Shown here: positions 1 to 64,000 of the stretch, one piece after another
How positions within the stretch are numbered: position 1 is the stretch's first letter
Layout of the letters: each line of letters begins with the position of its first letter
Source: an uncultured Thermoleophilia bacterium
Lineage (GTDB): Bacteria; Actinomycetota; Thermoleophilia; Gaiellales; Gaiellaceae
Direction of reading: 5' to 3'
Assembly (NCBI GenBank): GCA_963785875.1
Contig: CAWAWV010000006.1
Span: 53,590 to 117,589, forward strand
Length of the DNA stretch: 64,000 nucleotides
Notes under the pieces: generated by a model
What the model saw: the letters and a program-made list of their open reading frames with translations, nothing else
What the model was told of the DNA's origin: nothing
Database searches by the model: none
Position numbers and translations under genes: made by a program

Positions 1-92
1 CGGGCGCGCGGACGACGAGCGCGTCGAGCTCGCTGCTCGGCCATCAGCGCGCGGACGCGGTCGAGCTTCGCGTCGTCGCGCGGCCAGGTCAC
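1..92 (-). pseudogene. M24-family peptidase (Xaa-Pro aminopeptidase/creatinase-type N-terminal domain), 5' fragment leaving the window, frame slip near nt 32
   Basis: The minus strand from GTG 92..90 reads VTWPRDDAKLDRVRALMAEQ. After a 1-nt slip it reads ELDALVVRAP, a typical M24 N-terminus. Only ~30 codons are visible. Confidence 0.4.
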
Positions 93-976
93 GCGCTCGC
101 CCCAGGGGCGGATCCGCGGCGGCGCCGGCTCGCCGTGCGCCTCCTGCCACGAGATGACCGGGTTGCGCAGCACGCCGATCCGCTCGATCTCGGCCTCGAT
201 CACGTCGCCCGGCTTCAGGTAGAGCGACGCGCGCCTCCGGCGGCTGAAGCCGGCGACGCCGGAGACGGTGCCGGTCGAGAGGACGTCGCCGGCGCTGTAG
301 CCGAGCGCCGAGAAGTGGCTGAGGATCTCCGGGATCGTCACGGACATCCGGCTCGAGTGCGACTCCTGCCGCGCCTCGCCGTTGACGCGCAGCTCATCGC
401 CAGGTCGTGCGGGTCGGGGATCTCGTCGGGCGTGACGATCCACGGGCCGAGCGGGCAGAACGTGTCGATCGCCTTGCAGAAGCTGAAGACGCCGGAGCGC
501 ATCTCGCCGCGCTGGATGTCGCGGGCGGTGATGTCGTTGAAGATCACGTAGCCGCCGATGTAGTCCGCCGCCTCCTCGGGCGAGAACCACTTGCCCGCCT
601 TGCGCAGGACGACGGCGAGCTCGAGCTCGTAGTCGAGCTCCTCGGTCAGGTGCTCCGGGTAGACGACCGGCTCGTCGGGGCCGACGATCGCGTCGACGTT
701 CTGGAAGAAGACGATCCACGGCGCGATCTCGTGCGACCAGTCGACGTTCTTCGACTCGTCCTCGTGCTCGCGGAAGTTGCCGGCCGTGTGGAAGAACTTC
801 TTCGGCACGATCGGCGCGCGCAGCGTCGCGTCCGCGAGCGGCGTGCGCTCGCCGCGCGTCGTCGGCGCCGCCGCGCTCGAAGTACGTCGCGCATGTCGGG
901 GACGTCGAGGCGCGACGATCTCCTCGCCGTCGATCCGGCCGACCTTGCCGTCGTCGTAGGTGACGAGCTTCATCAC
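89..976 (-). pseudogene. Fumarylacetoacetate hydrolase (FAH) family protein, frame broken at least 3 times
   Basis: ORF 338..976 carries FAH blocks (FFHTAGNFREHEDE, WIVFFQNVDAIVGPDEPVVYP, GYVIFNDITARDIQ, FCPLGPWIVTPDE). Codons ~20-45 are out of frame. The C-terminal third (LRVNGEARQES..TGTVSGVAGF..IERIGVLRNPV) continues in another frame. The 3' end is uncertain. Confidence 0.8.
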
Positions 977-2207
977 GACTCCGCAGACCGCTCATCGCCG
1001 CGAGAGCGTAGACGTGCGCCGTCTTCACGAGCCCGTCGATGTCGAGGTTCTCGCCGTAGGTCGATGTCGAGCAGGCCGGTCGACGTCCCGTAGTTGACCG
1101 TCGGGATGCCGTAGCGCGTCAGCGCCGAGGCGTCGGAGAACCAGCGCGTGACGTCGCGTGCCGGGCGGCTCGCCGAAGACCTCCTCGTGCGCGGCGTCGA
1201 GCGCCGCGACGAGCGGGTGGCCCTCGTCGATCTCGGCGCCCGGGGCGGTCACGTAGACCTCGCCCTCGACGCCGTAGTCGGGGAAGCGGCTCGGCGAGCG
1301 CCGCGCACCATGTCGAGCACCTCGCGCGCGCGCCACCGCCATCGGCTTCGTCGGCGGCACGCGGACGTCGAGGAAGAGATCGGTGCGGTGCGGCGTCCGC
1401 GAGACGCGCCAGCCGAAGCCGCCCTGGATCGCGCCGACGTTGACGATCGCCGGGCGCCGCGGTAGGCGTTCGCCGGGTCGTCCTCCCAGGTCGGGATCCA
1501 CTCGAGCACGGCGTCGAGCACCTCGCGCATGCGCAGGATCGAGTTCTGGTCGCGCTTGCCCTCGCTGAAGGCGGTGTGGATGAAGTTGCCGTGGCGTCGA
1601 GATGCGCAGCCAGAGCGAGCCGAAGTGGCCGAGCACGACCTTGCCTCGGTCGGCTCGCCGAGGATGCACATGTCGGCGACGCCGCCGTGCGAGACGAGGT
1701 AGCGCGTGCCGGCCGCGTAGCCGCGGAACTCGGCGCCCTGCGCGTCGCCGTACTGCGTCTTCTCGATCTCGCCGCAGACGGCCGCGATCAGCACGTCGCC
1801 GCGCAGCCGCACGCCCGCGTCCTGGAGCGCGCGCACCGCCTCGACGTAGCAGGCGAGCGCGCCCTTCATGTTCGAGATGCCGAGCCCGTAGAGGCGGCCG
1901 TCGCGTGACGAACGCGCTTCGGCTGGAACCCGCGCACGCCGGCGAGCCACGGCTCGCGGCCCGAGTACGAGGTGTCCATGTGGCCGTTGAACATCAGGCT
2001 CGGCCCGCCGCCGGCGCCGGGCCAGGTGCCGAGCACGTTGGCGCGGCCGTCCTCGACCTGCTGCCACTGCACCTGCAGGCCCATCTCGCTCGAAGAGCTC
2101 GGCCATCAGCTCGGCCATCGCCTGCTCGTCGCCGGTGAAGCTCGGCATGTCGATCGCCGCGAGGCCGGTCGCGACGAGCCGGTCCGGTCGATCGCGACCT
2201 CGATCAT
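973..2207 (-). pseudogene. M20-family metallopeptidase (ArgE/DapE/acylase-like), multiply frameshifted
   Basis: ATG 2207 overlaps the upstream stop (ATGA). The pieces lie in three frames: FTGDEQAMAELMAELF, NGHMDTSY (ORF 1866..2084), GLGISNMKGALACYVEAVRAL, GGVADMCILGEPT, AIVNVGAIQGGFGW and YVTAPGAEIDEGHPLVAALD (ORF 1025..1669). The 3' end is approximate. Confidence 0.75.
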
Positions 2208-3234
2208 CGGACGTGCGGCAGGACCTGCTCGGCGAAGAGGCGGATCTGCTCGTGGCGGTTCTCGCCCCACAGCTCGAGCATCACGTGCGTGCAGCCCGCG
2301 TCCCGGTACTCCTCGATCGCCGCGATGCAGTCGGCCGGCGTGCCGGCGATCGGCTTGCACTTGTCGAGCAGCGCGTCGGTCACCTGCTCCTTCGCGGCCA
2401 GCCGGCCGCCGCTGCTCCATCGCCTCGGCGACCGGGCGGATCTCGTCCTGCTCGATCCCGGCCAGGTCGAGCAGCGTGTCGGCGGCGCCCTGGATGTTCT
2501 GCACCTTGTTCGCGAGGTACATGCCGGCGATCTCGCGCGCGCCGTCGCGGCCCGCGTCGCGGTCGGTCGCGTGGATCGAGGCGACGACCGTGCAGCCGAG
2601 GTCGATGTCGGCCTGCACGTTCTCGCGCGTGTAGCGACGAACGCCGGCGTCGTGATCGACGGCGTCAGCAGCCGTCGCCGATCTCGCCGCCAGCGCCTGC
2701 ATCTTCGGCGCGGTCGCGGCGACGTAGACCGGCGGCACCTCCCGCGGCGCGTGGGCCTCGGCCTGCGAGCGCGGGCACGTCGGCGCTCCACGTCTCGCCG
2801 TCGTACTCGAAGCGCTCGCCGCCGAGCACGCCGCGCACGATCGTCGACCGCGTCGCGCATCGGCCCGAGCGTCTTCTTGGTCTGCGCTTCGTGTTGTTGA
2901 GGAAGATCTTCGACGTCCCGAACCCGAGCGATGAAGCGTCCCGGCCCGGCGGCCTCCTGCACGACCCGCGCGTCCATCGCGACCTGCACCGGATGGCGCG
3001 TGGACGCGGAGATGATCCCCCAGCCGATCGTCAGCTGCTCCGTCTCGCGCGCCATCAGCGCCGACACGACCGTCGACGAGCGCGCCTCCATCCCGTGCTT
3101 GCGCCACCACGGGTACGCCTCGGCGAGCCAGATCGTGTCGATGCCGCCGCGTCCATCGCGCGCGCCGACGCGAGCATCTCCTCGAGCGGCTCCATGGTGA
3201 GCTGCATGACGCCGATGCGGAACGGGACCGCCAC
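2204..3234 (-). pseudogene. LLM-class (luciferase-like) flavin/F420-dependent oxidoreductase, multiply frameshifted
   Basis: The N-terminus FRIGVMQLTMEPLEEMLASARAMD is in ORF 3055..3624. TIGWGIISASTRHPVQVAMDA and the C-terminus IAGTPADCIAAIEEYRDAGCTHVMLELWGENRHEQIRLFAEQVLPHVR are in ORF 2204..3091. The middle (~2450-2900) is in other frames. Confidence 0.75.
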
Positions 3235-3238
3235 GCGG

Positions 3239-3707
3239 CTACGCCCGCGACCGCGCTCCTGGACCTCGCGGTCGAGCGCGTGCAGAGCACGTGCGCTACC
3301 TGCTGGTTGACGATCGGCTGCAGCACCCGCTGGCCCATCGAGCCGACCGGGCCGGCGATCTTCACGTCGGCCGCCCAGTTCATCAGCGTGCCCGCGCCGT
3401 CGACGCTCGGCGAGGTCGAACGAGGTCTGCATCGAGATCATCGCGCCGACGCCCGTTGCCCTTGATCTCGAGCTGGAGCGTACTCCAGCTCGCGCTCCTC
3501 GACCTTCTCCATGTCGATCTTCATCCTCAGGCCGCCGAGGCCGAGCGGGATCTTGACGTTCGCGGTCCAGCGCGGTCGCGTCGTGGACGTCGAAGCTCTC
3601 GACGCCGGGCATCGTCTTCGCCATCGACGCCGGGTCGTTCAGGACACCGCCAGACGGCCTCGCGCGGCGCCGCGAACGTGCGCTCGCCCGAGACGTTCAG
3701 CGTGCAT
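3239..3707 (-). pseudogene. CoxG-like SRPBCC protein (carbon monoxide dehydrogenase subunit G family), frameshifted
   Basis: The SRPBCC/CoxG pattern is spread over three minus frames: LNVSGERTFAAPREAVW, NDPASMAKTMPGVESFDVHDAT and MNWAADVKIAGPVGSMGQRVLQPIVNQQVAHV. ATG 3707 overlaps the large-subunit stop (TGATG). Confidence 0.6.
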
Positions 3708-6166
3708 CACCGCGACGCGCGCGCCCGCTCGCCGGGTCGCTGGAGCATCTCCCACACGCGGTGGTACGGGTTACAGCTGTCGTAGACGATCGCGCCGCCG
3801 TGGCCGCGCAGCGCGTCCTGCACCGCGGCGCAGATCGCGTGGATGCCCGCGCCGCCGCCTTCGCCCATGCCCTTCGTGCCGAGCGGCGTGAACGGCGACG
3901 GCGCTCTCGACGCAGCCGGTGCTGAAGCGGCGGCATGTCGAGCGCGTGCGGCACGTGGTAGTCGTAGAAGTTCGGGGTGAGCAGGTTGCCGTCCTCGTCG
4001 TAGGCGAACTTCTCGTGCATCGCCGCGCCGAGCGCCTGCGCCGTCGCGCCCATCACCTGCCCCTCGACGATCTGCGGGTTGATCCGCTTGCCGCAGTCGT
4101 CGACGGCCGCGTAGTCGACGATGTCGTAGGAGCCGGTCTCGGGATCGATCTCGATCACCGCCGCGTGGATCTGTGTCGGCGTACGTGAGCGTCAGGTTCC
4201 CGTACTTCCGCTCGACGTCGGGCACCTCGAACGGCGGCCGGTAGACGTAGCGGCAGTTGAGCGTGACGCCGAGGTCCTCCGGCAGGCCCGCGTTGTTCGC
4301 GTTGATGATCGCGCCGCACGCCATGAAGGGCAGGAACGCGTCCGGGCTCTCCTTGATCCGCGACGCCGCCCTCGGCCAGCTCGAGCGCCTCCGCAGGCAC
4401 GCCGCCGAAGATCGCGCCGGCGAGCTTGAAGATCTCGTCGCGCAGCATTTCCGTCGCGCCCTTCACCGCGCTCAGGCCGGTGACCGCGAACTGCGACGCG
4501 TAGGTGCCCGAGAAGCCGGCGTGCGAGTTCCAGTACGAGTCGTGGCCGGCGCGCACGTACACGTCGTCGACCGAGCACTTGAGGATGTCGGCGACGACCT
4601 GCGCCGCGGTCGTCTCGTGGCCCTGGCCTTGCGGCGTCGTGCCGAGCGTGACGACGATCTCGCCGAAGATGTCGAGCTTGACGGTCGCCACCTCGTTGTT
4701 GCCCGAGAACTGCAGCTCCGGGTTGATCATTCGCGACTGGCCGAAGTTGTTCGTGCCCGAGTCGAGCGTCGAGCCGATCCCGAGGCCGAGCAGCTTGCCG
4801 CGGGCTTTCGCGTCGGCGCGCTTCGATTCGATCGACGGGTAGTCGACGAGGTCGAGCGCGATGTCGAGCATCCGCGCGTAGTCGCCCGAGTCGTAGACGC
4901 AGCCGTTCGGCGTCGTGTACGGCATGTCCTCGGTCTCGCACGTAGTTGCGTTTCCGAATCTCGACCGGGTCGAGGCCGAGCTCGTGCGCGACGATGTCGA
5001 TGATCCGCTCGGTGAACCAGAGGTGCTGCATCCGCGAGTAGCCGCGGTTCGGCGACACGGCGCCTTGTTCGTCGCGACCTGGGTGAAGTCGACGCGGATG
5101 TTCTGCCAGCGGTACATCCCGGGGGTCACCTGCGCCCAGATGACGCCGCCGAGCGGCTCGTAGCGCAGGTACGCGCCCGCGTCGTCGAGCGCCTTCGTCC
5201 GGAAGCCGAGCAGCGTCCCGTCGCTGCTTGACCGCCACCTCGGTCTCGTGGAACCAGCGCTCGTTGCCGTGCGACATCGACAGGTGGAAGTCGGTGCGCC
5301 ATTCCGTCCACTGGACCGGCCGGTTCAGCTTGCGCGCGAGCAGGCAGCACGCGACGAGCTGCGGATGCGAGGTGATCTTGTTGCCGAAGCCGCCGCCGAT
5401 GTCCTGCGTGACGAAGCGAAGCTTGTCGAGCCCGCACCGCATCGCCGGCCCCATCATGATGATCGCGAAGCCGGGGAACTGGTTGTTCGTCGTGATCGTC
5501 CACTGGCCGGTGCCGCGGTTGTACTCGACGAGCGCGCCGTCGCATTCGAGCGGCGTCGAGTTGAAGCGGTGGAAGTGGAGCTCGTCGATCTTCACGATCT
5601 TGTCCGCCTCGGCGAACGCAGCGTCGAGGTCGCCCCACTCGTACAGGCCGTGCCACATCAGGTTGCCGCCGGCGTCCTCGTGGATCGTCGGCACGCCGTC
5701 GGCCTGCGCGTCGCGTGCGTCGGTGATCGCGTCGAGCGGCTCGTACTCGACCTCGACGAGCTCTGAGGCGTCGCGCGCTGCTTCGCGCGTCTCCGCGACC
5801 ACTGCGACGATCGGCTCGCCGACGTAGCGCACCTTGCCGACCGCGAGCGCGTAGTCCTTCACGTTGGCGCCGGGCACCGACGCGATCTGGAAGAACGGGT
5901 CGGTGAGGGCGGCGACCTCCTCGCCGGTGAGCGTCCCGTAGACGCCCGGATGCGCCTCGGCGGCCGAGACGTCGATCGAGGTGATGTGCGCGTGCGCGTA
6001 CGGCGAGCGGACGAAGTGCAGGTAGCCCATGCCGTGGCGCTTGACGTCGTCGACGAAGACGCCCTGTCCCTGGACGAGACGGCGGTCCTCCTTGCGCGGG
6101 ACGCTCTGGCCCGGCCCAGGTCTCCTGCGCCCGCTCGACCTGCTCCGGTGCAATGGTCGTGCTCAT
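3707..6166 (-). pseudogene. Molybdopterin-dependent hydroxylase large subunit (xanthine dehydrogenase/CoxL family, not form-I CODH), at least 5 frame changes
   Basis: ATG 6166 overlaps the small-subunit stop (ATGA). Blocks present: SVPRKEDRRLVQGQGVFVDDV, VRYVGEPIVAVVAE, GGGFGNK, TTPQGQGHETTAAQVVAD, AVDDCGKRINPQIVEGQVMGA and GTKGMGEGG. They are taken from ORFs 5126..6325, 4192..6153, 4155..5129, 3697..4158 and 3707..4324. Confidence 0.85.
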
Positions 6167-6630
6167 TCGGACGCCGCCTTGACGGCTTCGAAGATGTTCC
6201 AGTAGCCGGTGCAGCGGCAGATGTTGCCCTGCAGCGCCTTCTTGATCTCGTCGTCGGACGGGTGCGGGTTCTCGCGCAGCAGCGCGGTTGCGCTCATCAG
6301 CATCCCCGGCGTGCAGTAGCCGCATTGCAGCGCGTGGTGGTCACGGAACGCCTGCTGCAGCTTGTTCAGCTCGTCGCCGTCGGCGAGGCCCTCGACCGAC
6401 TCGATCGTTGCGCCGTCGGCCTGGACGGCGAGCATCATGCAGCTCTTCACGAGCGTGCCGTCGACGATCAGCGAGCACGCGCCGCAGTTGCCGGTGTCGC
6501 AGCCGATGTGGCTGCCGGTCAGGTCGAGGTCGTCGCGGACGAAGTGGATCAAGAGCTTCCGCGCCTCGACCTCGCGCTCGTAGGTCGTGCCGTTGATCGT
6601 GACGGTGATCGACCGCTCGGTCGAGCTCAT
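6163..6630 (-). CDS. (2Fe-2S)-binding small subunit of the molybdenum hydroxylase (CoxS/XdhC-type)
   Basis: These are the last 155 codons of ORF 6163..7431, from ATG 6630. They read MSSTERSITVTINGTTYE.., then GCDTGNCGACSLIVDG and ALQCGYCTPGMLMS..GNICRCTGY, the two [2Fe-2S] cysteine motifs. The frame is uninterrupted. Confidence 0.9.
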   Translation of the reverse strand: MSSTERSITVTINGTTYEREVEARKLLIHFVRDDLDLTGSHIGCDTGNCGACSLIVDGTLVKSCMMLAVQADGATIESVEGLADGDELNKLQQAFRDHHALQCGYCTPGMLMSATALLRENPHPSDDEIKKALQGNICRCTGYWNIFEAVKAASE

Positions 6631-7431
6631 GCGGCTCCTCGGGCTTGCGTTGACTGCGCGAACGGCGAGCACCTCGGCCAGGTGGCGGCGGTAGTCGCTC
6701 GACGCGTGGACATCGGACGGCGGCTCGAGGCTCGCGCCGCGCACGGCCTGCGTGACGGCGTCGGCGTCGCTCGAGCCGGGCGTGAGCACGACCGGCACCG
6801 CGTCGACGCACCCGAGCGCGATGCGCACACTGCCGTTCAACGAAGCGGCAGCGCTTGCGATGCAGGTCCCATCCACGCCTAGCGTGACGGCGGCGAAACC
6901 ATCGTTACGCCCAGGCGGAATCGTCACCTTCGTCAGCAGCTCGCCTGTGCCGACCGCGGTCAGGTAGACACCGAGGAAGAAGTCGTCCGACGAGACAGTG
7001 CGATCCCCGCCCGCGGCGGCGATCGTGAACTCGGCACCGAGCGCGGCGAGGAGCGGCGGGAGGTGGTTCGTCGGGTCGTTCGTGCAGACGTTGCCGCCGA
7101 TCGTGCCTCGGTTCCGCACCTGGACGTCTGCGATCTGCGAGCAGACCTCGCCGAGGATCGGGCGGGCGCGCGCCTCGCTCGAGGCCATGATCTCCGTGTA
7201 GGTCGCCATCGCGCCGATCTCGAGTGTGCCGTCGGCCCGAGCTCGATTCCCTTCAGCTCGTCGAGCCCGTTCAGATCGATGAGCGCGTCGGGCGAACCGG
7301 CCCGCGCCTTCATCACGTTGATGAGGGTCTGCCCGCCGGCGAGGGCGCGGGCGCCGTCGTTCGCGGCGAGCAGCCTCGAGCGCCTCGGCGACGGATGACG
7401 GCTTGGCGTATTCGACCTCGCGGAGAAGCAT
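6627..7431 (-). pseudogene. FAD-binding medium subunit of the molybdenum hydroxylase (CoxM/XdhB-type), compensated frameshift pair
   Basis: Blocks present: MLLREVEYAKPSSVAEALE, then QTLINVMKARAGSPDALIDLNGLDELKGIEL in another frame (ORF 6960..7316), then DGTLEIGAMATYTEI, VRNRGTIGGNVCTNDP and SDYRRHLAEVLAVRA. No stop separates it from the small subunit in the 422-aa ORF. An alternative-frame stop lies at 6627. Confidence 0.85.
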
Positions 7432-7442
7432 CTCAGGGAGTT

Positions 7443-8690
7443 TTATAAAATGTCTGATCGGTCCGGCGCAAGTCGGTAACCGATCTCGGGGGGAGCTGGC
7501 TCGCGGAGGCTGCGTACAGGTGTCCAGGCACCGTACAGTGGCTCAGTCGGAGACATGCCGACACCGGATGTCGCCAGGAGTCCGTGTTTCGCGAGACCAG
7601 CGAGGACGGCGTCGATGTCGTCCTCGGTGTTGTAGGCGTGCGGTGAGACGCGCAGGTTCGAGTCGCGCTCGGAGGTGACGATCCCGTCGTCGCCGAGCGC
7701 GGTGACGAGCGCCGGGCGCATCGGTCGAGCGGATGCACACGAGCGCGCCGCGGCGGACCGCCTCGCGCGGCGTCACGACCGTGCCGCCGAGCTCGTCGAC
7801 GCCGGCGATCAGCCGCTCGTTGAGCGCGTTCACGTGCTCACGCGTCTCGGCGATCCCGATCTCCTCGCATCAACTCGATCCCCGCGATCCCCGCGTAGAT
7901 CGCCGGCACCGGCGGCGTCCCCGACTGCCAGCGGCGCGCGTTCGGCGCCGGCGCAGTAGCGCGGTGTGGGCCATCTCGAAGATGTCGCGGTCGGCGAACC
8001 AGCCCGTCTCCGTCGGCGTCAGCTCGTCGGCCAGGCCGGGCCGGGTCCAGAGGAAGCCGAGCCCCGCCGAGCCGAGCAGGTACTTGAGCACCCCCGCCGC
8101 GAGCGCGTCGACGCCGAGCTCCCGCACGTCGAGGGGATACGACCCGACCGCCTGGTAGGCGTCGAGCAGGCACAGCGCGCCGCGGTCGTGGGCGATCCGC
8201 GCGATCTCCTCGACCGGCAGCCGCGCGCCGTTGCGGTAGCAGACGGCAGTGACCGAGACGACGGCCGTGCGCTCGTCGATCGCCTCGTCGACCTGCTCGG
8301 GCGGGACGACGTGACACCTCCGCACCGCGCAGCTGCTGCGCGTGCCAGATCTGGCCGATCGTCGGGAACTCGTAGTCGCTGATCACGACCTTCGGGCGCT
8401 GCGGTGAAGTCGATTGCGGACGCGAGCGCGCTGACGCCCGCGGACAGCGACGTGGTCACAGCGACGTCGTCCCGCTCCGCGTTGATCAGGCCCGCGAACG
8501 ACGTTCGGGCCGCCTCGGTGCGCTCGACCCAGTAGTCCCACGGTGCGCCCCGCTCGTCCCAGCCGGTCAGGTAGTCGCCGTACGCGGCGCGCACCGCATC
8601 CGACAGTGCGCCTTGCGAGCACGAGTTGACGTAGACGAGCCGCTCGAAGATCGGGAACCGCGACGGCACCGGCACGTCGCTAACGCCCAA
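7443..8690 (-). pseudogene. Class-V (PLP-dependent) aminotransferase / cysteine-desulfurase-like enzyme, multiply frameshifted
   Basis: Blocks present: VYVNSCSQGALSDAVRAAYGDYLTGW (ORF 8019..8690), VSVTAVCYRNGARLPVEEIARIAHDRGALCLLDAYQAVG and AAGVLKYLLGSAGLGFLW (ORF 7870..8325), and VSPHAYNTEDDIDAVL (ORF 7443..7721). The exact 3' end is uncertain. Confidence 0.75.
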
Positions 8691-9397
8691 GGTAGGCCTT
8701 ACGCAGGTCGTCGTTCTCGCGCAACTCGGCCGCCTTTCCCTCGAGCACCAGTCGTCCGGTCGAGAGGACGTAGCCGCGGTCGGCGATCGAGAGCGACACG
8801 TTCGCGTTCTGCTCGACGACGAGAATCGCGACGCCGGACTCGTGGACCTGCTTGATGATCTCGAAGTTTCGCTCGACGAGGATGGGCGCGAGCCCCATCG
8901 ACGGCTCGTCCATCAGGAGGAGCTTCGGCCGCGACATCAGCGCGCGCCCCATCGCCACCATCTGCTGCTCGCCGCCCGAGAGCGTCCCTGCAAGCTGGGA
9001 GCGCCGCTCGTGCAGCAGCGGGAAGAGCTCGTAGACGCGGTCGAAGTCCGCCTTGTCACCGCCGCCCCGGAGGTAGGCGCCCATCTCGAGGTTCTCGAGC
9101 ACGGTCATCGGCGCGAAGAGCCGGCGGTTCTCGGGCACGATCGCGATCCCGCGCGCGATGCGGTAGCTCGTCGGGCGTCTCGTCACGTCCTCGCCGGCGA
9201 GCACGAACAGCGCCGGCGCGCGGCTTGACGATTCCGAGGATCGTCTTCAGCGTCGTCGACTTACCCGACGCATTGCCACCGAGTAGGCAGACGAGCTCCC
9301 CTTCGCCGACATGGATCGAAAGCCCCTGCAGGATGCGGATCTGCCCGTAGTACGTGTCGACGCTCTGCAGTTCGAGCAACTGGCCGTTGGCGCTCAT
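8680..9397 (-). pseudogene. livF: Branched-chain-amino-acid-type ABC transporter ATP-binding protein (LivF type), single frame break near nt 9215
   Basis: ORF 9056..9397 gives LELQSVDTYYGQIRILQGLSIHVGEGELVCLLGGNASGKSTT (Walker A). ORF 8680..9204 gives [15 protein letters not shown] and LLLMDEPSMGLAP (signature, Walker B). The two pieces join at KPRAG / LFVLAGEDV. Confidence 0.85.
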
Positions 9398-10179
9398 TTC
9401 GACGACATGCTGTTCAGGCCGAGGTACGCCTCGACGACCTTCTCGTTCGTCGCCACGTGCTCGAACGAGCCCTCTGCGATCTTGACGCCGTGGTCGAGCG
9501 CGACGACGCGGTCGGAGATCCCCTCGACGACGTGCATGTCGTGCTCGATCACGAGGATCGTGTAGCCGCCTTCGGCGCGCAGCTGTCCGATCAGCTCCGA
9601 GATCTCGTGGGTCTCCGTCGGGTTCATCCCGGCCGCGGGCTCGTCGAGTAGGAGCAGCCTCGGGTTGGTCGCGGTCGCCCGGGCGATCTCGAGCCGGCGC
9701 CGGTTCGCGTACGAGAGTGAGTACGCCGGCTGGTCCCAGCGGTAGCCCATGAGCCGCTGGCCGAAGAACGCGAGCCGCTGCCGTGCGAGCTCCTCGATCT
9801 CCCGCTCCTCGCGGCGCATTCCCGGCGTTCGGACCATCGACCGCACCATTCCAGCCCTGGTGTGGCCGTAGGCGGCGGCCATCACGTTCTCTTTGACCGA
9901 CATGTTCAGGAACAGCCGCAGCGTCTGGAACGTCCGCGAGATCCCGCGGCAGCAGATCTGGTGGGGCTCCAGGCCGACGATGCTCTGGCCGTCGAAGTGG
10001 ATGTCGCCGGCCTGCGGCCGGTAGATGCCGGTGACGAGGTTGAAGAGCGTCGTCTTGCCCGCGCCGTTCGGCCCGATCACCGACACGATCTCGCCTTCGT
10101 CGACGTGCAAGTCCAGCGAATCGACGACCGTCAGGCCCCCGAACGACAGTGAGACGTCGTGGAGCTCGAGCAACCTCAT
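9394..10179 (-). CDS. livG: ABC transporter ATP-binding protein (LivG type)
   Basis: These are the last 262 codons of ORF 9394..10842, from ATG 10179, which overlaps the livM stop (ATGA). Blocks present: MRLLELHDVSLSFGG, GPNGAGKTTLFN, LSYANRRRLEIARA and LLLLDEPAAGMN. The frame is intact. Confidence 0.9.
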   Translation of the reverse strand: MRLLELHDVSLSFGGLTVVDSLDLHVDEGEIVSVIGPNGAGKTTLFNLVTGIYRPQAGDIHFDGQSIVGLEPHQICCRGISRTFQTLRLFLNMSVKENVMAAAYGHTRAGMVRSMVRTPGMRREEREIEELARQRLAFFGQRLMGYRWDQPAYSLSYANRRRLEIARATATNPRLLLLDEPAAGMNPTETHEISELIGQLRAEGGYTILVIEHDMHVVEGISDRVVALDHGVKIAEGSFEHVATNEKVVEAYLGLNSMSSK

Positions 10180-11639
10180 ACGATCTCCACGCGCCGCTCG
10201 CCGAGCAGCCCGTTCGGCCGGAGGATCATCAGCACGATCAGGATCACGCCGAGGATGATGTACCGGGTCGGCTCTGGCTTCGACAGCATGACGTTCTCCC
10301 ACACGAACGCCCCCAGGTAGAGCGTCGGCACGAGGGCGAGGTCGCGCACGATGCCGCGCAGCATCGTGCACAGGAGCGCCGCGGCGATGACGCCGACGTA
10401 GGTCACGGGAGCGATCCAGCGCGCGGGATGCGAGGGCGCAACGACCCAGTGCTGGACGAACTGAGCGAACGAGCCGTCGTCCGGCAAGCCGGCGACCCAG
10501 GTCGAGTCGATTCCACTCGCGATCGCGTGCGCCACGAACCCGAACGCCAATGTCGCGACAGCGACAACCGCGATCCTTGGCCGGCGACGGCTCAGCAGCG
10601 CCAGAGTGCCGACCAGAACGACGAAGAACGCGACTCGCGACTTGTCGGCATCCCGCAGCAGCTCGAGGAGCGGGCTGATGATCAGCGCGCCGAGGACGAC
10701 GCCCGCCTGGTTCCCCGAGCCGCCGAGGATCACCATCGTGTAGATCGTGATCAGCGTCACGAAGTAGAACGAGAGCGGGAAGACATTCCCGTAGAGCGCC
10801 GCGTACAGCGTGCCCGTGAGGGCGGCGACCGCCGCTCCGCACGAGAAGCTCATCAGCTTCAGCCAGTTCACCGGCATCCCCATCGCCTCAGCGGCCAGCG
10901 GGTCTTCCCGGAGCGACCGCCACGCGCGTCCCGTCCGCGACCTGTTCAGCAACCGCAGCGCGACGAAGACGACGACGAAGACTGCCAGTGCGAGGTACAG
11001 GTACGAGACCGCGAACACCCCATTGTGCTCCGGTCTCAGCTTGTAACCGCCGGGCAGGCCGAACGGGTCGACGTTGAGGATCCCGAACGGGCCGCCGGTC
11101 ACGTGCTGCCAGTTCGTCGTCACGGTCTGGAACAGCTGTAGGAAGAACAGGGTGACGATCGCGAGGTAGTCGCCCGTCAGCCGCCACGACGGCAGGCCGA
11201 GCAGGAGGCCGACGACCGCGCCGGCGGCGACGACGAGCGGAACGGAGACGAGGGTGGGCAGATGGATCCCGTAGTGCGGCGAGTCGAGCAACGCGTATGC
11301 GTAGGCGCCGATGCCGTAGAAGGCGACGTACCCCAGGTCGAGCAGGCCCGCCCAGCCGACCACGACGTTGAGGCCGAGCGCGAGGAGCATGTAGAGCACC
11401 GTGCTGAAGGCGACCTGACGCACGTAGCCGCCGGTCTCCACGACCGGGAACAGGCAGAAAGCGCCGACGAACAGGGTGAGCCACGCCCACCAGGGCACCG
11501 AGCGCAGCCGCCGCTCGACGCCGGCGAACCGAGCCGGCAGGAACCGCACCTCGGCGTGCCGCGCAACCCACTCGTCCTGGCCGATCGCCGGGCCTTCAGC
11601 GCCGGTCGAATGGAACCCGTGCGGGGTCGAATCCGACAT
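10176..11639 (-). CDS. livM: ABC transporter permease (LivM type, long N-terminal extension)
   Basis: This is an intact 487-aa ORF that is multi-pass hydrophobic. The block LNVVVGWAGLLDLGYVAFYGIGAYAYALL is typical of LivM permeases. Confidence 0.9.
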   Translation of the reverse strand: MSDSTPHGFHSTGAEGPAIGQDEWVARHAEVRFLPARFAGVERRLRSVPWWAWLTLFVGAFCLFPVVETGGYVRQVAFSTVLYMLLALGLNVVVGWAGLLDLGYVAFYGIGAYAYALLDSPHYGIHLPTLVSVPLVVAAGAVVGLLLGLPSWRLTGDYLAIVTLFFLQLFQTVTTNWQHVTGGPFGILNVDPFGLPGGYKLRPEHNGVFAVSYLYLALAVFVVVFVALRLLNRSRTGRAWRSLREDPLAAEAMGMPVNWLKLMSFSCGAAVAALTGTLYAALYGNVFPLSFYFVTLITIYTMVILGGSGNQAGVVLGALIISPLLELLRDADKSRVAFFVVLVGTLALLSRRRPRIAVVAVATLAFGFVAHAIASGIDSTWVAGLPDDGSFAQFVQHWVVAPSHPARWIAPVTYVGVIAAALLCTMLRGIVRDLALVPTLYLGAFVWENVMLSKPEPTRYIILGVILIVLMILRPNGLLGERRVEIV

Positions 11640-11642
11640 CGG

Positions 11643-12572
11643 TCAGACCTTCCGGATGTCCGGCCGCCCGAGCAGGCCCTGGTGACGAAACACCATCAGC
11701 AGGACGAGCCCCGAGAAGACGTAGAGGTCCGACCACTGCGTGCCGTTGGGCACGTAGCCCTGCACATACGACTCGCCGAAACCGAGAACCAGCCCCCCCA
11801 GCATCGCCCCGGGGATGGAGCCGATTCCGCCGACCACGGCCGCGATGAATCCCTTCAGCCCGGCGATGAAGCCGATCGACACGTTCGTCGGCACGCGCAG
11901 CGCGAACATCACGCCCGCCGCGCCTGCGAGCGCCGAGCCGAGGACAAAGGTGAAGACGATCACGCGGTCGATATCGATGCCCATCATCGCCGCCGCCTCG
12001 CGGTCGTACGACGTCGCCCGCATCGCCTTGCCCGTGCGGGTCTTGTTCACAAGCAGCCACAGGATCACCATCAGCACGAACGCCGCGACGATCGTGATGA
12101 TGCGTAGCAGCGGAACCGTGACGCCGGCGATGTGCAAACCCCTCAGGTACAGCGCGCCGGAGTGGTACTGGAACAGGTCGTAGTTGCGCGGCGTCGCACC
12201 GAACAGGAGCTGCATCGAGTTCGCCAGGAAAAACGAGACGCCGAGCGCGCTGATCAGCGGTGCGATCCGCGGCGCGTCGCGCAGGGGCCGGTAGGCGAAC
12301 CGCTCGATCACGACCCCGAGGGCGGCGCACACGGCCATGGCCGTGAGCGTCACGAGGGTGATCACGAGCCAGATCGGCACCTTCGGATCCGCGGGGCCAC
12401 CGAGCGCCTGCAGGACCCCGAAGCCCACGAACGACCCGACCATGAACACGTCGCCGTGCGCGAAGTTCAGGAGTTTGAGGACGCCGTAGACCAGCGTGTA
12501 CCCGAGCGCGATGAGCGCGTAGACGCTCCCGAGCGTGAGGCCGTCGACGGTGAGCTGGATGAACTGGTCCAC
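11643..12572 (-). CDS. livH: ABC transporter permease (LivH type)
   Basis: This is an intact 309-aa ORF. Its N-terminus MDQFIQLTVDGLTLGSVYALIALGYTLVYGVLKLLNFAHGDVFMVG is the canonical LivH N-terminus. Confidence 0.9.
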   Translation of the reverse strand: MDQFIQLTVDGLTLGSVYALIALGYTLVYGVLKLLNFAHGDVFMVGSFVGFGVLQALGGPADPKVPIWLVITLVTLTAMAVCAALGVVIERFAYRPLRDAPRIAPLISALGVSFFLANSMQLLFGATPRNYDLFQYHSGALYLRGLHIAGVTVPLLRIITIVAAFVLMVILWLLVNKTRTGKAMRATSYDREAAAMMGIDIDRVIVFTFVLGSALAGAAGVMFALRVPTNVSIGFIAGLKGFIAAVVGGIGSIPGAMLGGLVLGFGESYVQGYVPNGTQWSDLYVFSGLVLLMVFRHQGLLGRPDIRKV

Positions 12573-12592
12573 GTCCGGGGGTTTCTACCTGC

Positions 12593-12627
12593 GACGGGGC
12601 GGTCCGGCGGTCCCGGACCGCCCCGTC
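12593..12627 (-). terminator. Perfect 15-bp stem / 5-nt loop hairpin between the binding-protein gene and livH (intercistronic attenuator or mRNA-stabilising element)
   Basis: The sequence is GACGGGGCGGTCCGG-cggtc-CCGGACCGCCCCGTC. It lies 19 nt after the binding-protein stop and 21 nt before the livH start. There is no U-tract. Confidence 0.5.
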
Positions 12628-12645
12628 GAGGTCAGCTGTCGGCGC

Positions 12646-13830
12646 TCAGCCGACGAGCTTGTATGAGCCGTTGGACTGGATCTGGAAGATGTAGAACTTC
12701 GCGTTCAGCGGGTCGTTCGACTTCGTCGACCACTTGAACGATCCACCCAGGATCCAGTTCTTGATCTGGACCTTCTTGAACGTACGGAACACGGCGAGGC
12801 GCGTCGTCGAGCCGTTGCCCGCCTTGCACGCTTTCGAGATCGCCGTCATCGCGATCTGGGCGGCCCCGTAGCTCGGCGGCCCGAACGAGCCGACGGGCTT
12901 CCCGGGGTTGTCCTTCTTCCAACCGGCGATGAGCTTCGCGTCGGCCGGGATGCCGGTGATGTCCGGCGCGAAGTTCGAGACGTACGAACCGGGCTGCTTG
13001 AACTGCGAGGAGTCGTTCGAGCCGTCGCCGCCGAACACCTTCGCCTTCTTGCCCTGCTCGATCAGCTGCTGGGCGAACGTCTGCGCGTCGGCCGGCTTCT
13101 GGGTCGGGAAGAAGACGATGTCGGCGTCGTTCGGGACCTTCGTCACGTAGGCCGAGTAGTCGGTCGTCGTGTTCGGCACCGAGAGCCTCGTCGTCGAGAC
13201 GCCTGCCTTCGACAGCGCGTTGTCCACGCCGGCCGCGAGGCCGAGGGAGTACGGCTCCTGGAAGTCCAGGATCACGACCTTCTTCACCTTCAGGTTCTTG
13301 ACCATGAAGTTGGCGTCCGAGGGCCCCTGAATGTAGTCACCGGGGACATCTCGGAAGAATGCCGCCGTCGCCTCGCGCTTCGCCGACGGGCCCTTGGTGA
13401 AGTCGGTGCGGGTCGCCGACGGCGAGATGTGTGCGAGCTTGGCCGCGAAATAGGTCTTGCTCGAAACCGCAACGCCACCCGAGGTCGAGGGGCCGAGGAT
13501 CGTGAGCACGCTCTTGTCGCCGACGTACTTCTGCGCAAGCGTCTGCGCAGGAGCAGCGCCTTGCTCGACCGGCGTGTCGCCGCCGACGAGCTTCACCTTC
13601 AGGCCGAGACCGCGAGCGAGGGTCTTCACGGCATACTTCGCCCAGCTCATCTGCTCGGCGCCGAGAAAGCCGGCACCGCCGGTCAGCGGCGTGACGAACG
13701 GCAGCGTGATCGTCTTCTTACAGTTGAAGCTCGCCGTGGAGCGCGCCGCGCTGGTCTGGCTGCCCTGCGCACTCGCCGCGACCATCGAGGTGGCGAGCAC
13801 CGCGAACGCGAGGGCGATCGCCTTCTTCAT
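12646..13830 (-). CDS. ABC transporter substrate-binding protein (Leu/Ile/Val-binding, type I periplasmic binding fold)
   Basis: The call comes from ORF 12646..13917. I moved the start to ATG 13830, which has GGAGG 8 nt upstream. The N-terminus MKKAIALAFAVLATSMVAASAQG is a signal peptide. The frame is intact. Confidence 0.85.
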   Translation of the reverse strand: MKKAIALAFAVLATSMVAASAQGSQTSAARSTASFNCKKTITLPFVTPLTGGAGFLGAEQMSWAKYAVKTLARGLGLKVKLVGGDTPVEQGAAPAQTLAQKYVGDKSVLTILGPSTSGGVAVSSKTYFAAKLAHISPSATRTDFTKGPSAKREATAAFFRDVPGDYIQGPSDANFMVKNLKVKKVVILDFQEPYSLGLAAGVDNALSKAGVSTTRLSVPNTTTDYSAYVTKVPNDADIVFFPTQKPADAQTFAQQLIEQGKKAKVFGGDGSNDSSQFKQPGSYVSNFAPDITGIPADAKLIAGWKKDNPGKPVGSFGPPSYGAAQIAMTAISKACKAGNGSTTRLAVFRTFKKVQIKNWILGGSFKWSTKSNDPLNAKFYIFQIQSNGSYKLVG

Positions 13831-13952
13831 GTACAGGTCCTCCTTGCCCGGGGGCAGGTTGTTTCGGGGGGTCAAGCGCTGAGCGACGATCATGTTCCGT
13901 CGCGCTTTCGGTGTCAATGATCAAATCTCGATCAACCGTTTAGGCTGGCGCG

Positions 13953-14612
13953 GTGGAGTACGCGCTGCACGCCGACGACCGTCCCGACGGGCGCCTCTTC
14001 GAGGTCGGGGTGTTCACGCAGCGGCTGCTGGATCTGGCGGGACCCCAGCGCGACGACGGAGCCGACGAGGTGCTCTACGTGGTGTCGGGAGCCGGCCGCA
14101 CGCGAATAGGTGCCGATGAGCACGAACTCCGACCCGGCATGGCCCTGGTCGTGCCGGCCGGTACCGAGTGGTCCGCGGACGGCGACGCACGCGCCGTATC
14201 GGTACTCGTTCACGATCCCGAGCCCTCCGGGAGGCCTACCGTCGTCGATTGCGAGGCGGTCGAGAAGGGGACCGCGACCGCCGGCCGCCAGTTCGTGCTC
14301 GGCGCGCCGTGCCCCTCGGCGACGCAGTTCATCGGCCTCATACCGCCGGGGCGGGCGCCGGACCATTTTCATCGCTACGACGAGGTGATCTACGTGCTGG
14401 AGGGCGAGGGGTACCTCGAGATCGGCGGGGAGCGGGCGCCGATCCGCCCCGGCACGTGCATCCATCTGCCAAGAACGATCGTGCACAGCCTGGCGAATAC
14501 AGGCGAGCGTGAGATGCGCGTGCTCGGGGTCTTCCGCCCCGCGGGCTCGCCGGCCGAGGCGTACTACCCGGACGGCACTGCCGCCGTCGTCCCCACGAGC
14601 GAGGAGAGCTGA
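13953..14612 (+). CDS. Bicupin-domain protein
   Basis: This is an intact 219-aa ORF with two cupin cores: EVLYVVSGAGRTRIG..ALVVPAGTEW and HFHRYDEVIYVLEGEGYLEIGG..CIHLPRTIVHSLAN. Confidence 0.7.
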   Translation: MEYALHADDRPDGRLFEVGVFTQRLLDLAGPQRDDGADEVLYVVSGAGRTRIGADEHELRPGMALVVPAGTEWSADGDARAVSVLVHDPEPSGRPTVVDCEAVEKGTATAGRQFVLGAPCPSATQFIGLIPPGRAPDHFHRYDEVIYVLEGEGYLEIGGERAPIRPGTCIHLPRTIVHSLANTGEREMRVLGVFRPAGSPAEAYYPDGTAAVVPTSEES

Positions 14613-14615
14613 GCG

Positions 14616-15038
14616 ATGCCGCACATCGAGCGCACGATCGACATCGTCTGGGAAGGAAACGTCGCCCGCGGCAACGGGACGATCACCGGCCGCAGCGGCG
14701 CATTCACCGACCTCCCGTTCTCCCTGCCGTCACGCATCGCGGTCGCTCAGGGCAAGACGAGCCCCGAGGAGCTGCTCGCCGCGGCGCACGCTGGGTGCCT
14801 CACGATGTCGATCGCGGGCGAGTTGACCGGCGACGGAACCCCGCCCGAGCGACTCGAGGTGACGTGCACGATCGTGATGGACGAGGTCGAGGGACAGGGT
14901 CACGAGATCGTCGCGTCGCACGTGACGATCTCCGGCGACGAGATCTCGGACGAGATCATCGAGCGTGCCGACCAGGGCTGCCCGTTCTCGCGCCTGCTCA
15001 AGAAGGCAGGCGTCGAAGTCACGATCAGTCGCTCCTGA
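14616..15038 (+). CDS. osmC: OsmC-family peroxiredoxin
   Basis: This is an intact 140-aa ORF. It has the OsmC pattern with two conserved Cys (AAAHAGCLTMS, ADQGCPFS). It starts 4 nt after the bicupin gene. Confidence 0.85.
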   Translation: MPHIERTIDIVWEGNVARGNGTITGRSGAFTDLPFSLPSRIAVAQGKTSPEELLAAAHAGCLTMSIAGELTGDGTPPERLEVTCTIVMDEVEGQGHEIVASHVTISGDEISDEIIERADQGCPFSRLLKKAGVEVTISRS

Positions 15039-16131
15039 TTCGCTCGCTGTGCTCGCCGAGGTCGGGCGGCCGCAGCCGGACCGTCGCCGGAGTCTCCGAC
15101 AGGCGAGCGGGAAAGGCGACCGTCCGCACGCCGTCCGTCTCGTCGACGACGTCGAGGCCGAGCGCCAGGGCGAGGCCGAACGCCTCCTCGATCGTCTGCA
15201 CCGGACCGGCGGGGACGCCTGCGGCGGCGAGCGCCGGCGCCCACTCCGCCCGTGACCGTGTCGAGAGACGCTCTTCGAGCACCAGCCGCAGCGCGCCGCG
15301 ATTCGCGACGCGGAGCGCGTTCGTCGCGAAGCGCTCCTCCTCCGGCAGGCCGACCGTCTGCGCGAGCCGAGCGAACTGCACGTCGTTCCCGGCGCAGATC
15401 ATCAGCTCACCGTCGGCGGCGGCAAACGTCGCGAACGGCTCGATGCTGGGATGCACGTTGCCGAGCGCGACCGGCACCTCGCCGCTCGCGAGATATCCGG
15501 TCGACTGGTTCGCGAGCAGTGCGAGGCTCGCGTGCAGGAGGTCGATCGTGACGCGCTGGCCGCAGCTCGTGTCGCGGCGCGCATACAGCGCGGCGAGGAC
15601 GGCGATCGTCGCGTAGAGCGCGGCAACCACGTCCGTCACCGCAACGCCGGTCTTCGACGGCGTCCCGGGCGGGCCGGTGAGCGACATCAAACCGGAGAGC
15701 GCCTGGACGAGCGGGTCGTACCCGGGCAGTGCCGCCCCGGCGCCTTCGCCGAAGCCGCTGATCTCGCAAGACACGACTCCGGGGTTCACGGTGGCGAGCC
15801 GTTCGTGGTCGAGGCCGAAGCGGCGGAGCGTGCCTGGCAGGAAGTTCGAGACGACGACGTCGGCGCGCTCGCACAGCCGGCGCGCGAGCTCGAGATCGGG
15901 CTCGGCCTTCAGGTCGAGGACGATGGAGCGCTTGTTGCGATTCGCAGTGTGGTGATACGCGGCGCGACCGAGTGCGTCCTGCGGCGGTTTCCAGCGCCGC
16001 GTGTCGTCGCCGAGCGGCGACTCCACCTTGATCACGTCTGCCCCGAGGTCGCCGAGCGTCATCGCGACGAGCGGGCCGGCGAGGACGCGCGAGAGGTCGA
16101 CGACGCGGATGCCGGCGAGCGGCTCAGGCAT
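15025..16131 (-). CDS. Family III CoA-transferase (CaiB/BaiF type)
   Basis: This is an intact 368-aa ORF. Blocks present: GIRVVDLSRVLAGPLVAMTLGDLGADVIKVE, NRNKRSIVLDLK and GYDPLVQALSGLMSLTG. Confidence 0.85.
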   Translation of the reverse strand: MPEPLAGIRVVDLSRVLAGPLVAMTLGDLGADVIKVESPLGDDTRRWKPPQDALGRAAYHHTANRNKRSIVLDLKAEPDLELARRLCERADVVVSNFLPGTLRRFGLDHERLATVNPGVVSCEISGFGEGAGAALPGYDPLVQALSGLMSLTGPPGTPSKTGVAVTDVVAALYATIAVLAALYARRDTSCGQRVTIDLLHASLALLANQSTGYLASGEVPVALGNVHPSIEPFATFAAADGELMICAGNDVQFARLAQTVGLPEEERFATNALRVANRGALRLVLEERLSTRSRAEWAPALAAAGVPAGPVQTIEEAFGLALALGLDVVDETDGVRTVAFPARLSETPATVRLRPPDLGEHSERIRSD

Positions 16132-16137
16132 CAGTGG

Positions 16138-17331
16138 CTACAGTCGGCGGGCGCCAACCCAAGATGACGCAAAGTCGGACATCGGCGTGATCTTGACCAC
16201 ATCGCCGGTCTGCGGAGCGTGCACGAACTGGTCGCCGCCGATGTAGATGCCGACGTGGTCGAGCGCATCGAAGAACACGAGGTCGCCCGGCACCAGTTGA
16301 TCGCGGTCGACCGGCGCGCCGAGCTGGTACTGCGCCGCGGCGTAGTGCGGCAGCGAGATCCCGAGCTGCGCGTAGACGTACATGACGAGCCCTGAGCAGT
16401 CGAAGCCCGTCGCCGGCGAGGCGCCGCCCCAGAGGTACGGAACACCGAGGTAGCGGAGCGCGATCGTGGCCGCCTCCGGGTGCCCCGCGCCCGCGGGTGT
16501 GGGCGCGATCGGGGGTGCGGCGATCGTGGTGACGGCTGCGGTCGTCGTCTGTGCCGTGACGGTCGGCGGCGGCGGCGCGGAGGGAGTCGGCGTCGTCGCC
16601 GCTTCGGCGCGGGCCGCGTCCGCCGCACGTGCAGCCTCAGCACGGCGAGCACGCTCCGCCGCGGCGAGCCGCGCGCGTGCTTCGACCCGGAGGCGCGCCT
16701 GCTGTGCTGCCTCCTCAACCCGGAGCTTGTCGACCTCGGACTGCACCGACGCAAGCAGGCGCTTGTGCTCGTCGAGCAGCGCCGTGATGCGCTTCCGCTC
16801 GCGGTCTCGCTGCTCGAAGGCGACCGTTCGCCGACGCACGACAGCTTCGGCTGCGCGTTCGGCGCGCGCGTATCGGTTACGCGCCGCAGTTGCCCGCTCA
16901 GTCAGCCCCTTGTCCGCGGCGGCGACAGTGCGGGCAGCGTCGAGCCGATCGAGGATCTCGGAGACACTCGTGCTGCCGAGCAGGATCCCGAGCGTCGACT
17001 GGTCGTCGTCGTTGCTCTCGTACAACGAGCGCAACCGCCCGGCGACGCGCGCGATCGCGACGCGCCGCTGCCGCTCCGCGGCATGCAGGCGGCGCCGATC
17101 GACGACGAGTTGCCGCCGCGTGAGGTCGAGCTCGTACCGCGCGCCGTTCCACGCCTCCACGCTCGCCTCGAGGCTCTGGTTGAGCGCATTCACCTGCGCG
17201 AGGACCGCGTCGGCCTCCTGGCGCTTCTCGCGCAGCCGCTCGTTTGGTGACGCCGCCGACAGGGCGCCCGCGAGCAATGCGGCAACCAGCACCGCACATG
17301 ACCCGGCAAGTGTCGTCCTCGCGATCCCCAC
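16138..17331 (-). CDS. Secreted NlpC/P60 peptidoglycan endopeptidase with long coiled-coil N-terminal region (RipA/PcsB-like architecture)
   Basis: This is an intact 397-aa ORF. It has a signal-like N-terminus, ~230 aa of heptad-like R/E/A-rich sequence, and a Pro/Thr/Ala linker. The NlpC/P60 core follows (GVPYLWGGASPATGFDCSGLVMYVY..HVGIYIG). Confidence 0.85.
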   Translation of the reverse strand: MGIARTTLAGSCAVLVAALLAGALSAASPNERLREKRQEADAVLAQVNALNQSLEASVEAWNGARYELDLTRRQLVVDRRRLHAAERQRRVAIARVAGRLRSLYESNDDDQSTLGILLGSTSVSEILDRLDAARTVAAADKGLTERATAARNRYARAERAAEAVVRRRTVAFEQRDRERKRITALLDEHKRLLASVQSEVDKLRVEEAAQQARLRVEARARLAAAERARRAEAARAADAARAEAATTPTPSAPPPPTVTAQTTTAAVTTIAAPPIAPTPAGAGHPEAATIALRYLGVPYLWGGASPATGFDCSGLVMYVYAQLGISLPHYAAAQYQLGAPVDRDQLVPGDLVFFDALDHVGIYIGGDQFVHAPQTGDVVKITPMSDFASSWVGARRL

Positions 17332-17389
17332 GTACGTCGTCCTTGGCTCCGGGGAACGCTAGTCCTTCCGCGAAAGCTACCCTCGACGG

Positions 17390-18352
17390 ATGGCACGAAT
17401 CGCGCTCGTCAGCGAGCAGTTCGAAGAGGAGGACCCGCTCGACGCCTACTCGCGAGCGGTCGTCGAAGCCGCCGAGCGGGTCGCCCCCTCGGTCGCGGCT
17501 GTCGAGGTGCTGCGCGGTGGGCGCACACGCGGCAGCGGCTCGGCCGTCGCGATCACGCCGGATGGATTCCTGCTCACGAGCGCGCACGTCGTCGCCGATG
17601 GCGAGCGCGTTCGGGCAACGTTCGACGACGGACGGGTGCTCGGCGCCGAGATCCGCGGCCGCGATGCGCTGTCGGACCTAGCAGTGTTGCGCACCCATGA
17701 CGGCGAGCTCGTCGCGGCTCAGCTCGGGGACGCGAGCCGCCTGCGGGTCGGACAGCTCGTGGTCGCGGTCGGGAACCCGCACGGATTCGGCGGCTCGGTC
17801 ACGGCCGGCGTCGTCTCGGCGCTCGGCCGCTCGCTCCCGACGCGCGCGGGTGCCGTGATGCGCGTCGTCGACGACGTCATCCAGACGGACGCCGCCCTCA
17901 ACCCGGGAAACTCCGGCGGCGCGCTCGCAGACGCCCACGGCCGGGTCGTGGGGATCAACACTGCCGTCGCCGGGATCGGGCTCGGGCTCGCCGTCCCGGT
18001 CAACACGGTCACGCGCGAGATCGTCGCGGCGCTCATGCGCGACGGTCGCGTCGCGCGCGCCTACCTCGGCATCGCGGGCGGCCCGCGCCCGCTGCCGCCG
18101 CGCGTCGCGCGCGAGCTCGGCGTGCGCGACGGCGTCGAGATCGTCGAGGTGGTGGAGGCGAGCCCGGCGGCTGCGGCGGGCCTGCGCCCCGGCGACATCG
18201 TGGTCACGATCGACGGCGAGCACGTGGCACGCCCCAAGGACATTCAGCGCCTGATGCTCGCCGACGCGATCGGCACACCGATCCACATCCAGCTGGTACG
18301 GGGCGGAACGACGCTCGCGGTCGACGCGGTGCCGCGCGAGCTAGATGATTGA
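17390..18352 (+). CDS. S1C (HtrA/DegP-like) serine protease with C-terminal PDZ domain, no signal peptide or TM segment
   Basis: This is an intact 320-aa ORF. The triad contexts are TSAHVV, SDLAVL and GNSGGAL. The PDZ-like tail reads GVEIVEVVEASPAAAAGLRPGDIVVTIDG. Confidence 0.85.
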   Translation: MARIALVSEQFEEEDPLDAYSRAVVEAAERVAPSVAAVEVLRGGRTRGSGSAVAITPDGFLLTSAHVVADGERVRATFDDGRVLGAEIRGRDALSDLAVLRTHDGELVAAQLGDASRLRVGQLVVAVGNPHGFGGSVTAGVVSALGRSLPTRAGAVMRVVDDVIQTDAALNPGNSGGALADAHGRVVGINTAVAGIGLGLAVPVNTVTREIVAALMRDGRVARAYLGIAGGPRPLPPRVARELGVRDGVEIVEVVEASPAAAAGLRPGDIVVTIDGEHVARPKDIQRLMLADAIGTPIHIQLVRGGTTLAVDAVPRELDD

Positions 18353-18355
18353 CGC

Positions 18356-20029
18356 GTGATCACGCCCGACGATGTCAGCCGGATCGGCATCTTTGCCGAG
18401 CTTGCCGAGGACGATCGCGTGCAGCTCGCCCGTGCAGCGGCCGATCTGACGCTCGCGCCCGGCGAATATGCCGCGCAGCAAGGCGGGGAGCGAGCGCTCT
18501 TCGGCCTGATCGACGGAGCCATCGAGGTCGTCCAGATGGTCGACGGCATCGAACGAATCGTCGGGCGGCGCGATCCCGGCGAGATTTTCGGCGAGGTGCC
18601 GATCACGCTCGGCACGGTCTTCCCGGTCGGGTTCCGCGCCTCCGAGCCGTCGCGGGTCATGCGCATCGAGCCGCGCAACTTCCATACTGTGGCCGCGTCG
18701 GCACCCGATGTCGCCAAGGAGGTCGGGCGCCTGGCCGCCCACCGGATGAGCGGCCCACTCGGGCTGCAAGGGCTCGCATCCGACCCGGTGCCGCCGCGGG
18801 CGATCATCGTCGGAGAGCGGTCGGATGCGGCCTGTACCGAGCTGCGCCACTTCCTCGACCGCAACCAGGTGACGTTCGAGTGGCTGACGGCGGAGACGCC
18901 GAACCTCGACGAGCGCTGGGGCGGCGGGGTCCCGGCGCCCGAGGACCGGCCGGCCGTCCGTGTGATCGGCGGCAAGACGGTCGTGCGGCCGCAACTCCGC
19001 CGGGTCGCCGAGCTGCTCGGGCTCGGCACCGAGCCGGAGGCTGCGACGTACGACGTGGTCATCGTCGGCGCCGGGCCGGCGGGGCTGGCCGCCGGGGTCT
19101 ACGGCGCGTCGGAGGGGCTCTCGACGATCGTCGTCGAGCGACAGGCGCCCGGCGGCCAGGCGGGGACGTCGTCGAGGATCGAGAACTACCTCGGCTTCCC
19201 GGCCGGAGTGTCGGGCGACGAGCTTGCGGGTCGCGCGCTCCAGCAGGCGCGGAGGCTCGGCGCGGAGATCCTCGTCACACGAGCGATCTCGCGAATCGAC
19301 GCCGGGCGGCACCAGGTCCACCTTGACGGCGGCGACGTGCTGCACGGCCGAACAATCGTGCTCGCGTGCGGCGTCTCGTGGCGCAGGCTCGACGCCAACG
19401 GGTTCGCTGACCTGACCGGTCGCGGCGTGTTCTACGGCGCCTCGGCGAGCGACGCCGCGGCGACACACGGGCTCGACGTGCACGTCATCGGTGCAGGCAA
19501 CTCGGGAGGACAGGCCGCGATGTTCTTTTCGAACCATGCGAGGCGCGTCACGATCGTCTGCCGGGGCGACTCGCTCGAGAAGAACATGTCGAGCTACCTG
19601 ATCCGGCAGCTCGCGACGCGCCCGAACGTGACGGCACGCTTCCGGAGCGAGATCGTCGCGGCCCATGGCGACGACGCGATCGAGGAGGTCGAGATTGCCG
19701 ACCACGCCCGCGGGACGGTTGAACGCGAGCCGTCGGGGGGCGTGTACATCTTCATCGGCGCGAATGCCGAAACCGAGTGGCTCCCGCCGGAGATCGCGCT
19801 CGACCGCCGTGGCTTCGTCCTCACCGGCGCCGACGTTCCTGCCGCCGAGTGGCCGCGCGAACGCGACCCTTACCTCCTCGAGACGAGCGTCCCCGGGGTC
19901 TTCGCGTGCGGGGACGTCCGCTCAGGTCTCGTGAAACGCGTCGCCGCCGCTGTCGGCGAGGGCAGCATGGCGATCGCGTTCATCCACCAGTACCTGCGCG
20001 ACGAACAGCGCACTGCGGCGCCCGCGTAA
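18356..20029 (+). CDS. Cyclic-nucleotide-binding domain fused to a thioredoxin-reductase-like FAD/NAD(P) flavoprotein lacking the redox CxxC
   Basis: This is an intact 557-aa ORF. The cNMP cassette is GEIFGEVPITLG..FRASEPSRV. The FAD motif is VVIVGAGPAGLAAGVYGA and the NAD(P) motif is HVIGAGNSGGQAA. The C-terminal block is GVFACGDVR. The expected CxxC position reads GVFYGASASDAA. Confidence 0.8.
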   Translation: MITPDDVSRIGIFAELAEDDRVQLARAAADLTLAPGEYAAQQGGERALFGLIDGAIEVVQMVDGIERIVGRRDPGEIFGEVPITLGTVFPVGFRASEPSRVMRIEPRNFHTVAASAPDVAKEVGRLAAHRMSGPLGLQGLASDPVPPRAIIVGERSDAACTELRHFLDRNQVTFEWLTAETPNLDERWGGGVPAPEDRPAVRVIGGKTVVRPQLRRVAELLGLGTEPEAATYDVVIVGAGPAGLAAGVYGASEGLSTIVVERQAPGGQAGTSSRIENYLGFPAGVSGDELAGRALQQARRLGAEILVTRAISRIDAGRHQVHLDGGDVLHGRTIVLACGVSWRRLDANGFADLTGRGVFYGASASDAAATHGLDVHVIGAGNSGGQAAMFFSNHARRVTIVCRGDSLEKNMSSYLIRQLATRPNVTARFRSEIVAAHGDDAIEEVEIADHARGTVEREPSGGVYIFIGANAETEWLPPEIALDRRGFVLTGADVPAAEWPRERDPYLLETSVPGVFACGDVRSGLVKRVAAAVGEGSMAIAFIHQYLRDEQRTAAPA

Positions 20030-20031
20030 GG

Positions 20032-20958
20032 TCAGTCGAGCAGGGCCGCGGCCGTGAGCCGCAGGCCCGCTTCGAGACCGACGGTCGGCTCCCAGCCGAG
20101 CGCCTCGCGCGCCGCCGTGACGTCCGCCCACGAATCGCGGATGTCGCCGGCGCGCGGCGGTGCGTGCTCCTTGTGCACCGGACGGTCGAGGATGCTGCCG
20201 ATCGTCTCGGCGAGATGATTCACGCTTGCCGACCGGCTCGACGCGACGTTGAAGACGCGGCCGCTGACTCCCTCTGCATACGCCGCACGGATCGTGGCGT
20301 CGACGACGTTCGCGATGTACGTGAAGTCGCGCGACTGCTCGCCGTCACCGTCGATCGTGATCGGCTCGCCCGCGGCAATGCGTGTCATGAACTTCGGCAC
20401 GACCGCGGCGTACTGGGAATGCGGGCTCTGGCGCGGGCCGAACACGTTGAAGAAGCGGAGCACCGTTGTCTCGAGCCCCTCGTACACGCGCGCGAATGCG
20501 ACGCAGAAGCGCTCGGCGGCGAGCTTCGTGACGCCGTACGGGGAGAGCGGATCGGGTGGGGCGTCCTCTTTCACCGGCAGGTCACGGCGCACGCCGTAGA
20601 CCGACGAGCTGGACGAGTAGACGACCCGGCGCACTCCCTCGTCGCGCGCGGCGAGCAGGACGTTGAGCGTCCCCTCCACGTTGACCGCGCTCGAGGTCAG
20701 CGGGTCCTGCACAGACCGCGGGACGGAGCCGAGTGCGCCGAGGTGAAACACGATCTCGGCGCCGCGAACTGCGTTGTGCACGCGTTCGTAGGACCGCAGC
20801 TCTCCCTCGACCACCTTCACGTCGAGTCCGTCGAGATTCGCGCGGCTGCCGGTCGCGAAGTTGTCGAGGACGACGACGTCGTCGCCTCGGTCGAGCAGCT
20901 CGCGGACGAGGTTCGAGCCGATGAATCCAGCGCCGCCGGTGACGAGGACCTTGCTCAC
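20032..20958 (-). CDS. NAD-dependent epimerase/dehydratase (extended SDR, UDP-glucose 4-epimerase-like)
   Basis: This is an intact 308-aa ORF. It begins MSKVLVTGGAGFIGSNLV, followed by SSSSSVYG and YGVTKLAAE (the YxxxK motif). Confidence 0.85.
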   Translation of the reverse strand: MSKVLVTGGAGFIGSNLVRELLDRGDDVVVLDNFATGSRANLDGLDVKVVEGELRSYERVHNAVRGAEIVFHLGALGSVPRSVQDPLTSSAVNVEGTLNVLLAARDEGVRRVVYSSSSSVYGVRRDLPVKEDAPPDPLSPYGVTKLAAERFCVAFARVYEGLETTVLRFFNVFGPRQSPHSQYAAVVPKFMTRIAAGEPITIDGDGEQSRDFTYIANVVDATIRAAYAEGVSGRVFNVASSRSASVNHLAETIGSILDRPVHKEHAPPRAGDIRDSWADVTAAREALGWEPTVGLEAGLRLTAAALLD

Positions 20959-20997
20959 GGCGGCCCAGCCTACCGCCGTCAGCCGGCCGTCACTCGG

Positions 20998-21402
20998 TCA
21001 GGCTGCAGCGACCTCCTGCGTGCAGAACGCGCAGCGGCGCGCGCCGATCGGGATCTGGCTCAGACAGTGGGGGCACTCTCGCGTCGTCTCGTCGACCGGC
21101 TGCTCCGTCCGGTAGCGCTGCATGAGCGCGTTCACCGGCCTGACGACCAGGAAGAACACGACTGCGGCGATCACGACGAACGAGATCAGCGCGTTGAAGA
21201 ACGACCCGTAGAGGAACCGGCTGCCGTTGATGCTGAACGTCAGGCTCGCAAAGTCTTGCTGCCCGCCGATCGCGGCGATGAGAGGAGTGACGAGGTCGGC
21301 CACGAGCGCCGTCACGACCGCACCGAAGGCAACGCCGATCACGATGCCGACGGCCATATCTACGAGGTTGCCGCGAAGCAGAAACTCCTTGAAGTCCTTC
21401 AA
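20998..21402 (-). CDS. mscL: Large-conductance mechanosensitive channel MscL with C-terminal zinc-ribbon
   Basis: The call comes from ORF 20998..21432. The likely start is TTG 21402, with AAGGAGG 5 nt upstream. The N-terminus LKDFKEFLLRGNLVDMAVGIVIGVAFG is the canonical MscL N-terminus. The tail is ECPHCLSQIPIGARRCAFCTQEV. Confidence 0.85.
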   Translation of the reverse strand: MKDFKEFLLRGNLVDMAVGIVIGVAFGAVVTALVADLVTPLIAAIGGQQDFASLTFSINGSRFLYGSFFNALISFVVIAAVVFFLVVRPVNALMQRYRTEQPVDETTRECPHCLSQIPIGARRCAFCTQEVAAA

Positions 21403-21538
21403 CGTGACCTCCTTGGACGATGACCGGCGCATCCTTCCACCAGACAGAAGTCTGCGCAGCTCCGGTCGATTCGCGCCCTGCCCGTTCGTCGTCTGGGAGA
21501 CGGTCGGATCTGCCGGCCGCGACCGAAGGAGGAGTTAC

Positions 21539-21886
21539 ATGCCTCACCCAGTCGTCCACGCCGAGATCAGATCAGCGGACCCTGATGCGACCAGGCGGTT
21601 CTTCTCGGAGCTCTTCGGGTGGCGCTATTCGGACGGCGCCTACCCTGGCTATACCTTCGTCGACACCGGCGTCGACGGCGCGCTACCGACCGCGATCAGC
21701 CCGCTCCAGGCCGATGAAGATGCCGTGCTGTTCTTCATCGGGGTCGAGAACGTCGCCACGACGCTCGAGCAAGCAGAACAGCTGGGCGGCCGAACGGTGC
21801 AGGCAGCGCAAGAGGTCCCGGGAGTCACCTTCGGCGTGTTCGCCGATCCCCAAGGGCACCTCGTCGGTGTCGCTTCGACCTCGTAG
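21539..21886 (+). CDS. VOC-family (glyoxalase/bleomycin-resistance fold) protein
   Basis: ATG 21539 is preceded by GAAGGAGGAG. The 115-aa product reads MPHPVVHAEIRSADPDATRRFFSELFGW..GVFADPQGHLVGV. It is intact. Confidence 0.75.
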   Translation: MPHPVVHAEIRSADPDATRRFFSELFGWRYSDGAYPGYTFVDTGVDGALPTAISPLQADEDAVLFFIGVENVATTLEQAEQLGGRTVQAAQEVPGVTFGVFADPQGHLVGVASTS

Positions 21887-21953
21887 AGCGACCGACAGAG
21901 CCTCGGGGGCGCCGAGCGAGCCGGCGTCCCTCGAGGTGCTCGCCCCCGCGCCG

Positions 21954-22196
21954 TCACCACCGGCGCGGCTCGGCACGGATACTCGTCACGACACCGTGCT
22001 CGTCGACCGAGACCACGAATCGAGCTCGGTCGCCACCCTGTCCGAACAAGCGCTTGACGGAGTAGAGACTTCGAGGGCGCACCAAGATCGCCTGAAGAGC
22101 CGTCCGTGTCTCGATCGAGTAGCCGTCGGCCTGACGGTCTTCGAGAAACGCGTCGAGCGCCGCAGACCGCTCGTCCCGGATCGCCGCCTCGCTCAC
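21954..22196 (-). CDS. Hypothetical protein (80 aa), last gene of a cold-shock-domain-led operon
   Basis: This is an intact ORF with GC3-rich codon usage. Its ATG overlaps the upstream stop (ATGA). I recognise no family. Confidence 0.5.
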   Translation of the reverse strand: MSEAAIRDERSAALDAFLEDRQADGYSIETRTALQAILVRPRSLYSVKRLFGQGGDRARFVVSVDEHGVVTSIRAEPRRW

Positions 22197-22585
22197 CGCT
22201 CGAGTGCCTCCCCCAGCTCGCCGCGGATGAGCACCGTCACGGCGAGCGCCCTGAGGTGGACGATCAGCTGCCGCTCCGTTCGCCAGAACGCGCCGTCGAA
22301 CTCGTCGGGACGGACCACGAAGCCGCTCTGCCGAGAACCGATGTGGAAGAAGATCGTCTCGATCTCTTCCCGGTCGGAGCGCAGCACGATCTCCTGGAGA
22401 CGTTCGTCAGGCTCTCCCCGGTCGAGGCGACCGGACACGACGCCGGCGATGAATGGCGGTCCCTCCGCGCCCGAGAACAGCACGAGCACCTGTCGGCCGA
22501 TCAAGCCGAGCAGTGCATTCAGGGTTTCCTCGTAGTTGAGCTTCGCCGACGCGTCCGGATCCGTCGCGCCAACGAAGCGCGTCAC
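22193..22585 (-). CDS. Hypothetical protein (130 aa)
   Basis: This is an intact ORF. Its GTG start overlaps the stop of the 58-aa ORF (GTGA), and its stop overlaps the next start. I recognise no family. Confidence 0.55.
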   Translation of the reverse strand: MTRFVGATDPDASAKLNYEETLNALLGLIGRQVLVLFSGAEGPPFIAGVVSGRLDRGEPDERLQEIVLRSDREEIETIFFHIGSRQSGFVVRPDEFDGAFWRTERQLIVHLRALAVTVLIRGELGEALER

Positions 22586-22758
22586 TCCGCGGCCTCGCCC
22601 GTCTCCTCATCCGGCTGGTCTTCTGACGGGTACGGGTCGGTGCCCTCGAGGCGCGCAGCCGTCCGAGCGTCCTTCTTCGCCTGTTTCAGCTCGCGCTTCT
22701 CACGAAGGGCCTGCTCTCGCGCCCGCTTCATCGCGGACTGCGGGCTGCGTCTGCCCAT
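22582..22758 (-). CDS. Small charged protein (58 aa), not in the supplied ORF track (below length cut-off)
   Basis: My own translation gives MGRRSPQSAMKRAREQALREKRELKQAKKDARTAARLEGTDPYPSEDQPDEETGEAAE. Its ATG shares one nt with the upstream CSD-gene stop (TGATG). Its stop overlaps the next GTG. Confidence 0.4.
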   Translation of the reverse strand: MGRRSPQSAMKRAREQALREKRELKQAKKDARTAARLEGTDPYPSEDQPDEETGEAAE

Positions 22759-23003
22759 CAGCGGCGACCACGCGAGCGGGCGCGACGTTCCGGCATCAGC
22801 GGGAGCACCGTGACGTTCACCGCACGCGCGTCGTCGAGTTCCGCGCCAACACGCTCAAAACCGACCCGCGTACCGCGGCACCCGTCTTGGAGCACCAGTC
22901 CCGGCCCAAGACCGCTGTCGTCCACCCGTAGCCGCTCGCCTTCGTCGGTGCGGATGAACCCGTGCCGTTTCGCGGGGTTGAACCAGATCATCGTCCCCTG
23001 CAT
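22758..23003 (-). CDS. Divergent cold-shock-domain protein (81 aa from ATG 23003)
   Basis: The call comes from ORF 22758..23021. AAAGGAG lies 5 nt before ATG 23003. The product reads MQGTMIWFNPAKRHGFIRTDEGERLRVDD, an RNP1-like CSD core. The C-terminal half is atypical, with a basic tail RRARSRGRR. Confidence 0.7.
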   Translation of the reverse strand: MQGTMIWFNPAKRHGFIRTDEGERLRVDDSGLGPGLVLQDGCRGTRVGFERVGAELDDARAVNVTVLPLMPERRARSRGRR

Positions 23004-23025
23004 CGACGCTCCTTTCAGCACCCGT

Positions 23026-23053
23026 GGCCGCGGAGACAGATGCCTCCGCGGCC
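23026..23053 (-). terminator. 10-bp perfect hairpin between cspA and the second CSD gene
   Basis: The sequence is GGCCGCGGAG-acagatgc-CTCCGCGGCC. It starts 10 nt after the cspA stop. There is no U-tract, so it may attenuate rather than fully terminate. Confidence 0.4.
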
Positions 23054-23062
23054 CGGTGCGTG

Positions 23063-23266
23063 CTAGACGGTGACGACGCTCTTCGCCTCAGGGCCTTTCG
23101 CCCCATCGACCGCGTCGAACTGCACCTGCGCCCCCTCCGGGAGCGACTTGAAACCTTCGGCAACGATCGACGAATGGTGGACGAACACGTCCTTGCCACC
23201 GTCGGCAGGGGTGATGAACCCATACCCCTTCGCATCGTTGAACCACTTCACGGTTCCGGTTGCCAT
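23063..23266 (-). CDS. cspA: Cold-shock protein CspA family (67 aa)
   Basis: The product reads [74 protein letters not shown] lies upstream of ATG 23266. The rest of ORF 23063..23431 is 5' leader. Confidence 0.92.
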
Positions 23267-23400
23267 AAAAACACCTCCTTCAGCCACGAAAGAACGGGCA
23301 GAGGAAGCGCACATCGCGCAACCGGTACTCGCTCGAATTCGCCCGCATCGTAGCAGCCGAGCGAAAAAATGGCTTCGGCATGGTAGGGGGCGATGGGTCA

Positions 23401-23434
23401 GGTGTGGGCGCCGCCACCGAGCGGCGCCCACACC
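23401..23434 (-). terminator. 14-bp perfect hairpin between pobA and cspA (pca/pob operon terminator and/or csp leader structure)
   Basis: The sequence is GGTGTGGGCGCCGC-caccga-GCGGCGCCCACACC. It lies ~80 nt after the pobA stop and ~135 nt before the cspA ATG. Confidence 0.45.
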
Positions 23435-23512
23435 TCGAGCCGTCGAATGGTCCTACCGGGCGACACAAGCTTCATTGTGTGAGGGCCTCTAAAAGGGGCC
23501 CTGAGCGATCTC

Positions 23513-24696
<1,184 letters not shown>

Positions 24697-24700
<4 letters not shown>

Positions 24701-25763
24701 CCGTCTCTCGCGAGCACCGCGCTGCGCGATCGCGAACGCGCGGTTCGCCGCGGGCACGCCGCAGTAGATCGCCGCCTGCAGCAGCACCTCCTTGATCTCG
24801 TCGGGCGTCAGCCCGTTCCGGAGCGCGGCGCGCACGTGCAGCGCGAGCTCCTCGTGGTGGCCGAGCGCGGTCAGCGCGGTCAGCGTGATGCAGCTGCGCG
24901 TGCGGCGGTCGAGCCCCGGCCGCGCCCAGATCTCGCCCCACGCGTACCGGGTGATCAGGTCCTGGAAGTCGCGCCGTGAAGTCGGTCGTCGTCGTCGATC
25001 GCGCGGTCGACGTGCTCGTCGCCGAGCACCTCGCGCCGGACGCGCATCCCGCTCGTCGTCGCTCATCAGCTGCTCCTCCAGCAGTCGGTTGAACGCCGTG
25101 CGGCCGGCCGCTCGACGTTCGCGAGGTGCGCGGCACCGTCGATCACCGCGAGCCGCGCACCCGGGATCCGCGCGGCGAGCGCGTCGGCGTGCGCCGGCGG
25201 CGCGGTCGGGTCCTCGGCGCCGGCGACGACCAGCGTCGGCGCCTCGATGCGCTCCGAGGTCGCTCGCGCACGTCCCAGCCGGCGAGCGCCTCGCAGCAGC
25301 GTGCGTAGCCCTCGGCGGTCGACGGACGGAACATCTCCCGGCAGCGCGCGACGTCGCGGAACGACGCGGCGTGAACCAGCGGCCGATGACCGCGTCGACG
25401 ATCGCCTCGAGCCCCTCGCGCGCGCACGGTCGCGGCGCGTTCGTGCCAGCTGCGACGGCGATCGCCGAAGCGCGAGGACGTGCAGGCGAGCACGAGCTGG
25501 TCGAGCCGCTCCGGGCGCGTCGGCGGCGAGCCGCATGCCGACGGCGCCGCCGAGCGAGAGGCCGACGAACGAGAAGCGCCCGTCGACCGCGTCGAGCACG
25601 CCGCGCCGGCGAGCGCGTCGACGTCGAACGGCCGTCGACGAGCGGCGCGCCGCCGTGGCCCGGATGCTCGACCGACCGACCGCGGAGCCGCGACGAGCGC
25701 GCAGGCCTGCGGTCGCCACATCGCGGCGGTCGAGCCGAGCGAGCCGCAGAGGACGACGGTCAC
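24697..25763 (-). pseudogene. pcaL: 3-oxoadipate enol-lactonase joined to 4-carboxymuconolactone decarboxylase (PcaL-type fusion likely), frameshifted
   Basis: The N-terminal alpha/beta-hydrolase part reads VVLCGSLGSTAAMW, FSFVGLSLGGAVGMRLA and APTLVVAGAEDPTAPPAHADALAARIPGARLAVIDGAAHLANVERP. It then reads AFNRLLEEQLMSDDE with no stop, running into the CMD domain (RYAWGEIWARPGLDRRTRSCITLTALTALGHHEELALHVRAAL.NGLTPDEIKEVLLQAAIYCGVPAAN). Confidence 0.75.
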
Positions 25764-25766
25764 GCG

Positions 25767-26953
25767 TCATCGGTCGGCGCGCAGCGCACGGTCGACGAAC
25801 GCGGCAGCCGAGCCGAGGTACTCGTCCGGGCCGGCTCGCGCCGTCGATGCCCGAAGCTGCCGGCCTCGGAGAGCGTGTCGCCCGGCGATGTTCGCGCGCA
25901 TGCGCTCGGCATCGACCTCGAGCCCCTCGAGCGAGCTCCGCGGCGGCGGCGGCGCGCCGCCGGTCGGCGGCCGAGCGCCGTCGTGAGCGCGTGCCACTCC
26001 GCATGCCAGGCCCCGGCCGCGCGCTCGTGCTCGGCGACGATGCTCTCGAAGAGGATCGCCGCAGTTCGCCCGCGCGTGGCGCTCGCACGCGACGCGCGAG
26101 CGACCGCGCGCGACCGGGTTCTGCTTGTGCGGCATCGTCGACGATCCGCCGCCCGCCGACTCCGCGACCTCTGCCACCTCGGTCTGCGCGAGCAGCACGA
26201 CGTCCTTCGCGATCTTCGCGGCAGGCCGGCGGCCGTCGCGAGCGCGCCCGCCGACGTCGGCGAGCGGCGTGCGCAGCGTGTGCCACGGAACGGTCGGCTC
26301 GCGCAGCTGAGCTCGGCCGCGAACAGGCGGGCGACCTCCGGCCCCGCGTCGCCGAAGCGCCGCGAGCGTGCCCGGCGGCGCCGCCGAGCTGCGCCGGCAG
26401 GCTCTCCGTGACGGCCGCGCACGCGGTCGCGGGCGTCGAGCGTGCCGGTCAGCCACGCCCGCCGCCTTGTAGCCGAAGGTCGTCGGGACGGCCTGCTGCA
26501 GGAGCGTGCGCGCCGCGAGCACCGTCCCGCGGTGCTCGTCCGCGAGCCGCGCGCACGCGTCGGCGAGCCGGCCGAGCTCGGCGTCGACGAGCCGCAGCGC
26601 CTCCCTCGCGACGAGCATCGCCGCCGTGTCGAGGATGTCCTGGCTCGTCGCGCCGCGGTGCGCGAGCCGCGGCGCCCCGGTCGCGCAGTGCCCGGACGAG
26701 CGGGACGACCGGGTTCCCCGACGCGCGGCCGAGCCGGGCGAGCTCCGCCGCATCGAACCCGGACGGGTCGTCGCAGAGCTTCGCGACCGTCTCCGCGTCG
26801 GCGGCTGTTCAGCGTGCCCGCGAGCGACTGCGCACGCGCGAGCGCACGCTCGGCCGCGAGAAGCCCCGCGACCCACGCGCGGTCGGAGACCGCCGCCGCG
26901 AGCTCGTCCGGGATGAAGATGGCCGTGAAGGGGCTCACCCCGCGAGCGTACAT
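25767..26953 (-). pseudogene. pcaB: 3-carboxy-cis,cis-muconate cycloisomerase (fumarate-lyase superfamily), frameshifted
   Basis: ORFs 25760..26974 and 25767..26876 give FTAIFIPDELAAAVSDRAWVAGLLAAERALARAQ, HRGATSQDILDTAAMLVAREAL, TLLQQAVPTTFGYKAAG and GSSTMPHKQNPV (lyase signature). The start is either 26953 or 26974. Confidence 0.8.
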
Positions 26954-26998
26954 CCGCGCTGCGGCTGTTCCCACGGCGCCGCGACGCCGTCGAAGCGC

Positions 26999-27370
26999 CT
27001 AGACGCCTTCGATGTAGTCGCGGATGACGGCGCTCGACCCGACGTCGAGCGACACCGAGCCGCCTCGAAGCTGGACGCGCGTCGCGTCTGCCGAAATCGC
27101 CACCGTCCAGCCGTGCAGCTCGACGCCGCGGGTCGCGACCTCGAGGATCTGCTTCGCGCGTCCGTCGCGCGTGTCGGCGGGAGCGGTGTTGAGCGTGAAC
27201 GCGACCACGTCGACGACGCGCTCGGGGCTCTCGTCGCGCAGCTCCTGCAAGTTGAGATCGATCGCCGCTGCGACCGGCGCGAGCGTGAGATCGGTGGGGG
27301 TCTTCGGCCTGAGGGTCATGGCGGGATCCTCGGGCAGGCGGGACCTGTGCGAATCGTGGGCAGCCCGCAC
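26999..27370 (-). CDS. Hypothetical protein heading the pcaB-pcaL-pobA string (107 aa if started at ATG 27319)
   Basis: This is an intact ORF with GC3-rich codons. It reads MTLRPKTPTDLTLAPVAAAIDLNLQELRDES..VELHGWTVAISADATRVQLRGGSVSLDV. I recognise no family. Confidence 0.5.
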   Translation of the reverse strand: MRAAHDSHRSRLPEDPAMTLRPKTPTDLTLAPVAAAIDLNLQELRDESPERVVDVVAFTLNTAPADTRDGRAKQILEVATRGVELHGWTVAISADATRVQLRGGSVSLDVGSSAVIRDYIEGV

Positions 27371-27468
27371 CTCGCCGCGGAGAAACTACTGCCGAAGTTC
27401 GCCGGTCGGCCGCGCGGGCGTTAGGGTTGGAGGCGGCTCGGGCGCCGAAGTCGGAGGAGGCTGAATCA

Positions 27469-28853
<1,385 letters not shown>

Positions 28854-28858
28854 AACGT

Positions 28859-28889
28859 CCGGGGCGCGGCCCTAGCGGCCGCGCCCCGG
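28859..28889. terminator. Bidirectional 13-bp perfect hairpin between convergent ligM and metF-like genes
   Basis: The sequence is CCGGGGCGCGGCC-ctagc-GGCCGCGCCCCGG. The loop and stem include the TAG stop of the minus-strand gene. Confidence 0.55.
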
Positions 28890-30436
28890 CTCTTCCTCGC
28901 CACGGGCACGGGCATTGTGGTCGCGGTCGAGGAAGCTGTTGGCCCACGCGCTCGTCCCCGCGAGGGCGTTGTCCTTGACGACCACCGGGCCGTCGAGCAG
29001 TGGTCGGCCTCGCCGAACGCCTTGCGGCGCTCGTAGGCCTGCGACCAGATGCACTCGGTGTCGTAGACCTCGCAGAGGCCGTCGCGGGTGCCGCCGCAGG
29101 GCCCGTTGCGCTGGTTCTTCGCGCACATCGACTCGGGGCAGACGTAGGCGATCTCCGGCAGCGAGCAGTCGCCGCAGTCGCGACAGCGGAACAGCGTCAC
29201 CTTCGCCGCCTGCTCGAGCCCGTGCGCCGCCCGCCGCACCACGCGCGGCCCGCGGTCGAGCCCGCGGTAGACGGCTCGGCCGGCGGGGCGCAGCGGCGCA
29301 TCTTCGCGCGAAGACGGCGTCGTGCAGCCGCCGGCTGAAACGGTACGGAGCGGCACGCGCAGGTCGGTGCGCCGCCGCGCCGTCGACTCCACGTAGGAGG
29401 AGCTGAGGGCGTCCGACGAGAGGCCCGTGTCCGGGTCGGGCTCGAAGAAGAGGAACTCGTCCGGGAACGGAAAGCGGATCTCGCCGCGCGAAGCCCCGCC
29501 AGTCGTCCGCTCCGTAGGCGGCGGCGCGCGTCGAGGATCTCGCCGAAGGTCGCGGCGGGCATGTGCCCGCCGAGGTACACGCCGGCGAAGCCGAGGCCGC
29601 GCGCCACGGCGACGTGCTTCGCCGCGAGGTCGAGGAAGAAGGCGCGGCCCTTGTCCGCGCTCGCCGCCGTGCCGCTCGGCGAGCGCGAGCAGCTCGTCCG
29701 TGACGACGACGCCCGGGATCGTGCCGCGGTGGAACGCGCGCGCGGCCGAGCGTGAGAGCAGATAGACGTTCGCGAGCGGCTGCACGTCGAGCGCGTCGCG
29801 GCGGATGAAGCGGAGCAGCTCGTCGTCCTTGCGCACGTCCCAGCCGATCTGGTTGATCACGAAGCGCGCCCCGGCCGCGACCTTCTTCCGCAGCTTCAGG
29901 TACTGCGGCACCACCTCGCGCTCGTGGCGCTTGTGGTTCGTGACGACGCAGCCGAGGAAGAAGTCCGTCCGGTCGAGCCGCGTCGCCGGCCGGCGCTCGT
30001 CGGGCAGCCCCTCGTTCATGTCCGCGAGCAGCGCGATCAGCCCGACCGAGTCGATGTCGAAGACCGGCGCCGCCAGTCCCTTGTGCCCGGCGACCGGATA
30101 GTCGCCGGAGAGCGCGAGGACGTTGTCGAAGCCCTCCGAGCCGAGCTTCCAGGCCCGGCTCTCGAGCGCGTTGCGGTTCCAGTCCTTGCAGGCGAGGTGG
30201 ATCACGACCTCCTGGCCGCGCGCGACGAGGTCGGTGCCGAGCGTGTCGGGCGCGAGCATCGCGTGGCCGCCCGGGTTGTCGGTGATCGACAGCACGTCGA
30301 TGCGCGGGTCGGCCGCGAGCTCGCGCGCGACCGCCTGCAGCTCCCGGCCGCTCGACGCCGTGATCAGGCCGCGGCTCGTGACGAGCTCCGCCGCGACGAC
30401 GAACGCGTGCCCGAGCCGGTCGCGCAATCCGGTCAT
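28872..30436 (-). pseudogene. metF: Methylenetetrahydrofolate reductase (MetF domain) fused to a Cys-rich MTHFR C-terminal domain, frameshifted
   Basis: ORF 28793..30436 gives the N-terminus MTGLRDRLGHAFVVAAELVTSRG..DVLSITDNPGG..VIHLACKDWNRNALES..LALSGDYP..FVINQIGWD. The C-terminal part reads FRCRDCGDCSLPEIAYVCPESMCAKNQRNGPCGGTRDGLCEV. The tail is in ORF 28872..30575. Confidence 0.8.
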
Positions 30437-31384
30437 CCGACGTCGGGGGTGCCGTAGGTGTGGAAGCTCTCGATCGTCTCCACGCCCCAGAACTGGCCGC
30501 GGGCGCGCTCGGCTCGGCCGTCCAGGCGACGGGCTCGAAGTCCGGGTCGTAGACGAAGTAGCCGCCGGTCGTCACCTCGATCCGGTTGCCGCCGGGCTCG
30601 AGGCCGTAGAGGAAGAAGCCCTGCGCGATCGCGTGCTTCGACGGAGCGGCCTCGATCGGGACGCCGTGGTCGACGAACAGGTCGGCCGCGCGCAGGCACT
30701 CCTCGCGCGTGTCGACCCAGAACGCGAGGTGGTGCAGCCGGCCGCGCGCGCCGTAGGGGTCGCGCGACGTAGATCAGCTCGTGCGCGGCGATCGTCAGGC
30801 TCATCCAGGCGCCCGTCTCGGTGCCGTCGTCGAGCTCGATCCGCTCGTAGAGGCGGTAGCCGAGGACGCTCCTGCGCGAAGTCGCGGCTCGCGCGCACGT
30901 CGGCGGCGAGCAGGTTGACGTGGTCGAGCCGCTTCACGCACGCGCCCCGCCCGACGTAGCGCTGCGGCTGGTTTCGCCACGACGGCCGCAGGTGGTCGGG
31001 GGCGACGTAGCGCTCGGCCTCGTAGTAGAGCTCGAAGACGTGCCCGTCAGGGTCGGTGAAGCGGTAGGCGGGGCCGTGGCCGACGTCGCCGTCGATCCAG
31101 CCGATGCCCGAGGCCCGTCGCCTCGATCGCCGCGACGCGCCGCTCGAGCGCCTCCGGGCTCCAGGCCCGCAGCGCCATGTGCCCGAGCCCGGCCTGCGAC
31201 GACTCGGTCAGCTTGAGGCTGTAGCGCAGGTAGTCGCCCCAGCCGCGCAGGTAGACGGACTGCGCGTCTCGCGCCTCCTCCTCCATCCCGAGCACGTCGA
31301 CGAAGAAGCGCAGGCTCTCCTCCGGCTTCGGCGTCAGCAGCTCGGCGTGGCCGATGCGGGCGACGTCGCTGCATCGCTTCGCAC
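30433..31384 (-). pseudogene. Type I (VOC-fold) extradiol ring-cleavage dioxygenase, catechol 2,3-dioxygenase-like, frameshifted
   Basis: Blocks present: RIGHAELLTPKPEESLRFFVDVLGMEEEA..VYLRGWGDYLRYSLKLTE (ORF 31047..31295), GHGPAYRFTDPDGHVFELYYE, KRLDHVNLLAADV, LHHLAFWVD and GFFLYGLEPGGNRIEV. They are spread over three frames. Confidence 0.75.
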
Positions 31385-31388
31385 GATC

Positions 31389-32001
31389 TCACCAGCGCCC
31401 GCAGGCCGTCGAGGTCGTAGGAGAGCGCGCCCGCCTGCAGCTGCGCGCGCTTCACGCGCTCCCGCTCGGCGCGCGCCCGCGCAGCCGGCAGCACCTCGTC
31501 GACGCGCTCGCGCTCGACGACGACCGCGCCGTCGGCGTCGAGCACGACGACGTCGCCCTGCGGATCGTCGCGCCGCCGACCTCGACCGGCTCGCCGATCG
31601 TGCCCGGCACCTCCTTCTCGGCAGCCGCGACGCGGACCAGCGCGCCCAGACCGGCAGGCCGAGCTCGCGCAGCTCGTCGACGTCGCGGACGGCGGCGTCG
31701 ACGAGCAGCGCCGCGACGCCGCGCCCCTTCGCCTGGGTCGCGAGCAGCTCGCCGACGAGCGCGTGCGGCGCCGGCTCGGGCATCGTCAGCACGAGCACCT
31801 CGCCCGGCTCCGCCTCGGCGATCGCAGCGTGCACCATCAGGTTGTCGCCCTGCGCCGCAGCGGACGGTGCGGGCGGGGCCGGCGGCCGCGCGAGCCCGGG
31901 GACGAGCTGGATCAGCGTCGACGTCGACGACCGCGCGAGCGCGCGGCCGCCTCGTGCACGGTCGCGCTCCCCAGCTCGGCGAGCTCGCGTAGGTCGCTCA
32001 C
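31389..32001 (-). pseudogene. RraA-like class II aldolase (4-hydroxy-4-methyl-2-oxoglutarate / 4-carboxy-4-hydroxy-2-oxoadipate aldolase family), frameshifted
   Basis: GTG 32001 overlaps the upstream stop (GTGA). Blocks present: SDLRELAELGSATVHEAA, GDNLMVHAAIAEAEPGEVLVLTMPEPAPHALVGELLATQAKGRGVAALLVDAAVRDVDELRELGLPVWA and GDVVVLDADGAVVVERERV. Confidence 0.7.
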
Positions 32002-32717
32002 AGCTCCTCGACCGACCTGCGGCGTCACGCGCTGGAACGCCTCGGCGTAGCGGATCGCCGCGTTGCCGGACGAGCGGCGCGCGTGGTTGCCGCGCTGCTC
32101 TGCGCGCTGGCCGTAGTAGGTCTGCAGGTACGCCTGCGCCTTCATCTCCGCCATCGCCGCGCGCTTCTGCTCGATCACCGGCGTGATGTCGACGAACGTC
32201 GTCGGCGTGAAGTTGCAGAGCTCGGGCTGGTGCGGCTCGAAGAGGAGGAGCTGCCGGCGGCTCGGACGGTCTCGAACGCGCTCGGCCACCCCCGCGCCGG
32301 CGGCCAGCGCGCGCGCCCGCTCGACCGCGTGGAAGGCGGCCGCGTGATCGGGGTTGAACGGGTCGCGGTCGGTGTGCGTGAGCGATCACGTCCGGGGCGA
32401 ACTCGCGGATCACGTCGGCGAGCCGTCGAGCGCCGTCGCGGTCGACCTCGAGCGGGTAGTCGCCGAGGTCGAGGCGAGGAAGTCGGCGCCCGAGCGCGGC
32501 GGCGGCGCGCTCGGCCTCGCCGTGGCGGATCTCCTTCACGCGCTCGACGGTCTGGCCCGGCTCCTTCCAGAGCTCGCCCGACTCGCCGCGCTCGCCGTAG
32601 GAGAGCGCGAGGACGCGCGCCGACGCCGCCGTTCGCGGTCGTCACGGCGATCGCGCCGCCCGCCCGCCAGACGAAGTCGGCGGAGTGCGCGCCGATCACG
32701 AGCAGGCGGCGGCTCAC
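31998..32717 (-). pseudogene. PIG-L/LmbE-family zinc hydrolase, GalB-type 4-oxalomesaconate hydratase candidate, frameshifted
   Basis: GTG 32717 overlaps the upstream stop. Blocks present: RRLLVIGAHSADFVWRAGGAIAVTTANGG, KEIRHGEAERAAAALG, LLLFEPHQPELCNFTPTTFVDITPVIEQKRAAMAEMKAQAYLQTYY and IRYAEAFQRVTPQV. Confidence 0.65.
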
Positions 32718-33648
32718 GCTGCACCCGGCCAGCCGCCGCGAGTTCGGTCGACGACCACTCGTCGCACCTCGTCCTCGCCGAAGCCGGCGTCGAGCAGCCG
32801 GTCGGCCCAGAGCGCGAGCCCGTCCTCGACGGGCGGGTAGTCGGGGTTGCCGAAGTCGCTCGAGAAGACGTTGCGCTCGAGGCCGACCGCGCGGATGCCC
32901 TCGAAGACGTGCTCCCAGGTCGACTTGCCGCTCAGCGGCGTGCTGAGAGCAGCGCTCGAAGAGGCAGCCGCGCGCCGGCGAGCGCGACCTGGTCCTCGAC
33001 CGAGTAGTTCTGGCTCGGGAACTCCGGATGGGTGACGACGACGCGCTCGACGCCCTCCGCGAACGCCGCGTCGACGACCGCGAACGCGTCGTCGCGGCCG
33101 AGGTGCGCCGGTCGCGAGCACGAGCCCGTGCCGCGCGATCGTCGCGGAGCACCTCGCGCGTCTCGCGGAGGCACGGCGCCGTCGTCGCCGCGGTCACGCG
33201 CACCGGGTCGATCTCGAGCCCGAGGCCGCGCAGCTCGTGCTGGAGCCCCGCCCAGATCGGCACGTTGTCACCCGGCTTCGGCTCGGTGCGCCCCGCCGTC
33301 TCGGCCGGCGAGTCGAAGGTCGGCATCCAGACGATCCGCGCTCCCTCGCGGGCGGCGATCTCGACGGCGAGCGGGTTCATGCCGCCGACCGCGCGGTTGA
33401 GCGTCAGCGTCCCGATCACGCGCACGCCCGGCACGACGCCCGAGACGACCTGCGCACGCTCGGCGGTCGAGGTGTAGTGCGACTTGAGCGCGAAGCCGGC
33501 GAGGCCGAGCTCCGCGAAGCGGCGCGCGAGCGCCACGTCGTCGATCCGCCGCGGCGAGCACGTCGGGCGCGATGTGGACGTGCAGGTCGTAGCCGCCGCG
33601 GACGAGCTCGCGTGCACGCTCGCGTCGGCTCGGACTCCGGTCGGTCAC
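32714..33648 (-). pseudogene. Amidohydrolase-fold (TIM-barrel metal hydrolase) protein, possible lactonase, frameshifted
   Basis: Blocks present: GGYDLHVHIAPDV (ORF 33268..33648), RRIDDVALARRFAELGLAGFALKSHYTSTAERAQVV..LTLNRAVGGMNPLAVEIAAREGARIVWMPTFDS (ORF 32175..33617), VVVTHPEF and VFSSDFGNPDYPPVEDGLALWADRLLDAGF (ORF 32714..33121). Confidence 0.6.
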
Positions 33649-33654
33649 CGGCCA

Positions 33655-34429
33655 CCCTAGCCGCGCCGAGGTCGGCGAGCGACGGCGCGCCGCTCGCGGC
33701 GGCGATGCGCGGCTCGACCCCGAGCTCGCGCGAGCAGCTCGCCGCGGCGTCCATCTCCTCGACGCGCCGCGCGGCGTGGCGCCGGCTGCCCTCGAGCGAG
33801 GCGCTCAGCAGCGCGGCGCCGATCGCCTCGGCGAGCTGCTCGCTCGAGCCAGTCCGCGTGGCCGGCCGCCGTCGGCGGCGTCGAGGCTCTCGAGCGCGGC
33901 GGCGGCGAGGCCCTTCATGAAGACGGAGCGCAGGAGCTTGCAGCGCGGCGGCGTCGCCGGGCTCGTCGGAGACGACCTCGACCGGCATCCCGAGCGGGCC
34001 GAGCAGCGCGGCGAACGCCTCGGCGCCCGGCGCCGGAGGCGAGCGCCGGCGTGCGCAGCCCGCGCGCCGGCACCGGGCCGAGCAGGGCGACGTCGGCGAA
34101 GCGCGGCGCCCGGCGGGCTCGACGAGCGCGGCGAGCTCGCGCTTCAGCGCCGGCGCCGCGGTGTTCAGGTCGGCGTAGACGGCGCCCGGCGCGAGCGCCG
34201 GCAGCGCCGCCGCGGCCGCACCGCGGAGCGACCGCCGCGCGAGTCGACGCTGAGCACGACCTCGCAGCCGCGCGGCCGCCGCCGCGGGATCGGCCGCGCG
34301 CGCGACTCCCCGGCACCGGCGACGGCGCCGGGTCGAAGCCGCGCACCTCGGCGCCCGCTGCGACGAGGTCGGCCGCGAGCCGCCGCCCGCCTCGCCGAGC
34401 CCGAGCACCGCGAAGGCCGGCGCGCTCAT
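33655..34429 (-). pseudogene. NAD(P)-binding oxidoreductase (6-phosphogluconate-dehydrogenase-like N-domain, DUF1932-type C-domain), frameshifted
   Basis: Starts at ATG 34429 and reads [29 protein letters not shown] (Rossmann fold). Further blocks: VYADLNTAAPALKRELAALVEPAG, FADVALLGPVP and AEAFAALLGPLGMPVEVVSDEPGDAAAL. The 3' end is approximate. Confidence 0.6.
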
Positions 34430-35421
34430 CGCGGCGCCCAGAGCCGTGCGGACGGCGGCGACGATCTCGGCCCGGCCGGGCAGGTACGCGTCCTCGAGCG
34501 GCGGGCTGAACGGGAACCGGCGCGAACGGGGCGCCGACCCGCGCGACCGGCGCGTCGAGGTCGTCGAAGCCGCCTCCTGCACGCAGCGCCGCGATCTCCG
34601 CGCCGAAGCCGCCGTGCGCGACCGCCTCGTGCGCGACGACGAGCCGGTGCGTCCGCCGCACCGAGCCGACGATCGTCTCGCAGGTCGAGCGGGACGAGCG
34701 TGCGCGGGTCGATCACCTCGACCTCGATCCCGCCTCGGCGGCGAGCTCGCTCCGCCGCGGCGAGCGCCTCGTGGACGAGCCGCGAGAGCGCGACGACCGT
34801 GACGTCGCGGCCCGGCGCGGCACGACGCGCGCGCGGCCGAGCGGCACCGGCCGCGGGCTGTCCGGGCACCTCCTCCGCGCCGGAAGTAGAGCGTCTTGTT
34901 CTCGACGAAGACGACCGGGTTCGGGTCGGCGATCGCGCTCGCGAGCAGGCCGGCCGCGTCGGCCGGCCGTGCTCGGCATCGCCACCTTCAGCCCCGGCAC
35001 GTGCGTCAGCCAGCCTCGAGGCTCTGCGAGTGCTGCGCGCGCGCCCCGCTGGCCGGCGCCGCCCTGCGTCCGCAGCGACGAGCGGCACCGTCAGCTGGCC
35101 GCCCGACATGAAGTGCGCCTTCGCCGCCGCGTTCGACGAGCTGGTCGAGCGCGAGCGTGAGGAAGTCGACGAACATGATCTCGAGCACCGGCCGGAGCCC
35201 CGACTGCGCGGCGCCGATCGCGACGCCCGCTGATCGCCGCCTCGCTGATCGGCGTGTTGCGGACGCGCTCGGCGCCGAACTCCTCGGCGAGCCCGGCGGT
35301 CGCGCCCCACGGGCCGCCCTCGGCGACGTCCTCGCCGAGCACGAGCACGCGCTGGTCGGCGCGCATCGCCTCGCGCGAGCGTCGACGGTGATCGCGCCGA
35401 GATAGTCGTCGTCTCAGTCAT
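34426..35421 (-). pseudogene. Thiamine-diphosphate-dependent 2-oxoacid/acetoin dehydrogenase E1 beta subunit (pair a), frameshifted
   Basis: Blocks present: [40 protein letters not shown] (ORF 35091..35366), [78 protein letters not shown] and [18 protein letters not shown]. Confidence 0.75.
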
Positions 35422-36440
35422 CCGCGTAGACCAGCTCCGCGGTCAGCGACGGCCGTCGGGAACGGGCTCTCGCGCGCGAACCGCACCGCCGCGCTCGACC
35501 TCGTCGCGCGGCCGCGGCCTCGAGCCGCGCCGGCGCCTCGCTCGTCGAGCCAGCCCTCGCGCGAGCGCCGCGCCGCTGCAGCCGGAGGATCGGGTCGAGC
35601 TCGCTGCCACTCCGCGCTCGGCGAGCGCCTGCGCGGTAGCGCTGCGGGTCGCCCTCGTAGTGCCCGCGCAGCGCGGTGCGTCAGGCACTCGAGCAGGAAC
35701 GGCCCCCCGCCCGTCCGCGCCGCGGCGAGGAAGCGCCCGAACGCCTCGCGCACGGCGAGGACGTCGTTGCCGTCGACCGTCTCGCGCTCGAGCCCGTACG
35801 GCGCGACGACGTCGCGACACGCGCTCGACGACCGTGTGCGCCGAGCGCGGCGTGAACTCGGCGAAGCCGTTGTTCTCGCAGACGAGGATCGAGCGGCAGC
35901 CGCCAGAGCGCCGCGAGGTTGACCGACTCGACGAAGATGCCCCGCCTGGACGGCGCCGTCGCCGAAGAAGACGACCGCGACCGCATCGCGTGCCGCGCAG
36001 CCGCGCCGCGAGCGCGCTGCCGAGCGCGAGCGGGACGTTGCCGCCGACGACGCCCGGTCGCGCCGAGGAAGCCGTGCTCGGCGTCGACGAGGTGCATCGA
36101 GCCGCCGAGCCCGCGGCAGAGGCCGCGCGTCGCGCCCCATCAGCTCGGCGAGCACCCGCTCGAGCGGCGCGCCCTTCGCGAGCGCGTGCCCGTGCGCGCG
36201 GTGGCTCGAGTAGACGGCGTCGTCGTCGCGCAGCTGCGCGCAGACGCCGGCCGCGACGCCCTCCTGGCCGATCGCTCAGGTGGACGAGCCCGTGCGACCT
36301 CGCTCGGCGCGCGTGAGCTGCCCGACGCGCTCCTCGAAGACGCGGATCCGCCACATCGACGCGGAGCAGCTCGACGGCCTGCGCCGCCGTCGAGCTTCCC
36401 CACGTACGGCCTCACGCGGTCACAGGCGCCGTCGCCGAGC
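35418..36440 (-). pseudogene. TPP-dependent E1 alpha subunit (pair a), frameshifted
   Basis: Blocks present: GGSMHLVDAEHGFLGATG, VVGGNVPLALGSALAARLRG, VVFFGDGAVQAG, LILVCENNGFAEFTPRSAH and VDGNDVLAVREAFGRFLAAARTGGGPFLLEC. They come from ORFs 35418..36155, 35443..36354 and 35681..36097. The 5' end is approximate. Confidence 0.75.
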
Positions 36441-37408
36441 ACCTGCGCACCGCGGCGACGATCTTCGCCTCGTCCGGCAGGAGGTACTCCTCCATCGGCT
36501 CGGCTGTACGGGATCGTCGCGTCGAGCGCCGTCACCTGGCCGATCGGCGCCTTCGAGCGAGCCGAACCCGTGCTCGACGCGACCTCGCGCCGCGATCACC
36601 GCCGCCGCCGACGCCGTGCCGCGTCGCCTGGTCGACGAGCACGAGGCGGCCCGTCTTCTCGACGGACTCGAGGATCGTCGCGCGTGTCGAGCGGCGCGAG
36701 CGTGCGCGGGTCGATCACCTCCGCCTGGATCCCCTGCTCCGCCAGCTGCTCGGCCGCGCCGAGCGCCTGGTCGACGCGTCCAGCCGATGCCGACGATCGT
36801 CACGTCGCCGCCCTCGCGCCGGACCGCCGCCTCGCCGAACGGGACGACGTGCTCGCCGTCGGGCACCTCGCCGTGCTCGAGGGTGAGCAGGTAGTGGTGG
36901 AGGTAGACGACCGGGTTGTCGTCGCGGATCGCGGTCGTCATCAGGCCCTTCGCGTCGGCGGCCGTCGACGGGGACGGCGACCTTGAGGCCGGGCACGCCC
37001 ATGAACATCCCGTAGATCGTGCCCGTGTGCTGGCCGGCCCAGCCGGCGGTGAACCCGTAGCCGGCCTTCAGCACGATCGGCACCTTCACCTGGCCGCCGC
37101 TCATGTCGTGGAAGCGCGGCGCCTCGTTCACGACCTGGTCCATCGCGACGAGCATGAACTCGGCCATGTACAGCTCGACGACCGGCCGGTAGCCGGCGAG
37201 CGCCGCGCCGACGGCCATGCCGATCTCGGCCGTCTCGGAGATCGGCGTCACGCGGACGCGGTCGCTCGCCGAACGCTGTCAGGAACGGGTCGTTCTCCGT
37301 CGTGGCGATGTTCTGGCCGAAGTAGAGGACGGACTCGTCGCGCTCCATCTCCTCGCGGATCGCCTCCTCGATCGCGGCGATGTAGGGAAGCTCGTGTGCC
37401 ATCGTCAT
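36420..37408 (-). pseudogene. TPP-dependent E1 beta subunit (pair b, AcoB-like), frameshifted
   Basis: GAGGAGGA lies before ATG 37408. The product reads MTMAHELPYIAAIEEAIREEMERDESVLYFGQN. Further blocks: TPISETAEIGMAVGAALAGYRPVVELYMAEFMLVAMDQVVNEA, GWAGQHTGTIYGMFMGVPGLKVAVP, AIRDDNPVVYLHH and DVTIVGIG. Confidence 0.8.
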
Positions 37409-37416
37409 CGTCCTCC

Positions 37417-38450
37417 TCAGGCGTAGACGTAGTCGAGGGCGTCTTCGGCCGCCGGGAACGGGCTCGCGAGCCCGAAGTCGACCGCCGCCTGCATCTCCTC
37501 GCGCACCTGCGCGGCGATCGCGTCGGCCTCCTCGGCCGGTGAGCGTGCCGTCCGCTGACGAGCCGCGCCGCGGAAGCGCGGGCACGGGGTCGCCGCGCTT
37601 CGCCGCCTCGTACTCCTCGGCGTTGCCGAACACGGCGATCGCCTCGTGCTCCGGGAAGTGGAGCGGCACGCCGGGCGGCGCGATGATGTTGCCGTGCGCG
37701 CTGAGCCGGTAGATGTGCGACTCGACGAGCGTCGGGCCGCCGCCGGAGCGCGCGCGCTCGACCGCCGCGCGCGACGGTCTCGTAGCACCTCGAGCGGGTC
37801 GCCGCCGTCGACGGTGACGCCGCGGCATGCTGAGTACGCCTTCGCCTTCACCGCGAGCGGCTCGCCGGCCGCGGCGTTCGCGTCCTCCTGCTCGGCGCGC
37901 GTGACGACGTTGTAGCCGTTGTTCTCCATCACGTAGACGATCGGCAGCTTCCAGAGCGAGGCGATGTTCAGCGACTCGTGGAACGCGCCCTGCTTCGAGG
38001 CGCCGTCGCCGAAGAAGCAGAGGACGACCTGCCCCTTGCCGCGGATCTGCGCCGCGTAGGCGGCGCCGGTCGCATGCGGGATGCCCTGCGCGACGATCCC
38101 GGAGGTGCCGAGGAAGCCGCGCGCGACGTCGGTGAGGTGCATCGAGCCGCCGTAGCCGCCGCAGAGCCCGTCCCTGCGGCCGTAGATCTCGGCCATCATC
38201 GCCTTCGGGTCGGTGCCGAGCGCGATCGGGTAGCCGTGGCAGCGGTACGTCGTGAGCAGCTGGTCGTCCGGCGCGCAGCGCCGCGAGCGAGCCGACGATC
38301 GACGCCTCGGCGCCGTCGGCGAGGTGCGTGTGCCCGCGGATCACGCCCGGGTGCTCCTCGAACGTCCGCTTGACGCGCTCCTCGAACTCGCGGATCCGCA
38401 GCATCTGCGTGTAGCATCCAGATGAGGCGCTCCTGGTCGAGGTCTCGGAC
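37417..38450 (-). pseudogene. TPP-dependent E1 alpha subunit (pair b, AcoA-like), frameshifted
   Basis: ORF 37417..38199 gives MMAEIYGRRDGLCGGYGGSMHLTDVARGFLGTSGIVAQGIPHATGAAYAAQIRGKGQVVLCFFGDGASKQGAFHESLNIASLWKLPIVYVMENNGYN. The N-terminus (TQMLRIREFEERVKRTFEEHPGVIRGHTHLADGAEA) is in another frame. The 5' end is approximate. Confidence 0.8.
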
Positions 38451-38454
38451 ACCC

Positions 38455-39371
38455 GGGCGTCCTTTCGGCTCGGCCGCGAGCTGCTGCGGTCGTCGTGTCG
38501 TACGCCCGCTCGAAGATCCGCTCGATCGGCTGGTTGCGCAGCTCCTCGGAGAGCACCTCGACGCCCCAGGGGCCGTCGTAGCCGAGCTCGCGGCAGACGG
38601 CGACGTAGTCGCGGATCGGGAACTCGCCCTCGCCGGGGAGCGCGGCGGTGGTTGACGATCTCGTCGACGAGGTCGGGCCATGCTCGCGTAGCGGCCCGTC
38701 GCGAGAGCTCGACCCAGCCGAGGTGCCGCGCCGGGATGCGGCGCAGGTCGTCGGGCGCGATCCCGAGCTTCGCCATGTGCCACGTGTCGATCGCGAGACC
38801 GCCGTTCGGCGCGTCGGCGCCCTCGACGACGGCGAGCGCCGCGTCGAGGTCGTGCACGTTCGACGTCGAAGGGCATGAACTCGTAGACGATCTTCGCGTC
38901 GTGGTGCTCCGCCGCGTCGGCGCACAGCTCGGCGTAGCGCTCGGTCAGCTGCGCGGAGGCTCGCACGGCGTCCCGGGGATGTTGCCGACCTTCACGTGGT
39001 GGCGCCGAGAGCTCGGCGGCCGCCTCGAAGAGCAGCGCGCGCGTCCGGTCGGACTCGCGGCGGCGCTCGTCGTCCGGGTCGAGGAACCACTCCATCAGGA
39101 ACTCGAGCTCGAGATGGCGCGAGGCCGTTGTCGTCGAGGAGCCGCTTGCACCTCCGGCAGGGTCCGCGTCTCGAGGACGTGCTCGAGGTCGGCGTGCCAG
39201 ATCCCGATGCCGCTGAAGCCGACCCGCGCGGCCTGGGCGCAGCGGTCGCGCAGGTCGAAGAGGCTCCACTCGCGCCCGACGTGCACCTCGACCGGGCCCG
39301 GAGACCGTCCAGTAGAGCCCGAGCAGGTCGCGTCGCCGGCCATCGGTCAGGGAGAACCTATACCGCTGCAT
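38455..39371 (-). pseudogene. Xylose-isomerase-like TIM-barrel protein (sugar phosphate isomerase/epimerase family), frameshifted; first gene of the long minus-strand string
   Basis: Starts at ATG 39371 and reads MQRYRFSLTDG. Further blocks: AARVGFSGIGIWHADLEHVLETRTLPEV, RHLELEFLMEWFLDPDDERRRESDRTRALLFEAAAEL, GLAIDTWHMAKLGIAPDDL and LPGEGEFPIRDYVAVCRELGYDGPWGVEVLSEELRNQPIERIFERAYDTT. Confidence 0.65.
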
Positions 39372-39400
39372 ACATTCCGCGCCACCCGGATCGCCGGAAC

Positions 39401-39447
39401 CCTGGTTTCACGGGCGAGACCTGGTTTAGGCTGCATGCAATTACCAG
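39401..39447. promoter_or_regulatory. Candidate operator in the 91-bp divergent intergenic region (TIM-barrel gene / GMC oxidoreductase)
   Basis: A direct repeat CCTGGTTT occurs at 39401-39408 and 39420-39427. The inverted pair CTGGT (39421-25) / ACCAG (39443-47) flanks the palindromic core TGCATGCA. This is sequence pattern only. Confidence 0.25.
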
Positions 39448-39462
39448 ACGGGAGGGTGCCCG

Positions 39463-41073
39463 ATGGCGGCTGACTACGTGATCGTCGGCGCAGGATCGGC
39501 AGGCTGCGTGCTCGCCGCGCGGCTGAGCGAGGACCCGGACGTCGACGGTGCGTCGCTGCTCGAGGCGGGCGGGCCGGACGACCGCCGCCGAGATCCACAT
39601 GCCCGGCGATGTTCCCGGCGCTGTTCAAGTCGGGTCTCGACTGGGACCTGATCGGCGAGCAGGAGCCCGGCCTCGGCGGCCGCCGGCTCTACCTGCCGCG
39701 CGGCGCGGTGATCGGCGGCTCGAGCTCGATCAACGCGATGATCTACCTCCGCGGCAACCGCGCCGACTACGACGACTGGGCGGCAGTCGGCTGCGAGGGC
39801 TGGAGCTACGACGAGGTGCTGCCCTACTTCAAGCGCGCCGAGGACAACGAGCGCGGCGAGGACGAGTTCCACGGCGTCGGCGGCCCGCTCGGCGATCTCC
39901 GACAGCCGCTCGATGCACCCGCTGATCGAGGCGATGCTCGAGGCGAGCCGTCGCAGGCCGGCTACGCGCACAACCCCGACCTCAACGGCGCCGGCCAGGA
40001 GGGCGTCGGGCGCTTCCAGCTGACGCAGCGCGACGGGCTGCGCTGCAGCGACCGCCGACGCCTACCTGCACCCGGCCGCGGGCCGCCCGAACCTCGAGGT
40101 GCGTCAGCGGCGTCGTTCGTCGAGCGGATCGTCTTCGAGGGCGCACCGCGCGGTGGGCGTCGAGATCGTCCGCGACGGCGAGCGCGAGACGGTGCGCGCC
40201 GAGCGCGAGGTGATCCTCGTCCGCCGGCTCGCTACCAGTCGCCGGTGCTGCTGATGCATCTCCGGGATCGGCCCGGCCGAGGACCTCGAGCCGCTCGGCA
40301 TCGCCGGTGCGCGAGGACCTGCCGGTCGGCCGCAACCTCCAGGACCACCTGCATGGCGCAGCTCAACTACTTCACCGACGAGCCAGTCGCTCTTCGGCGT
40401 CTTCACGCCCGAGAACTTCGCGCTGCTCGAGACGCGAGGGCCGCGGGCCGCTGACCTCGAACATCCCCGAGGCGGGCGGCTTCTTCCGCACCCGGCCCGA
40501 GCTCGCCGGCGCCCGACATCGAGTTCCACTTCTCGCCGCTCGATGTTCTACGACGAGGGGCTGACCGCGCCGCACGACCACGGCTACTGCTTCGGCCCGG
40601 TCGTGGTCAAGCCGTCGAGCCGCGGCTGGGTGACGCTGCGCACGCCGCTGCCGGACTCGAAGCCGCTGGTGCTCTGCAACTTCCTCGACCACCGAGGAGG
40701 ACCGGCGGAGCGTCGATCGCGGGCATCCGGATCGCGCTCGAGATCGCGGCGCAGCCGGCGCTGAAGGCGGTCGAGCGCGCGCCGTTCAGCGTTCCGGCGT
40801 CCGACTCGGACGAGGACATCCTGGCGTTCGTCAGGCGCGCCGGGCAGACCGTCTACCACCCGACCTCGACGTGCGCGATGGGCTCGGTCGTCGACCCGGA
40901 GCTGCGCGTCTACGGCGTCGAGGGCCTGCGGGTCGTCGACGCCTCGGTGATGCCGACGATCACGCGCGGCGAACACGAACGCCCCGACGATCATGATCGC
41001 CGAGAAGGCCGCGGACCTGATCAGCGGGCGCGGCCGAGCCGAAGCACCACCGACCCGAAGGAGAGCGTACTGA
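39463..41073 (+). pseudogene. GMC-family FAD oxidoreductase (choline/alcohol dehydrogenase-like), multiply frameshifted
   Basis: Blocks present: [118 protein letters not shown] and NTNAPTIMIAEKAADLI. They come from ORFs 39463.., 39609.., 40543.. and 40878... Confidence 0.85.
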
Positions 41074-42564
41074 TGACCGACGACGGAAGCAGGCCGTCGA
41101 GGATCAGCTCCTCGACGAGCAGGACTGGACGCGGGAAGATCTTCAGCGACGGCTGGGTCGACGCGCCCAGACGATCGAGACGATCGAGCCGGCCACGGGC
41201 GAGGTGCTGGGACGGCCGGCGTCGCCGACGCCGCCGCGGTCGCGCGGCGCCGCGAGTCGGCCGCCGCGCGCCCAGCGCGAGTGGGCGGCGACACCGATGG
41301 CGAGCGGATCGCGATCGTGCGCCGGGCCGGCCAGAGCTGCTGGAACGCCACCGCGCCGAGATCAGCGGCTGGATGGTCCGCGAGTCCGGCGGCATCGACG
41401 GCAAGGCCGACGTCGAGATCGGCGCGTCGATCGGCCAGCTGGAGCAGGCCGGCAGCCCTGACTCGCACCCGCTCGAGCAGAGCTCGCCGTCGCCGACCCC
41501 GGGACGGACGAGCGATGGCGCGGCGGGTCCCGATCGGCGTCGTCGGCGTGATCACCCCCTGGAACTTCCCGCTCGTGCTCGCGATGCGCTCGGTCGGCCC
41601 GGCGCTCGCGCTCGGGAACGCGGTCGTGCTGAAGGCGAGACCTGAACACGCCGCGTCAGCGGCGGCGTCGTGATCGCGCGCATCTTCGAGGAGGCCGGGC
41701 TGCCGGCGGGCGTCCTGCACGTGCTGCCCGGGCGGCGCCGAGGTCGGCGCAGGCGCTCGTCGAGGACCCGAACGTCCGGATGATCTCGTTCACCGGGTCG
41801 ACGGCGACGGGCCGCATGGTCGGCGAGACCGCCGGCCGCAAGCTGAAGCGAATGGTGCTCGAGCTCGGCGGCAACTGCCCGCTCGTCGTGCTCGAGGACG
41901 CCGACATCGAGGCGGCCTCGTCGGCCGGCGCCTGGGGCTCGTTCCTGCACCAGGGCCAGATCTGCCTCGCCGTCGAGCCGCCACCTCGTCCACGAGAGCA
42001 TCGTCGAGGAATACCTCGCGGCGCTGGCCGAGCGGGCTCAGCGCCTCCGGTCGGCAACCCGGCGACCGAGGCAGGTCGCGCTGGGGCCGATGATCAACGA
42101 GAAGCAGGTCGAGCGGGTGAAGCGGATCGTCGACGAGACGGTCGCGGCCGGCGCCACGGTCGTCGCCGGCGGAACGCCACGACGGCCTGTTCTACCCGCC
42201 GACCGTGCTGCGCGGCGTGCCCCGGGATGCGCGGCGTTCACGAGGAGATCTTCGGCCCGGTGGCGCCGGTCACGACCTTCACCGACGACGACGAGGCGGT
42301 CGAGCTCGCGAACGCGACCGAGTACGGGCTCGCCGCGGCGGTGCAGTCGGGCCAGCCCGAGCGCGCGGCGGCGGTCGCCGAGCAGCTCGACGCCGGCATG
42401 GTCCACGTCAACGACCAGACGGTCAACGAGGAGCCGCCCGCGCCGTTCGGCGGCTTCAGGTGCTCGTAGCAACGGCGGCCATTTCGGCGGCGTCGCCAAC
42501 TCGAGCTCTGGACCGAGTGGCAGTGGATGACGACCAGGGAGAAGGCGGAGCCGTTCCCGTTCTA
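41073..42564 (+). pseudogene. NAD(P)-dependent aldehyde dehydrogenase (paralog 1), multiply frameshifted
   Basis: ATG 41073 shares one nt with the GMC stop (TGATG). GAAGGAGAG lies upstream. Blocks present: [99 protein letters not shown] and the tail WQWMTTREKAEPFPF. Confidence 0.85.
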
Positions 42565-42570
42565 GGCCGC

Positions 42571-42971
42571 TCACGGGTCGGGGACGTTCAGCTCGACCCG
42601 GAGGCCGTTCGGGTCGGTGACGTAGAGCTGGCGGAAGAGGCCCGGCACCTCGTTCGCGACGGCGGCGACGCCGGCCGCCTCGAGCCGCGCGGCGAGCTCC
42701 TCGTAGCCCTCGCGCCGGAACGCGACGTGGTCGACGGGGCCGCCGGCCGGGCCAGGCCGAGCGCTCGCGGCACGCCTGCGTAGTCGGCGCGGTCGGCGAC
42801 GTGCACGCACGGCTCGCCGCCGAGCGTCAGCCAGAAGCCGCGGGAACGGGAGCGGCGGCCGCTCGTCCGCTCCTCGAAGCCGAGCGCGTCGCAGTAGAAG
42901 GCGCGCGTCGCCTCGAGGTCGTCCGTGAGCACGAGCACGTGGTGGAGCCGCTCGGGCGCCTCAGCCGCCAC
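42571..42971 (-). pseudogene. VOC-family (glyoxalase-fold) protein, one frame break
   Basis: ORF 42588..42971 gives RLHHVLVLTDDLEATRAFYCDALGFEE. ORF 42571..42810 gives VDHVAFRREGYEELAARLEAAGVAAVANEVPGLFRQLYVTDPNGLRVELNV. Confidence 0.7.
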
Positions 42972-44074
42972 CTTCAGCCGCGCCAGCCCGTAGGCCTCGA
43001 GCGCGGCCAGCAGCTCGCGGTGCCCGAACGCCGAGCACGGCGAGGCGAAGCCGACCGCGCTGCGGCGGCTGGAAGACGAGGTGGTGCGCGGCGAACGCCT
43101 GGATCAGGCCCGTCTGCAGGTAGGCGCCCTGGCCGTGCGACGACGACCTGCACCGAGTCGAGGCTGCCGCGCGCCGAGACGACGTCGATCGTGCGCTGGC
43201 GGCGGCGGTTCTCGCGCGGCGGCGTGCCCGCCTGCACCGAGTCGGCGATCTCCGCGAGCACTTGCTGCTGCTCCTCGGCGGCAGCGGCCGGATCTTCTCC
43301 TGGTAGTCGCGCTGCCCGGCGACGACGTTCTCCATCAGCGAGCGGTCGAGCAGGCCGCCGAAGGCGTAGACGTTCGCGATCCGCGGGTCGTCCTTGAACC
43401 AGACCGGGTGCGGGAAGCCGCCCCACGGCAGCGCGAGCCGCGTCCGGAACTCGCCCGGGATCAGCGCCTCGATCGTCGTCACCGGCGGCCACTCGACGTA
43501 CTCGTTCTCCTCGAGGTAGATCGACTCCCACTGCAGCTGGCCGAAGATCGTCTGCGTCGAGCCGTAGGTCGGCATGCCCATGAACATCGAGAGCACCTCG
43601 ACCGTGTCGATGCCGGGCGCGTGCTCCTGCGCGACGCGGATCGCGGCCTCGGCCGTCGCGGACATGTACGCCGTCGCCGGCGCGACAGCAGCCCCGCCTC
43701 CGCGAACTGCTCGTGCCAGCGTCTCGCGGACGCGCCTCACCCACGGCGTCTCGCCGCCCGTGTCGACGTAGTGGCAGCCGGCGGCGAGGCACGCCTCGAT
43801 CACCGTGTCGCCGTAGTAGATGCACGGGCCGACGTTGTTGCAGACGACCTTCGCGCCCGGAACAGCTCGGTCAGCTCGTCGACGTCGTGGCCGACCTGGA
43901 CGACCTCGTAGTCGGCGGTCGAGATGCCCGGGCACGTGGTCGAGCACGTCCTGGATGCGCGCGCGCGTCGCGGCCGGCGGCGACGAACGGGACGTTGTAC
44001 TCGCGCAGGAACTCGACCGTCAGGCGGCCGGAGAAGCCGCTCGCGCCGTAGACGACGACGGGCCTGTCAGACAT
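42961..44074 (-). pseudogene. Saccharopine-dehydrogenase-like NAD(P)-binding protein, frameshifted
   Basis: Starts at ATG 44074 and reads MSDRPVVVYGASGFSGRLTVEFLREYNVPFVAAGRD. ORF 42961..43947 gives KVVCNNVGPCIYYGDTVIEACLAAGCHYVDTGGE and ALPWGGFPHPVWFKDDPRIANVYAFGG. Confidence 0.7.
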
Positions 44075-46056
44075 GCGGGTCTGTCCTTTCTGCGTCGCGG
44101 GCGCCGGTAGCGACGAACGGCTCGATCGCAGCCGGGTCGACGAGCGCGTCGCGGCTGACGACGTCCGCGACGGCGGCGCCGGTGAGGATCCGCTTGACCG
44201 GCAGCTCGAGCTTCTTGCCGGTGAGCGTGCGCGGGATCGCCGGCACGGCGAGGATCGTCGTCGGGCGCGTGCCGCGGCGAGAGGCGCGGCGCGGAGCGCG
44301 TCCGCGATGCGCGCGCGCAGCGTCGTCGTCGAGCTCGACGCCGTCGCGCGAGCACGACGAACAGGATCAGCTCGTCGGTCGCCTCGAGGTGCGACGACGA
44401 GGCTGTCGAGCGACCTCGTCGCAGCTCCTCGACGACGCCGTAGAACTCGCTCGGTGCCGAGCCGGACGCCGCCGCGGTTCAGCGTCGCGTCGGAGCGGCC
44501 GGTGATCACGCAGCTGCCGCGCTCGGTGAACATGATCCAGTCGCCGTGCCGCCAGACGCCCGGGTACTGGTCGAAGTAGGCGGCGCGGTAGCGCGTCGCC
44601 GTCCGGGTCGTTCCAGAAGCCGACCGGCATCGACGGCATCGGCTGCCGGATCACGAGCTCGCCGAGCTCGCCGACGACCGGCTCGCCGTCGAGGTCGAAG
44701 GCGGCCGCGTCGACGCCGAGGCAGCGGCGCGGCGATCTCGCCCGCGTACACCGGGCAGCAGCGGGTAGCCCTGGACGAGCCGGTGCAGACGTCGGTGCCG
44801 CCGCTGCCGACGTTGAGGAAGACGTCGGGGCCGAGCTGCTCGTAGAGCCAGTCGAAGCCCTCGAGCGGCAGCGGCGAGCCCGGCCGCGCCGATCGTGCGC
44901 AGCGACGAGAGGTCGAAGCTGCGCGCCCGGGCTCGAGCCCGTCCTTGCGGCAGGCCATCATGAACGCCGGGCTCGAGCCCGAGCATCGTCGGCGCGCGTC
45001 TCCTCGGCCAGCCGCCACTGGTACGACGAGGTCGGGGTAGGCCGGGTTGCCGTCGATCATCACGATCGAGGCGCGGCGCGAGCAGCGTCGAGACGAGCGC
45101 GTTCCACATCATCCACGCGGTCGTCGTGAACCACAGCAGCCGGTCGCCGCGCCGGAGGTCCCAGCAGAGCGCCGTGGTTCTTAGGTGCTCGAGCGAGGAT
45201 GCCGCCGTGGCCGTGGACGATCGCCTTCGGCAGGCCGGTCGTGCCCGAGGAGAAGAGCACGTACAGCGGGTGCGCGAACGGCACGGGGTCGAACTCGAGC
45301 GGCCCCGGCTCGGCGAGGAGCTCGTCCCAGCCGATCGCGTCCGGGAGCGCGTCGTCGGCGCCGCCGGCGTAGCGGCACGTGGACGACGCGCTCGAGCGTC
45401 GGCAGCCGCTCGCGGACCGCGGCCACCTGCTCGCGGCGGTCGATCGGCCTTGTCGCCGAAGCGGTAGCCGGCGACCGCGAGCAGCACCTTCGGCTCGAGC
45501 TGGCCCGAGCCGGTCGAGGACGCTGCGCGGCGCCGAACTCCGGCGGCGCAGGTCGCCCAGATCGCGCCGAGGCTCGCGGTCGGCGAGGAACGCGACGAGC
45601 GTCTCGGGGATGTTCGGCAGGTACGCGACGACGCGGTCGCCCCGGCCGACGCCGAGCCGCTGCAGGCCCGCGCGCGCCGCGCGCGACCTGCTCGCGCAGC
45701 TCGCCGAAGGTCAGCTCGAACGGCCCGCGCGTCTGCGAGCGGGCGACGACGGCGCTGCGCCCGGTGTCCTCGTCGCGCCGAGCATGTGCTCGGCGTAGTT
45801 GAGCCGCGCGCCCGGGAACCACTCGGCGCCCGGCATCTCGCCGCCGCCCGAGCACGCGCTCGTACGGCGTCGTGCGCCCGGACGCCGAAGAAGTCCCAGA
45901 GCGAGCCCCAGAAGCCCTCGAGGTCGGCGACCGACCACTGCCAGAGCGCGTCGTAGCGGCAGGTGAGGCCGCGGTCGAGCGCAGGAACGTGAGGTACCGC
46001 GCGAGCTCCGAGTGCTCGCGCGCGTCCTCAGTCGGCGTCCAGAGGACGTCTGCCCT
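44068..46056 (-). pseudogene. Acetoacetyl-CoA synthetase-like acyl-CoA ligase (ANL superfamily, beta-keto-acid type), multiply frameshifted
   Basis: Blocks present: YDALWQWSVADLEGFWGSLWDFF, EMPGAEWFPGARLNYAEHML, PFAHPLYVLFSSGTTGLPKAIVHGHGGIL (AMP motif), LLWFTTTAWMMWNALVS, GFDWLYEQLGPDVFLNVGSGGTDVC, WRHGDWIMFTERGSCVITGRSDATLNRGGVRLGT and LTGKKLELPVKRIL. Confidence 0.8.
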
Positions 46057-46059
46057 GGT

Positions 46060-47082
46060 TCACGGCACGAGGACGGCGCGTCCGGTGATCTCGCCCTCGC
46101 GCAGCCGGTCGAGCACCTCGTTCACCTCGTCGAGCGGATGCGTCTCGGTCCGCAGCTCACGACGCCGCGCCGTGCAGCTGCAGCAGCTCCCAGAGGTCGA
46201 TCCAGCTGCCGACGAGGTTGCCCGCGACGGTCGCCTCGCCGACCACGAGGCCGCCGAGGGAACGGAGACCAGGCCGCCGTAGCCGACCAGCGAGTAGAGG
46301 CCGCGCCGCGCGCGAGCATCGCGCAGGACGCTGCGTGTGTGGCGTCCGTCGCGACGAAGTCGAGCACGACGTCCGCGCCGGCGCCGCCGGTCAGCTCGCG
46401 CACCGCCGCGGCGACGTCGCCTCGCTCGCCGAGCACCTCGTCGGCGCCGAGCTCGCGCGCCAGCCGGCGGCGGCGCTCGTCGGTGTCGATCGCGACCACC
46501 GCGCCCGCGCCGAGCGCGCGCACGAGCTGGAGCGCGATGTGCCCGACGCCGCCGACCCCGATGCACGACCGCCGTCGTCCCGGGCTCGAGCCGCGGGAGC
46601 GAGCCGCTTGACGGCGTGGTAGGCGGTCAGGCCGGCGTCGGCGTGCGGCGCGACCGCGGCCGGCTCGACGCCGTCGGGCAGCGGCAGCAGCGAGCGCTCG
46701 TCGACGAGCACGTACTCCGCGAAGCCGCCGTCGCGGGTCAGGCCGGTGAACTGGTGCCGCTCGCAGTGCATGTCGAGCCCGCGCCGGCACGGGACGCAGA
46801 GGCCGCAGCTGTACGGCGGGTAGACGAGCACCGCGTCGCCCACGGCCGCCGCCGTGACGCCGTCGCCGACGGCGTGCACCCAGCCCGCGTTCTCGTGTCC
46901 GAGCACGACGGGGAGCGTCAGGCCGGCCGGCTCCATCAGGCCCTCATCGCGTGCAGGTCGGTCGCGCAGACGCCGGCGCCGCCGACCCGGACGACGACGT
47001 CGCGGGGACGGACGGGCTCGGGCTCGGGCCGCTCGACCAGCTCGAGCGGCCGGTGGTACGCGGCGAGGAGCGCCGCCTTCAT
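46060..47082 (-). pseudogene. Zinc-type medium-chain alcohol dehydrogenase, frameshifted
   Basis: Starts at ATG 47082 and reads MKAALLAAYHRPLELVERPEPEP..VVVRVGGAGVCATDLH. Further blocks: LPVVLGHENAGWVHAVGDGV, CGLCVPCRRGLDMHCE, and the tail HPLDEVNEVLDRLREGEITGRAVLVP. Confidence 0.8.
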
Positions 47083-48527
47083 GCGCGCTCGCGCGGCGCC
47101 GAGGTAGCCGGCCGCGTCGGCGTCGAGGTGCTCGGCGAGCCGGTCGCGAGCGCCATGATCGTGAGCGAGGGGTTGACCGAGAGCGTGCGCGGGACGAGCG
47201 AGCCGTCGCCGACGAACAGGCCGCTGCACCTCGTGCGACTCGCCGTTGCGGTCGACGGCCGAGCGGGCCGGGTCGTCGCCCATCCGGCAGCTGCCCTGGA
47301 CGTGCGTCGACGCGATCCCCGTCCAGGCGACCTGCTTCGCGCCCGCGCGCTCCAGCACGCGTGCGGCTGAAGTCGAGCGCCGCGTCGAGCCGCTCGTGCT
47401 CGACCGGCTCGGAAGTCGACGTGGAAGCCCTCGTTGCCGTCCTCGTCGAGCGACGACCGACGCGTTGTTCTCGTCGCTGACCATCGCGAGCACGCCGTTC
47501 CAGTAGCGGAAGCCGCGCACCGCGTCGACGAGGCGCTGCCCCCAGAACGGGCCGCTCTCGTCGCGCAGGGTGGTCGCGAACGCGATCGGGTCCTGGATCG
47601 TGGTCGCCTCGATCACGAAGCCGCCGTCCTCGTCGTGCTGGTGCGTCATCGAGTGGGCCGTGATCGGGTAGACCATGTGCGCGTCCTGCGGCTCGTCGAA
47701 GAGGCCGTAGACGAGCCGCACCGGATGGAGGCCGAGGTGGCGTGCCGATGGCCGGGTTGCGCAGACCGGAGCGCAGCAGCAGCTGCGGCGTGTTCAGCGC
47801 GCCGCCGGCGACGACGACGACGCCCGCGCGCGACGACGTGGCGCTCGCCCGCCTCGTCGACGTACTCGACGCCGGTCGCCCGGCCGTCCTCGACCAGCAC
47901 GCGCTCGACCGCTGCGTTCGCCCGCAGCTCGAGCAGCGCCTCGCGCCAGCGCGTCGGGATGTACGTGTTCATCGTCGACTTGCCGGCGTTCGTCGGGCAG
48001 CCCTGCAGGCAGGAGCCGCACTTCATGGCAGTTCGGATCCGTGTACGCGGTACCGCCTCGAGCGGGGCGCCGAGCTCGCGGAACGCGGCCTCGACCGTGT
48101 GCACGCTCTTCGGCCAGTCGGTGCGCTCGCGAACGCCGAGCACCTGCTCGACGCGGTCGTAGTACGGGGCCAGGTCGGCCGCAGCGAACGGCTCGCCGCG
48201 CTCGTTCGTGAGCCCGGTCGCCGCGTGCCACTTGGCGAGGTCGTGCCCGTCCGCGCGCAGCGCGACCTTCGTGTTGATCGTGGTCGTGCCGCCGACGCAG
48301 CGGCCGCCGAGGAGCGCGACGGCGTCGCCGTCCGGCAGCGGCGCGAAGCGCAGCGGCCACCAGATGTCGTGGTTCGCCTTCGCCTCCCAGCGCGTGAAGT
48401 CGGCGGCCGTGCGGTGCGGGCCGCACTCCAGCAGCAGCACGTCGCGTCCGCGCTGGCCGAGCTCGCCGGCGACAACGCCTCCGCCCGCGCCCGACCCGAC
48501 CACGACGACGTCGAAATCGCTCTTCAT
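47079..48527 (-). pseudogene. GMC-type FAD-dependent dehydrogenase large subunit (gluconate-2-dehydrogenase alpha-like), frameshifted
   Basis: ATG 48527 overlaps the small-subunit stop (ATGA). Blocks present: MKSDFDVVVVGSGAGGGVVAGELGQRGRDVLLLECGPH, LLGGRCVGGTTTINTKVALRA, MKCGSCLQGCPTNAGKS, and the C-terminal THVQGSCRMGDDPARSAVD. Confidence 0.8.
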
Positions 48528-48899
48528 GCGATCCCGAGGAACGACCAGTCCTTGCGGAGCACGGGTCGCGAGCGGCGAGTTGAAGTCGATCTCGGCGAAC
48601 GCGCCGCGGCGCGTCCCGGCCGGGCGCGACGAAGTCGCTGTAGTACGCCTCGATCGCGAGCGCCCGGACGAGCGCGAACTCGGGCGTCCGCTCGTGCTCG
48701 GCGAGCGCCGCGGCGCCCGCAGCGGCCGCCGCGGCGAGCGTCGTCGATCGCGCCGAGCGCGAACTCCCGCGACTCCGGCGGCATGCGCCGCAGCGCAGCG
48801 TCGACGTAGACGACGGGCCGAGCGCTGCCCGAGCCGGGGACGATCAGCCTCGCAGAGCGCCTCGAGCGACGCGGCGCGCGCGTCGTCGAGGGTCTTCAC
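48524..48899 (-). pseudogene. Small subunit for the GMC dehydrogenase (gluconate-2-dehydrogenase subunit-3-like), frameshifted
   Basis: GTG 48899 overlaps the livF-type stop (GTGA). The product reads MKTLDDARAASLEALCEA.VPGSGSARPVVYVDAAL. Further blocks: FALVRALAIEAYYSDF, and the tail KDWSFLGIA in ORF 48524..48784. Confidence 0.55.
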
Positions 48900-49666
48900 T
48901 CGCTCTCCTCGACGAGCGCCTCGACCCGCTCGTCGTGCTCGCGGAGCAGGTACGCGGAGTGGAGCCGCTCCGGGTGCTCCTTCAGCTCCTGCGCGGTGCC
49001 GTGGTAGCGGATCCGGCCGCCCTCGAGCACGTACGCGGTCTCGGCGACGGCGAGCGCGACGTGCGCGAACTGCTCGATCAGGAGGATGCCGACGCCCGCT
49101 CGCGCGACCGCGCTGCAGCGTCGGGCATCAGGCGCTTGACGACCACGGGCGCGAGGCCGAGCGAGAGCTCGTCGACGAGGATGAAGCGCGGCTGCGAGAC
49201 GAGCGCCTGGGCGAGCACGACCATCTGCTGCTCGCCGCCCGAGAGCGAGCGCGCGCGGCGCCTTCCAGCGCTTCTCGAGCTCCGGGAAGAGCTCGAGCGC
49301 GTACGCGATGCCCTCGCTTCGCCTCGTCGCGCCCGAGCGCGTAGGTCGCGACGCGCAGGTTGTCCTCGACCGTGAGCTCGGGCAGCAGGCGGCGGCCCTC
49401 CGGGACGATCGCGACGCCGGCGCCGCGGACCTGCTCGGGCCGCCGCCGCGTGAGGTCCGGTCGCCGAGCAGCACCCGGCCGCCGCTCGGGCGCAGCACGC
49501 CGCCGACGGCGAGCACGAGCGACGACTTGCCGGCGCCGTTCGGGCCGAGCAGCGTCGTGACCGCGCCGGGGGGATGTCGAGCGAGACGTCGTGCAGACGA
49601 CCGGGCGTCCGCCGCGAGACGACGTCGAGCGCCTCGATCCGCAGCGACGTGCCGCCGCTCGCTCAC
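48896..49666 (-). pseudogene. LivF-type ABC ATP-binding protein (second importer), frameshifted
   Basis: Blocks present: [92 protein letters not shown], and the tail [38 protein letters not shown]. Confidence 0.8.
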
Positions 49667-50382
49667 AGCGTCGCTCCTCGGTGCCGAGGTAGGCCCGCAT
49701 CACGTGCTCGTCGCGGAGGACCTCGGCCGTCGGGCCGAGGCGATCAGCTTGCCGAAGTCGAGCACCGCGGTCGTCGTGCAGCAGCCGAGACGAGGCTCAT
49801 GTCGTGGTCGACGAGGATCACGAGCGCGCCGAAGTGCTCCGGGATCTTCTGGATCACCTGGGTGAGGTGCTCCGGTCTCCTCGTCGGGCAGCCCGGCGGC
49901 CGGCTCGTCGAGCAGCACGACCCGCGGCTTGCCGACGACCGCGCGCGCGACCTCGACGAGGCGCCGGTCGCGCGCGCCGAGGCCGCCGACCTTCGTCTTC
50001 GGCGACACGTCGAGGCCGACGAACTCGATCGCGGCCGAGCACGTCGGCGCGCCGCGACGGCGCGCTTGGCGCCCGAGTGCTCGTGGATCATCGCGACGTT
50101 GTCGAAGACCGAGAGCTGCTCGATCGCCATCTCGGTCTGGAACGTGCGCCGCAGGCCCCAGCGCGCCCGCCGGTAGTCGGCCATCTTCAGCAGGTCCTCG
50201 CCGAAGGCGGTGATCGAGCCCGCCGCCGGCTTGACGAAGCCGCTGAGGACGTTGAAGAACGTCGTCTTGCCCGCGCCGTTCGGGCCGATCAGGCCGCAGG
50301 TGCCGCCGGGGAAGACGACGCTCATGTCGTCGATCGGCGTGACGCCGGCGAAGCGCACGGTGAGGCCCTTGACCTCGATCAC
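49663..50382 (-). pseudogene. LivG-type ABC ATP-binding protein (second importer), frameshifted
   Basis: GTG 50382 overlaps the permease stop. Blocks present: IEVKGLTVRFAGVTPIDDMSVVFPGGTCGLIGPNGAGKTTFFNVLSGF, RRTFQTEMAIEQLSVFDNV, VVLLDEPAAGLPDEE, ALVILVDHDMSLV, and the tail VMRAYLGTEE. Confidence 0.8.
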
Positions 50383-51466
50383 GCGGCGGCCTCCGCCGCG
50401 GGAGGCGAGCGCCCGGACGCCGCGGGCGAGCAGCCGGCCGAGGTTCGCCATGTCCTTCGGGAACTGCTCGACGAGCCCGCCGGGCGCGGTCAGCAGCACC
50501 TGCAGCAGGCCGACGCCGAAGATGATCAGCAGGAAGTTCGGGTTCACGCCCCACTGCGCCTGGAAGAGGAACGGCAGCAGCTGGTTGAAGATGCCGGCGA
50601 CGATCGCGCCCCAGAGGCTGAAGATGCCGCCGATCAGCGCCGTCGCGGCAGCGTGAGCGAGTCCTGGGTCTGGAAGGTGATCGCGCGCGGCACGCCGACC
50701 TGCGCGGCGAGCAGGCAGCCCGCGACGCCGGTCATGAACGAGGCGAGCGCGAACGCCCACAGCTTGTAGAGCGTGATGTTCACGCCCGCCGCGAGCGCCG
50801 CCGGCTCGCTCTCGCGGATCGACGCCCACGCGCGCCCGGGCTTGCGTCGCGACGTGGGCGAGCGCGAGCAGGAACATGAGCGCGCAGACGACGACGATGT
50901 AGCGGTAGTACGCGGTGTCGCCGACTGGCCATCGACGGGCGCCGCACGGGCGGCGTGCGCGTCGTCAGGGCGCCGGTGGCCGACGCGGCCCGGTGAAGCC
51001 GCCGCCGCCGTTCGGGAAGTCGGTCACCGAGAGCACGACGGTCGTCGCGCCCGCGAACATCAGCGTGATCAGGGCGAGGTAGAGCCCCGAGAGGCGCAGC
51101 GCCGGCAGGCCGACGAGCACGCCGATCGCGCACGTGATCGCGCCCGTGGCGAGCAGCAGGAGCGGGAACGGCAGCGAGGTCGCGTAGGCGAGGCGGGCGC
51201 CGACCCAGCAGCCGACCGTGAGCAGCGCGACCTGGCCGAGCGAGATCATCCCGACGCGGCCGTAGAGGATGCCGAAGCCGGGCGCGACGACCGAGTAGAT
51301 CGCGACGCTCGTGAAGGTCGTGATCCAGTCGGCGCCCGACGAGCGTGCGGCAGGGCGAAGAGCGCGAACAGGAAGAAGGCCGCGATCAGCGTGGCCCGGA
51401 CGCCGGTCCCGCTGGATCGCGCGGGAGATCGCGCCGCGGCGGCTCGCTGCGGTGCGCGGAGCTCAC
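50379..51466 (-). pseudogene. LivM-type ABC permease (second importer), frameshifted
   Basis: GTG 51466 overlaps the livH-type stop. Blocks present: ITTFTSVAIYSVVAPGFGILYGRVGMISLGQVALLTVGCWVGARL (ORF 50965..51249) and ALIGGIFSLWGAIVAGIFNQLLPFLFQ..LLIIFGVGLLQVLLTAPGGLVEQF (ORF 49744..50877). Confidence 0.75.
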
Positions 51467-52408
51467 GGCGTCAGTTGGCCGTCCGCGAGACCGAGACGAC
51501 GCGGCGGCGCGAGAGGATAGAGCAGCGCGACGATCGCGAGCACGAACGGCGCCGCCGACCGGTAGGTCGAGACGTCGCGTAGGGCGTGAGGACCGACTGC
51601 GCGAGCCCGACGGCGAGGCCGCCGAAGAGCGTCGCCCAGAGCGAGCGCAGCCGGCCGATCAGCGCCGCCGCGAGCGACGAGATGACGAGGAACGTGAGCG
51701 CCGAGTAGTCGAGCGACGTGAGCAGGTCGGGCAGCAGGAGCCCGGCGGCGCCGCAGGCGAGCCCCGAGCCGAACCAGGCCGCCGCCTCGACCTGCGCACG
51801 GGCACGCCGAGCGTCGCGGTGATCTCGCGGTCGTTCGCGAGCGCCCGCATCGCGGTGCCGAGCTTCGTGACGCGCAGGAAGATCGCTGACCGCCGGCGGT
51901 GAGCGCGAGCGCGAGCGCGAGCGAGATGATCTGCGTCAGGTTCACGTTCGTGCCGAGCGATCGTGTAGCGGTGCTGTCGAGGTGGGGAGCGGCAGGAAGC
52001 GCGCGAACGCGCCGCCGGCCGGCGCCCGCCAGCGCCATGACGCCCGAGCAGGATCAGCGCGAGGCCCGAGCGTCCCCATCATCTTCACGAGCGGGTCGCG
52101 CCGCGCGAAGGCGGGGCCGAAGACCATGCCGTAGGCGAGGTTGCACGACCCCGCCGAACAGCGACGCAGATCGTGTAGGCGAGCCAGTGCGGCCAGCTCG
52201 TGTGGTTGACGAGGTAGTAGGCGATCAGGGCGCCCGCGGCGCCGATGGCGCCGAACGCGAGGTTCAGCACCCCGGTGGCCTGGTAGAGCACGACCAGCCC
52301 GACGCCGGAGAGCGCGTACACGCCCCCGAACGCGAGGCCGATCACGATGAACGGCTTGAGGAACTCCCAGTCGACGCCGAACACGCTGAACGCGAGCAGG
52401 TCAGTCAT
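51463..52408 (-). pseudogene. LivH-type ABC permease (second importer), frameshifted
   Basis: ORF 52085..52408 gives MTDLLAFSVFGVDWEFLKPFIVIGLAFGGVYALSGVGLVVLYQATGVLNLAFGAIGAAGALIAYY. The C-terminal half lies in ORF 51463..52038 and neighbouring frames. Confidence 0.8.
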
Positions 52409-52454
52409 CGAGGCCTCCGGGCACCCTGATCGTCATCGCTCGATGATCTCGCTT

Positions 52455-53766
52455 CTACTTGCCGGTGTTGAGCTTGAACTTCTTCTCCCAGGCGCGGGTC
52501 TGGGCGATCGCCTGGTCGACCGCCTGGAACTCGTGCAGCCGTTCCGCACGACGACGTTGCCGCTCTTGTAGTCGACGATGATGTTCGCGTTGTTCGGGAT
52601 GTGGTACGGGAGGCCGCCCGACGTAGAACGGCTTGCAGAGCATGTCCGTCTTCTGGTTCTTCAGGGCCCTGACCGCCTTGTTGTACGACTTCGCGGTGAT
52701 CGCGCCCTTGACGCTCAGCAGCGCGTTCGTCGCGAACTTCGCGTCCAGGAAGCCCATCTGCGCGAACGCCTGCGGGGCGATCTGCGGGCGCGTACTTCTT
52801 CAGCACGCTGAACATCAGCGCCGAGTCGGGGCCGACCTTCGGGTCGACGTTCGAGAACTCGTTGTCGATCCAGAGGTGACCGTCGAAGCCGGCGAGAACT
52901 GGCTCGACATGAACGTGTTCGCGATCGGGGTCGACGAGCCCCACAGCACCTTGTCGACGATGCCCTGCTGCCTCGGCGGCCTTCATGAACGCCGGGGCGG
53001 TGTCCGGGGTGAAGTCGAGCAGGATGCCGCCGCCGTCGCCGGCGAACTGGTACATCTGGAGCAGCTGCGAGTTCGCGTCCGTGACCGGCAGGTGGGTCGG
53101 GAAGACCTTGCACCGGGATGCCGGCGGCCTTCGCGACCAGTGCAGGCCGCCGTCCGCGTACGCCGAGATCGTGTCCGGCGAGGCGATCGCGAGCTTCTTG
53201 GCGCCGGCCTTGACGAGCGCCTGCGCGGCGCCGATGTTGCTGTAGCGCGGGCCGGCGTTCACCTCGACGAAGGACGGCGTGCTGTAGCACTCCGCCTGCA
53301 CGCCCGCGCCGATCACGACGTAGCCCTTGCTCTTGTAGTACTTCCAGTTCGTGCCGCACTCGGCGAAGCTCGTGTTGCCGACGATGCCGACGACCTTGTC
53401 GCTCTCGATCAGCTTCTTGGCGAGCGCCGCCTCCTGGTCGGGTTCGAGCTGCTCGCTGTAGAGGGTGTACTTGATCGGGCGGCCGTGGATGCCGCCGTTG
53501 TCGTTCACGCAGTCGAAGTACGCCGTCGGCGGCCTTGCCGATCGTCGTGAAGTCGACGCCCGGGATCAGCATGTCGATGCCGCCGATCTTGATCGGCGCT
53601 CCGGTCGCCTTCTTGCCGGTGCCCAGACCGCAGACGCCTGCGCGTCATCGCCTTCCCCTTGCCGGGCGGGCTGGCTGTGGGGGCCGCGCCTGCACCCGCT
53701 CGCAACCACGGCCGTGGCGAGTGCCCCGGCAAGCGCGGTTGCGATCAATGCCCTCCGAAACGTCAT
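52455..53766 (-). pseudogene. ABC substrate-binding lipoprotein (type I periplasmic binding fold) of the second importer, frameshifted
   Basis: GGAGGAGCGGAGG lies before ATG 53766. MTFRRALIATALAGALATAVVASGC is a lipobox. Further blocks: NDNGGIHGRPIKYTLYSEQLEPDQEAALAKKLIESDKVVGIVGNTSFAE..(ORF 52405..53508), and the tail MGFLDAKFATNALLSVKG..FKLNTGK (ORF 52455..52757). Confidence 0.8.
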
Positions 53767-53829
53767 CCTCCGCTCCTCCCTTTCTGTGGCTCTCAACCGA
53801 GCCTGTGGGGTCGGGCTTCCCTCTCTTTC

Positions 53830-53857
53830 GTTCGAACATCCGGAACTCGACTCCGGA
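53830..53857. promoter_or_regulatory. Candidate operator/promoter element upstream of the second ABC-oxidoreductase operon
   Basis: The 160-bp intergenic region has noticeably lower GC. It contains the perfect palindrome GTTCGAAC (53830-53837). It also contains TCCGGA-actcgac-TCCGGA (53839-53857). This is sequence pattern only. Confidence 0.25.
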
Positions 53858-53926
53858 TACCCGACGAGGTGCCAATCTTTATTGCTTTCGGATCCCGATT
53901 GCAAGACCGGTGTGATCGAGCATCCG

Positions 53927-55560
53927 CTAGGGCCGGAAGGCGCCGGTCGGCGCGATCGCGACGTCGAGCAGCAGCGGCTCGTCGCGTTCCGCAAGCGTCG
54001 GCACGACCTCGTCCAGCGCGGCCGAGAGGTCGTCGTGGGTCGAGATCCGGCGGGCGGCGCAGCCGAAGCTGCGGGCGATCGTCGAGAGCTCGAGCTCCTC
54101 GAAGCCGGGCCACGGGCCCGCTCCGCCGGCGCGCTCGGCGAGCCGGTCCATGATCGTGTAGCCGCCGTTCGCGAGGATGACGTACAGCGCGCCCGCGCGG
54201 TAGTGGGTGGCGCTCCAGAGGGACTGGATCTGGTAGAGAGCCGAGCCGTCCCCGACGATGGCCACGACCGGACGCCGGGGCAGCGCCATGCGCAGGCCGG
54301 CCGCGGCCGGGAGCGCGAAGCCGAGCCCGCCCTGCGCGGCGCTCAGGTAGCCGAGCGGCTCCCGCGCCGGTAGGCGGTCGTGGATCTCGGGCCGGTCGAC
54401 CGGGGCCTCCTCGAGCACGATCGCCTCGCGCGGGAGCCGCTCGGCGAGCGCCGCGAGCACGTGCGACGCCAGCAGCGGCTCGCCGGGCGCCGGGCGGCGG
54501 CGGGGGCGGGCGGCGGCCTGAACGCGCTCGGGCGGGGGCGTGTCGCGCTGCTCGACCCGCGCGGCGAGCGCCGGCGCAGACGGCCGCCGGCGGGGCGAGC
54601 ACGGCGAGCTGCGCGGGGCTCCGCTGGATCTCCTCCGGGTCGTCCGAGACGAGCGCGAGCCGCGTCCCCGGCCTCGGTGAACGTGCCCGGTGCGTACGCC
54701 GCCTGGCGGAAGGCGGGCGCGCCGACGACGAGGACCGCGTCGTGGGGCGCGAGCTGCTCGCGCAGCCGCTCCCGGTCGGCGGAGAGGACGCCGGCGAAGA
54801 GGCGGTGGTCCTGGGGGAAGCCGGCGCGAGCGCCGAACGCCTCCTGGAAGACGGGCGCGCCGAGCCGCTCGGCGAGCTCGACGAGCGCCGCCCAGGTCGC
54901 CGGGTCGTCCGCCCCGGCGCCGACCACGAGCGCGGGCGCCGCGGCGTCCGCGAGGAACGCGGCGAGCGTCTCGACCGCCTCGCGATCGGCGGCCGTCGCC
55001 CGCAGCACCGGCCCGAGCGCCGCGGCCGGCTCGCGCTCCTCGTCCGCGGCCTCGGCCCAGTCGTCCATCGGGACGATCACGAGCGCCGGGCCGCGGGAGA
55101 GCGCTGCGGCGTGGTAGGCGCGCTCGACGCGCGGCCGGGACGTCCTGCGCGCGCATGCGGGCTGCTCGACGCGCACCGGGTAGGTCGCCGGCGAGCCCCT
55201 CGAGGCGGCCGGCGAGGAACGGCTCGTAGGCGAGGTGACGCCGGTCCTGCTGGCCGACGACGACGACGAGCGGCGCGCGGTTGACGCGGGCGGTCGCGAG
55301 CGCGCCGACCGCGTTGCCGAGCCCCGCGGTCGTGTGCAGGAGGACGAGCGCCGGCTCGCCGCGCCCGATCGCGTAGCCGCTCGCCATGCCGACCACGGTG
55401 CCCTCGTGCAGGCCGAGCACGAAGTCGAGATCGTCGGGCAGCCCCGTCAGGAACGGCACCTCGGTCGAGCCGGGGTTCGCGAAGAGCGTCGTCAGCCCGC
55501 GGCGGCGGAAGACGTCGAACGCCGCGTCGCGGACGCGTGCGACTCGCCTGCGGTGGGAGC
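53927..55560 (-). pseudogene. Thiamine-diphosphate-dependent decarboxylase (benzoylformate decarboxylase / acetolactate-synthase-like family), frameshifted
   Basis: Blocks present: VRDAAFDVFRRRGLTTLFANPGSTEVPFLTGLPDDLDFVLGLHEGTVVGMASGYAIGRGEPALVLLHTTAGLGNAVGALATARVNRAPLVVVVGQQ, and the C-terminal TPP motif VVAIVGDGSALYQIQSLWSATHYRAGALYVILANGGY (ORF 53927..55459). The middle is scrambled and the 5' end is approximate. Confidence 0.8.
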
Positions 55561-55597
55561 GGCGGCGTCTCGGTTGCGTGGTTGGCGGTCTCGATAC

Positions 55598-56094
55598 TCA
55601 ATGGTCGAAGAAGATGGTCTGTCGCTCGCCCTGAAGGTGGATGTCGAAGCGCAGCCGCCGTCCTCGGCGTCGGCGACGAGCCGCGCGCGCTCGTCCTCTG
55701 CGAGCCCGGCGAGGACAGGGTCGGCGGCGTTCGCCTGCGCGCTCGTCGGGGAAGTAGAGCCGTGTGAGCTGATGCTTGAGCAGTCCGCGCGCGATGGACG
55801 AAGACGTCGAGGTGCGGCGCCTCGCCCGGCCGCGGCCGCGGGCTTCGAGACGACGAACGAGAAGCGCGCCGCCGTCGTCCGTGCCGCGAGCGGTGCCGCA
55901 GCGACCGGCGCTCCGTCGGCTCCCAGACCTCGACCATGCCGTCCGTGATCGGCGCTGCCGTCCCCGTCGAGGAGCTGCGCCGCGCAGCACGAGCGCCGAC
56001 GGGTCGTCCGGACGGGACGAGCTCGTTCTCGACGCGCCGGCAGAGCCCGATCGCGTAGTACGGGCCGACCGTCTGCGACGGCGTGCTTCGGCAG
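55598..56094 (-). pseudogene. pcaG: Protocatechuate 3,4-dioxygenase alpha subunit, frameshifted
   Basis: Blocks present: SQTVGPYYAIGLCRRVENELVP, DGMVEVWEP, PHLDVFVFARGLLKHQLTRLYFPDE, ANAADPVLAGLAEDERARLVA, and the tail LRFDIHLQGERQTIFFDH. No start codon is clear. Confidence 0.8.
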
Positions 56095-56096
56095 GC

Positions 56097-56832
56097 TCAG
56101 GGCTCCTCGACCGGCGTCGTGCCGCCGCCGCCGCGGCCGAGCACGATGTCCCAGCGGTAGCCGAGCGCCCAGTCCGGCTGCGTCGTGCTCGAGGTCGAAG
56201 CTCGAGACCAGCAGCTCGCGCGCCTTCGGGTCGCGGACCGAGTGGAAGATCGGGTCGAACGCGAACAGCGGGTCGCCCGGGAAGTACATCTGGGTGACGA
56301 GCCGCTGCGTGAACGCCCGCCCGAACACCGAGAAGTGGATGTGCGCCGGGCGCCACGCGTTCTCGTGGTTGCCCCAGGGGTACGAGCCCGGCTTGATCGT
56401 GACGAAGCGGTAGTTGCCCGTCGGCGTCGGTGAGGCAGCGGCCGGCACCGGAGAAGTTCGGGTCGAGCGGCGCGGGATGCTGGTCGACGACGTGGTGGTA
56501 GCGGCCGGCCGCGTTCGCCTGCCAGACCTCGACGAGCGCGCCGCGGACGGGCCGGCCGTCCTCGTCGAGCACCCGGCCGCTGACGACGATCCGCTCGCCG
56601 AGCGGCTCGCCGGCGTGCTGCCGCGTCAGGTCGTCGTCGAGCTCGTCGATCGCGCTCCTCCCCGAACACCGGCCCGGCAAGCGCGTGGAGCTCCTCGGGC
56701 AGCGACACGAGCGGCCGCGTCGGCGCGCGCAGCCGCGTCGAGCGGTAGCCCGGGTAGTCGACCTGGACCTCCGGCGCCGAAGGCCGGATCGTCCGGGAGA
56801 ACGACCGGCTCGCTCGATCGGTCCGCGCTCAC
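56097..56832 (-). pseudogene. pcaH: Protocatechuate 3,4-dioxygenase beta subunit, frameshifted
   Basis: GTG 56832 overlaps the pcaJ stop. Blocks present: YPGYRSTRLRAPTRPLVSLP, GEPLGERIVVSGRVLDEDGRPVRGALVEVWQANAAGRYHH, NYRFVTIKPGSYPWGNHENAWRPAHIHFSVFGRAFTQRLVTQMYFPGDPLFAFDPIF and WALGYRWDIVL. Confidence 0.85.
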
Positions 56833-57543
56833 GCGCCTCCCTCGTCTCGAGCGACCGGAGCGCCGCGAGCTCGTCGTCGGTCGGCGGCTCGGTGTCGCGC
56901 GACGTCGTCCGCGACCGCGAGCGGCCAGCCGGTCGCCGCGCGTGCGTCGTCGACGCGTCGCACCCGGGTGGACGTGCGTCACGAGCGCCAGCTTGCCGTC
57001 GCGCGGCTCGAGGACGCCGAGGTCGGTGACGACGACGCGCACGCGGTCGCCGCGGCTCGTCTTGAAGTCGAGCTGCTCGACGAACGCGCGCGCGCGTCTG
57101 GCGCAGCATCACGAACACGTCGCGCGACGGACGGTCGCGATCTCGGGCGCGCCGCCGCCGCCGGGCAGCCGCACCTTCGGCGTGCGCGTAGTCCCCGATC
57201 ACGGTGCTGTTCAGGTTCCCGTAGCGGTCGATCTGCGCGGCGCCGAGGAAGCCGACGTCGATGCGGCCGCCCTGGAGCCAGTAGGCGAACATCTCCGGCA
57301 CCGAGACGACGGTGTCGGCGGTCTCCGCCAGCTCGCCGTCGCCGATCGAGAGCGGCAGCTTCGGTCGGCTTCGCGCCGATCGTGCCGCTCTCGTAGACGA
57401 GCACGCAGCCCGGCGCGTGCGTGCGCCGCGCGAGGTTCGCGGCCAGGCTCGGGCAGGCCGATGCCGACGAAGCAGACGGTGCTCGTTCGTCAGCCGCCGC
57501 GCGGCGTCGACGGCCATCATCTCGTCCGCGCGTGAACGCTCAC
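56829..57543 (-). pseudogene. pcaJ: 3-oxoadipate CoA-transferase subunit B, frameshifted
   Basis: GTG 57543 overlaps the pcaI stop. Blocks present: ADEMMAVDAARRLTNE, CVLVYESGTIGAKPT, LPLSIGDGELAETADTVVSVPEMFAYWLQGGRIDVGFLGAAQIDRYGNLNSTVIGDY, VVTDLGVLEP and PPTDDELAALRSLE. Confidence 0.8.
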
Positions 57544-58358
57544 GCCGCGGCACCGCCTCTCGAGCACGTGCTCGCTGCATCCAGGCGCGTGAAGGGTCGC
57601 GGTCGCGGCTGATCGCGTCCCAGGCGACGTAGAAGTCGTTGTCGCGCTCGTAGTAGCCGTGCGCGTACGACGGGTGCGCGCCCCCGGGGACGCACGCGAC
57701 GGCGTCGATCACCCAGGAGGGCAGGACGACGCCGCCCGGCCGCGGTCGAGCTCGTCGACGATCTCCTCGACGGTCACGATCGAGCGCGTCGAGGCGAGCA
57801 CGACCTCCTTCTGGACGCCGGTGATCCCCCAGAGCTGGACGTTGCCGTCGCCGGTCGGCCTGCTGCGCGTGGACGATCCCGACGTCGGGGCGGTGTGCCG
57901 GCACGGCGGCGAGCTCCTCGCCGGTGAACGGGCAGGTGATCGCCGCGACGCGCGTGTGCGCCGACGAGGTCGGTGCCGCGCGTAGCCCGCGCAGCACGCC
58001 GAACGGCAGGCTCGCGGCGCCGGCCGCGTAGGCGGCCGCCATCCCCGCATGCGAGTGCTCCTCGAGCTCGAGCGGCGCCGGCCAGCCGTGCTCGACCGCG
58101 TCGCGCAGCCGGTGCAGCGAGCCGACGCCCGGGTTGCCGCCCCACGAGAAGACGAGCTTGCGCGGCGCAGCCCATGCCGATCAGCTGGTCGTAGATGACG
58201 TCGGGCGTCATCCGCACGAGCGTCAGGTCGCGCCGGCCCTGCCGGATCAGCTCGTGCCCGGCGGCGAACGGGATCAGGTGGGTGAAGCCCTCGAGGGCGA
58301 CGACGTCGCCGTCGTGCACCAGTTCGGAGACCGCCTCGCTGAGCGCAACGATCGGCAC
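57540..58358 (-). pseudogene. pcaI: 3-oxoadipate CoA-transferase subunit A, frameshifted
   Basis: ORF 57774..58358 gives MPIVALSEAVSELVHDGDVVALEGFTHLIPFAAGHELIRQGRRDLTLVRMTPDVIYDQLIGMGCA. Further blocks: AAYAAGAASLPFGVLRG, TGNVQLWGITGVQKEVVLAS..IVTVEEIVDEL and PGGAHPSYAHGYYERDNDFYVAWDAISRDRD. Confidence 0.8.
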
Positions 58359-58404
58359 GCGACTGCGACGCTAGGCGATGATCGGTTCGGCTGTCAAGAA
58401 CAGC

Positions 58405-58421
58405 GTTCCAATTATCGGAAC
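58405..58421. promoter_or_regulatory. Candidate operator upstream of pcaI
   Basis: GTTCCAATTATCGGAAC (arms GTTCC/GGAAC) lies 47-63 nt upstream of the pcaI GTG, in a 64-bp AT-enriched spacer. A related half-site ATCGGTTC is at 58381-58388. This is sequence pattern only. Confidence 0.3.
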
Positions 58422-58422
58422 A

Positions 58423-59334
58423 TCAGAGGCCGAGTAACGAGGCGGCGTTCTCCTTGAGGATCAGCGGCCGGACCTCGTCCTTGATCGGCAGCTCGGCGAA
58501 GTCGGCGAGCCAGCGGTCGGGCGTGATCAGGGGGAAGTCGGAGCCGAAGAGCACCTTGTGCGCAGGAGGCGTGTTCGCGTACCGCACGAGGATCTCGGGG
58601 AAGTACTTCGGCGACCAGCCCGAGAGGTCGATGTAGACGTTCGGCTTGTGCAGCGCCACCGAGATCGCCTCGTCCTGCCACGGGAACGACGGATGCGCGA
58701 GCACGATCTTCAGGTCGGGGAAGTCGACCGCGACGTCGTCGAGCTCCATCGGGTTCGAGAACTTGAGCCTGATCCCGCCGCCGCCGCGGCACGCCGGCGC
58801 CGATGCCGCTGTGGCCGGTGTGGAAGAGCGCCGGCAGGCCCGCCGCCTCGATCACCTCGTAGAGCGGGTAGACGCTGCGTCGTTCGGGAAGAACCCCTGG
58901 GAGTTCGGGTGGAACTTGAAGCCGCGCACCCCGTGCTCGGCGATCAGGCGGCGGGCGCGCGGACGCCGTCGGCGCCGCGGGCCGGGTCGATGCTCGCGAA
59001 CGGGATCAGGACGTCGGCGTTCGCGGCGCGCGATCTCGGCGATCTCCTCGTTCGGGATCGGGCGCCGCTCCGGTGACCGACTGGCTGTCGACGCCGAACA
59101 CGACCGCGGCCATGTTCCGCTCCCGGTAGTAGGCGGCCACGTCCTCGCGGTCGGAAGCGCGCTCGTTGCCGAAGTACTTCGCCGCGCCTGCCCGCAGCTC
59201 CGGCCGGAAGCGGGTCGATGCCCGGTGCGCGAAACCTCGGCGTGCGTGTGCACGTCGATCGCCGTCACCCGGTCAAGGTCGATCAGGACGCCAGCCGTTC
59301 GAGTATGCGAGACAGGTGACCGATTAGTGGACAT
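58423..59334 (-). pseudogene. Amidohydrolase-2 family protein (ACMSD / aromatic-acid decarboxylase-hydrolase type), frameshifted
   Basis: Blocks present: VTAIDVHTHAEV (ORF 58852..59334), GVRGFKFHPNSQGFFPND, IEAAGLPALFHTGHSG, and DFPDLKIVLAHPSFPWQDEAISVALHKPNVYIDLSGWSPKYFP..VLFGSDFPLITPDRWL (ORF 58423..58749). Confidence 0.7.
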
Positions 59335-59345
59335 GTGCCGCTCGC

Positions 59346-60181
59346 GTGGGGTTATATACCGCTCAGGTGGAGACGGTCAAGGTCGAGGTCGACGAAGGCA
59401 TCGCGTGGGTCACGCTAAATCGGCCCGAAAAGCGCAACGCCATGAACCCGACCCTGAACCGGGAGATGATCGACGTGCTGTCGAAACCCTCGACGGCGAC
59501 GACGCGCGGCGTGCTGGTGCTCACCGGTGCGGGCGACTCGTTCTCGGCGGGAATGGATCTGAAGGAGTACTTCCGCGAGGTGGACGCGCGCCCGAGAACG
59601 TCCAGCGAAAGCATCCGGCGCGAAGCCTAGCAATGGCAGTGGCGACTGCTGCGCATGTACCCGAAGCCGACGATCGCCATGGTCAACGGCTGGTGCTTCG
59701 GCGGCGCGTTCACGCCGCTCTGTGGCCTGCGACCTGGCGATCGCGGCCGACGAGGCGACCTTCGGTCTCTCGGAAATCAACTGGGGCATCCCGCCGGGCA
59801 GCCTGGTCAGCCGCGCCCTGGCCGACACCGTGGGCATCGCGCAGCGCGCTCTACTACATCATGACCGGCAAGACCTTCGGCGGGCAGAGGCGGCGGAGAT
59901 GGGGCTCGTCAATGGAGCGTGCCCTGGCGCAACTGCGTGAGTGACGTCGAGAACTCGCGCGCAAGCTGCTCGAGAAGAACCCGGTCGTGCTGCGTGCAGC
60001 CAAGCATGGCTTCAAGCGTTGCCGCGAAATGACCTGGGACACGGCCGAAGATTACCTCTACGCCAAGCTCGAGCAGTCGCAGTTCCTCGACACCGAAGGC
60101 GGCCGGGAGCAGGGCATGACGCAGTTCCTCGACGAGAAGTCGATCCGCCCCGGCCTCGAGACGTACAAGCGCGAAGGCTGA
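59346..60181 (+). pseudogene. ech: Feruloyl-CoA / 4-hydroxycinnamoyl-CoA hydratase-lyase (HCHL, crotonase superfamily), frameshifted
   Basis: Blocks present: VKVEVDEGIAWVTLNRPEKRNAMNPTLNREMIDVL, GVLVLTGAGDSFSAGMDLKEYFREVDA, RREA.QWQWRLLRMYPKPTIAMVNGWCFGG, ADEATFGLSEINWGIPPG, YYIMTGKTFGG, and LRAAKHGFKRCREMTWDTAEDYLYAKLEQSQFLDTEGGREQGMTQFLDEKSIRPGLETYKR. The match is nearly collinear with my recollection of Pseudomonas HCHL. Confidence 0.85.
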
Positions 60182-60211
60182 GATGATCGGGGTGGACGAA
60201 AGGAGATCGAC

Positions 60212-61695
60212 GTGACCAGCGTGAAGTCCGACATCAGGGAGTACCGGCAGTTCATCGGCGGCGAGTGGGTCGACGCCGCGGAGGCGGCGACGTTCGAGGA
60301 TCGCGACCCGTTCACCGGCGACGTCGTCGCGACGTCGCCGCCGGGCACGCGGGCCGACGCCGCGCGCGCGCGATCGCGGCCGCCGCGGCGGCCTTCCCGG
60401 CCTGGGCGCAGACGCGCCCGGCCGAGCGGCAGCGGATCTTCCTCAAGGCCGCCGACATGCTCGAGAGCCGCCGCGACGAGATCGTCACGCTGCTCGCGCG
60501 CGAGACGGGCGCGAGCTTCGGCTTCGGCATGTTCCAGATGGGCTTCGTGCCGGGCCTGTTCCGCCAGGCGGCGGCGCTCGCGTACGCGCCGCTCGGCCAG
60601 ATCATCCCGTCGGACCACCGGGGACGCTCGCGATGGGCATCCGCAAGCCGGTCGGCGTCGTCGGGGCGATCGCGCCGTGGAACGCCGCGCTGATCCTGTC
60701 GGCCCGCTCGATCGCCGCGCCGCTCGCGCTCGGCAACACGGTCGTGCTGAAGCCGTCCGAGCTGGTCGCCGTTCGTCGGCGGGCTGCTCTGGGGCGAGAT
60801 CTTCGCCGAGGCCGGCCTGCCGCCGGGCGTCCTGAACATCGTCACGCACGCGCCCGGCGAGGCGGCGCCGATCGGCGACGAGCTGGTCGAGAACCCGGCG
60901 TCCGCCGGATCAACTTCACCGGCTCGACCGCGACCGGCCGGCGGCTCGCCGAGGCGGCGGGCCGCCAGCTGAAGCGCGTCGTGCTCGAGCTCGGCGGCTA
61001 CAACCCGCTGATCGTCCTCGACGACGCCGACCTCGACTACGCGGTCAACGCCTCGGCGTTCGGCGCGTTCCTGCATCAGGGGCAGATCTGCATGTCGACG
61101 CGGCGCATCTTCGTCGAGCGCGGCGATCGCCGACGAGTTCATCGCGCGGCTCGCCGAGAAGACGAAGGCGCTGAAGGCCGGCGACCCGAACGAGCACGAC
61201 ACGATCATCGGCCCGCTCATCAACGAGGGCGCGCTGCTCGATGGTCTGCGCGCGCGTCGACGACGCGGTCGCCGAAGGGCGCGAAGGTGCTCGCCGGCGG
61301 CGAGGCCGTCGGGCCGTGCTACCGCGCGACGCTGATCACCGACGTGCCCGGCGGACTCCGACTTCGCCAGGCTCGAGACGTTCGGGCCGGTCGCCGCGGT
61401 CGAGGTCGTCGACTGCGCCGAGGCGGGGTCGCAGCGGGCCAACGAGACCGCGTACGGGCTGTCGCGCCGGCATCATCACCAGCGACACCGACCGCGGCTT
61501 CGCGCTCGCGCAGCAGATCGAGTCGGGCATCGTCCACGTCAACGACCAGCCGGTCGGCGACGAGCCGCAGATGCCGTTCGGCGGCGTCAAGGACTCCGGC
61601 TTCGGCCGCTTCGGCGGCAGGCGGTGGTCGACGAGTTCACCGAGCTGCGCTGGATCACCGTCCAGGGCGGCGCCGGCCACCCGTTCCCGTTCTGA
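60212..61695 (+). pseudogene. vdh: Aldehyde dehydrogenase (paralog 2), vanillin/benzaldehyde dehydrogenase-like by context, frameshifted
   Basis: Starts at GTG 60212, 31 nt after ech. Blocks present: YRQFIGGEWVDA, KPVGVVGAIAPWNAALILSARSIAAPLALGNTVVLKPSE, INFTGSTATGRRLAE, KRVVLELGGYNPLIVLDDAD, FLHQGQICMS, ETFGPVAAV, NETAYGLSAGI, and the tail WITVQGGAGHPFPF. Confidence 0.8.
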
Positions 61696-61717
61696 CCCCC
61701 CCCCCGCGCGCCGGGTT

Positions 61718-62523
61718 TCACGCACGCGCCGGCGCGTAGCCGATCCGGGCCGAGATCTCGGCCGCGGTCCGGCGCAGCGGCGAGACGAGCCGCGCGAGCA
61801 GCTCGTCGAAGGAGACCATCGAGCGGTGCACCGCGAGGTTGATCGCGGCGACGACCTCGCCCGACTGCGAGAGCACCGGTGCGGCGATCAGCGCCGGCCG
61901 TAGGCGAGCTCCTCGTTGTTGACCGCGAGTCCGTTCGTCGCGGACGCGCTCGAGCTCGGCGAGCAGCTCGACCTGCGCCGTCAGCGTGTTCGGGCCGCGC
62001 CGTGTGGAACTCGGTCCGGCTTGAGCACGTCTCGAGCGCGCCGTTGGTCAGGTGCGCGAGCAGCACCTTGCCCATCGACGTGCAGTACGCCGGCAGGCGC
62101 GAGCCGACGTGGAGGTTCAGGTCGATGTCCCTCTGCCCCTGCCGCGAGGTGCGGCAGCGCTCGATGTAGACGATGTCGGCGCCGTCCAGCACGGCCATGT
62201 TGACCGTGTGCCCCGTCTCGTCGCTCAGCGCCTGGAGGTGCGGAACCGCGAGCTCACGCAGGTCCATCGAGTTGATCGCGGAGAAGCCCGAGGTCGAGCA
62301 CCCGTGGACCGAGGCGGTACTTCCGCGTCGACGGATCCTGATCGAGGTAGCCGAGCCCGGCGAGCGTCGCGATGTAGCGATGCGTGGTCGAGCGGCTGAG
62401 GCCAACCTCCCGCGCCAGGTCGCTGACCCCGAGCAACGTGCGACCGGTCCGGAAGGCTGAGAGGACCGCCAGCCCCCGCTCGAGCGACTGAGAGTATGCG
62501 CCTGGTCTCGCAGCACTCGCCAC
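61718..62523 (-). pseudogene. IclR-family transcriptional regulator, frameshifted
   Basis: ORF 62254..62523 gives SQSLERGLAVLSAFRTGRTLLGVSDLAREVGLSRSTTHRYIATLAGLGYLDQD (wHTH). ORF 61587..62564 gives LAVPHLQALSDETGHTVNMAVLDGADIVYIERC..LNLHVGSRLPAYCTSMGKVLLAHL. The tail is NLAVHRSMVSF..ISARIGYAPARA. Confidence 0.85.
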
Positions 62524-62564
62524 CAGCGTGTTCTACATGTTCGGACAGCTGTAGCGCCCAGCAC

Positions 62565-63609
62565 TCAACGGTCGACCCTGACGACGGCTTTCATCACCTC
62601 GGTGCGGTGGGTCATCGCGTACTCGATCGCCGCCGGGGCATCGTCCAGGCCGAACTCGTGGGTCAAAAGCTTGGCCGCGGTGTCGCGCCGGCGGGAGACG
62701 AGGTCGACGGCGTCGACGAACTCGCTCGCGCGACAGCAGCTCGACCCGAGCACGTCCACCTCCTTCAGCGGCAGATCGCCCACGCGCATCGGGGTGCGCT
62801 CGCTCGAGAGGCTGACGACGACGCACGCGGCCGGCGTTTGCCACGATGTCCACCGACACCTGCGCGAGAGCGGCAACGCCAGTCGCCTCGAGCACCACCG
62901 CCGGCCCGTCGCGTCCCGCCCATTCCCGTGCGGCTGCGACGAGATCGCCATCGGGGGCGAGCTCGAGCACGTCCGCTCCGATCGCCTCGCCAAGGCGAAG
63001 CCGGCTCCCGACCGCGTCGACGAGCAGCACCGAGGCGCCGCGGTCGGTCGCTGCCAGCGCAAGGGCCTGGCCGATCGGACCCGCGCCGAGGACGACCACC
63101 CGCTCACCGGCTTCCACCCTCCCCCGAGCGACAGCGCGAACGGCGATCGAGACCGGCTCGACGAGCGCGGCCAGCCCCGGATCGAGGTCTCCGACGGCGA
63201 AGACCTGTGCCGCAGATACCAGCAGCTGGTCTTGCAGCGCACCGTCCTCATGCACGCCGATCAGCGCGATGTCGACGCATGCGTTCGGGCGGCCGACGCG
63301 GCAGGCGAAGCAGCGGCCGCAGCCCGAGACGGGCCAGAGCGCCACGCGCAGCCCCGGCACGAGCTCGGGCGAACAGCCCTCGCCGACGTCAAGGATCGTC
63401 CCGGCGGCCTCATGGCCCTGGATGCGTGGGTACAGCGACGACGGGTCGTCGATCGTGCCGAGGTCGCCCAGGAAGTAGTGGAAGTCCGATCCGCAGAGAC
63501 CGACGGCCTGCGGTTGCACGAGCACCTGGCCGGGACCGGGCGCGCCGGGCTCGGGCACCGACACGACCTCCATGACTCCCCGCGACCGGGTCACGGCTGC
63601 CCGCATCAT
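62565..63609 (-). pseudogene. Zinc-type medium-chain dehydrogenase (threonine/sorbitol dehydrogenase-like), one frame break near nt 62830
   Basis: ORF 62533..63630, read from ATG 63609, gives MMRAAVTRSRGVMEVVSVPEP..GLCGSDFHYF..GHEAAGTILDVGEG..CGRCFACRVGRPNAC..VVVLGAGPIGQ. The C-terminus (LKEVDVLGSSCCRASEFVDAVDLV..IEYAMTHRTEVMKAVVRVDR) is in ORF 62565..63251. Confidence 0.8.
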
Positions 63610-63663
63610 GCCCACCGGCTGATCGAACACCCTCGACGACGCGTGCGCAACAACGGCAACACC

Positions 63664-64000
63664 TCAACGAGCCGGCGGCTCGGGCACGCCCAGCTCGTCC
63701 TGGAGCTCGATGCCGAGCGCGAGCAGATCCCAGTCGGACGCAGCAGGCCCGATCAGCGAGACACTCACGGGTAATCCGCTCACGGCGCCGACGCCGGCCG
63801 GCAGCGCGACGACCGGGAAGCCCGTCCAGTCCCAGAAGTGCGTCAGGGAGATGAGCGCGTAGTCGGTGCCCGCGTGCGCGTACCCGTCGCCGCGACGCGG
63901 TGCGACGACCGGGATCGTCGGCTCGAGCACGGCGCTGATGCGGTGCTCGTCCAGCCAGTCCGCCCAGGCCGCGGTCGTCGCTCGCCGTCGGGCTTGCACC
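63664..64000 (-). CDS. Amidase-signature-family protein, 3' part only (gene continues beyond the window end)
   Basis: ORF 63664..63999 gives LISLTHFWDWTGFPVVALPAGVGAVSGLPVSVSLIGPAASDWDLLALGIELQDELG, a typical amidase (GatA-like) C-terminus. Confidence 0.7.
   Translation of the reverse strand, partial: VQARRRATTAAWADWLDEHRISAVLEPTIPVVAPRRGDGYAHAGTDYALISLTHFWDWTGFPVVALPAGVGAVSGLPVSVSLIGPAASDWDLLALGIELQDELGVPEPPAR

Follow-up and report, generated by a model that had tools for sequence, protein, structure and literature searches.

Consensus indel errors of long-read assemblies reportedly fragment gene calls, as Watson and Warr pointed out in 2019. Such fragmentation has been described both for long-read assemblies and for metagenome-assembled genomes (MAGs) (Sereika et al. 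2022, PMC9262707; proovframe preprint 10.1101/2021.08.23.457338). These indels shift the frame of gene calls and depend on coverage, and the textbook residual error of Nanopore data is a deletion in a homopolymer (PMC9262707). Many of the MAGs related to the organism studied here come from a pipeline of Nanopore sequencing, Flye assembly and one round of Medaka (PMC12313526). The window, by which we mean the whole stretch of 64,000 nucleotides that was analysed, resembles long-read assemblies with consensus errors in its many frame-shifting indels of 1 nt, in peptides that are still family-like and in the link to sequencing technology. It differs from them in a bias towards insertions and in the lack of an association with homopolymers, and from the related long-read MAGs in a density 10 to 100 times higher and in a 14.3-kb error-free block in the middle of the sequence.

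With Medaka, Pilon, Unicycler and OPERA-MS, an unpolished draft persists where read support is missing, and raw long-read consensus bridges accurate contigs. Patchily polished assemblies and hybrid patchwork assemblies are like the window in that error-free sequence gives way sharply to error-rich sequence, irrespective of the limits of genes and operons. This likeness is an analogy, however, and in the 64 kb of the window no more than one block of at least 1.5 kb is clean. Genuinely pseudogene-rich genomes, such as those of Mycobacterium leprae and recent host-restricted symbionts, share with the window the many consecutive interrupted genes. Decay of the M. leprae type differs in its nonsense mutations, deletions, raised substitution, lesions shared between strains and eroded codon bias, none of which marks the window.

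Distribution of frame breaks

A first reading of the sequence alone had placed frame breaks in both flanks of the window and none in a central block. This contrast is real, and three independent lines agree on it. Frameshift-aware protein-to-DNA alignment, with intact orthologues as the reference set and reference ORFs taken from stop to stop, gave 39 internal frameshifts in 7,934 aligned nt of the left flank, 144 in 21,026 aligned nt of the right flank and no genuine frameshift across 18 central genes (13,216 aligned nt, covering most of the 18 genes, with five small genes aligned additionally). The density of frame changes is therefore not flat along the window, with 4.9, 0 and 6.8 per kb in the left flank, the centre and the right flank. 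The few events that were scored in the centre lie at gene junctions or at most about 30 nt from them (11640, 12573, 14615, 16135, 17332, 21400 and 21535), where the reference ORF, read from stop to stop, carries an upstream tail. About 90 events would be expected in 14.3 kb at the flank rate, and the probability of finding none is about e^-90.

The second line is the codon-usage Viterbi path, combined with GC3 phase. Along it the frame changes on the same strand 33 times in the left flank (1-9.3 kb), 92 times in the right flank (23.5-64 kb) and only three times in the central block, where each switch lies at a gene junction. The third line, alignment at the DNA level, shows 47 gaps in 5.3 kb of the left flank against the relative L008 and 73 gap openings in 3.1 kb of the right flank against L167, a gap density of 9 to 23 per kb.

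The breaks are widespread in both flanks, as first described, but they are not found throughout: their density varies between about 3 and 23 per kb, and 62822-64000 is break-free. The two to eight frame segments per flank gene in the original prediction proved too low, since the most broken genes have 25 frameshifts (44109-46056) and 19 (39460-41031).

Genes of the flanks and of the central block

The left error-laden flank (1..9204) shares synteny with Gaiellaceae relatives, 20-75 of which can be aligned there, and has 88.9% nucleotide identity to L008. Besides livF and other genes, it carries Mo-hydroxylase/CODH-like genes. The large subunit of the Mo-hydroxylase (CoxL-like; 3740..6337, minus strand) had been reported as fragmented, and it contains eight single-base indels, seven insertions and one deletion, with frameshifts at 6115, 5229, 5056, 4935, 4361, 4177, 3921 and 3902. 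By tblastn it falls into six frame segments, and against the 880-aa orthologue of L008 it has 798 of 870 residues identical, without a stop codon. The last broken gene ahead of the clean block encodes a livF-like ABC ATPase (8686..9379, minus strand), with tblastn matches in frame -1 at 9379-9221 and in frame -2 at 9156-8686.

The clean central block (9205..23560) spans at most 14.36 kb. The proposed extent of about 14.3 kb thus stands; on the left the indels end at about 9200, and on the right they begin at 23561. The genes within it read in a single frame as described, although there are 18 of them and not about 20: livG, livM, livH, livK, cupin, OsmC, CoA-transferase, NlpC/P60, HtrA-like protease, cNMP-binding/pyridine-nucleotide oxidoreductase, epimerase, MscL, glyoxalase, four small ORFs and cspA. 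All align at full length with 72-100% amino acid identity to their orthologues. The first, livG (9394..10179, minus strand), has 261 of 261 residues in one frame and 92% identity to L008. The last, cspA (23063..23266, minus strand), has 100% identity to L006, and an exact copy of its 67-aa product was found on seven further metagenome contigs.

The right error-laden flank (23561..64000) belongs to a Gaiellaceae genome and covers genes of aromatic catabolism and of other metabolism. The pobA gene (4-hydroxybenzoate 3-monooxygenase; 23513..24700, minus strand) lies in several frames, as the first reading had it. Its Pfam profile FAD_binding_3 is split over four ORFs in differing frames, which cover positions 1-39, 45-126, 153-259 and 273-337. 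The gene is 1188 nt long compared with 1170 nt in orthologues, a net gain of 18 inserted bases, and the protein stitched manually from three frames is 83% identical to the PobA of a Gaiellaceae MAG over 100% of its length. The genes pcaC (CMD), pcaD (alpha/beta hydrolase) and pcaB (Lyase_1) at 24700..26900 (minus strand) have Pfam matches and the gene order of relatives, and all are frame-broken; pcaB-pcaD-pcaC-pobA is colinear with L167 at 87.6% nucleotide identity. Start/stop overlaps had been called intact, but at least the one between pcaC and pobA is damaged.

The ligM-like aminomethyltransferase gene (GCV_T; 27313..28850, plus strand) is also fragmented, as expected, with six deletion-type frameshifts in the frameshift-aware alignment (27746, 27886, 27921, 28532, 28680 and 28757) and with Pfam GCV_T parts 9-79 and 171-235 on different ORFs. 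The MTHFR-like gene P0026 (28793..30436, minus strand; Pfam MTHFR and DUF5981) is an open ORF that holds internal compensating indels, with alignment events at 29306-29665. The break-free end of the window (62822..64000, minus strand) is at least 1.18 kb long and in a single frame on the codon-usage path. The ADH encoded there matches PDB alcohol dehydrogenases colinearly over residues 8-270, up to the break at 62821. This end is possibly the start of another clean stretch.

Indel spectrum and its link to long-read assemblies

All 183 frameshift events were scored as indels of 1-2 nt. Insertion-type events outnumber deletion-type events by 144 to 39 (3.7:1), and the single-base gaps in the DNA alignments comprise 75 insertions and 21 deletions. 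The inserted base is G or C in 80% of cases, and about 79% of the inserted bases are unlike both neighbours, compared with 46% for random insertion. They are therefore not homopolymer errors, and the homopolymer context first suggested is not borne out, with only 2 of 75 insertions in runs of at least three. A spectrum that is biased towards insertions and away from homopolymers departs from the textbook residual error of Nanopore sequencing, a point against an artefact. The indels are private to the window: they were not found in the consensus of up to 54 relatives, nor in L008, L009 and L167. Even the nearest relatives reach no more than about 89-93% nucleotide identity.

When assemblies of the same genes are compared, the indel signature tracks sequencing technology. 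Of 129 liv gene copies in Flye-named long-read MAGs 22 are broken, but of 167 copies in short-read MAGs only one is (p = 5.6e-8). The long-read liv loci (n=14) have 37 insertion-type and 4 deletion-type events, and no frameshift event was found in the short-read liv loci (n=14, 56 genes). The signature is shared by long-read MAGs with Flye names, among them bins of Microflora Danica (MFD), and the short-read MAGs tested lack it. A sibling ENA contig, L001, has 17 INS1 and 5 DEL1 events that are patchy and lie in genes intact in the window. The indel density of 1-2% in the window far exceeds that of related long-read MAGs (about 0.2-2 per kb), a further point against an artefact.

The broken genes of the flanks are almost certainly sequencing or assembly errors, mostly stray single-base insertions of a kind typical for long-read metagenome assemblies, and not the result of gene decay. 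With a probability of roughly 0.72, the pattern is a consensus-quality artefact of a long-read metagenome assembly whose support or polishing was uneven across the window. On this reading the window belongs to a deposited contig that was assembled from metagenomic long reads (Flye-type) and stems from an uncultured soil actinobacterium of the Gaiellaceae. The consensus in 1-9204 and 23561-64000 would have had too little read support or have stayed essentially unpolished, so that random single-molecule indels survived. These errors would affect about 0.5-2.3% of bases, mostly by adding a single G or C, and each would shift the frame. In 9205-23560 the consensus would have been well supported or properly polished, and the genes read through. 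Read support in the flanks was probably low, and the step in quality may be due to read depth, to a polishing chunk or to a segment common to a more abundant close strain. If coverage varied smoothly, 14.3 kb with zero errors and an abrupt right edge would be unusual.

Boundaries of the clean block and competing explanations

The contig might instead combine sequence of different provenance from Gaiellaceae strains that are very close to each other, with an accurate piece of 14.3 kb surrounded by, or attached to, long-read sequence of low quality. We consider such a within-lineage patchwork or misjoin unlikely. The accurate piece could derive from a strain of higher abundance, from a short-read contig or from a segment that was polished separately, and the junction between cspA and pobA (23369..23505, 137 nt) would be the assembly join. 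The right edge is abrupt, which speaks for a join. Homology is clean to 23368 and the first indel, at 23561, is followed by 23 gaps per kb, a rise from 0 to 23 per kb inside 200 nt. The junction has no match in any relative, as homology to L001-L006 stops at 23368 and homology to L167 begins at 23506. Six relatives have lipoxygenase beside cspA instead of pobA, three pobA-side relatives have other genes downstream of pobA, and GC, at 0.687 in the centre, climbs to 0.755 over 23.5-26.6 kb. However, the downstream context of pobA is variable among relatives anyway, so the unique junction is weak evidence for a join. Judged by its sequence, the junction looks like an ordinary spacer made up of a terminator and a promoter, with one hairpin at 23400-23434 and another at 23481-23503.

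The left boundary argues against a join. The final window-specific indel there is a 1-nt insertion at about 9200 (9200-9204), seen against 37 of 54 relatives, and the error density declines gradually towards it, from 14 to 4 to 0 per kb. Synteny is unbroken, with 54-75 relatives colinear, and the nearest relatives and identity rankings are alike on either side, with rank correlations of 0.65-0.75 as within each side. Every part of the window is Gaiellaceae. The broken livF and the intact livG belong to one operon, and because the boundary splits this operon it tracks no biological unit.

Base composition alone, with more errors where flank GC is higher and a centre that is clean merely through lower GC, is a very improbable cause. 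The densest flank errors do occur in the GC-richest parts (24-27 and 33-36 kb, GC 0.76-0.78, 11-23 events per kb). GC-matched parts of the flanks (0.68-0.72; 3.7-9.2, 27.3-28.9 and 57.5-62.5 kb) nevertheless still have about 3-8 frameshifts per kb, and the central 14-20 kb has zero at GC 0.70-0.72, which contradicts a composition-only cause.

Even less credible is a real and recent wholesale pseudogenisation, in which the flanks were inactivated by many small indels and the centre was kept by selection or restored by recombination. The deposited sequence does contain indels, and the flank genes are dispensable catabolic clusters. Bacterial gene decay is deletion-biased, however, and the insertion bias runs in the opposite direction. 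The 5 to 23 indels per kb are accompanied by essentially no nonsense substitutions: no convincing nonsense codon was found in the aligned flank genes, as the first reading had noticed, and the at most two doubtful in-frame stops are both beside indels. Nor is there a substitution excess in the flanks, where window-specific changes at conserved sites amount to 1.4-2.9% compared with 3.3-3.9% in the centre. Once repaired, the flank proteins reach 66-90% identity to orthologues (72-92% for intact central proteins), so the peptides between breaks are as family-like as predicted, and GC3 phase and codon-position GC bias are retained. Zero indels are common to relatives, the limit of the clean block cuts the liv operon, and the identical signature in orthologous genes is confined to long-read assemblies. 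If the indels were real, an insertion-biased burst of small indels would have run over tens of kb without substitutions, and a 14.3-kb segment would have escaped it or been restored by recombination with an intact relative, which is extremely improbable. The original prediction preferred indel consensus errors to slow pseudogene decay, and it is upheld by window-specific indels of 1-2 nt, a boundary that splits an operon, a technology-linked signature, and no substitution excess or other sign of relaxed selection. A chimera across taxa is unsupported because the left flank, the centre and the pobA side all best match Gaiellaceae (Thermoleophilia), and the suggested in-silico origin after deposition is excluded because the broken flank ORFs P0026 and P0027 are on record with the central genes on the same 119,837-bp NCBI/ENA contig.

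High-GC Thermoleophilia MAGs produced with Nanopore, Flye and Medaka may carry a systematic error, the non-homopolymer insertion of single G or C bases, of which the window would be an extreme case. Such a systematic assembly error is more likely than real indels. As foreseen, gene calls beyond about 9.2-23.5 kb are frame-broken and unreliable, and this is a useful warning.

Distribution and limits of the frame breaks

The GC content across the window is 67-78%, and the central genes have their best matches in Gaiellaceae and Thermoleophilia MAGs, with a LivM-like protein that is 85-86% identical to those of three relatives (L007-L009). In the left flank (1-9204), Mo-hydroxylase/CODH-like genes are found together with the beginning of a liv transporter operon. 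The central block has 18 genes, with livGMHK followed by cupin, OsmC, CoA-transferase, NlpC/P60, HtrA-like protease, cNMP-binding oxidoreductase, epimerase, MscL, glyoxalase, small ORFs and cspA. The right flank (23561-64000) contains pcaB-pcaD-pcaC-pobA, ligM-like, MTHFR-like, E1 dehydrogenase, DUF5938, GMC oxidoreductase, ABC transporter, TPP enzyme and zinc ADH genes. An Rfam search of the window gave no family at threshold. The only tRNA called by ARAGORN, a 90-nt tRNA-Leu(CAG) on the plus strand (52194-52283, anticodon at position 33), is probably a false positive; no Rfam tRNA match there is above threshold and the site lies within minus-strand coding sequence.

The original prediction was that indel-type frame breaks saturate both flanks and are absent from a 14.3-kb centre, and this is borne out by codon-position GC, codon usage and protein alignment. 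In 1-9.2 kb and 23.5-64 kb the codon position with the highest GC changes at intervals of 150-450 nt; between 9.2 and 23.5 kb it remains steady across whole genes. A Viterbi path based on codon usage and trained on the central genes has 33 same-strand frame switches in the left flank, 92 in the right flank and 3 in the centre, all 3 at gene junctions. Our own frameshift-aware protein-to-DNA aligner, a type of check that had been proposed with the prediction, was applied to the whole window, with orthologues taken from short-read assemblies as references. The resulting density is not flat, with 39 internal frameshifts in 7.9 kb aligned of the left flank, 144 in 21.0 kb of the right flank and no genuine frameshift in 13.2 kb aligned of the central block. 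At the flank rate, the block as a whole would be expected to hold about 90 events. The few events scored in the centre lie no more than about 30 nt from a gene junction, where the reference ORF, taken from stop to stop, extends upstream. The small genes at 21.5-23.3 kb are each full length in a single frame.

Spurious off-frame and antisense ORFs are frequent at 70% GC, and reference ORFs were filtered by codon-position GC and assembly type; a few off-frame references were left, and in-frame "stops" derived from them were therefore discounted. Raw blastn gap counts at approximately 80% identity were too noisy for comparing flank and centre because divergent DNA shows compensating gaps, and the protein-level alignment was used instead. 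The metagenome relatives of the MTHFR-like gene are only 61-70% identical, thus too distant for base-level indel mapping over most of the right flank.

Single genes illustrate the pattern. Against 3719-6337, the 880-amino-acid CoxL orthologue of the relative L008 is identical at 798 of 870 residues, with 8 frameshifts and no stop codon. The pobA and ligM examples of the original prediction hold, since the FAD_binding_3 profile (Pfam) of pobA is split over four ORFs (positions 1-39, 45-126, 153-259 and 273-337) and the GCV_T profile of the ligM-like gene is covered at 9-79 and 171-235. The estimate of 2-8 segments per gene was too low, with 25 and 19 frameshifts in two of the genes.

In comparison with 54 relatives, the left flank shows its final window-specific frameshifting indel at about 9200, where livF has gained 1 nt; livG, which follows in that operon, is intact. 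On the right, six metagenome contigs of about 90% identity match up to 23368, the match to the pobA side of L167, a Gaiellaceae MAG, starts from 23506, and insertions set in at 23561, which confines the clean block to 9205-23560 at most. In the left flank the density of breaks is about 14 per kb over 2.2-4 kb and roughly 4 per kb over 4-9.2 kb; the right flank has 23 gap openings per kb between 23.5 and 26.6 kb and 4-13 frameshifts per kb to the right of 26.6 kb. No frame break was found in the last 1.18 kb or more (62822-64000), which holds ADH residues 1-270 and the next gene; given the error density nearby, such a run is improbable, and it may be the start of another clean stretch leaving the window.

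Nature of the lesions

Of the frameshifts, 144 are insertion-type and 39 deletion-type, and the single-base events in the two best DNA alignments comprise 75 insertions and 21 deletions. G or C constitutes 80% of the inserted bases, and no strong motif was found at the insertion sites, only a mild preference for G inserted after C. A homopolymer-driven error model was rejected because 79% of the inserted bases are unlike both neighbours (46% expected for random insertion) and only 2 single-base insertions are in runs of 3 or more. The gene length of pobA is 1188 nt compared with 1170 nt in orthologues.

At positions that relatives conserve, window-specific substitutions are no more frequent in the flank (1.4-2.9%) than in the centre (3.3-3.9%). 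In line with the original observation, no convincing substitution-type stop was found; the apparent ones stem from alignments to off-frame references or sit beside indels in short patches of low similarity. The process therefore consists almost purely of indels. Codon bias and protein similarity are unaffected, the repaired flank proteins being 66-90% identical to orthologues.

One minus-strand ORF (24434-25066) joins a complete CMD (PcaC) domain in frame to a downstream PobA N-terminus. The two genes, pcaC and pobA, overlap by 4 nt in different frames in L167, hence the ORF is an artificial fusion generated by indels at 24700-24708.

Sequencing technology and alternative explanations

The four intact Liv proteins of the window were used as probes in 80 relatives (L007-L086, liv genes around locus positions 6500-13500). 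Broken liv copies constitute 22 of 129 (approximately 17%) in Flye-named long-read MAGs but 1 of 167 (0.6%) in short-read MAGs (Fisher p = 5.6e-8). The liv genes of 14 long-read loci have 37 insertion-type and 4 deletion-type frameshift events, compared with none in the 56 liv genes of 14 short-read loci. These long-read loci are Microflora Danica (MFD) bins, produced with Nanopore, Flye and one round of Medaka (PMC12313526). The contig that contains the window is suspected to belong to that long-read set as well. Several Gaiellaceae/Thermoleophilia long-read MAGs with broken liv genes are GTDB species representatives. The sibling ENA contig L001, about 90% identical, has 17 single-base insertions and 5 single-base deletions, unevenly spread over genes whose counterparts in the window are intact. 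The signature of the window is therefore that of the long-read assembly class, only far denser. Consensus indels in long-read assemblies are known to fragment genes and to fade with coverage; the literature stresses homopolymers (PMC9262707), to which the errors in the window, in contrast, are not linked.

An exact protein look-up found the central proteins on one 119,837-bp NCBI/ENA contig together with two frame-broken flank ORFs, the MTHFR-like P0026 (28793-30436) and P0027 (58423-58749), so the breaks were present at deposition and not added later. We consider a consensus-quality artefact the probable explanation (roughly 70%), with flanks of poorly supported or unpolished long-read consensus and a central 14.3 kb that is well supported or polished. 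The step in quality could be caused by depth, by a polishing chunk or by a patch from a better-covered close strain.

A contig join between very close strains is possible but less probable. Between 20 and 75 Gaiellaceae relatives align colinearly with the left flank at up to 88.9% nucleotide identity, PobA as stitched matches a Gaiellaceae MAG protein along its whole length with 83% identity, and pcaB-pcaD-pcaC-pobA is colinear with L167; all three parts are thus Gaiellaceae. The cspA|pobA junction is unique, with a lipoxygenase beside cspA in six relatives and other genes after pobA in three, but this is weak evidence of a join because the genes downstream of pobA differ from one relative to another. 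None of the relatives matches the 137-nt spacer (23369-23505), which has two GC-rich hairpins (23400-23434 and 23481-23503). From their sequence these resemble pobA terminators upstream of the cspA leader, and the junction looks like an ordinary spacer, which argues against a join. So does the left boundary, where the nearest relatives are the same on both sides (L008, L009, L071 and L012) and the identity rank correlations across it, 0.65-0.75, equal those within each side.

The lipoxygenase (PF00305, 628-632 amino acids), of a family uncommon in bacteria, is found immediately upstream of cspA in related Gaiellaceae contigs (L001 7983-9869, L002 7984-9882, L003 7984-9882, L004 2454-4352) and is absent there in the window. 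The GC content of 23506-26626 is 0.755 compared with 0.70-0.73 for the same pca/pobA genes in L167-L169, and G/C insertions explain only a few tenths of a point of this rise. The central block (0.687) is about equal to its L008 counterpart (0.686).

Real pseudogenisation of the flanks was rejected because of the insertion bias, the lack of nonsense and excess substitutions, lesions private to the assembly of the window, a boundary inside an operon and the link to sequencing technology; the original preference for an artefact over pseudogene decay thus stands. GC content alone cannot account for the clean block, since flank segments of matching GC have approximately 3-8 frameshifts per kb. Protein-guided frameshift correction was rejected as the origin of the clean block, as it would act gene by gene and would have fixed well-referenced genes such as pobA and coxL, and the reading of the block as a mobile element or genomic island is contradicted by the lack of integrase, tRNA or repeats and by a left edge inside the liv operon.

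Consequences for gene content

The significance of the finding concerns data quality and not biology. The ORF track is unusable outside about 9.2-23.5 kb, and completeness estimates, pseudogene counts and protein clusters derived from the contig are polluted, with P0026 and P0027 already in public protein collections. The proportions of broken liv copies in long-read and short-read MAGs (about 17% and 0.6%) are of practical value for users of soil MAG catalogues, and the error type differs from the homopolymer kind usually targeted by polishing and correction tools.

A protocatechuate-branch cluster is present in Gaiellaceae, with pcaB, pcaD, pcaC and pobA in the window and with pcaIJ, a pcaHG-like dioxygenase, pcaB, pcaD, pcaC, an amidohydrolase and pobA in the relatives L169 (5819-11170) and L170. 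In the window it adjoins a ligM-like aminomethyltransferase and the MTHFR-like gene (23513-30436 for the whole region), a gene context that suggests tetrahydrofolate-dependent O-demethylation of lignin-derived aromatics. To label the protocatechuate/4-hydroxybenzoate, O-demethylation or Mo-hydroxylase genes as pseudogenes in this organism would be wrong.

Follow-up and report, generated by a model that had tools for sequence, protein, structure and literature searches.

Gaiellaceae, abundant soil actinobacteria that are almost entirely uncultured, carry an operon of small overlapping genes that is restricted to this one lineage and physically tied to cold-shock genes. The operon is modular, with a widespread core formed by a cold-shock domain (CSD) gene and the gene for a small protein that we call p58, accompanied in some genomes by optional genes for two further proteins, p130 and p80; the core is older, and p130 and p80 are later additions. 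We see roughly an even chance that these genes make up a lineage-specific cold-shock accessory module, which would be expressed by read-through of a hairpin behind cspA and would play a role on RNA or ribosomes under cold or stress.

Gene layout and conservation

All five genes lie on the minus strand of the window, by which we mean the whole stretch of 64,000 nucleotides that was analysed. The first, cspA (23066-23266), encodes a canonical cold-shock protein of 67 aa and is separated by a 62-nt spacer from the CSD-like gene (22758-23003), whose product of 81 aa has a divergent cold-shock domain, an Arg-rich tail and a pI of 10.9. They are followed by p58 (22582-22758; 58 aa, basic then acidic), p130 (22193-22585; 130 aa, acidic and beta-rich) and p80 (21954-22196; 80 aa, a long helix and a four-stranded sheet). 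From the CSD-like gene onwards, the junctions are TGATG (1-nt overlap), GTGA (4 nt) and GTGA (4 nt). The initial annotation had described a textbook cspA, a second CSD gene with an atypical half and a basic tail, and three ORFs of 58, 130 and 80 aa with one- or four-nt overlaps, and all of these are present. The outer neighbours within the window, namely MscL, an epimerase, a glyoxalase-like gene and an FAD monooxygenase, have no connection with cold.

The window is very GC-rich, and 5 kb of it contain 51 ORFs of at least 30 aa, many of them spurious and overlapping. The five frames are real genes under purifying selection. Across relatives, change at the third codon position exceeds that at positions 1 and 2 by 3.2x, 2.1x, 1.8x, 2.1x and 1.6x, respectively, and relatives of the module proteins are found at 45-98% identity, which makes these frames more than chance ORFs. 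For p58, p130 and p80, the relatives run to hundreds each (1595, 665 and 1070), every one of them annotated as hypothetical and none with a Pfam family, so that three unnamed families can be defined. The initial annotation had recognised none of these products, and Pfam, NCBIfam and profile searches place none of them in a housekeeping family.

The arrangement is conserved in relatives. Among 46 public p130 loci, all from Gaiellaceae, Gaiellales or Thermoleophilia MAGs, there is an adjoining CSD gene in 38, p58 in 37, the CSD-like gene in 26 and p80 in 24, although such neighbourhood counts overstate the support because related genomes are a non-independent sample. The overlaps are conserved as well, with -1 nt at the first junction in 19 of 24 loci, -4 at the second in 27 of 32 and -4 at the third in all 18. 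The exact five-gene order is found in 13 of the 46 loci. Thus, the four-gene overlapping operon that had been proposed stands as regards its overlaps and its order, but it is modular and not one fixed unit. For instance, a CSD gene adjoins p58 in 25 of 30 loci, including 17 of the 22 that have no p130, and p58 is present in 100 of the 175 Gaiellaceae genomes sampled and in 20 of 26 genomes of the same genus. The gene for p80 is present in 57 of the 175, with a paralogue elsewhere in the source genome, while p130 is present in 12 of them and in 8 of 26 near-complete genomes of the same genus. The CSD-like gene has been lost or has decayed in several lineages, and three loci contain the CSD-like, p58 and p130 genes with no cspA upstream. 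The position of the module next to cspA is stable across genera, and cspA itself retains 85-96% identity across most syntenic loci. Distant p130 relatives from other Thermoleophilia families lie in heterogeneous contexts that offer no clue to function, and none of their six loci adjoins CSD or p58 genes.

Small overlapping genes with a patchy distribution are also typical of toxin-antitoxin or anti-phage defence cassettes, and the four short genes, with their stop/start overlaps and with p130 in so few genomes of its genus, could be read as such a cassette that happens to lie behind cspA by chance. CSD proteins are effectors in some retrons, and PADLOC gave a weak match of p58 to the candidate family PDC-S16 (E 0.0031). 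We consider this reading very improbable, however, given that p58 is near-universal in its genus and common in its family and that the cspA-adjacent position is so stable. PADLOC returned no other match, and the single one, which has no mobile context, does not place the genes among defence or toxin-antitoxin systems; PHROGs gave none at E <= 0.01. A scan of the nearest large ORF on either side of the module, which yielded 79 ORFs, found no integrase, transposase or phage family. A retron of the Se72 type was rejected, as cspA reaches only 53.5 bits against NF038236, for which the cut-off is 82, and the CSD-like gene has no match to it; a Pfam search of the six neighbouring ORFs found no reverse-transcriptase family, and no retron RNA was found in 21000-24500.

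The same 79 flanking ORFs include DEAD-box helicases at 11 loci, CarD at 6 and HlyIII at 4, together with BipA/TypA, an EF-G-like GTPase, a fatty-acid desaturase and a ketoacyl synthase at one locus each. Genes of these kinds have classic links to cold adaptation.

The hairpin behind cspA and the expression of the distal genes

The spacer between cspA and the CSD-like gene contains a GC-rich stem-loop (23016..23065, minus strand). A 10-bp hairpin had been noted at this place; it is real, and its stem in fact reaches 12 bp, with a loop of 4 nt, a folding energy of -39.2 kcal/mol and z = -4.0 relative to 200 dinucleotide shuffles. Downstream of it, a ribosome-binding site, AAAGGAG (23009..23015, minus strand), can be read from the sequence 5 nt upstream of the CSD-like ATG, and GAAAGGAG or GAAGGGAG is kept at this position in relatives. 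The spacers of relatives measure 56-68 nt and contain an equivalent hairpin of another sequence, with stems of 7-16 bp and, in single-sequence folds, z < -2 in 19 of 23 relatives. We judged the conservation of the hairpin by such folds rather than by an alignment fold; when the 23 spacers were aligned with MAFFT, RNAalifold recovered only 5 pairs, because the hairpins vary in both sequence and length. Of the two elements of an intrinsic (rho-independent) terminator, the GC-rich stem-loop is present, while the U run is not, as the 10 nt located 3′ of the stem contain between 0 and 4 U across the 23 loci. A terminator scan of the window did not call the site, owing to the missing T run.

As the hairpin and the ribosome-binding site take up the whole spacer, no room is left for a promoter, and read-through from the cspA promoter is thus the most likely source of the downstream message. 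The four distal genes would then be transcribed from the cspA promoter through the hairpin wherever cspA lies upstream, and the hairpin could work as a partial terminator or as a 3′-end stabiliser, keeping cspA mRNA far above that of the distal genes. In E. coli, proteins of the CspA family serve as transcription antiterminators by melting stems of this kind, and consequently CspA, once accumulated, could open the hairpin and turn on the expression of the distal genes. Since three loci have no cspA upstream, read-through cannot be the sole expression route.

The share of the stretch in 20 public sequencing runs was at most 0.13 of the sampled words. When contigs from four metatranscriptome runs were compared at 85% likeness, very deep cover was found solely on the conserved 5′ part of cspA, where it stems from many organisms, and the CSD-like gene was lightly covered in its N-terminal part. 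Among these contigs, none of those listed spans the whole stretch, and the few joints given skip sequence and do not cross the cspA/CSD-like spacer. We did not find the operon in the literature on cold shock in Gaiella, where the papers found are all, by their titles and the start of their abstracts, community surveys.

The proteins of the module

The identity of cspA is straightforward. Its product matches the Pfam CSD family over positions 3-66 of 67 (98.3 bits against a cut-off of 27, E 2.3e-28), and its best NCBIfam match is CspE, named 'transcription antiterminator/RNA stability regulator CspE' (E 3.3e-32), at 110 bits and thus under the 120-bit equivalog cut-off. The legend of Figure 1 in PMC7825780 gives RNP1 ([YF]-G-F-I) and an aromatic/His RNP2 stretch as the cold-shock motifs, and the translation of cspA carries both, as Y-G-F-I and F-V-H-H.

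The CSD-like protein diverges from this pattern. Its start is an ATG, which we prefer to an alternative in-frame GTG at 23021 (giving 87 aa) because relatives begin at the position equivalent to the ATG. As a single sequence, it stays below the Pfam CSD cut-off (20.5 bits against 27, E 4.4e-4), with a match that covers profile positions 1-63 of 66, and it shares 37% identity with the adjacent cspA product (BLASTP, E 5e-7). With a profile built from 22 orthologues, 38 solved CSD sequences are retrieved at E <= 1e-3, the best being CspB (E 2.1e-8, query 2-66 to chain 3-65). To judge from these matches, the protein is a full-length homologue of the cold-shock domain in which the fold and most of RNP1 have been kept. 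RNP1 reads H-G-F-I in 18 of the 22 orthologues, starts with Y or F in 2 and with Q in 1, and reads H-G-L-I in 1. The RNP2 stretch has been replaced by L-R-V-D, in which the aromatic and His positions are gone, so the RNP1/RNP2 set of nucleic-acid-binding residues is incomplete. As a consequence of this loss, the protein may not bind nucleic acid in the manner of cold-shock proteins. Thus, the proposal that the downstream genes are tightly coupled to an RNA-binding CSD protein is borne out with respect to the coupling, seen in overlaps that are conserved across loci, but the RNA binding is putative. W7, F8, K12 and G-F-I are invariant or nearly so in the orthologues, and a Cys and an Arg-rich tail of ~15 residues are likewise conserved.

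In p58, residues 1-36 are basic, with 13 K/R, while residues 37-58 are acidic, with 9 D/E and no K/R at all. The 12 columns that are invariant in 22 orthologues all fall within the first 31 residues, and the acidic tail is variable. No family was found for p58 in Pfam or NCBIfam, a Pfam scan of the 22 alignment members of p58, like that of the p130 members, gave no family matched by more than 1 of the 22, and the profiles of p58, p130 and p80 found nothing among PDB sequences under E 0.4. A complex prediction for p130 and p58, both supplied as alignments, scored 0.00 in two runs made without controls, a result that speaks neither for nor against a complex.

The alignment of p130 (pI 4.95) has 47 invariant columns in 22 sequences. 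Its AlphaFold model (pLDDT 78, pTM 0.73) consists of an N-terminal helix, seven strands and a low-confidence C-terminal helix. In Foldseek, this model has no match at E <= 0.001, and all of its matches in a separate structural comparison lie under the noise level stated for the comparison tool, a Z of ~8. Below that level, the top match is YojF of B. subtilis (PDB 1njh; Z 7.5, rmsd 3.5 over 95 residues), which is 8% identical to p130, ranks third in Foldseek (E 0.13) and was also a language-model lead with a score of 0.86. PF08830 (DUF1806, the family of YojF) did not match p130 or 22 members of its family at E <= 1. YojF is itself uncharacterised, and in the literature on YojF/DUF1806 no title or abstract was found to name it. 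PH-like, EVH1 and Dcp1 folds, for which we looked for a seven-stranded sandwich with a C-terminal helix cap, gave Z 4.9-5.4 and Foldseek E 0.017-0.13, within the noise range. Hfq chains, whose Sm-like fold is defined by an N-terminal helix, a five-stranded bent sheet, Sm motifs and a hexamer, gave Z 4.0-4.2 over 56-65 residues, again in the noise range.

Other matches of p130 point in a different direction. These are 2ph0_A (Z 7.1), the putative haem-binding protein 3fm2_B (Z 6.2), HutX (5exv_A, Z 6.2) and ChuS (4cdp_A, Z 4.7), and they could mean that p130 binds haem or a small ligand, as a protein of the HutX/ChuX type, and that the operon serves cofactor handling, not RNA. However, every one of these Z values falls in the same sub-noise range, the Foldseek search offered nothing in their favour at its threshold, and genes for haem uptake or degradation are absent from the flanks in the window and from the 79 flanking ORFs. 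We regard a haem or cofactor role as highly improbable.

The model of p80 (pLDDT 77) has one long helix and four strands. Its fold searches gave a best Z of 6.2 and no Foldseek match at E <= 0.001, which is not proof of a new fold. The paralogues of p80 lie in heterogeneous and unrelated gene contexts that give no functional hint. A 130-aa ORF that follows one of them (locus L094) was considered as a p130 relative and rejected, as its hhalign probability is 0.1 and it is an Arg-rich wrong-frame translation.

Possible functions and comparison with known systems

From the neighbourhood and composition of the module, we infer an RNA or stress function, and its proteins are probably helpers in RNA handling under cold or stress. 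In the cold or in a related stress, the products would act on RNA or ribosomes, with cold-shock proteins and DEAD-box helicases as partners. A nucleic-acid-binding or chaperone-modulating pair could be formed by the CSD-like protein, which is basic, and p58, which is basic and then acidic, with the acidic p130 barrel and p80 as possible accessory subunits. The patchiness of p130 within its own genus is unusual for a core RNA-handling factor.

It is also conceivable, but rather unlikely, that the module is a small-protein stress or regulatory system with no action on RNA and that its linkage to cspA reflects shared regulation only. The CSD-like protein would then be a degenerate OB fold used for protein binding, and p130 a PH- or EVH1-like adaptor for a peptide such as the tail of p58. 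The loss of the RNP2 residues agrees with this, as do the peptide-binding EVH1, Dcp1 and PH-like domains among the weak matches of p130, the variable acidic tail of p58, which is typical of interaction or disordered segments, and the unrelated contexts of the p80 paralogues. Nevertheless, those matches of p130 are inside the noise range of the tool, the W, F, K and G-F-I face for nucleic acid is near-invariant in the CSD-like protein and its Arg-rich tail is conserved, and genes for DEAD-box helicases and CarD recur nearby.

The RNA-related reading has a bolder form. Actinobacteria are not known to have either Hfq or ProQ, and the CSD-like protein, p58, p130 and p80 might constitute a dedicated Gaiellaceae RNP chaperone complex, switched on by CspA through read-through, that fills part of the role of these proteins. 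In such a complex, a split Y-box-like RNA binder, made up of the CSD with its Arg-rich tail and the basic-acidic polyampholyte, would sit on a new barrel of the Sm- or PH-like kind. We think this improbable.

Cold-shock proteins are, to our knowledge, among the best-studied bacterial RNA chaperones, with only a few known partners dedicated to them. The genes of the three families defined here are linked to cold-shock genes by position and translational coupling, and p58 is found in most of the sampled genomes of the family. If the accessory module that we favour is real, it would add a new accessory layer to the response to cold and RNA stress and offer a place in which to seek RNA-chaperone partners in Actinobacteria; otherwise, the orphan families remain conserved, form a clean set and are worth naming.

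Several known systems offer points of comparison. Within the CspA family (PF00313), cspA is a standard member. At the profile level, the CSD-like protein has this domain in full, and it keeps the strand-1 W-F, the lysine and the RNP1 G-F-I, but it has H for the first RNP1 aromatic, L-R-V-D for F-V-H-H and an extra Arg-rich tail, and its pI of 10.9 contrasts with 5.45 for cspA. In eukaryotic Y-box proteins, the C-terminal domain behind the CSD alternates between basic and acidic clusters, and the same order of CSD, basic and acidic parts is spread here over the CSD-like tail and p58. This likeness is an analogy only, as there are two polypeptides in different frames here, joined at TGATG, and a PDB search with the p58 profile gave nothing below E 0.4. 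Antitermination by CspA/CspE in E. coli resembles the present locus in having a stable stem-loop right after a csp gene and distal genes with no room for a promoter, whereas the stem-loop described here has no U tract. Finally, the cold-shock islets of E. coli, in which small genes, gnsA and ymcE among them, accompany cspG and cspH, likewise bring a cold-shock gene, a degenerate paralogue and very small obscure genes side by side. There is no apparent sequence relation between the two, p58, p130 and p80 having no Pfam match, and while the E. coli islets are phage-derived cargo of one genus, the genes described here are translationally coupled and family-wide.

Gene layout and coding status of the operon

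The five genes lie on the minus strand and begin with cspA (23066–23266), which encodes a standard 67-aa cold-shock protein matching the Pfam cold-shock domain (CSD) family with an E value of 2.3e-28 and 98.3 bits (cut-off 27). Among NCBIfam names, the antiterminator/RNA-stability regulator CspE ranks first (E 3.3e-32), with 110 bits, below the 120-bit equivalog cut-off. It is followed by a gene for a divergent CSD-like protein (22758–23003; 81 aa counted from the ATG) and by p58 (22582–22758), p130 (22193–22585), and p80 (21954–22196), each named for its length in amino acids. The junctions CSD-like/p58, p58/p130, and p130/p80 read TGATG, GTGA, and GTGA, that is, overlaps of 1, 4, and 4 nt. 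A glyoxalase-like gene is convergent with the end of p80, and the outer neighbours in the window are MscL, an NAD-dependent epimerase, and a fragmented FAD monooxygenase adjoining a CMD-family gene; since these flanking genes are unrelated, the operon is delimited at both ends. The monooxygenase, an FAD-dependent aromatic enzyme upstream of cspA (23524–25066, minus strand), has its FAD_binding_3 domain split across separate ORFs, with the N-terminal profile positions in the first (24434–25066), which additionally bears a CMD-family domain, and the C-terminal positions in another (23524–23892). A sub-threshold match to the cspA thermoregulator of Rfam (RF01766; 23023–23303, minus strand; E 9.4e-13; 56 bits, below the gathering score of 78) probably reflects coding-sequence similarity, since the match lies over the cspA coding region and extends into the leader by just 37 nt.

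The region is GC-rich, with 51 ORFs of 30 aa or more overlapping within 5 kb, and an open frame by itself is therefore weak evidence. Among syntenic relatives, change at the third codon position exceeded the mean of positions 1 and 2 by a factor of 3.2 in cspA (31 sequences), 2.1 in the CSD-like gene (26), 1.8 in p58 (33), 2.1 in p130 (44), and 1.6 in p80 (23). Invariant columns number 47 in p130 (22 sequences, 61–82% identical to it), 12 in p58, every one within the first 31 residues, and 16 in p80. This third-position excess and these invariant columns show that all five frames are genuine genes.

Between cspA and the CSD-like gene, a 62-nt spacer contains a GC hairpin (12-bp stem, 4-nt loop) with an energy of −39.2 kcal/mol and a z of −4.0 relative to 200 dinucleotide shuffles; an AAAGGAG ribosome-binding site comes after it. 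A terminator scan makes no call at this hairpin because no U run follows the stem. The gap measures 56–68 nt in 20 loci, and each of 23 spacers folded singly, ours included, has a GC-rich stem-loop of 7–16 bp in the same place, with z below −2 in 19 of them (mononucleotide shuffles) and 0–4 U in the 10 nt after the stem; the stem-loop sequences differ despite this common position. As the ribosome-binding site lies about 10–15 nt or less beyond the stem, the layout suggests that the interval is too short for a promoter. The four downstream genes would then be expressed through read-through of the hairpin, possibly aided by the known stem-melting activity of CspA.

Arrangement and neighbourhood in related genomes

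We scored 46 genome loci with p130, all from metagenome-assembled genomes (MAGs), using profiles of each protein. The full order csp-CSDlike-p58-p130-p80 was found in 13, with one further locus in which the CSD-like gene is frameshifted, while csp-CSDlike-p58-p130 occurs in 6, csp-p58-p130-p80 in 5, p130 alone in 4, CSDlike-p58-p130 in 3, and csp-p130-p80, csp(-)-csp-p58-p130, and p130 followed by p58 in 2 each, the other gene orders being 8 singletons. Within about 1.4 kb of p130, there is a CSD gene in at least 38 of the 46 loci, p58 in at least 37, the CSD-like gene in at least 26, and p80 in at least 24, all lower bounds because contig ends cut some loci (L019, L029, L035, and L055). Thus, the CSD-58-130-80 arrangement, whose conservation in relatives the initial annotation had proposed to test, is indeed conserved, but as a modular rather than a fixed order.

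A second set, of 30 loci found with p58 and including our own, has a CSD gene adjoining p58 in 25. In 22 of the 30, p130 is absent, and a CSD gene is still present in 17 of these: as cspA-CSDlike-p58 in 9, as cspA-p58 in 5, and with p58 beside a CSD-like gene in reversed order in 3. From the two sets together, the pair of a CSD gene and p58 is the old and widespread unit, which p130 and p80 joined in a subset. The CSD-like gene itself is dispensable: a frameshift interrupts it in one locus (L011), and a remnant of 24 codons is left of it in another (L042). The frameshift splits the gene at L011:3051-3289, and nothing but the WF motif at the N terminus and the Arg-rich tail survives in the remnant (L042:3265-3339); both loci have intact p58, p130, and p80. 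In three loci (L008, L050, and L052), the p58-like gene is longer (70 aa in the first and third) and lies 3′ rather than 5′ of p130; the p58/p130 linkage therefore survives a change of order. The junctions are also conserved, at −1 nt for CSD-like/p58 in 19 of 24 loci (0 in 4) and at −4 for p58/p130 in 27 of 32 and for p130/p80 in 18 of 18, with a slight bias toward these values because the start codons nearest the expected position were taken.

Classic cold-adaptation genes include cold-shock proteins, DEAD-box helicases, BipA, and desaturases. On either side of the module, we took the closest ORF that was 90 codons or longer and passed a codon-position GC filter, and we scanned the resulting 79 ORFs with Pfam (E ≤ 1e-5). 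DEAD-box helicases flank 11 loci (L015, L023, L027, L028, L030, L032, L034, L038, L043, L051, and L052), both upstream and downstream and on either strand; CarD flanks 6 (L010, L036, L045, L046, L047, and L053), HlyIII 4 (L012, L015, L044, and L045), and BipA/TypA, an EF-G-like GTPase, a fatty-acid desaturase, and a ketoacyl synthase one each. Three of the four p130-alone loci (L021, L023, L027, and L055) are full-length, and in two of these (L023 and L027) the next gene is a DEAD-box helicase. These counts are not independent events, because related genomes share ancestry; the variety of arrangements nevertheless disfavours a single inherited accident. No integrase, transposase, or phage family was found by Pfam among the 79 ORFs. 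The alternative that the genes form a toxin-antitoxin or defence cassette is weak, and a reading as a retron effector fails on every defining feature tested.

Distribution and models of the partner families

The earlier impression that p58, p130, and p80 belong to no recognised family was borne out by sequence and profile searches, in which they are absent from Pfam, NCBIfam, PHROGs, and the PDB. A set of 5.8 billion proteins holds 665 relatives of p130 at E ≤ 1e-3, all “hypothetical” and none with a Pfam domain. Among 1.84 billion cluster representatives, searched exhaustively with a profile, 69 matched at E ≤ 1e-3 and just 6 of them at E ≤ 1e-30. By these searches, p130 is a single tight family with a sparse halo of proteins of about 100–135 aa that are 27–35% identical. 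A Pfam scan of 21 profile-search matches found no family in 20; the exception, P0136 (272 aa), has a p130 fragment (profile positions 72–119) between fragments of a response-regulator receiver and a nucleoside hydrolase, most probably through chimeric assembly and not through a genuine fusion. Three distant members (P0172, P0179, and P0182; 190–230 aa) have an N-terminal extension with apparent transmembrane segments by eye, and the domain may also occur in a membrane-anchored form.

Going by source names, our genome belongs to Gaiellaceae (Gaiellales, Thermoleophilia, Actinomycetota). Among 301 sampled genomes of the order, our own included, p130 is present in 17 (12 of 175 in the family and 8 of 26 in the genus), p58 in 103 (100 and 20), and p80 in 66 (57 and 15), with three unpublished genomes (G206, G281, and G083) counted for p58 and one (G206) for p80; these three enter no other result. 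In the four other families of the order, p58 occurs in 1/37, 1/14, 0/9, and 0/65 genomes. Many p130-less genomes of the genus are 90–99% complete, so this patchiness is more than missing assembly. Across 400 genomes of the phylum, a distant p130 relative was found in only 6 others; five of these belong to the same class but to other families, and the sixth is a marginal match. Distant p130 relatives lack CSD linkage (0 of 6 loci). Two copies of the module lie on different contigs in some genomes (L025 and L036 in one MAG, L029 and L035 in another; G273 and G242), and the module has therefore been duplicated within genomes. Our own genome has a second, stand-alone p80 paralogue (G000:C5:367059-367265; locus L093:3554-3790; E 7.8e-20) adjoining an ANTAR-domain (RNA-binding antiterminator) protein and an SPFH/Band 7 protein; in three other genomes, the neighbours of such paralogues are unrelated.

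In its model (pLDDT 78, pTM 0.73), the p130 protein (pI 4.95) starts with an N-terminal helix, continues as seven strands, the second and third of which are separated by a short helix, and ends in a C-terminal helix that is only weakly predicted. Foldseek gave no PDB match to this model at E ≤ 1e-3. Exhaustive structural alignment gave YojF (1njh; Z 7.5, rmsd 3.5, 95 residues, 8% identity), 2ph0_A and HutX-type chains (Z 6.2–7.1), Dcp1/EVH1 (Z 4.9–5.4), and Hfq (Z 4.0–4.2), and as top Z values of 7–8 are typical of models without a true match, we regard these as leads rather than assignments. A language-model search also has YojF among its leads (0.86). The p80 model (pLDDT 77) has one long helix along with a four-stranded sheet that contains a disordered loop, and its top structural match has a Z of 6.2.

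The operon and known cold-shock proteins

A profile of 22 CSD-like orthologues aligns from end to end with solved cold-shock proteins (CspB, E 2.1e-8; 38 chains at E ≤ 1e-3), and the protein is 37% identical to the adjacent cspA product. Residues W7, F8, N9, K12, and G15 are invariant, F16 and I17 almost so, as is a Cys at position 42, and in the Arg-rich tail R-A-R at 74–76 and R78 are invariant. The [YF]-G-F-I of cold-shock proteins is H-G-F-I in this protein, and L-R-V-D replaces the F-V-H-H of cspA at the matching stretch (RNP motifs as defined in the Figure 1 legend of PMC7825780); its pI is 10.9, in contrast to 5.45 for cspA. In p58, residues 1–36 contain 13 K/R and 4 D/E, and residues 37–58 contain 9 D/E and no K/R; the basic part is conserved, while both the length and the sequence of the acidic tail vary.

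The operon is thus real, conserved, and translationally coupled, comprising a single divergent CSD protein together with three orphan families, and it is tied to cspA by position amid many cold and RNA genes. We infer that its products would work on RNA or ribosomes alongside helicases and cold-shock proteins, in keeping with the RNA-associated or stress module initially suggested, a role weakened by the loss of RNP2 residues in the CSD-like protein, the patchiness of p130, and distant p130 relatives without CSD linkage. So far, nothing in the operon is mechanistically surprising; for a soil lineage that is abundant and uncultured, it supplies testable partners of cold-shock proteins. Literature searches found no account of the operon. 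The cold-shock gene and its domain are already known, and the three partner families are new as accessory proteins of a cold-shock gene cluster.

Follow-up and report, generated by a model that had tools for sequence, protein, structure and literature searches.

Five adjacent genes of a soil Gaiellaceae bacterium most likely encode the opening of lignin-derived di- and trihydroxybenzoates to pyruvate and oxaloacetate

What do five adjacent, frame-broken genes in a soil Gaiellaceae genome encode, and are they broken in the organism or only in its assembly? An earlier note had placed five gene families at positions 30433-34429 of the window (the whole 64,000-nucleotide stretch analysed here), and all five are present there on the minus strand, in the order DUF1932, DUF6282, PIG-L, RraA-like and VOC dioxygenase. 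A profile search matched window fragments to the Pfam families Glyoxalase, RraA-like, PIG-L, DUF6282 and DUF1932, and gene boundaries were projected from the intact orthologous operon of a relative, G007, at 83% nucleotide identity. The peptide GGYDLHVHIAPDV, quoted in that note, is read at 33540-33660. The module consists of the following genes:

33653-34429 (inner end ~33653), minus strand: DUF1932/NAD_binding_2 NAD(P)-dependent oxidoreductase (PF09130 on a window fragment; G007 mapping)
32714-33648, minus strand: DUF6282 amidohydrolase-superfamily protein (PF19799 on a window fragment; G007 mapping)
31998-32717, minus strand: homologue of GalB-type (PIG-L fold) 4-carboxy-2-hydroxymuconate/4-oxalomesaconate hydratase (G007 mapping; 5CGZ)
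~31383-32001, minus strand: RraA-like class II pyruvate aldolase of the HMG/CHA aldolase type (G007 mapping; 3NOJ)
30433-~31386, minus strand: two-domain type I (VOC) extradiol dioxygenase, 'His' subtype (G007 mapping; TIGR03211)

The start and stop of the PIG-L gene overlap both of its neighbours. Judged from sequence, the five genes most likely serve to open the ring of lignin-derived di- and trihydroxybenzoates and to convert the products to pyruvate and oxaloacetate; we found no paper on the five-gene module in the published literature.

The reading frame is broken in all five genes, with many 1-nt indels. As seen by tblastn tiling, the dioxygenase falls into four pieces in three frames, DUF6282 into four pieces, and PIG-L and RraA into three each; DUF1932, although heavily frame-broken, was recovered as one piece (43% identity, 34420-33692). 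A decayed pseudogene cluster with genuine indels would account for the very high indel density (83 gaps in 4.1 kb of nucleotide alignment to the G007 operon, mainly of 1 nt, insertions outnumbering deletions) and for the module part of the contig being in poorer shape than the initial 21 kb of the window. However, the essential rpoB of the same MAG is likewise split, over at least two frames, and long-ORF loss is patchy and genome-wide, with broken stretches on every contig of an assembly that reaches 77% completeness in just 15 contigs. Moreover, the catalytic motifs are without exception still encoded, albeit spread across three frames; differences are 2 to 2.5 times as frequent at the third codon position as at the other two; and orthologues of the module genes are unbroken in ~64 related genomes, among them many long-read MAGs. 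Because rpoB shows the same kind of break and those ~64 genomes carry unbroken orthologues, the breaks are most likely assembly errors, that is, sequencing-type frameshifts in a poorly polished assembly, and we regard decay as very improbable.

The lower part of the module is the clearest. Consistent with the earlier note, which had paired a PIG-L hydrolase with an adjoining RraA-like aldolase, the G007 PIG-L orthologue aligns end to end (residues 1-236, 204 bits) with 5CGZ, the structure of the GalB hydratase. The note's own test, whether the PIG-L protein groups with deacetylases rather than GalB, did not go against its reading: the best deacetylase match reached only 30.5 bits. The window retains the motifs AHSADF, GERGES, NPDH and FEPHQPE, the PIG-L metal motif is conserved, and close homologues carry the JGI name 4-oxalomesaconate hydratase. 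Similarly, the RraA-like protein matches 3NOJ, the HMG/CHA aldolase of P. putida F1, at 159 bits. It conserves R40, N71, H75, R123, D124, K147, R195 and E199, and residue roles in HMG/CHA aldolase have been described (PMC5065237). The G007 aldolase scores 176.4 against the NF006731 equivalog cut-off of 179, 3 bits short, which counts against the pathway that we favour below; the Thermus orthologue scores 193.9.

The VOC protein had been noted as the sole ring-cleaving enzyme of the string, which holds for the five genes. By sequence it is a type I VOC enzyme and not a LigB-type one; PF02900 is absent from the cluster, and the single LigB-family match in the genome lies on a different contig. 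The motif AHELIY (30786-30769) places it in the 'His' subtype, its metal ligands lie within LDHVN, LHHLAF and GGNRIE, and the His/His/Glu triad, catalytic His and Tyr are retained. The G007 orthologue passes the catechol 2,3-dioxygenase equivalog TIGR03211 (332 against a cut-off of 320). Its PDB matches are the unpublished entry 9WGJ (396 bits) and, at 274 bits, 3LM4 and 7Q2A, the latter being AphC, the alkylcatechol 2,3-dioxygenase of Rhodococcus rhodochrous EP4. Both 9WGJ (~57% identical by alignment count) and AphC (43% identical, Foldseek TM 0.86), its nearest characterised relative, share the two-domain type I fold and Fe(II) triad, but 9WGJ has Tyr where the window enzyme has the catalytic His. 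The substrates of AphC are 4-substituted catechols, and it belongs to an alkylphenol pathway whose lower enzymes are of the classical hydrolase or dehydrogenase type. It also lacks the arginine of the EER(A/K)RGQ motif (EERARGQ here), which lies beside R292/R293 of HPCD and suggests an acidic substrate. As known from the regiochemistry of XylE and HPCD, type I enzymes usually cut 4-substituted catechols on the side that would yield the 5-carboxy rather than the 4-carboxy isomer, which counts against our preferred pathway.

The two remaining proteins are less readily placed. The NAD(P) oxidoreductase of DUF1932 type reported earlier is recovered by PF09130 at 33653-34429, with a GLGEAGG Rossmann motif at 34402-34382, and the intact G007 orthologue matches PF09130 and PF03446. 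It falls outside LigC's family; its PDB relatives 3QSG, 1I36 and 4EZB are all function-unassigned entries, and it shows weak similarity to HIBADH-type beta-hydroxyacid dehydrogenases. The protein in the LigI position, previously described as a different amidohydrolase-fold protein, proved to be DUF6282 (PF19799; 104.5 bits for the window fragment, 200 bits for the G007 orthologue), with the fold confirmed and a place outside LigI's Pfam family. Its gene, in at least four frame segments, encodes DLHVH at 33588-33574. The AF2 model (pLDDT 95.7) matches amidohydrolase TIM barrels at Z 17-20, with lactonases and LigI-like proteins among the neighbours; H25, H27, K57, H59, H182, H207 and D264 are conserved, and the barrel carries the HxH, H, H and D set. 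The best fold neighbours are binuclear hydrolases; DUF6282 lies at similar distances from many amidohydrolase families, so that the fold alone does not mark it as a lactonase. In one relative of DUF6282, an HpcH/HpaI aldolase is joined to the protein by fusion or read-through.

The five families occur together across the Gaiellales in three architectures: the order found here in ~64 of 80 species genomes, a rearranged order in other families of the order, and a split module in four genomes ([DUF6282, dioxygenase, LigM, MTHFR] and [GMC, PIG-L, RraA, DUF1932]). All five also lie together, at 53-67% identity, on plasmid pTHEOS01 of Thermus oshimai JL-2 (NC_019387.1, THEOS_RS11025-11050), in the order dioxygenase, GntR regulator, DUF6282, PIG-L, aldolase, DUF1932. 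This co-occurrence, together with the GalB and aldolase homology, supports the non-orthologous pathway variant that the earlier note had considered possible. We put at about an even chance that a normally intact catabolic module carries out a non-orthologous protocatechuate-4,5/gallate meta-cleavage route, with other proteins in the upper steps. The inputs would be catechols produced by LigM-type O-demethylases and PobA, namely protocatechuate and probably also 3-O-methylgallate and gallate. In step 1, the dioxygenase would cut the ring next to the para-hydroxyl, giving 4-carboxy-2-hydroxymuconate semialdehyde from protocatechuate, 4-oxalomesaconate directly from gallate, and a methyl ester or 2-pyrone-4,6-dicarboxylate (PDC) from 3-O-methylgallate. 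In step 2, the DUF1932 dehydrogenase would oxidise the semialdehyde, in its cyclic hemiacetal form, to PDC, and in step 3 the metal-dependent DUF6282 amidohydrolase would open the lactone (or ester) to 4-oxalomesaconate/4-carboxy-2-hydroxymuconate. The GalB-type hydratase would then form 4-carboxy-4-hydroxy-2-oxoadipate (step 4), which the RraA-type aldolase would split into pyruvate and oxaloacetate (step 5). Steps 4 and 5 are backed by strong homology to characterised enzymes, whereas we infer steps 1 to 3, including where the dioxygenase cuts and the parts played by DUF1932 and DUF6282 as putative stand-ins for LigC and LigI, from fold, conserved linkage and pathway bookkeeping. The one-to-one match of five enzymes to five chemical steps counts for this route. 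Against it count the absence of a GalD/LigU-type isomerase, as noted earlier and now extended to the 77%-complete genome (no PrpF-family match), and the split architecture, in which DUF1932 stands apart from the dioxygenase and DUF6282, its supposed bridge partners, and which weakens its LigC-equivalent assignment.

The neighbouring genes bear on the substrate:

28959-30436, minus strand: methylene-THF reductase (MTHFR) carrying a fused MTHFR C-terminal domain (DUF5981), immediately downstream of the dioxygenase (tblastn, G007 protein as query; G007 orthologue: PF02219, PF12225)
27346-28847, plus strand: LigM-type THF-dependent aryl O-demethylase (GCV_T), convergent with MTHFR (tblastn)
23568-24697, minus strand: pobA-like 4-hydroxybenzoate 3-monooxygenase, frame-broken (tblastn with Thermus oshimai PobA, five pieces)
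56182-56762, minus strand: PcaH-like protocatechuate 3,4-dioxygenase beta subunit, an intradiol enzyme beyond the module, frame-broken in three pieces (PF00775; TIGR02422 at G000:C6:109771-110351 with 140, 133 and 24.5 bits)

Gaiellales modules are nearly always flanked by LigM-type O-demethylases, MTHFR and PurU: LigM-like genes occur at 75 of 80 loci, in ~2.4 copies each, with MTHFR and PurU close by, and a Gaiellales homologue matches PF01571 and, at 502 bits, LigM (5TL4). A pobA gene lies near the module in genome G030 and in the present window, and adjoins it in Thermus, whose PobA passes NF006091; plasmid pTHEOS01 has no intradiol or LigB-type dioxygenases. All seven tested relatives with the module carry PcaH; in two of them the two loci are only ~3 kb apart. 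An ortho route is thus already available for protocatechuate, which counts against the route above, and the chief substrate may be gallate or 3-O-methylgallate.

Taken further, these data would suit a syringyl-branch route for gallate and 3-O-methylgallate only, with protocatechuate passing to PcaHG and the beta-ketoadipate route, a possibility that we consider less likely. The dioxygenase would cut on the side of the third oxygen substituent, as type I enzymes usually do with 3-substituted catechols, DUF6282 would hydrolyse PDC or the methyl ester that results, the remaining steps would fall to GalB and the aldolase, and DUF1932 would belong to the lower block, with a keto or aldehyde acid product as one possible substrate, and would not be a semialdehyde dehydrogenase. 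Besides PcaH, the pcaB-like and pobA genes present here, the two to three LigM/DesA-type demethylases per locus with MTHFR and PurU, and the gallate-pathway type of the hydratase (GalB) favour it; so do the split architecture, which pairs DUF6282 with dioxygenase and LigM but DUF1932 with hydratase and aldolase, and the likeness in layout to Pseudomonas putida KT2440, where pca and gal genes coexist. However, the chemistry of gallate and 3-O-methylgallate involves no redox step, yet the redox enzyme is kept in every architecture and in Thermus. The Thermus module, moreover, adjoins pobA and an HpaE-like semialdehyde dehydrogenase and has no LigM nearby, which points to a semialdehyde-forming substrate; a ring-hydroxylating dioxygenase of two subunits is a further neighbour, and MTHFR is likewise lacking there. 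Step order also need not dictate operon grouping: in Sphingobium sp. SYK-6, ligJABC and ligKUI are separate operons.

The TIGR03211 score and the kinship with AphC would also fit other meta-cleavage chemistry on the same scaffold, which we consider improbable. Either protocatechuate would undergo proximal (2,3-type) cleavage, or DUF6282 would act first, as a decarboxylase/hydrolase yielding a catechol without a carboxyl group, the substrate of a genuine catechol 2,3-dioxygenase; aromatic-acid decarboxylases of its superfamily match it at Z ~16.5, and its fused or read-through relative is in keeping with such other chemistry. GalB and RraA would handle des-carboxy analogues (oxalocrotonate to 4-hydroxy-2-oxoadipate to pyruvate and malonate semialdehyde), and DUF1932, as a distant 3-hydroxyisobutyrate dehydrogenase relative, would reduce or oxidise a semialdehyde, consistent with its HIBADH-type similarity and its place beside the aldolase in the split architecture. 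Against this, both lower enzymes are full-length matches to oxalomesaconate/CHA enzymes with catalytic residues kept, DUF6282 is closest to hydrolases rather than decarboxylases, the HPCD-like Arg suggests an acidic substrate, and we know of no described precedent for the C6 intermediates and their cleavage.

The preferred 4,5-cleavage route resembles that of SYK-6 (LigAB, LigC, LigI, LigU, LigJ and LigK, fed by the O-demethylases LigM/DesA) in its succession of THF-dependent O-demethylation, extradiol cleavage, dehydrogenase, amidohydrolase-fold hydrolase, hydratase and RraA-type aldolase of LigK's family yielding pyruvate and oxaloacetate. It differs in having a type I VOC enzyme for LigAB, a 6PGDH-like DUF1932 for a Gfo/Idh/MocA dehydrogenase, DUF6282 with a full metal ligand set for the PF04909 protein LigI, and a PIG-L (GalB) hydratase for the amidohydrolase LigJ, and in lacking LigU. 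With the KT2440 gallate pathway (GalA, GalD, GalB, GalC) it shares the paired PIG-L-type hydratase and RraA-type aldolase, homologous over their full length, and a separate PcaHG protocatechuate route; the ring opener is VOC rather than LigB-type as in GalA, GalD is absent, and DUF1932 and DUF6282 have no gal cluster counterpart. Three enzyme families of the module are not part of the textbook route. The Thermus dioxygenase, in contrast to that of the window, is of the 'Tyr' subtype, and the Thermus cluster is annotated with family names only.

A Pfam search of the window, which has a G+C content of ∼73% and lies on contig C6 of a 3.14-Mb, 15-contig, 77%-complete host MAG (G000), matched fragmentary minus-strand ORFs to the Glyoxalase, RraA-like, PIG-L, DUF6282, and DUF1932 families; close homologues carry names from Gaiellaceae or Thermoleophilia. 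When 41 related genomes were searched at the DNA level, the stretch was recovered at 83% identity from one relative (G007), and more distant versions of it came from seven further genomes. The G007 genes are intact, with successive ones overlapping start to stop, PurU lies upstream, and the dioxygenase gene is followed by an MTHFR-DUF5981 fusion. When the G007 genes were projected onto the window, the resulting boundaries coincided with the extent that the earlier note had proposed for the module.

Extent of the module in the window and its genes in the order of the G007 operon
Window 30433-34429, minus strand: the five-gene module
DUF1932 protein, 252 aa in G007
DUF6282 protein, 308 aa in G007
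PIG-L protein, 236 aa in G007
RraA-like protein, 206 aa in G007
VOC dioxygenase, 319 aa in G007

In this genome, the position directly upstream of the DUF1932 gene (window 34426-38450) is occupied by two E1 alpha/beta thiamine-diphosphate gene pairs; it is held by PurU in G007 and nine other loci and by a divergent gene of the LigM type (THF-dependent aryl O-demethylase) in many loci. The E1 genes are outside the conserved module.

In the window, a codon-position G+C plot revealed that the reading frame switches at intervals of a few hundred bases from 28.5 to 36.5 kb, and each gene was recovered by tblastn, using the G007 proteins as queries, as three or four pieces in differing frames. Nucleotide alignment with G007 showed 83 gaps in 4.1 kb, nearly all of a single base and with more insertions than deletions. 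The essential rpoB gene of the same genome is likewise split, into five pieces alternating between two frames (G000:C9:59596-62925, locus L091/L092), which points to indel errors across the whole genome assembly, and clean long-ORF coverage is patchy over all 15 contigs (mean ∼0.5, range 0-0.9 per 10-kb bin). Further, all catalytic motifs of the five enzymes are still encoded in the window, in different frames. In those pieces of the dioxygenase, PIG-L, and DUF6282 genes that read in frame, differences from G007 are 2 to 2.5 times as frequent at the third codon position as at the first and second. Because of the split rpoB, the patchy ORFs, the retained motifs, and the excess of third-position changes, we attribute the frame breaks with high confidence to assembly errors and not to decay; the message for this window is that its genes are very probably mis-assembled, not dead. 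Many of the relatives are long-read soil MAGs. Between window positions 30400 and 34500, the indels relative to G007 are mostly insertions of a single C or G outside homopolymer runs, and insertions are about twice as frequent as deletions, an error signature that could help to pinpoint a sequencing or polishing problem.

The two enzymes predicted to complete the pathway could be compared directly with characterized proteins. The PIG-L protein of G007 aligned with the hydratase GalB (PDB 5CGZ) over residues 1-236 against 1-239 with 204.3 bits, and the next matches of the PIG-L fold (TT1542, chitobiose deacetylase, MshB, and BshB) reached at most 30.5 bits; the protein also scored far under the cut-offs of the NCBIfam deacetylase equivalogs. 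With all deacetylases of the fold scoring so far below 5CGZ, the PIG-L protein does not group with deacetylases, an outcome that the earlier note had named as refuting its proposal. The motifs AHSAD, (N/Y)xDH, and FEPHQPE, which hold the putative His/Asp … His metal ligands typical of the PIG-L family, are aligned and identical between GalB and the G007 protein and are also encoded in the window. By similarity and motif, the PIG-L protein is thus a predicted GalB-type 4-carboxy-2-hydroxymuconate/4-oxalomesaconate hydratase, which would carry out hydration to CHA. The RraA-like protein matched HMG/CHA aldolase (PDB 3NOJ) with 159 bits, the C-terminal helix included. In the alignment to 3NOJ it keeps Arg-40, Asn-71, His-75, Arg-123, Asp-124, Gly-144, Lys-147, Arg-195, and Glu-199 and is substituted at Asp-102 (to Glu) and Thr-145 (to Ala); in HMG/CHA aldolase, Arg-123 is catalytic, Asp-124 and Glu-199 are metal ligands, and the pocket residues surround them (PMC5065237). 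Against the NF006731 model (cut-off 179), the G007 aldolase scored 176.4 and the Thermus orthologue 193.9; against TIGR02798, the G007 aldolase scored 161.7 versus a cut-off of 304.5. Overall, the putative hydratase-aldolase pair is as well supported as homology allows.

The ring-cleaving enzyme of the string had been read as a VOC protein and not as one of the LigAB/GalA type, and this holds: the dioxygenase has two PF00903 (Glyoxalase) matches, defining a two-domain type I (VOC) extradiol dioxygenase, and no LigB-type (PF02900) gene was found in the cluster, the sole match in the genome being on contig C1, outside the window. The G007 dioxygenase scored 332.1 with TIGR03211, over the cut-off of 320.2. 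In an alignment of module-linked dioxygenases, the metal triad (His-155, His-218, and Glu-269) is invariant, as are Tyr-259 and His-250. The second-sphere position divides these enzymes into two subtypes, with His or Tyr as the acid-base residue. The canonical His (His-201; AAHELIY, window 30769-30786) is found in the window, in G007, and at 77 loci, whereas Tyr (KSYD/KTYD) takes its place in five related genomes (G003, G030, G034, G009, and G013), in Thermus oshimai, and in PDB 9WGJ (loci listed for the subtypes beside the window: L006, L004, L007, L008, L003, and L096). Among type I extradiol dioxygenases, a Tyr at this position is, to our knowledge, uncommon. The closest characterized relative is the 4-alkylcatechol dioxygenase AphC (PDB 7Q2A; 43% identity, TM 0.86), and the closest solved sequence is PDB 9WGJ (396 bits). 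We found no paper mentioning 9WGJ in a literature search, and the Foldseek PDB set does not contain it. Two candidates for its identity were rejected: PraA of Paenibacillus, the 881-bp gene of which is too short (PMC13254512), and the Bacillus ligniniphilus C23O, a monomeric Mn enzyme for 3-alkylcatechols to which no link was found. The arginine of a conserved EER(A/K)RGQ motif, missing in AphC, aligns beside Arg-292/Arg-293 of homoprotocatechuate dioxygenase, a region that binds the substrate carboxylate in that enzyme. As a lead from the alignment, the motif arginine may likewise bind a carboxylate.

As the earlier note had it, the place of LigI is taken by a different protein of the amidohydrolase fold. 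PF19799 was the only Pfam match of the G007 DUF6282 protein, which does not belong to PF04909 (LigI, Amidohydro_2, COG3618), and no sequence relatives were found in the PDB at E ≤1. Its predicted structure (pLDDT 95.7) is an amidohydrolase TIM barrel, with conserved HxH, His, His, and Asp positions. The model matched binuclear hydrolases, namely renal dipeptidase-like proteins, PHP, TatD, and PTE-like lactonases, with Z scores of 17-20; dipeptidases, PHP, and TatD (Z 19-20) stand above LigI-like proteins (4I6K, Z 16.9; 2FFI, Z 16.5). The family comprises 2749 representative clusters at 50% identity. Distant relatives were found only on contigs of 1-3 kb, one of which shows GntR, DUF1932, and DUF6282 in this order, and an ESM Atlas search returned family names only. 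One 616-aa protein (P0123) joins a DUF6282 domain (53% identical) to a class II aldolase domain of the HpcH/HpaI type, by fusion or by read-through; therefore, DUF6282 may partner a different pyruvate aldolase family in some lineages. The DUF1932 protein matched PF03446 (NAD_binding_2) and PF09130 and is a short 6PGDH/HIBADH-like Rossmann protein, not of the Gfo/Idh/MocA fold of LigC-type CHMS dehydrogenase; no function has been assigned to its PDB relatives (3QSG, 1I36, and 4EZB). The reported absence of a GalD/LigU-type isomerase was borne out by the lack of any match to PF04303 (PrpF family) in the 77%-complete genome and of any such gene in the conserved module neighborhoods.

To describe the module across the order, we used 80 Gaiellales species genomes, fetched by DUF6282, in which gene order was mapped by tblastn. 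The full order DUF1932, DUF6282, PIG-L, RraA, dioxygenase is present in ∼64 of them, and most of the remaining loci are interrupted by contig ends. LigM-type genes occur at 75 of the 80 loci (∼2.4 per locus; one matches LigM with 502 bits), and MTHFR, PurU, and a GntR/FCD regulator recur around the module. Other families of the order have the arrangement GMC oxidoreductase, dioxygenase, DUF6282, PIG-L, RraA, DUF1932, with LigM, MTHFR, or pobA nearby. In four genomes the set is split into two blocks ∼8 kb apart on the same contig (L048, L062, L072, and L080 with L108-L111).

Gene blocks of the split set
Block 1: Liv-type ABC transporter beside DUF6282, dioxygenase, LigM, MTHFR
Block 2: GMC oxidoreductase, PIG-L, RraA, DUF1932

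A second, extra upper branch in genomes with DUF6282 followed directly by the dioxygenase was rejected, as these carry a single set only, in two operons ∼8 kb apart. PcaH, of the β-ketoadipate route, was found in all seven module-bearing relatives tested, ∼3 kb or less from the module in two (G030 and G034). The window contains PcaH-like (56182-56762) and PcaB-like (25964-26684) genes, both frame-broken, and a PobA-like gene.

Outside the phylum, the five genes are all present (53-67% identity) on plasmid pTHEOS01 of Thermus oshimai JL-2, where they adjoin pobA and genes for a two-subunit ring-hydroxylating dioxygenase and an HpaE-like aldehyde dehydrogenase; this plasmid yielded no dioxygenase of the intradiol or LigB type. 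On a plasmid of Alicyclobacillus dauci, GntR, DUF6282, and PIG-L stand at the end of the record. Haloarchaeal DUF6282 genes (≤37% identity) were left out of the module count because their gene contexts are unrelated. On Natrinema zhouii plasmid NZ_CP084884.1 (L098), a DUF6282 gene (∼37%) lies with a UGSC family (seleno)protein, another amidohydrolase, and a Rieske protein, a different and equally uncharacterized context for the family.

LigM and PobA (4-hydroxybenzoate 3-monooxygenase) are known to yield protocatechuate and gallate, and each of the five proteins would account for one of the five reactions that turn protocatechuate into pyruvate and oxaloacetate. LigAB-like cleavage beside the para-hydroxyl would suit protocatechuate, gallate, and 3-O-methylgallate alike. 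A model confined to gallate and 3-O-methylgallate, with DUF1932 in another role, overlaps with one that includes protocatechuate, the role of DUF1932 being the main difference. PcaH in seven of seven tested relatives, together with the PcaH-, PcaB-, and PobA-like genes here, speaks for gallate or 3-O-methylgallate as the principal physiological substrates, as does the split architecture, which parts DUF1932 from the dioxygenase-DUF6282 pair; however, the conserved redox enzyme is hard to account for without a semialdehyde intermediate. Because of this difficulty, we place the protocatechuate-capable model first, with middling confidence, and the gallate-only model second, as rather unlikely. 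We tentatively propose a third, widespread version of protocatechuate/gallate meta-cleavage, in which a VOC enzyme of the catechol-2,3-dioxygenase type would perform LigAB-like cleavage of carboxylated catechols, DUF6282 and DUF1932, families with no assigned function, would replace LigI and LigC, and no isomerase would be needed. The task of DUF6282 would be metal-dependent hydrolysis of a pyrone lactone or an ester, and DUF1932 would serve as the hemiacetal dehydrogenase. The range of this tentative version would cover Gaiellales, which are abundant in soil, as well as Thermus and Alicyclobacillus, and relatives of its component families occur in Chloroflexota and Acidobacteriota.

We regard the module as a variation on an established type of pathway and not as a system of a new kind; searches of the literature turned up no paper on the gene set, on DUF6282, or on DUF1932. 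Gaiellales are among the commonest uncultured soil actinobacteria, and we know of no described route in them for lignin-derived vanillate and syringate. If the module works as proposed, two DUF families would gain functions, a type I extradiol dioxygenase would be shown able to feed the oxalomesaconate branch, and an annotation rule would follow for genes that present pipelines call “catechol 2,3-dioxygenase,” “PIG-L deacetylase,” and “DUF6282.” The proposal is directly testable because T. oshimai JL-2, a cultured strain, has the whole set on its plasmid.

At ∼20 Gaiellales loci, PEP-utilizing and pyruvate-phosphate-dikinase-like genes lie within 8 kb of the module (e.g. L079:6113-8065 and L051:15020-16168) and may connect the pyruvate product to PEP.

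Follow-up and report, generated by a model that had tools for sequence, protein, structure and literature searches.

Gene content and layout of the locus

The locus lies on contig CAWAWV010000006.1 of assembly GCA_963785875.1, and all coordinates are those of the window, i.e. the 64,000-nt stretch of this contig that was analysed. Eleven genes occupy the minus strand at 42571-53766, with exact outer limits set by the ATG of the substrate-binding protein (SBP) gene at 53766 and the stop codon of the VOC gene at 42571-42573. Pfam scans of stop-read-through translations in all three minus-strand frames revealed the order Peripla_BP_6, two BPD_transp_2, two ABC_tran, a small family-less ORF, GMC_oxred_N/C, ADH_N/ADH_zinc_N, AMP-binding, DUF5938 and Glyoxalase, in agreement with the genes, strand and order given in an earlier note on this DNA. 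These genes and their neighbours are as follows:

52455..53766, minus: substrate-binding lipoprotein, HAAT/Peripla_BP_6 (PF13458 on a read-through frame)
51463..52408, minus: ABC permease 1 (permH, LivH-like family; PF02653)
50379..51466, minus: ABC permease 2 (permM, LivM-like family; PF02653)
49663..50382, minus: ABC ATPase 1 (atpG, LivG-like family; PF00005 and PF12399)
48896..49666, minus: ABC ATPase 2 (atpF, LivF-like family; PF00005)
48524..48899, minus: small GMC-partner subunit, about 120 aa, helical, without a Tat leader (context and predicted complex)
47079..48527, minus: GMC1, FAD subunit of the GMC family (PF00732 and PF05199)
46060..47082, minus: Zn-dependent alcohol dehydrogenase (Zn-ADH), secondary-alcohol type (PF08240 and PF00107)
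44067..46063, minus: putative beta-keto-acid CoA ligase, acetoacetate-CoA ligase family, HpeE-like (TIGR01217 on an intact orthologue)
42974..44074, minus: saccharopine-dehydrogenase-fold NAD(P) protein with DUF5938 (PF19362 and PF03435)
42571..42971, minus: small VOC/glyoxalase-fold protein (PF00903)
39463..~41076, plus: GMC2, choline-dehydrogenase-like (Pfam GMC_oxred_N/C)
41073..42565, plus: aldehyde dehydrogenase, convergent pair with GMC2 (Pfam Aldedh)
53927..55590, minus: benzoylformate-decarboxylase (BFD)-like TPP enzyme (TPP_enzyme_N/M/C)
55598..58361 (approximate), minus: protocatechuate 3,4-dioxygenase alpha/beta-like genes and CoA-transferase (Dioxygenase_C, CoA_trans; tblastn with proteins of genomes G030 and G007)
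58426..59277, minus: CouO/HpeF-type amidohydrolase, head of the same-strand string (tblastn, 53% to a ligase-adjacent G030 protein)

Seven junctions, read directly in the window, are 4-nt overlaps of the GTGA or ATGA type, a kind of overlap that had been claimed for most junctions of the operon: permH/permM (the GTG start of permM overlapping the permH stop as GTGA), permM/atpG and atpG/atpF (both GTGA), atpF/small subunit, small subunit/GMC1, GMC1/Zn-ADH (ATGA) and Zn-ADH/ligase. The ligase and DUF5938 genes overlap by 8 nt, while gaps of 2 nt and 46 nt separate DUF5938 from VOC and SBP from permH, respectively. The earlier note had described an operon of eleven genes; all eleven are present, but the operon is larger, with a same-strand string that extends from about 59277 to 42571. 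The pair of GMC2 and aldehyde dehydrogenase, which had been called divergent, is in fact convergent with the operon, with stop codons 5 nt apart.

Conservation across Gaiellales

An intact, colinear copy of the cluster was found in G007, a short-read Gaiellaceae MAG, with overlaps of 4, 1 or 14 nt at 7 of 9 junctions. Of 80 loci from Gaiellales species, 36 keep the permH-to-ligase order (importer, small ORF, GMC, Zn-ADH, AcsA-like ligase) and 44 the order atpF-small-GMC-ADH; the TPP enzyme gene is followed by the SBP gene in 19 loci. The cluster is real, kept in soil Gaiellales and not a product of chance.

The periphery varies. A VOC gene is found after the ligase in 24/80 loci. The DUF5938 gene, directly after the ligase in only 3/80 loci and not found in G007, is rare at this position and is an accessory gene; comparison of its product with the structure database identified no solved relative. 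At least 15 loci have GMC2 together with the aldehyde dehydrogenase at the corresponding place, and about 17 others have GMC2 without it; both genes are intact in locus L038, where they overlap by 4 nt.

A likely cytoplasmic two-subunit FAD dehydrogenase

The small protein matched no Pfam or NCBIfam family. Its ORF adjoins the GMC gene in 79/80 loci; 43 loci have both ORFs intact, and in 39 of these the small-protein stop and the GMC start share a 4-nt overlap. Structure modelling predicts that the small protein binds GMC1, with ipSAE of 0.94 (best of three controls, 0.00), pLDDT of the partner of at least 89, and at least 98% of contacts in agreement between runs. Among solved complexes, 58 of 80 attained this mark, compared with 2 of 110 mismatched pairs, rates that apply only roughly here because own alignments were used and FAD was included; since like complexes have already been solved, the pass shows likeness. 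Structural comparison with VIA-align placed small subunits of fructose dehydrogenase (FDH) or FAD-dependent glucose dehydrogenase (FAD-GDH) among the best five matches in four cases (Z 4.6-5.2, rmsd 3.4-7.1 Å over 79-96 residues). The small subunit had been described as gluconate-2-dehydrogenase-like, but the family PF13618 (gluconate-2-dehydrogenase subunit 3) was not reached: neither this genome nor G007 gave a match at E<=1, and the score in genome G003 was a mere 12 bits.

GMC1 carries an inserted CxxCxxCxxxCP motif, in which Cys168, Cys174 and Cys178 are invariant and Cys171 is present in at least 90% of 23 orthologues. In FAD-GDH of B. cepacia (6a2u, 8hdd) and fructose dehydrogenase of Gluconobacter (8jej, 9jqa), a GMC catalytic subunit is likewise coupled to a helical partner; as in these 'hitch-hiker' complexes, GMC1 holds a Cys-rich insert and shows translational coupling to its partner, which has about 120 aa. 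In contrast to them, the small protein has no Tat signal, does not match the PF13618 HMM and retrieves no solved small subunit in a sequence-profile search; the Cys residues of GMC1 have a ferredoxin-like spacing, and there is no cytochrome c subunit in the operon. We consider it likely that GMC1 and its partner form a cytoplasmic two-subunit FAD dehydrogenase. As to the next gene, the best solved relatives of Zn-ADH are 1h2b and ADH-A of Rhodococcus ruber, and it resembles aryl-alkyl secondary-alcohol dehydrogenases.

The aromatic island and the CouO/HpeF-type hydrolase

The operon sits in a lignin-monomer island. Within the window are PcaH/G-like genes, a gene for a CoA-transferase, a LigM-like demethylase gene and, directly upstream of the importer, the BFD-like TPP enzyme, whose orthologue matches BFD 6qsi (E 1e-92). 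The amidohydrolase at 58426..59277 is the sole CouO/HpeF-type gene found in the genome; its orthologues in G007 and G030 are 59-64% identical to amidohydrolases of hpe-type clusters of P. putida and R. leguminosarum and of the cou-type cluster of R. opacus, and by sequence it is a candidate hydroxyphenyl-beta-ketoacyl-CoA hydrolase. In the window, 12 kb separate it from the ligase, which lies downstream. Gaiellales also have a second gene order, seen in 15 loci, where the amidohydrolase gene comes immediately after the orthologous ligase gene, and 13 loci have this pair opposite LigM; the ligases of both gene orders are regarded as orthologous because they form one clade (support 100/99). Altogether, the hydrolase is found within 10 kb of the ligase in 43 of 59 ligase-holding loci.

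Such pairs have been described. In the hydroxyphenylethanone (Hpe) pathway of Rhodococcus rhodochrous GD02 (PMC9618137), the AcsA2-like HpeE acts with HpeF to convert hydroxyphenyl-beta-ketopropionates to hydroxybenzoates (PMC9618137; PMC13101465). The Gaiellales share with it the pair of an acetoacetyl-CoA-synthetase-family ligase and a CouO-type amidohydrolase, adjacent in the second gene order and in the same island in the window, in a setting that would yield vanillate or 4-hydroxybenzoate for protocatechuate cleavage. The GD02 enzymes are likened here by description, while the identities refer to plasmid examples, i.e. homologous pairs in the hpe/acv-type clusters of P. putida YC-AE1 and R. 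leguminosarum BT01 (hydrolase 59-64%, ligase 45-50%).

Substrate of the CoA ligase

Two substrates have to be weighed for the ligase, an aromatic beta-keto acid and acetoacetate. An intact orthologue scores 757 bits with TIGR01217 (cut-off 521) and 877 with NF002937 (cut-off 639), and the enzyme closely matches the acetoacetyl-CoA synthetase of S. lividans (4wd1; E 1e-205, 688 bits). Like this protein and AcsA2 of S. meliloti, it is a full-length family member with all three Pfam domains that passes the equivalog cut-off, and it is the sole copy over the cut-off in 4 of 5 genomes searched. Moreover, ligases at 48-53% identity adjoin VOC and fumarylacetoacetate-hydrolase-family genes, where acetoacetate is a plausible product, and there are two alcohol dehydrogenases but no aldehyde dehydrogenase in the core operon, which fits a direct step from hydroxy acid to keto acid. 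All this favours a genuine acetoacetate-CoA ligase in an operon that would turn an imported aliphatic hydroxy compound (candidates are 3-hydroxybutyrate, 1,3-butanediol and 4-hydroxy-2-butanone) into acetoacetate, or salvage acetoacetate that the island's ring-fission hydrolases set free. However, the partner ligases of hpe-type clusters, 45-50% identical to the present enzyme (50% for that of P. putida), carry the same PGAP name, 'acetoacetate--CoA ligase', so the substrate cannot be read from the HMM. In both Gaiellales gene orders, the ligase stays in the company of aromatic genes and a CouO-type hydrolase, a context of aromatic catabolism rather than of ketone-body or PHB use as for AacS and AcsA2, and the scanned parts of the window contain no 3-hydroxybutyrate dehydrogenase, PHB gene or thiolase. 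We regard acetoacetate as a serious rival, though the less likely of the two.

The ABC importer

The SBP start codon is preceded by GGAGG, and the signal sequence ends in ...VVASGC. The importer shares the five-component architecture and Pfam families of LIV-I (LivJHMGF) of the HAAT family, but remains far under all Liv and Urt equivalog cut-offs (40-181 bits with the LivH/M/G/F models of NCBIfam vs 362-441); the SBP hit neither an NCBIfam model nor, at E<=0.001, a solved relative. As the earlier note had held, it is thus named for branched-chain amino acids by family only.

The Liv-like family names, the fast divergence of the SBP (at least 45% identity in only 13/80 loci) and the 46-57 nt between SBP and permease would fit a mosaic, in which a transporter of amino acids or another unrelated solute merely abuts unrelated oxidoreductases. 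We find this improbable: the Liv cut-offs are missed by a wide margin, the atpF stop overlaps the small-subunit start (GTGA in the window, 14 nt in G007), the overlap chain continues from there to the ligase, and the order is kept in 36-44 loci.

Integrity of the genes in this assembly

As assembled, ten of the eleven genes are not open frames, permM alone being a single frame with one tblastn HSP. With intact orthologues as tblastn queries, at least 31 frame switches were found in 11.2 kb, and 2-10 frame segments are needed per broken gene (at least two switches in SBP, three in GMC1 and nine in the ligase; frames -1/-3/-2 in permH), so the genes exist here only after stitching. The breaks are sequencing-type indels of the assembly and not decay, because the essential gene rpoB is also split, over two frames; at the break sites, 1-nt indels distinguish the short-read contigs of relatives. 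That the operon is instead a decaying pseudogene array with real frameshifts, as the number of switches and of genes hit might suggest, is very unlikely in view of split rpoB, same-strand phase changes on every one of the 15 contigs (1.0-2.2 per kb), marker completeness of only 77% despite so few contigs, a clean block at about 12-20 kb (most of 24-64 kb has 16-26 phase changes in each 4 kb), and GC3 periodicity kept inside each frame segment.

A proposed route from lignin-derived side chains

The earlier note knew of no described pathway of this composition, which overstates the case, since both halves have been described: the ligase with the hydrolase as HpeE/HpeF (PMC9618137), and the GMC enzyme with an aldehyde dehydrogenase in sphingomonads, where HpvZ and HpvY (GMC) together with ALDHs convert beta-hydroxypropiovanillone to vanilloyl-acetate (Sphingobium sp. 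SYK-6, N. aromaticivorans F199; PMC11837543). Here, too, a GMC enzyme is coupled to an aldehyde dehydrogenase, beside enzymes that would consume the beta-keto acid. HpvY has been described as choline-dehydrogenase-like, as is GMC2, a likeness by description; GMC1 is of a different, two-subunit kind, and SYK-6 relies downstream on VceA/VceB, which are non-homologous. We found no description in the literature of these halves combined with an ABC importer and a two-subunit GMC dehydrogenase that lacks a Tat signal.

The genes present, their families, context, conservation and tight coupling are observed, as is the predicted binding of the subunits; every substrate of the operon is what we infer. 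The earlier idea of a substrate that is taken up, oxidised stepwise to a beta-keto acid (aroyl-acetates included) and activated with CoA fits the context of PcaHG, BFD-like, LigM-like and CouO/HpeF-type genes, the substrate itself being conjectural. Against a lignin-derived substrate stand the equivalog score of the ligase, a ligase tree in which no HpeE-type clade is resolved, the core operon without aldehyde dehydrogenase, DUF5938 and VOC proteins outside the step scheme, GMC1 with no close characterised relative found, an SBP whose ligand is not predictable, and the distance from hydrolase to ligase in the window.

In the proposed route, the HAAT-family importer would take up the compound, and its side chain would be oxidised to a hydroxyphenyl-beta-ketopropionate, e.g. 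vanilloyl-acetate, by analogy with HpvZ and ALDH; GMC1 with its Tat-less partner, Zn-ADH, and the convergent GMC2 and aldehyde dehydrogenase are the proposed oxidising enzymes. The window contains no kinase, biotin carboxylase or HAD phosphatase (only weak matches elsewhere in the genome), so the beta-keto acid would arise by alcohol oxidation and not by acetophenone carboxylation. As has been proposed for HpeE, the acetoacetate-CoA-ligase-family enzyme would form the CoA thioester, which the island's CouO/HpeF-type amidohydrolase would cleave to vanillate or 4-hydroxybenzoate and acetyl-CoA, and the nearby LigM-like demethylase and PcaHG would carry the product onward. The reading we favour, at about even chances, is that through this operon a lignin-derived phenylpropanoid (C6-C3), as a side-chain alcohol or ketol, enters the protocatechuate funnel.

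Gene content and conservation of the operon

The operon and the neighboring genes discussed together with it are the following:

42571-53766, minus strand: eleven-gene operon, with the Pfam families Peripla_BP_6 (substrate-binding protein), BPD_transp_2 twice (permeases permH and permM), ABC_tran twice (ATPases atpG and atpF), GMC_oxred_N/C, ADH_N/ADH_zinc_N, AMP-binding (CoA ligase), DUF5938 and Glyoxalase (VOC protein), in this order
47079-48527, minus strand: GMC1, the FAD subunit encoded within the operon
39463-42565, plus strand: choline-dehydrogenase-like GMC2 and an aldehyde dehydrogenase
34430-39341, minus strand: xylose-isomerase-like TIM barrel and E1 beta (transketolase-like) genes, 3' of the operon here and in about 45 of the 80 loci compared below
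58426-59277, minus strand: CouO-like amidohydrolase (Amidohydro_2), the last of a minus-strand string that leads upstream from the operon through, in turn, benzoylformate decarboxylase (BFD)-like, PcaG/H-like and CoA-transferase genes
59355-60172, plus strand: enoyl-CoA hydratase, divergent from the amidohydrolase
27.4-28.8 kb: LigM-like demethylase gene

The three minus-strand frames were translated with stops read as X and scanned with Pfam, which confirmed the families and gene order named in the earlier note and placed one short ORF, devoid of a family, before the GMC1 gene. The outer coordinates proved exact, and the 4-nt overlaps claimed for most junctions (GTGA or ATGA) were found at seven internal junctions, the other three being an 8-nt overlap and gaps of 2 nt and 46 nt. 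The genes had been treated as intact, but tblastn revealed that, as assembled, every gene except permM is frame-broken: with intact orthologues as queries, each of the others falls into 2-10 frame segments, and the operon has at least 31 frame switches in total. In the read-through translations genuine protein segments jump between frames, no ORF at 42-54 kb comes close to the 650 codons that the ligase should have, and GC3 peaks in a different frame every 300-600 nt in this region; because of the breaks, ordinary and GC3-filtered ORF lists of the window are uninformative. A colinear copy is present in G007, a short-read MAG of the same genus (DASUZZ010000035.1); it is 76% identical at the nucleotide level, is without DUF5938 and has each of its ten genes open. 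Its nine junctions comprise four 4-nt, two 1-nt and one 14-nt overlaps, and gaps of 1 nt and 57 nt.

The earlier note proposed a search for conserved neighborhoods. Comparison of the GMC1 alignment with one genome per species yielded 219 relatives, and the best 80 (68-100% identity), on which 21 reference proteins were placed to obtain the gene orders, are all from Gaiellales or unclassified Actinomycetota/Thermoleophilia MAGs, bar one bin labeled Burkholderiales. As these loci are kin, the counts that follow are not independent events. Order 1, which is that of the window, runs importer, small ORF, GMC1, ADH, ligase, (DUF5938), VOC, often followed by the TIM barrel and E1 subunits; its atpF-small-GMC-ADH string occurs in 44/80 loci, and the string from permH to the ligase recurs in 36/80. 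Order 2 is ECH< small> GMC1> DUF6282> PIG-L> DUF5938< Amidohydro_2< ligase< LigM>, with the enoyl-CoA hydratase (ECH) divergent from the small ORF and GMC1; the small-GMC1-DUF6282-PIG-L part is found in 14/80 loci and Amidohydro_2 directly 3' of the ligase in 15/80. The ligases of both orders fall in a single clade (support 100/99) and are therefore orthologues. A ligase is present in 59 of the 80 loci, with the hydrolase at most 10 kb away in 43 of these. In the Burkholderiales-labeled bin (JBIQJM010000070.1) the small ORF and GMC1 (69% identity) have an 11-nt gap between them instead of an overlap; mis-binning or gene transfer are possible causes.

A putative two-subunit flavoprotein dehydrogenase

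The small ORF lies beside GMC1 in 79/80 loci, and of the 43 loci with both ORFs intact, 39 show a 4-nt overlap between its stop codon and the start of GMC1. The protein has no Pfam or NCBIfam family: PF13618 (Gluconate_2-dh3) gives no match at E ≤ 1 in the window's assembly or at the G007 locus, and 12 bits (E 0.51) in a further genome, G003. A profile of the subunit found chance-level matches only among PDB sequences, and a Foldseek search with its AlphaFold model (pLDDT 88) gave E > 1. In structural alignments this model comes closest to small subunits from fructose and FAD-glucose dehydrogenases (VIA-align Z 4.6-5.2 to 9jqa_B, 8jej_B, 6a2u_A and 8hdd_C, values that are only middling for helical proteins), and its feature neighbors in the Atlas are named for the Gluconate_2-dh3 family, with PF13618 in 13% of one cluster. 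The predicted complex of the small subunit and GMC1 with FAD reaches an ipSAE of 0.94 (best control 0.00), with a partner pLDDT of at least 89 and contacts that agree to at least 98% between runs. The benchmark mark was reached by 58/80 solved complexes and 2/110 mismatched pairs, counts that hold roughly, since we used our own alignments and included the ligand. The prediction supports binding of the small subunit to GMC1; as similar complexes have already been solved, the score shows likeness and not proof.

GMC1 itself, which is fragmented in the window, scores 140 bits with GMC_oxred_N and 69 bits with GMC_oxred_C in G007, and its N-terminal GxGxxG FAD motif, GSGAGGG, is invariant among orthologues. 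Its N-terminal domain also carries a ferredoxin-like motif, N-C-M-x-C-G-S-C-L-Q-G-C-P (alignment positions 168-179), in which three Cys residues are invariant among 23 orthologues and the fourth occurs in at least 90% of them; the Fer4_7 match to it is weak (E 9e-4, under the cut-off). Residues 171-173 and 179 contact the small subunit in the predicted complex. The motif suggests that GMC1 binds an Fe-S cluster and acts as a dehydrogenase, not as an oxidase. None of the 23 aligned orthologues of the small protein has a Tat leader (RR followed by a hydrophobic stretch), the helical core beginning at once, and Pfam scans of the window region and of the G007 operon revealed no cytochrome family. 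Among 300 further Actinomycetota genomes, sampled evenly, just one has the small protein, and it belongs to the same class. Our searches found no close characterized relative of GMC1.

Importer and accessory proteins

The importer belongs to the HAAT family, yet it scores far under the Liv and Urt equivalog cut-offs (for LivH 39.8 against 379 bits, LivM 93.3 against 366, LivG 160.2 against 362 and LivF 180.8 against 441), and the binding protein, compared for likeness to LivJ/K, has no NCBIfam match. Thus, at the equivalog level the importer differs from the LivJHMGF branched-chain amino acid transporter. The binding protein and the DUF5938 protein have no match in PDB sequence searches, Atlas look-ups returned just their own families, and no close characterized relatives of these two or of the VOC protein were found. 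The nearest solved relatives of the ADH are the A. pernix ADH and ADH-A of Rhodococcus ruber, a secondary-alcohol dehydrogenase.

A putative aromatic island and its analogues in described pathways

The TPP enzyme upstream of the operon is benzoylformate-decarboxylase-like (E 1e-92), and the arrangement of hydratase and amidohydrolase is reminiscent of CouM/CouO in the beta-oxidative route for hydroxycinnamates. According to tblastn the amidohydrolase, of the CouO/HpeF type, is on the same strand as the ligase; the Gaiellales enzyme is 59-64% identical to those in hpe-type clusters (P. putida YC-AE1, R. leguminosarum BT01) and in a cou-type cluster (R. opacus), and a homologue appears in one record as 4-hydroxyphenyl-beta-ketoacyl-CoA hydrolase. 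GMC2 and the aldehyde dehydrogenase, which the earlier note called divergent, in fact converge on the operon from downstream, and at least 15 loci have them at this position; a comparison of GMC2 with plasmids matched more than 1100 choline-dehydrogenase-like genes, among which HpvY was not identifiable. The products of the TIM barrel and E1 genes might, for example, cleave an alpha-hydroxyketone side chain; no E2 or E3 gene was seen in the scanned stretches.

The hpe operon of R. rhodochrous GD02 ends with hpeE and hpeF (PMC9618137; PMC13101465). HpeE, whose nearest characterized homologue is the acetoacetyl-CoA synthetase AcsA2 (42% identical; PMC9618137), and HpeF, a CouO homologue (PMC9618137; PMC13101465), are proposed to thioesterify hydroxyphenyl-beta-ketopropionates and to release acetyl-CoA, yielding vanillate or 4-hydroxybenzoate (PMC9618137; PMC13101465). 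The Gaiellales island likewise has both an AcsA2-like ligase and a CouO/HpeF-type amidohydrolase. The two-component kinase, three-part biotin carboxylase and HAD phosphatase of the Hpe/Acv systems are absent from the window's contig in tblastn searches with R. leguminosarum and P. putida proteins, so that the keto acid would come from oxidation of an alcohol and not from carboxylation of an acetophenone. Elsewhere in the assembly the kinase and carboxylase queries gave matches of 27-45% identity on contigs C1, C4 and C10, and HAD gave none; a carboxyltransferase-BCCP-biotin carboxylase trio, weakly hpe/acv-like (27-45% identity), lies far from the window at C1:297450-300556.

For the oxidative half, HpvZ/HpvY together with ALDH make vanilloyl-acetate from beta-hydroxypropiovanillone (PMC11837543). 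The earlier note's interpretation, uptake of a hydroxylated substrate, its oxidation to a beta-keto acid and CoA activation by no described pathway, is largely sensible, except that both halves have known analogues (HpeE/HpeF, and HpvZ/HpvY with ALDH). VceA of SYK-6 was rejected as an AcsA-like candidate: in the paper it is described as an acetyl-CoA-dependent converting enzyme, and the genes vceA and vceB take up 1.5 kb in total.

The likeness to HpeE/HpeF and the HpvZ/HpvY-ALDH precedent are the basis of the mechanism that we propose. Oxidation of the side-chain alcohol would yield the beta-keto acid, an HpeE-like ligase would thioesterify it, and the CouO/HpeF-type hydrolase would release acetyl-CoA.

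Substrate of the ligase

It is an evenly balanced judgment that the operon may serve the catabolism of aromatic (aroyl-acetate) side chains. The alternative, acetoacetate as the ligase substrate, is rather unlikely in our estimate. It draws on the score of the ligase with the equivalog model for acetoacetate-CoA ligase, which is above the cut-off: the intact G007 orthologue scores 757.3 bits with TIGR01217 (cut-off 520.9) and 877.4 bits with NF002937 (cut-off 639), which establishes the family, the window ligase scoring only as fragments (e.g. 107.7 bits) because of the frame breaks. The ligase matches AacS of S. lividans at E 1e-205. Of five genomes searched, four have it as their sole copy above the cut-off, and G034 has a second one. 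However, the partner ligases of hpe-type clusters, 45-50% identical to ours in plasmid searches (50% for P. putida YC-AE1), bear the same annotation, 'acetoacetate--CoA ligase', and hence the family name does not settle the substrate. The acetoacetate reading also draws on ligases of 48-53% identity that adjoin VOC and fumarylacetoacetate-hydrolase-family genes on Rhodococcus and Streptomyces plasmids, where acetoacetate is a plausible product.

The string VOC - fumarylacetoacetate hydrolase family - (hydroxylase) - acetoacetate--CoA ligase, seen on pNit of R. rhodochrous and on a plasmid of Streptomyces sp. NBC_01136, recurs on actinobacterial plasmids and appears to be a separate, apparently uncharacterized aromatic module with a ligase of this family. 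For Bal of A. aromaticum, the papers provide a precedent of a benzoylacetate-CoA ligase with thiolysis, and do not give its family. The ligase tree has an unresolved base and does not separate the functional classes, and our literature search on acyl-pocket determinants of acetoacetyl-CoA synthetase found nothing usable. Our gradings of the aroyl-acetate and acetoacetate readings reflect the ligases linked to fumarylacetoacetate hydrolases, the base of the tree, and the searches that found no close characterized relatives of GMC1, the binding protein, DUF5938 and VOC.

Origin of the frame breaks

We read the frame breaks in the operon as assembly indels, on four grounds. The assembly (3.14 Mb, 15 contigs, 72% G+C, marker completeness just 77%) has 1.0-2.2 same-strand phase changes per kb on all 15 contigs; within the window, a block at about 12-20 kb is almost clean, whereas most of 24-64 kb has 16-26 phase changes per 4 kb; rpoB, an essential gene, is broken across two frames (contig C9, 59596-62925); and short contigs of relatives from four sequencing runs, about 90% identical, have 1-nt indels relative to the window at 93 places, some of them coinciding with mapped break sites (near 47221, 46599, 45547/45504 and 52144), which, coming from relatives, cannot prove errors in the window's strain. 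True decay of the operon retains a small residual chance, since no run of the same strain was found for comparison (the best contained at most 12% of the sampled words, and none of those listed was an RNA run). Gene calls from this assembly, as from long-read MAGs of such kind, require frameshift-aware reading.

Implications

A more specific idea, speculative and on balance improbable, is that a cytoplasmic two-subunit flavoprotein dehydrogenase restricted to Thermoleophilia, composed of a GMC protein with a Cys4 motif and a Tat-less partner and lacking a cytochrome, initiates the catabolism of lignin fragments of the beta-hydroxypropiovanillone type and is wired to HpeE/HpeF chemistry. If true, vanilloyl-acetate would have a third disposal route, as yet undescribed, such as is still to be found in N. 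aromaticivorans, and the 'hitch-hiker' small subunit would occur in a cellular setting new to it. For lignin valorization, the beta-keto-acid CoA ligase and hydrolase, a pair that needs no carboxylase, and the soluble two-subunit GMC dehydrogenase are candidates. In annotation, caution is due with the equivalog name 'acetoacetate--CoA ligase', which is given to enzymes whose context speaks for aroyl-acetate.

Gaiellales are abundant soil actinobacteria, almost uncultured, whose carbon sources are, to our knowledge, poorly known, and our search for literature on their aromatic catabolism found no paper. The cluster is of moderate interest to lignin microbiology and to the biology of this order, in which a conserved island combining an importer, side-chain oxidation, cleavage of the HpeE/HpeF type and ring fission of protocatechuate suggests a part in lignin-fragment turnover.
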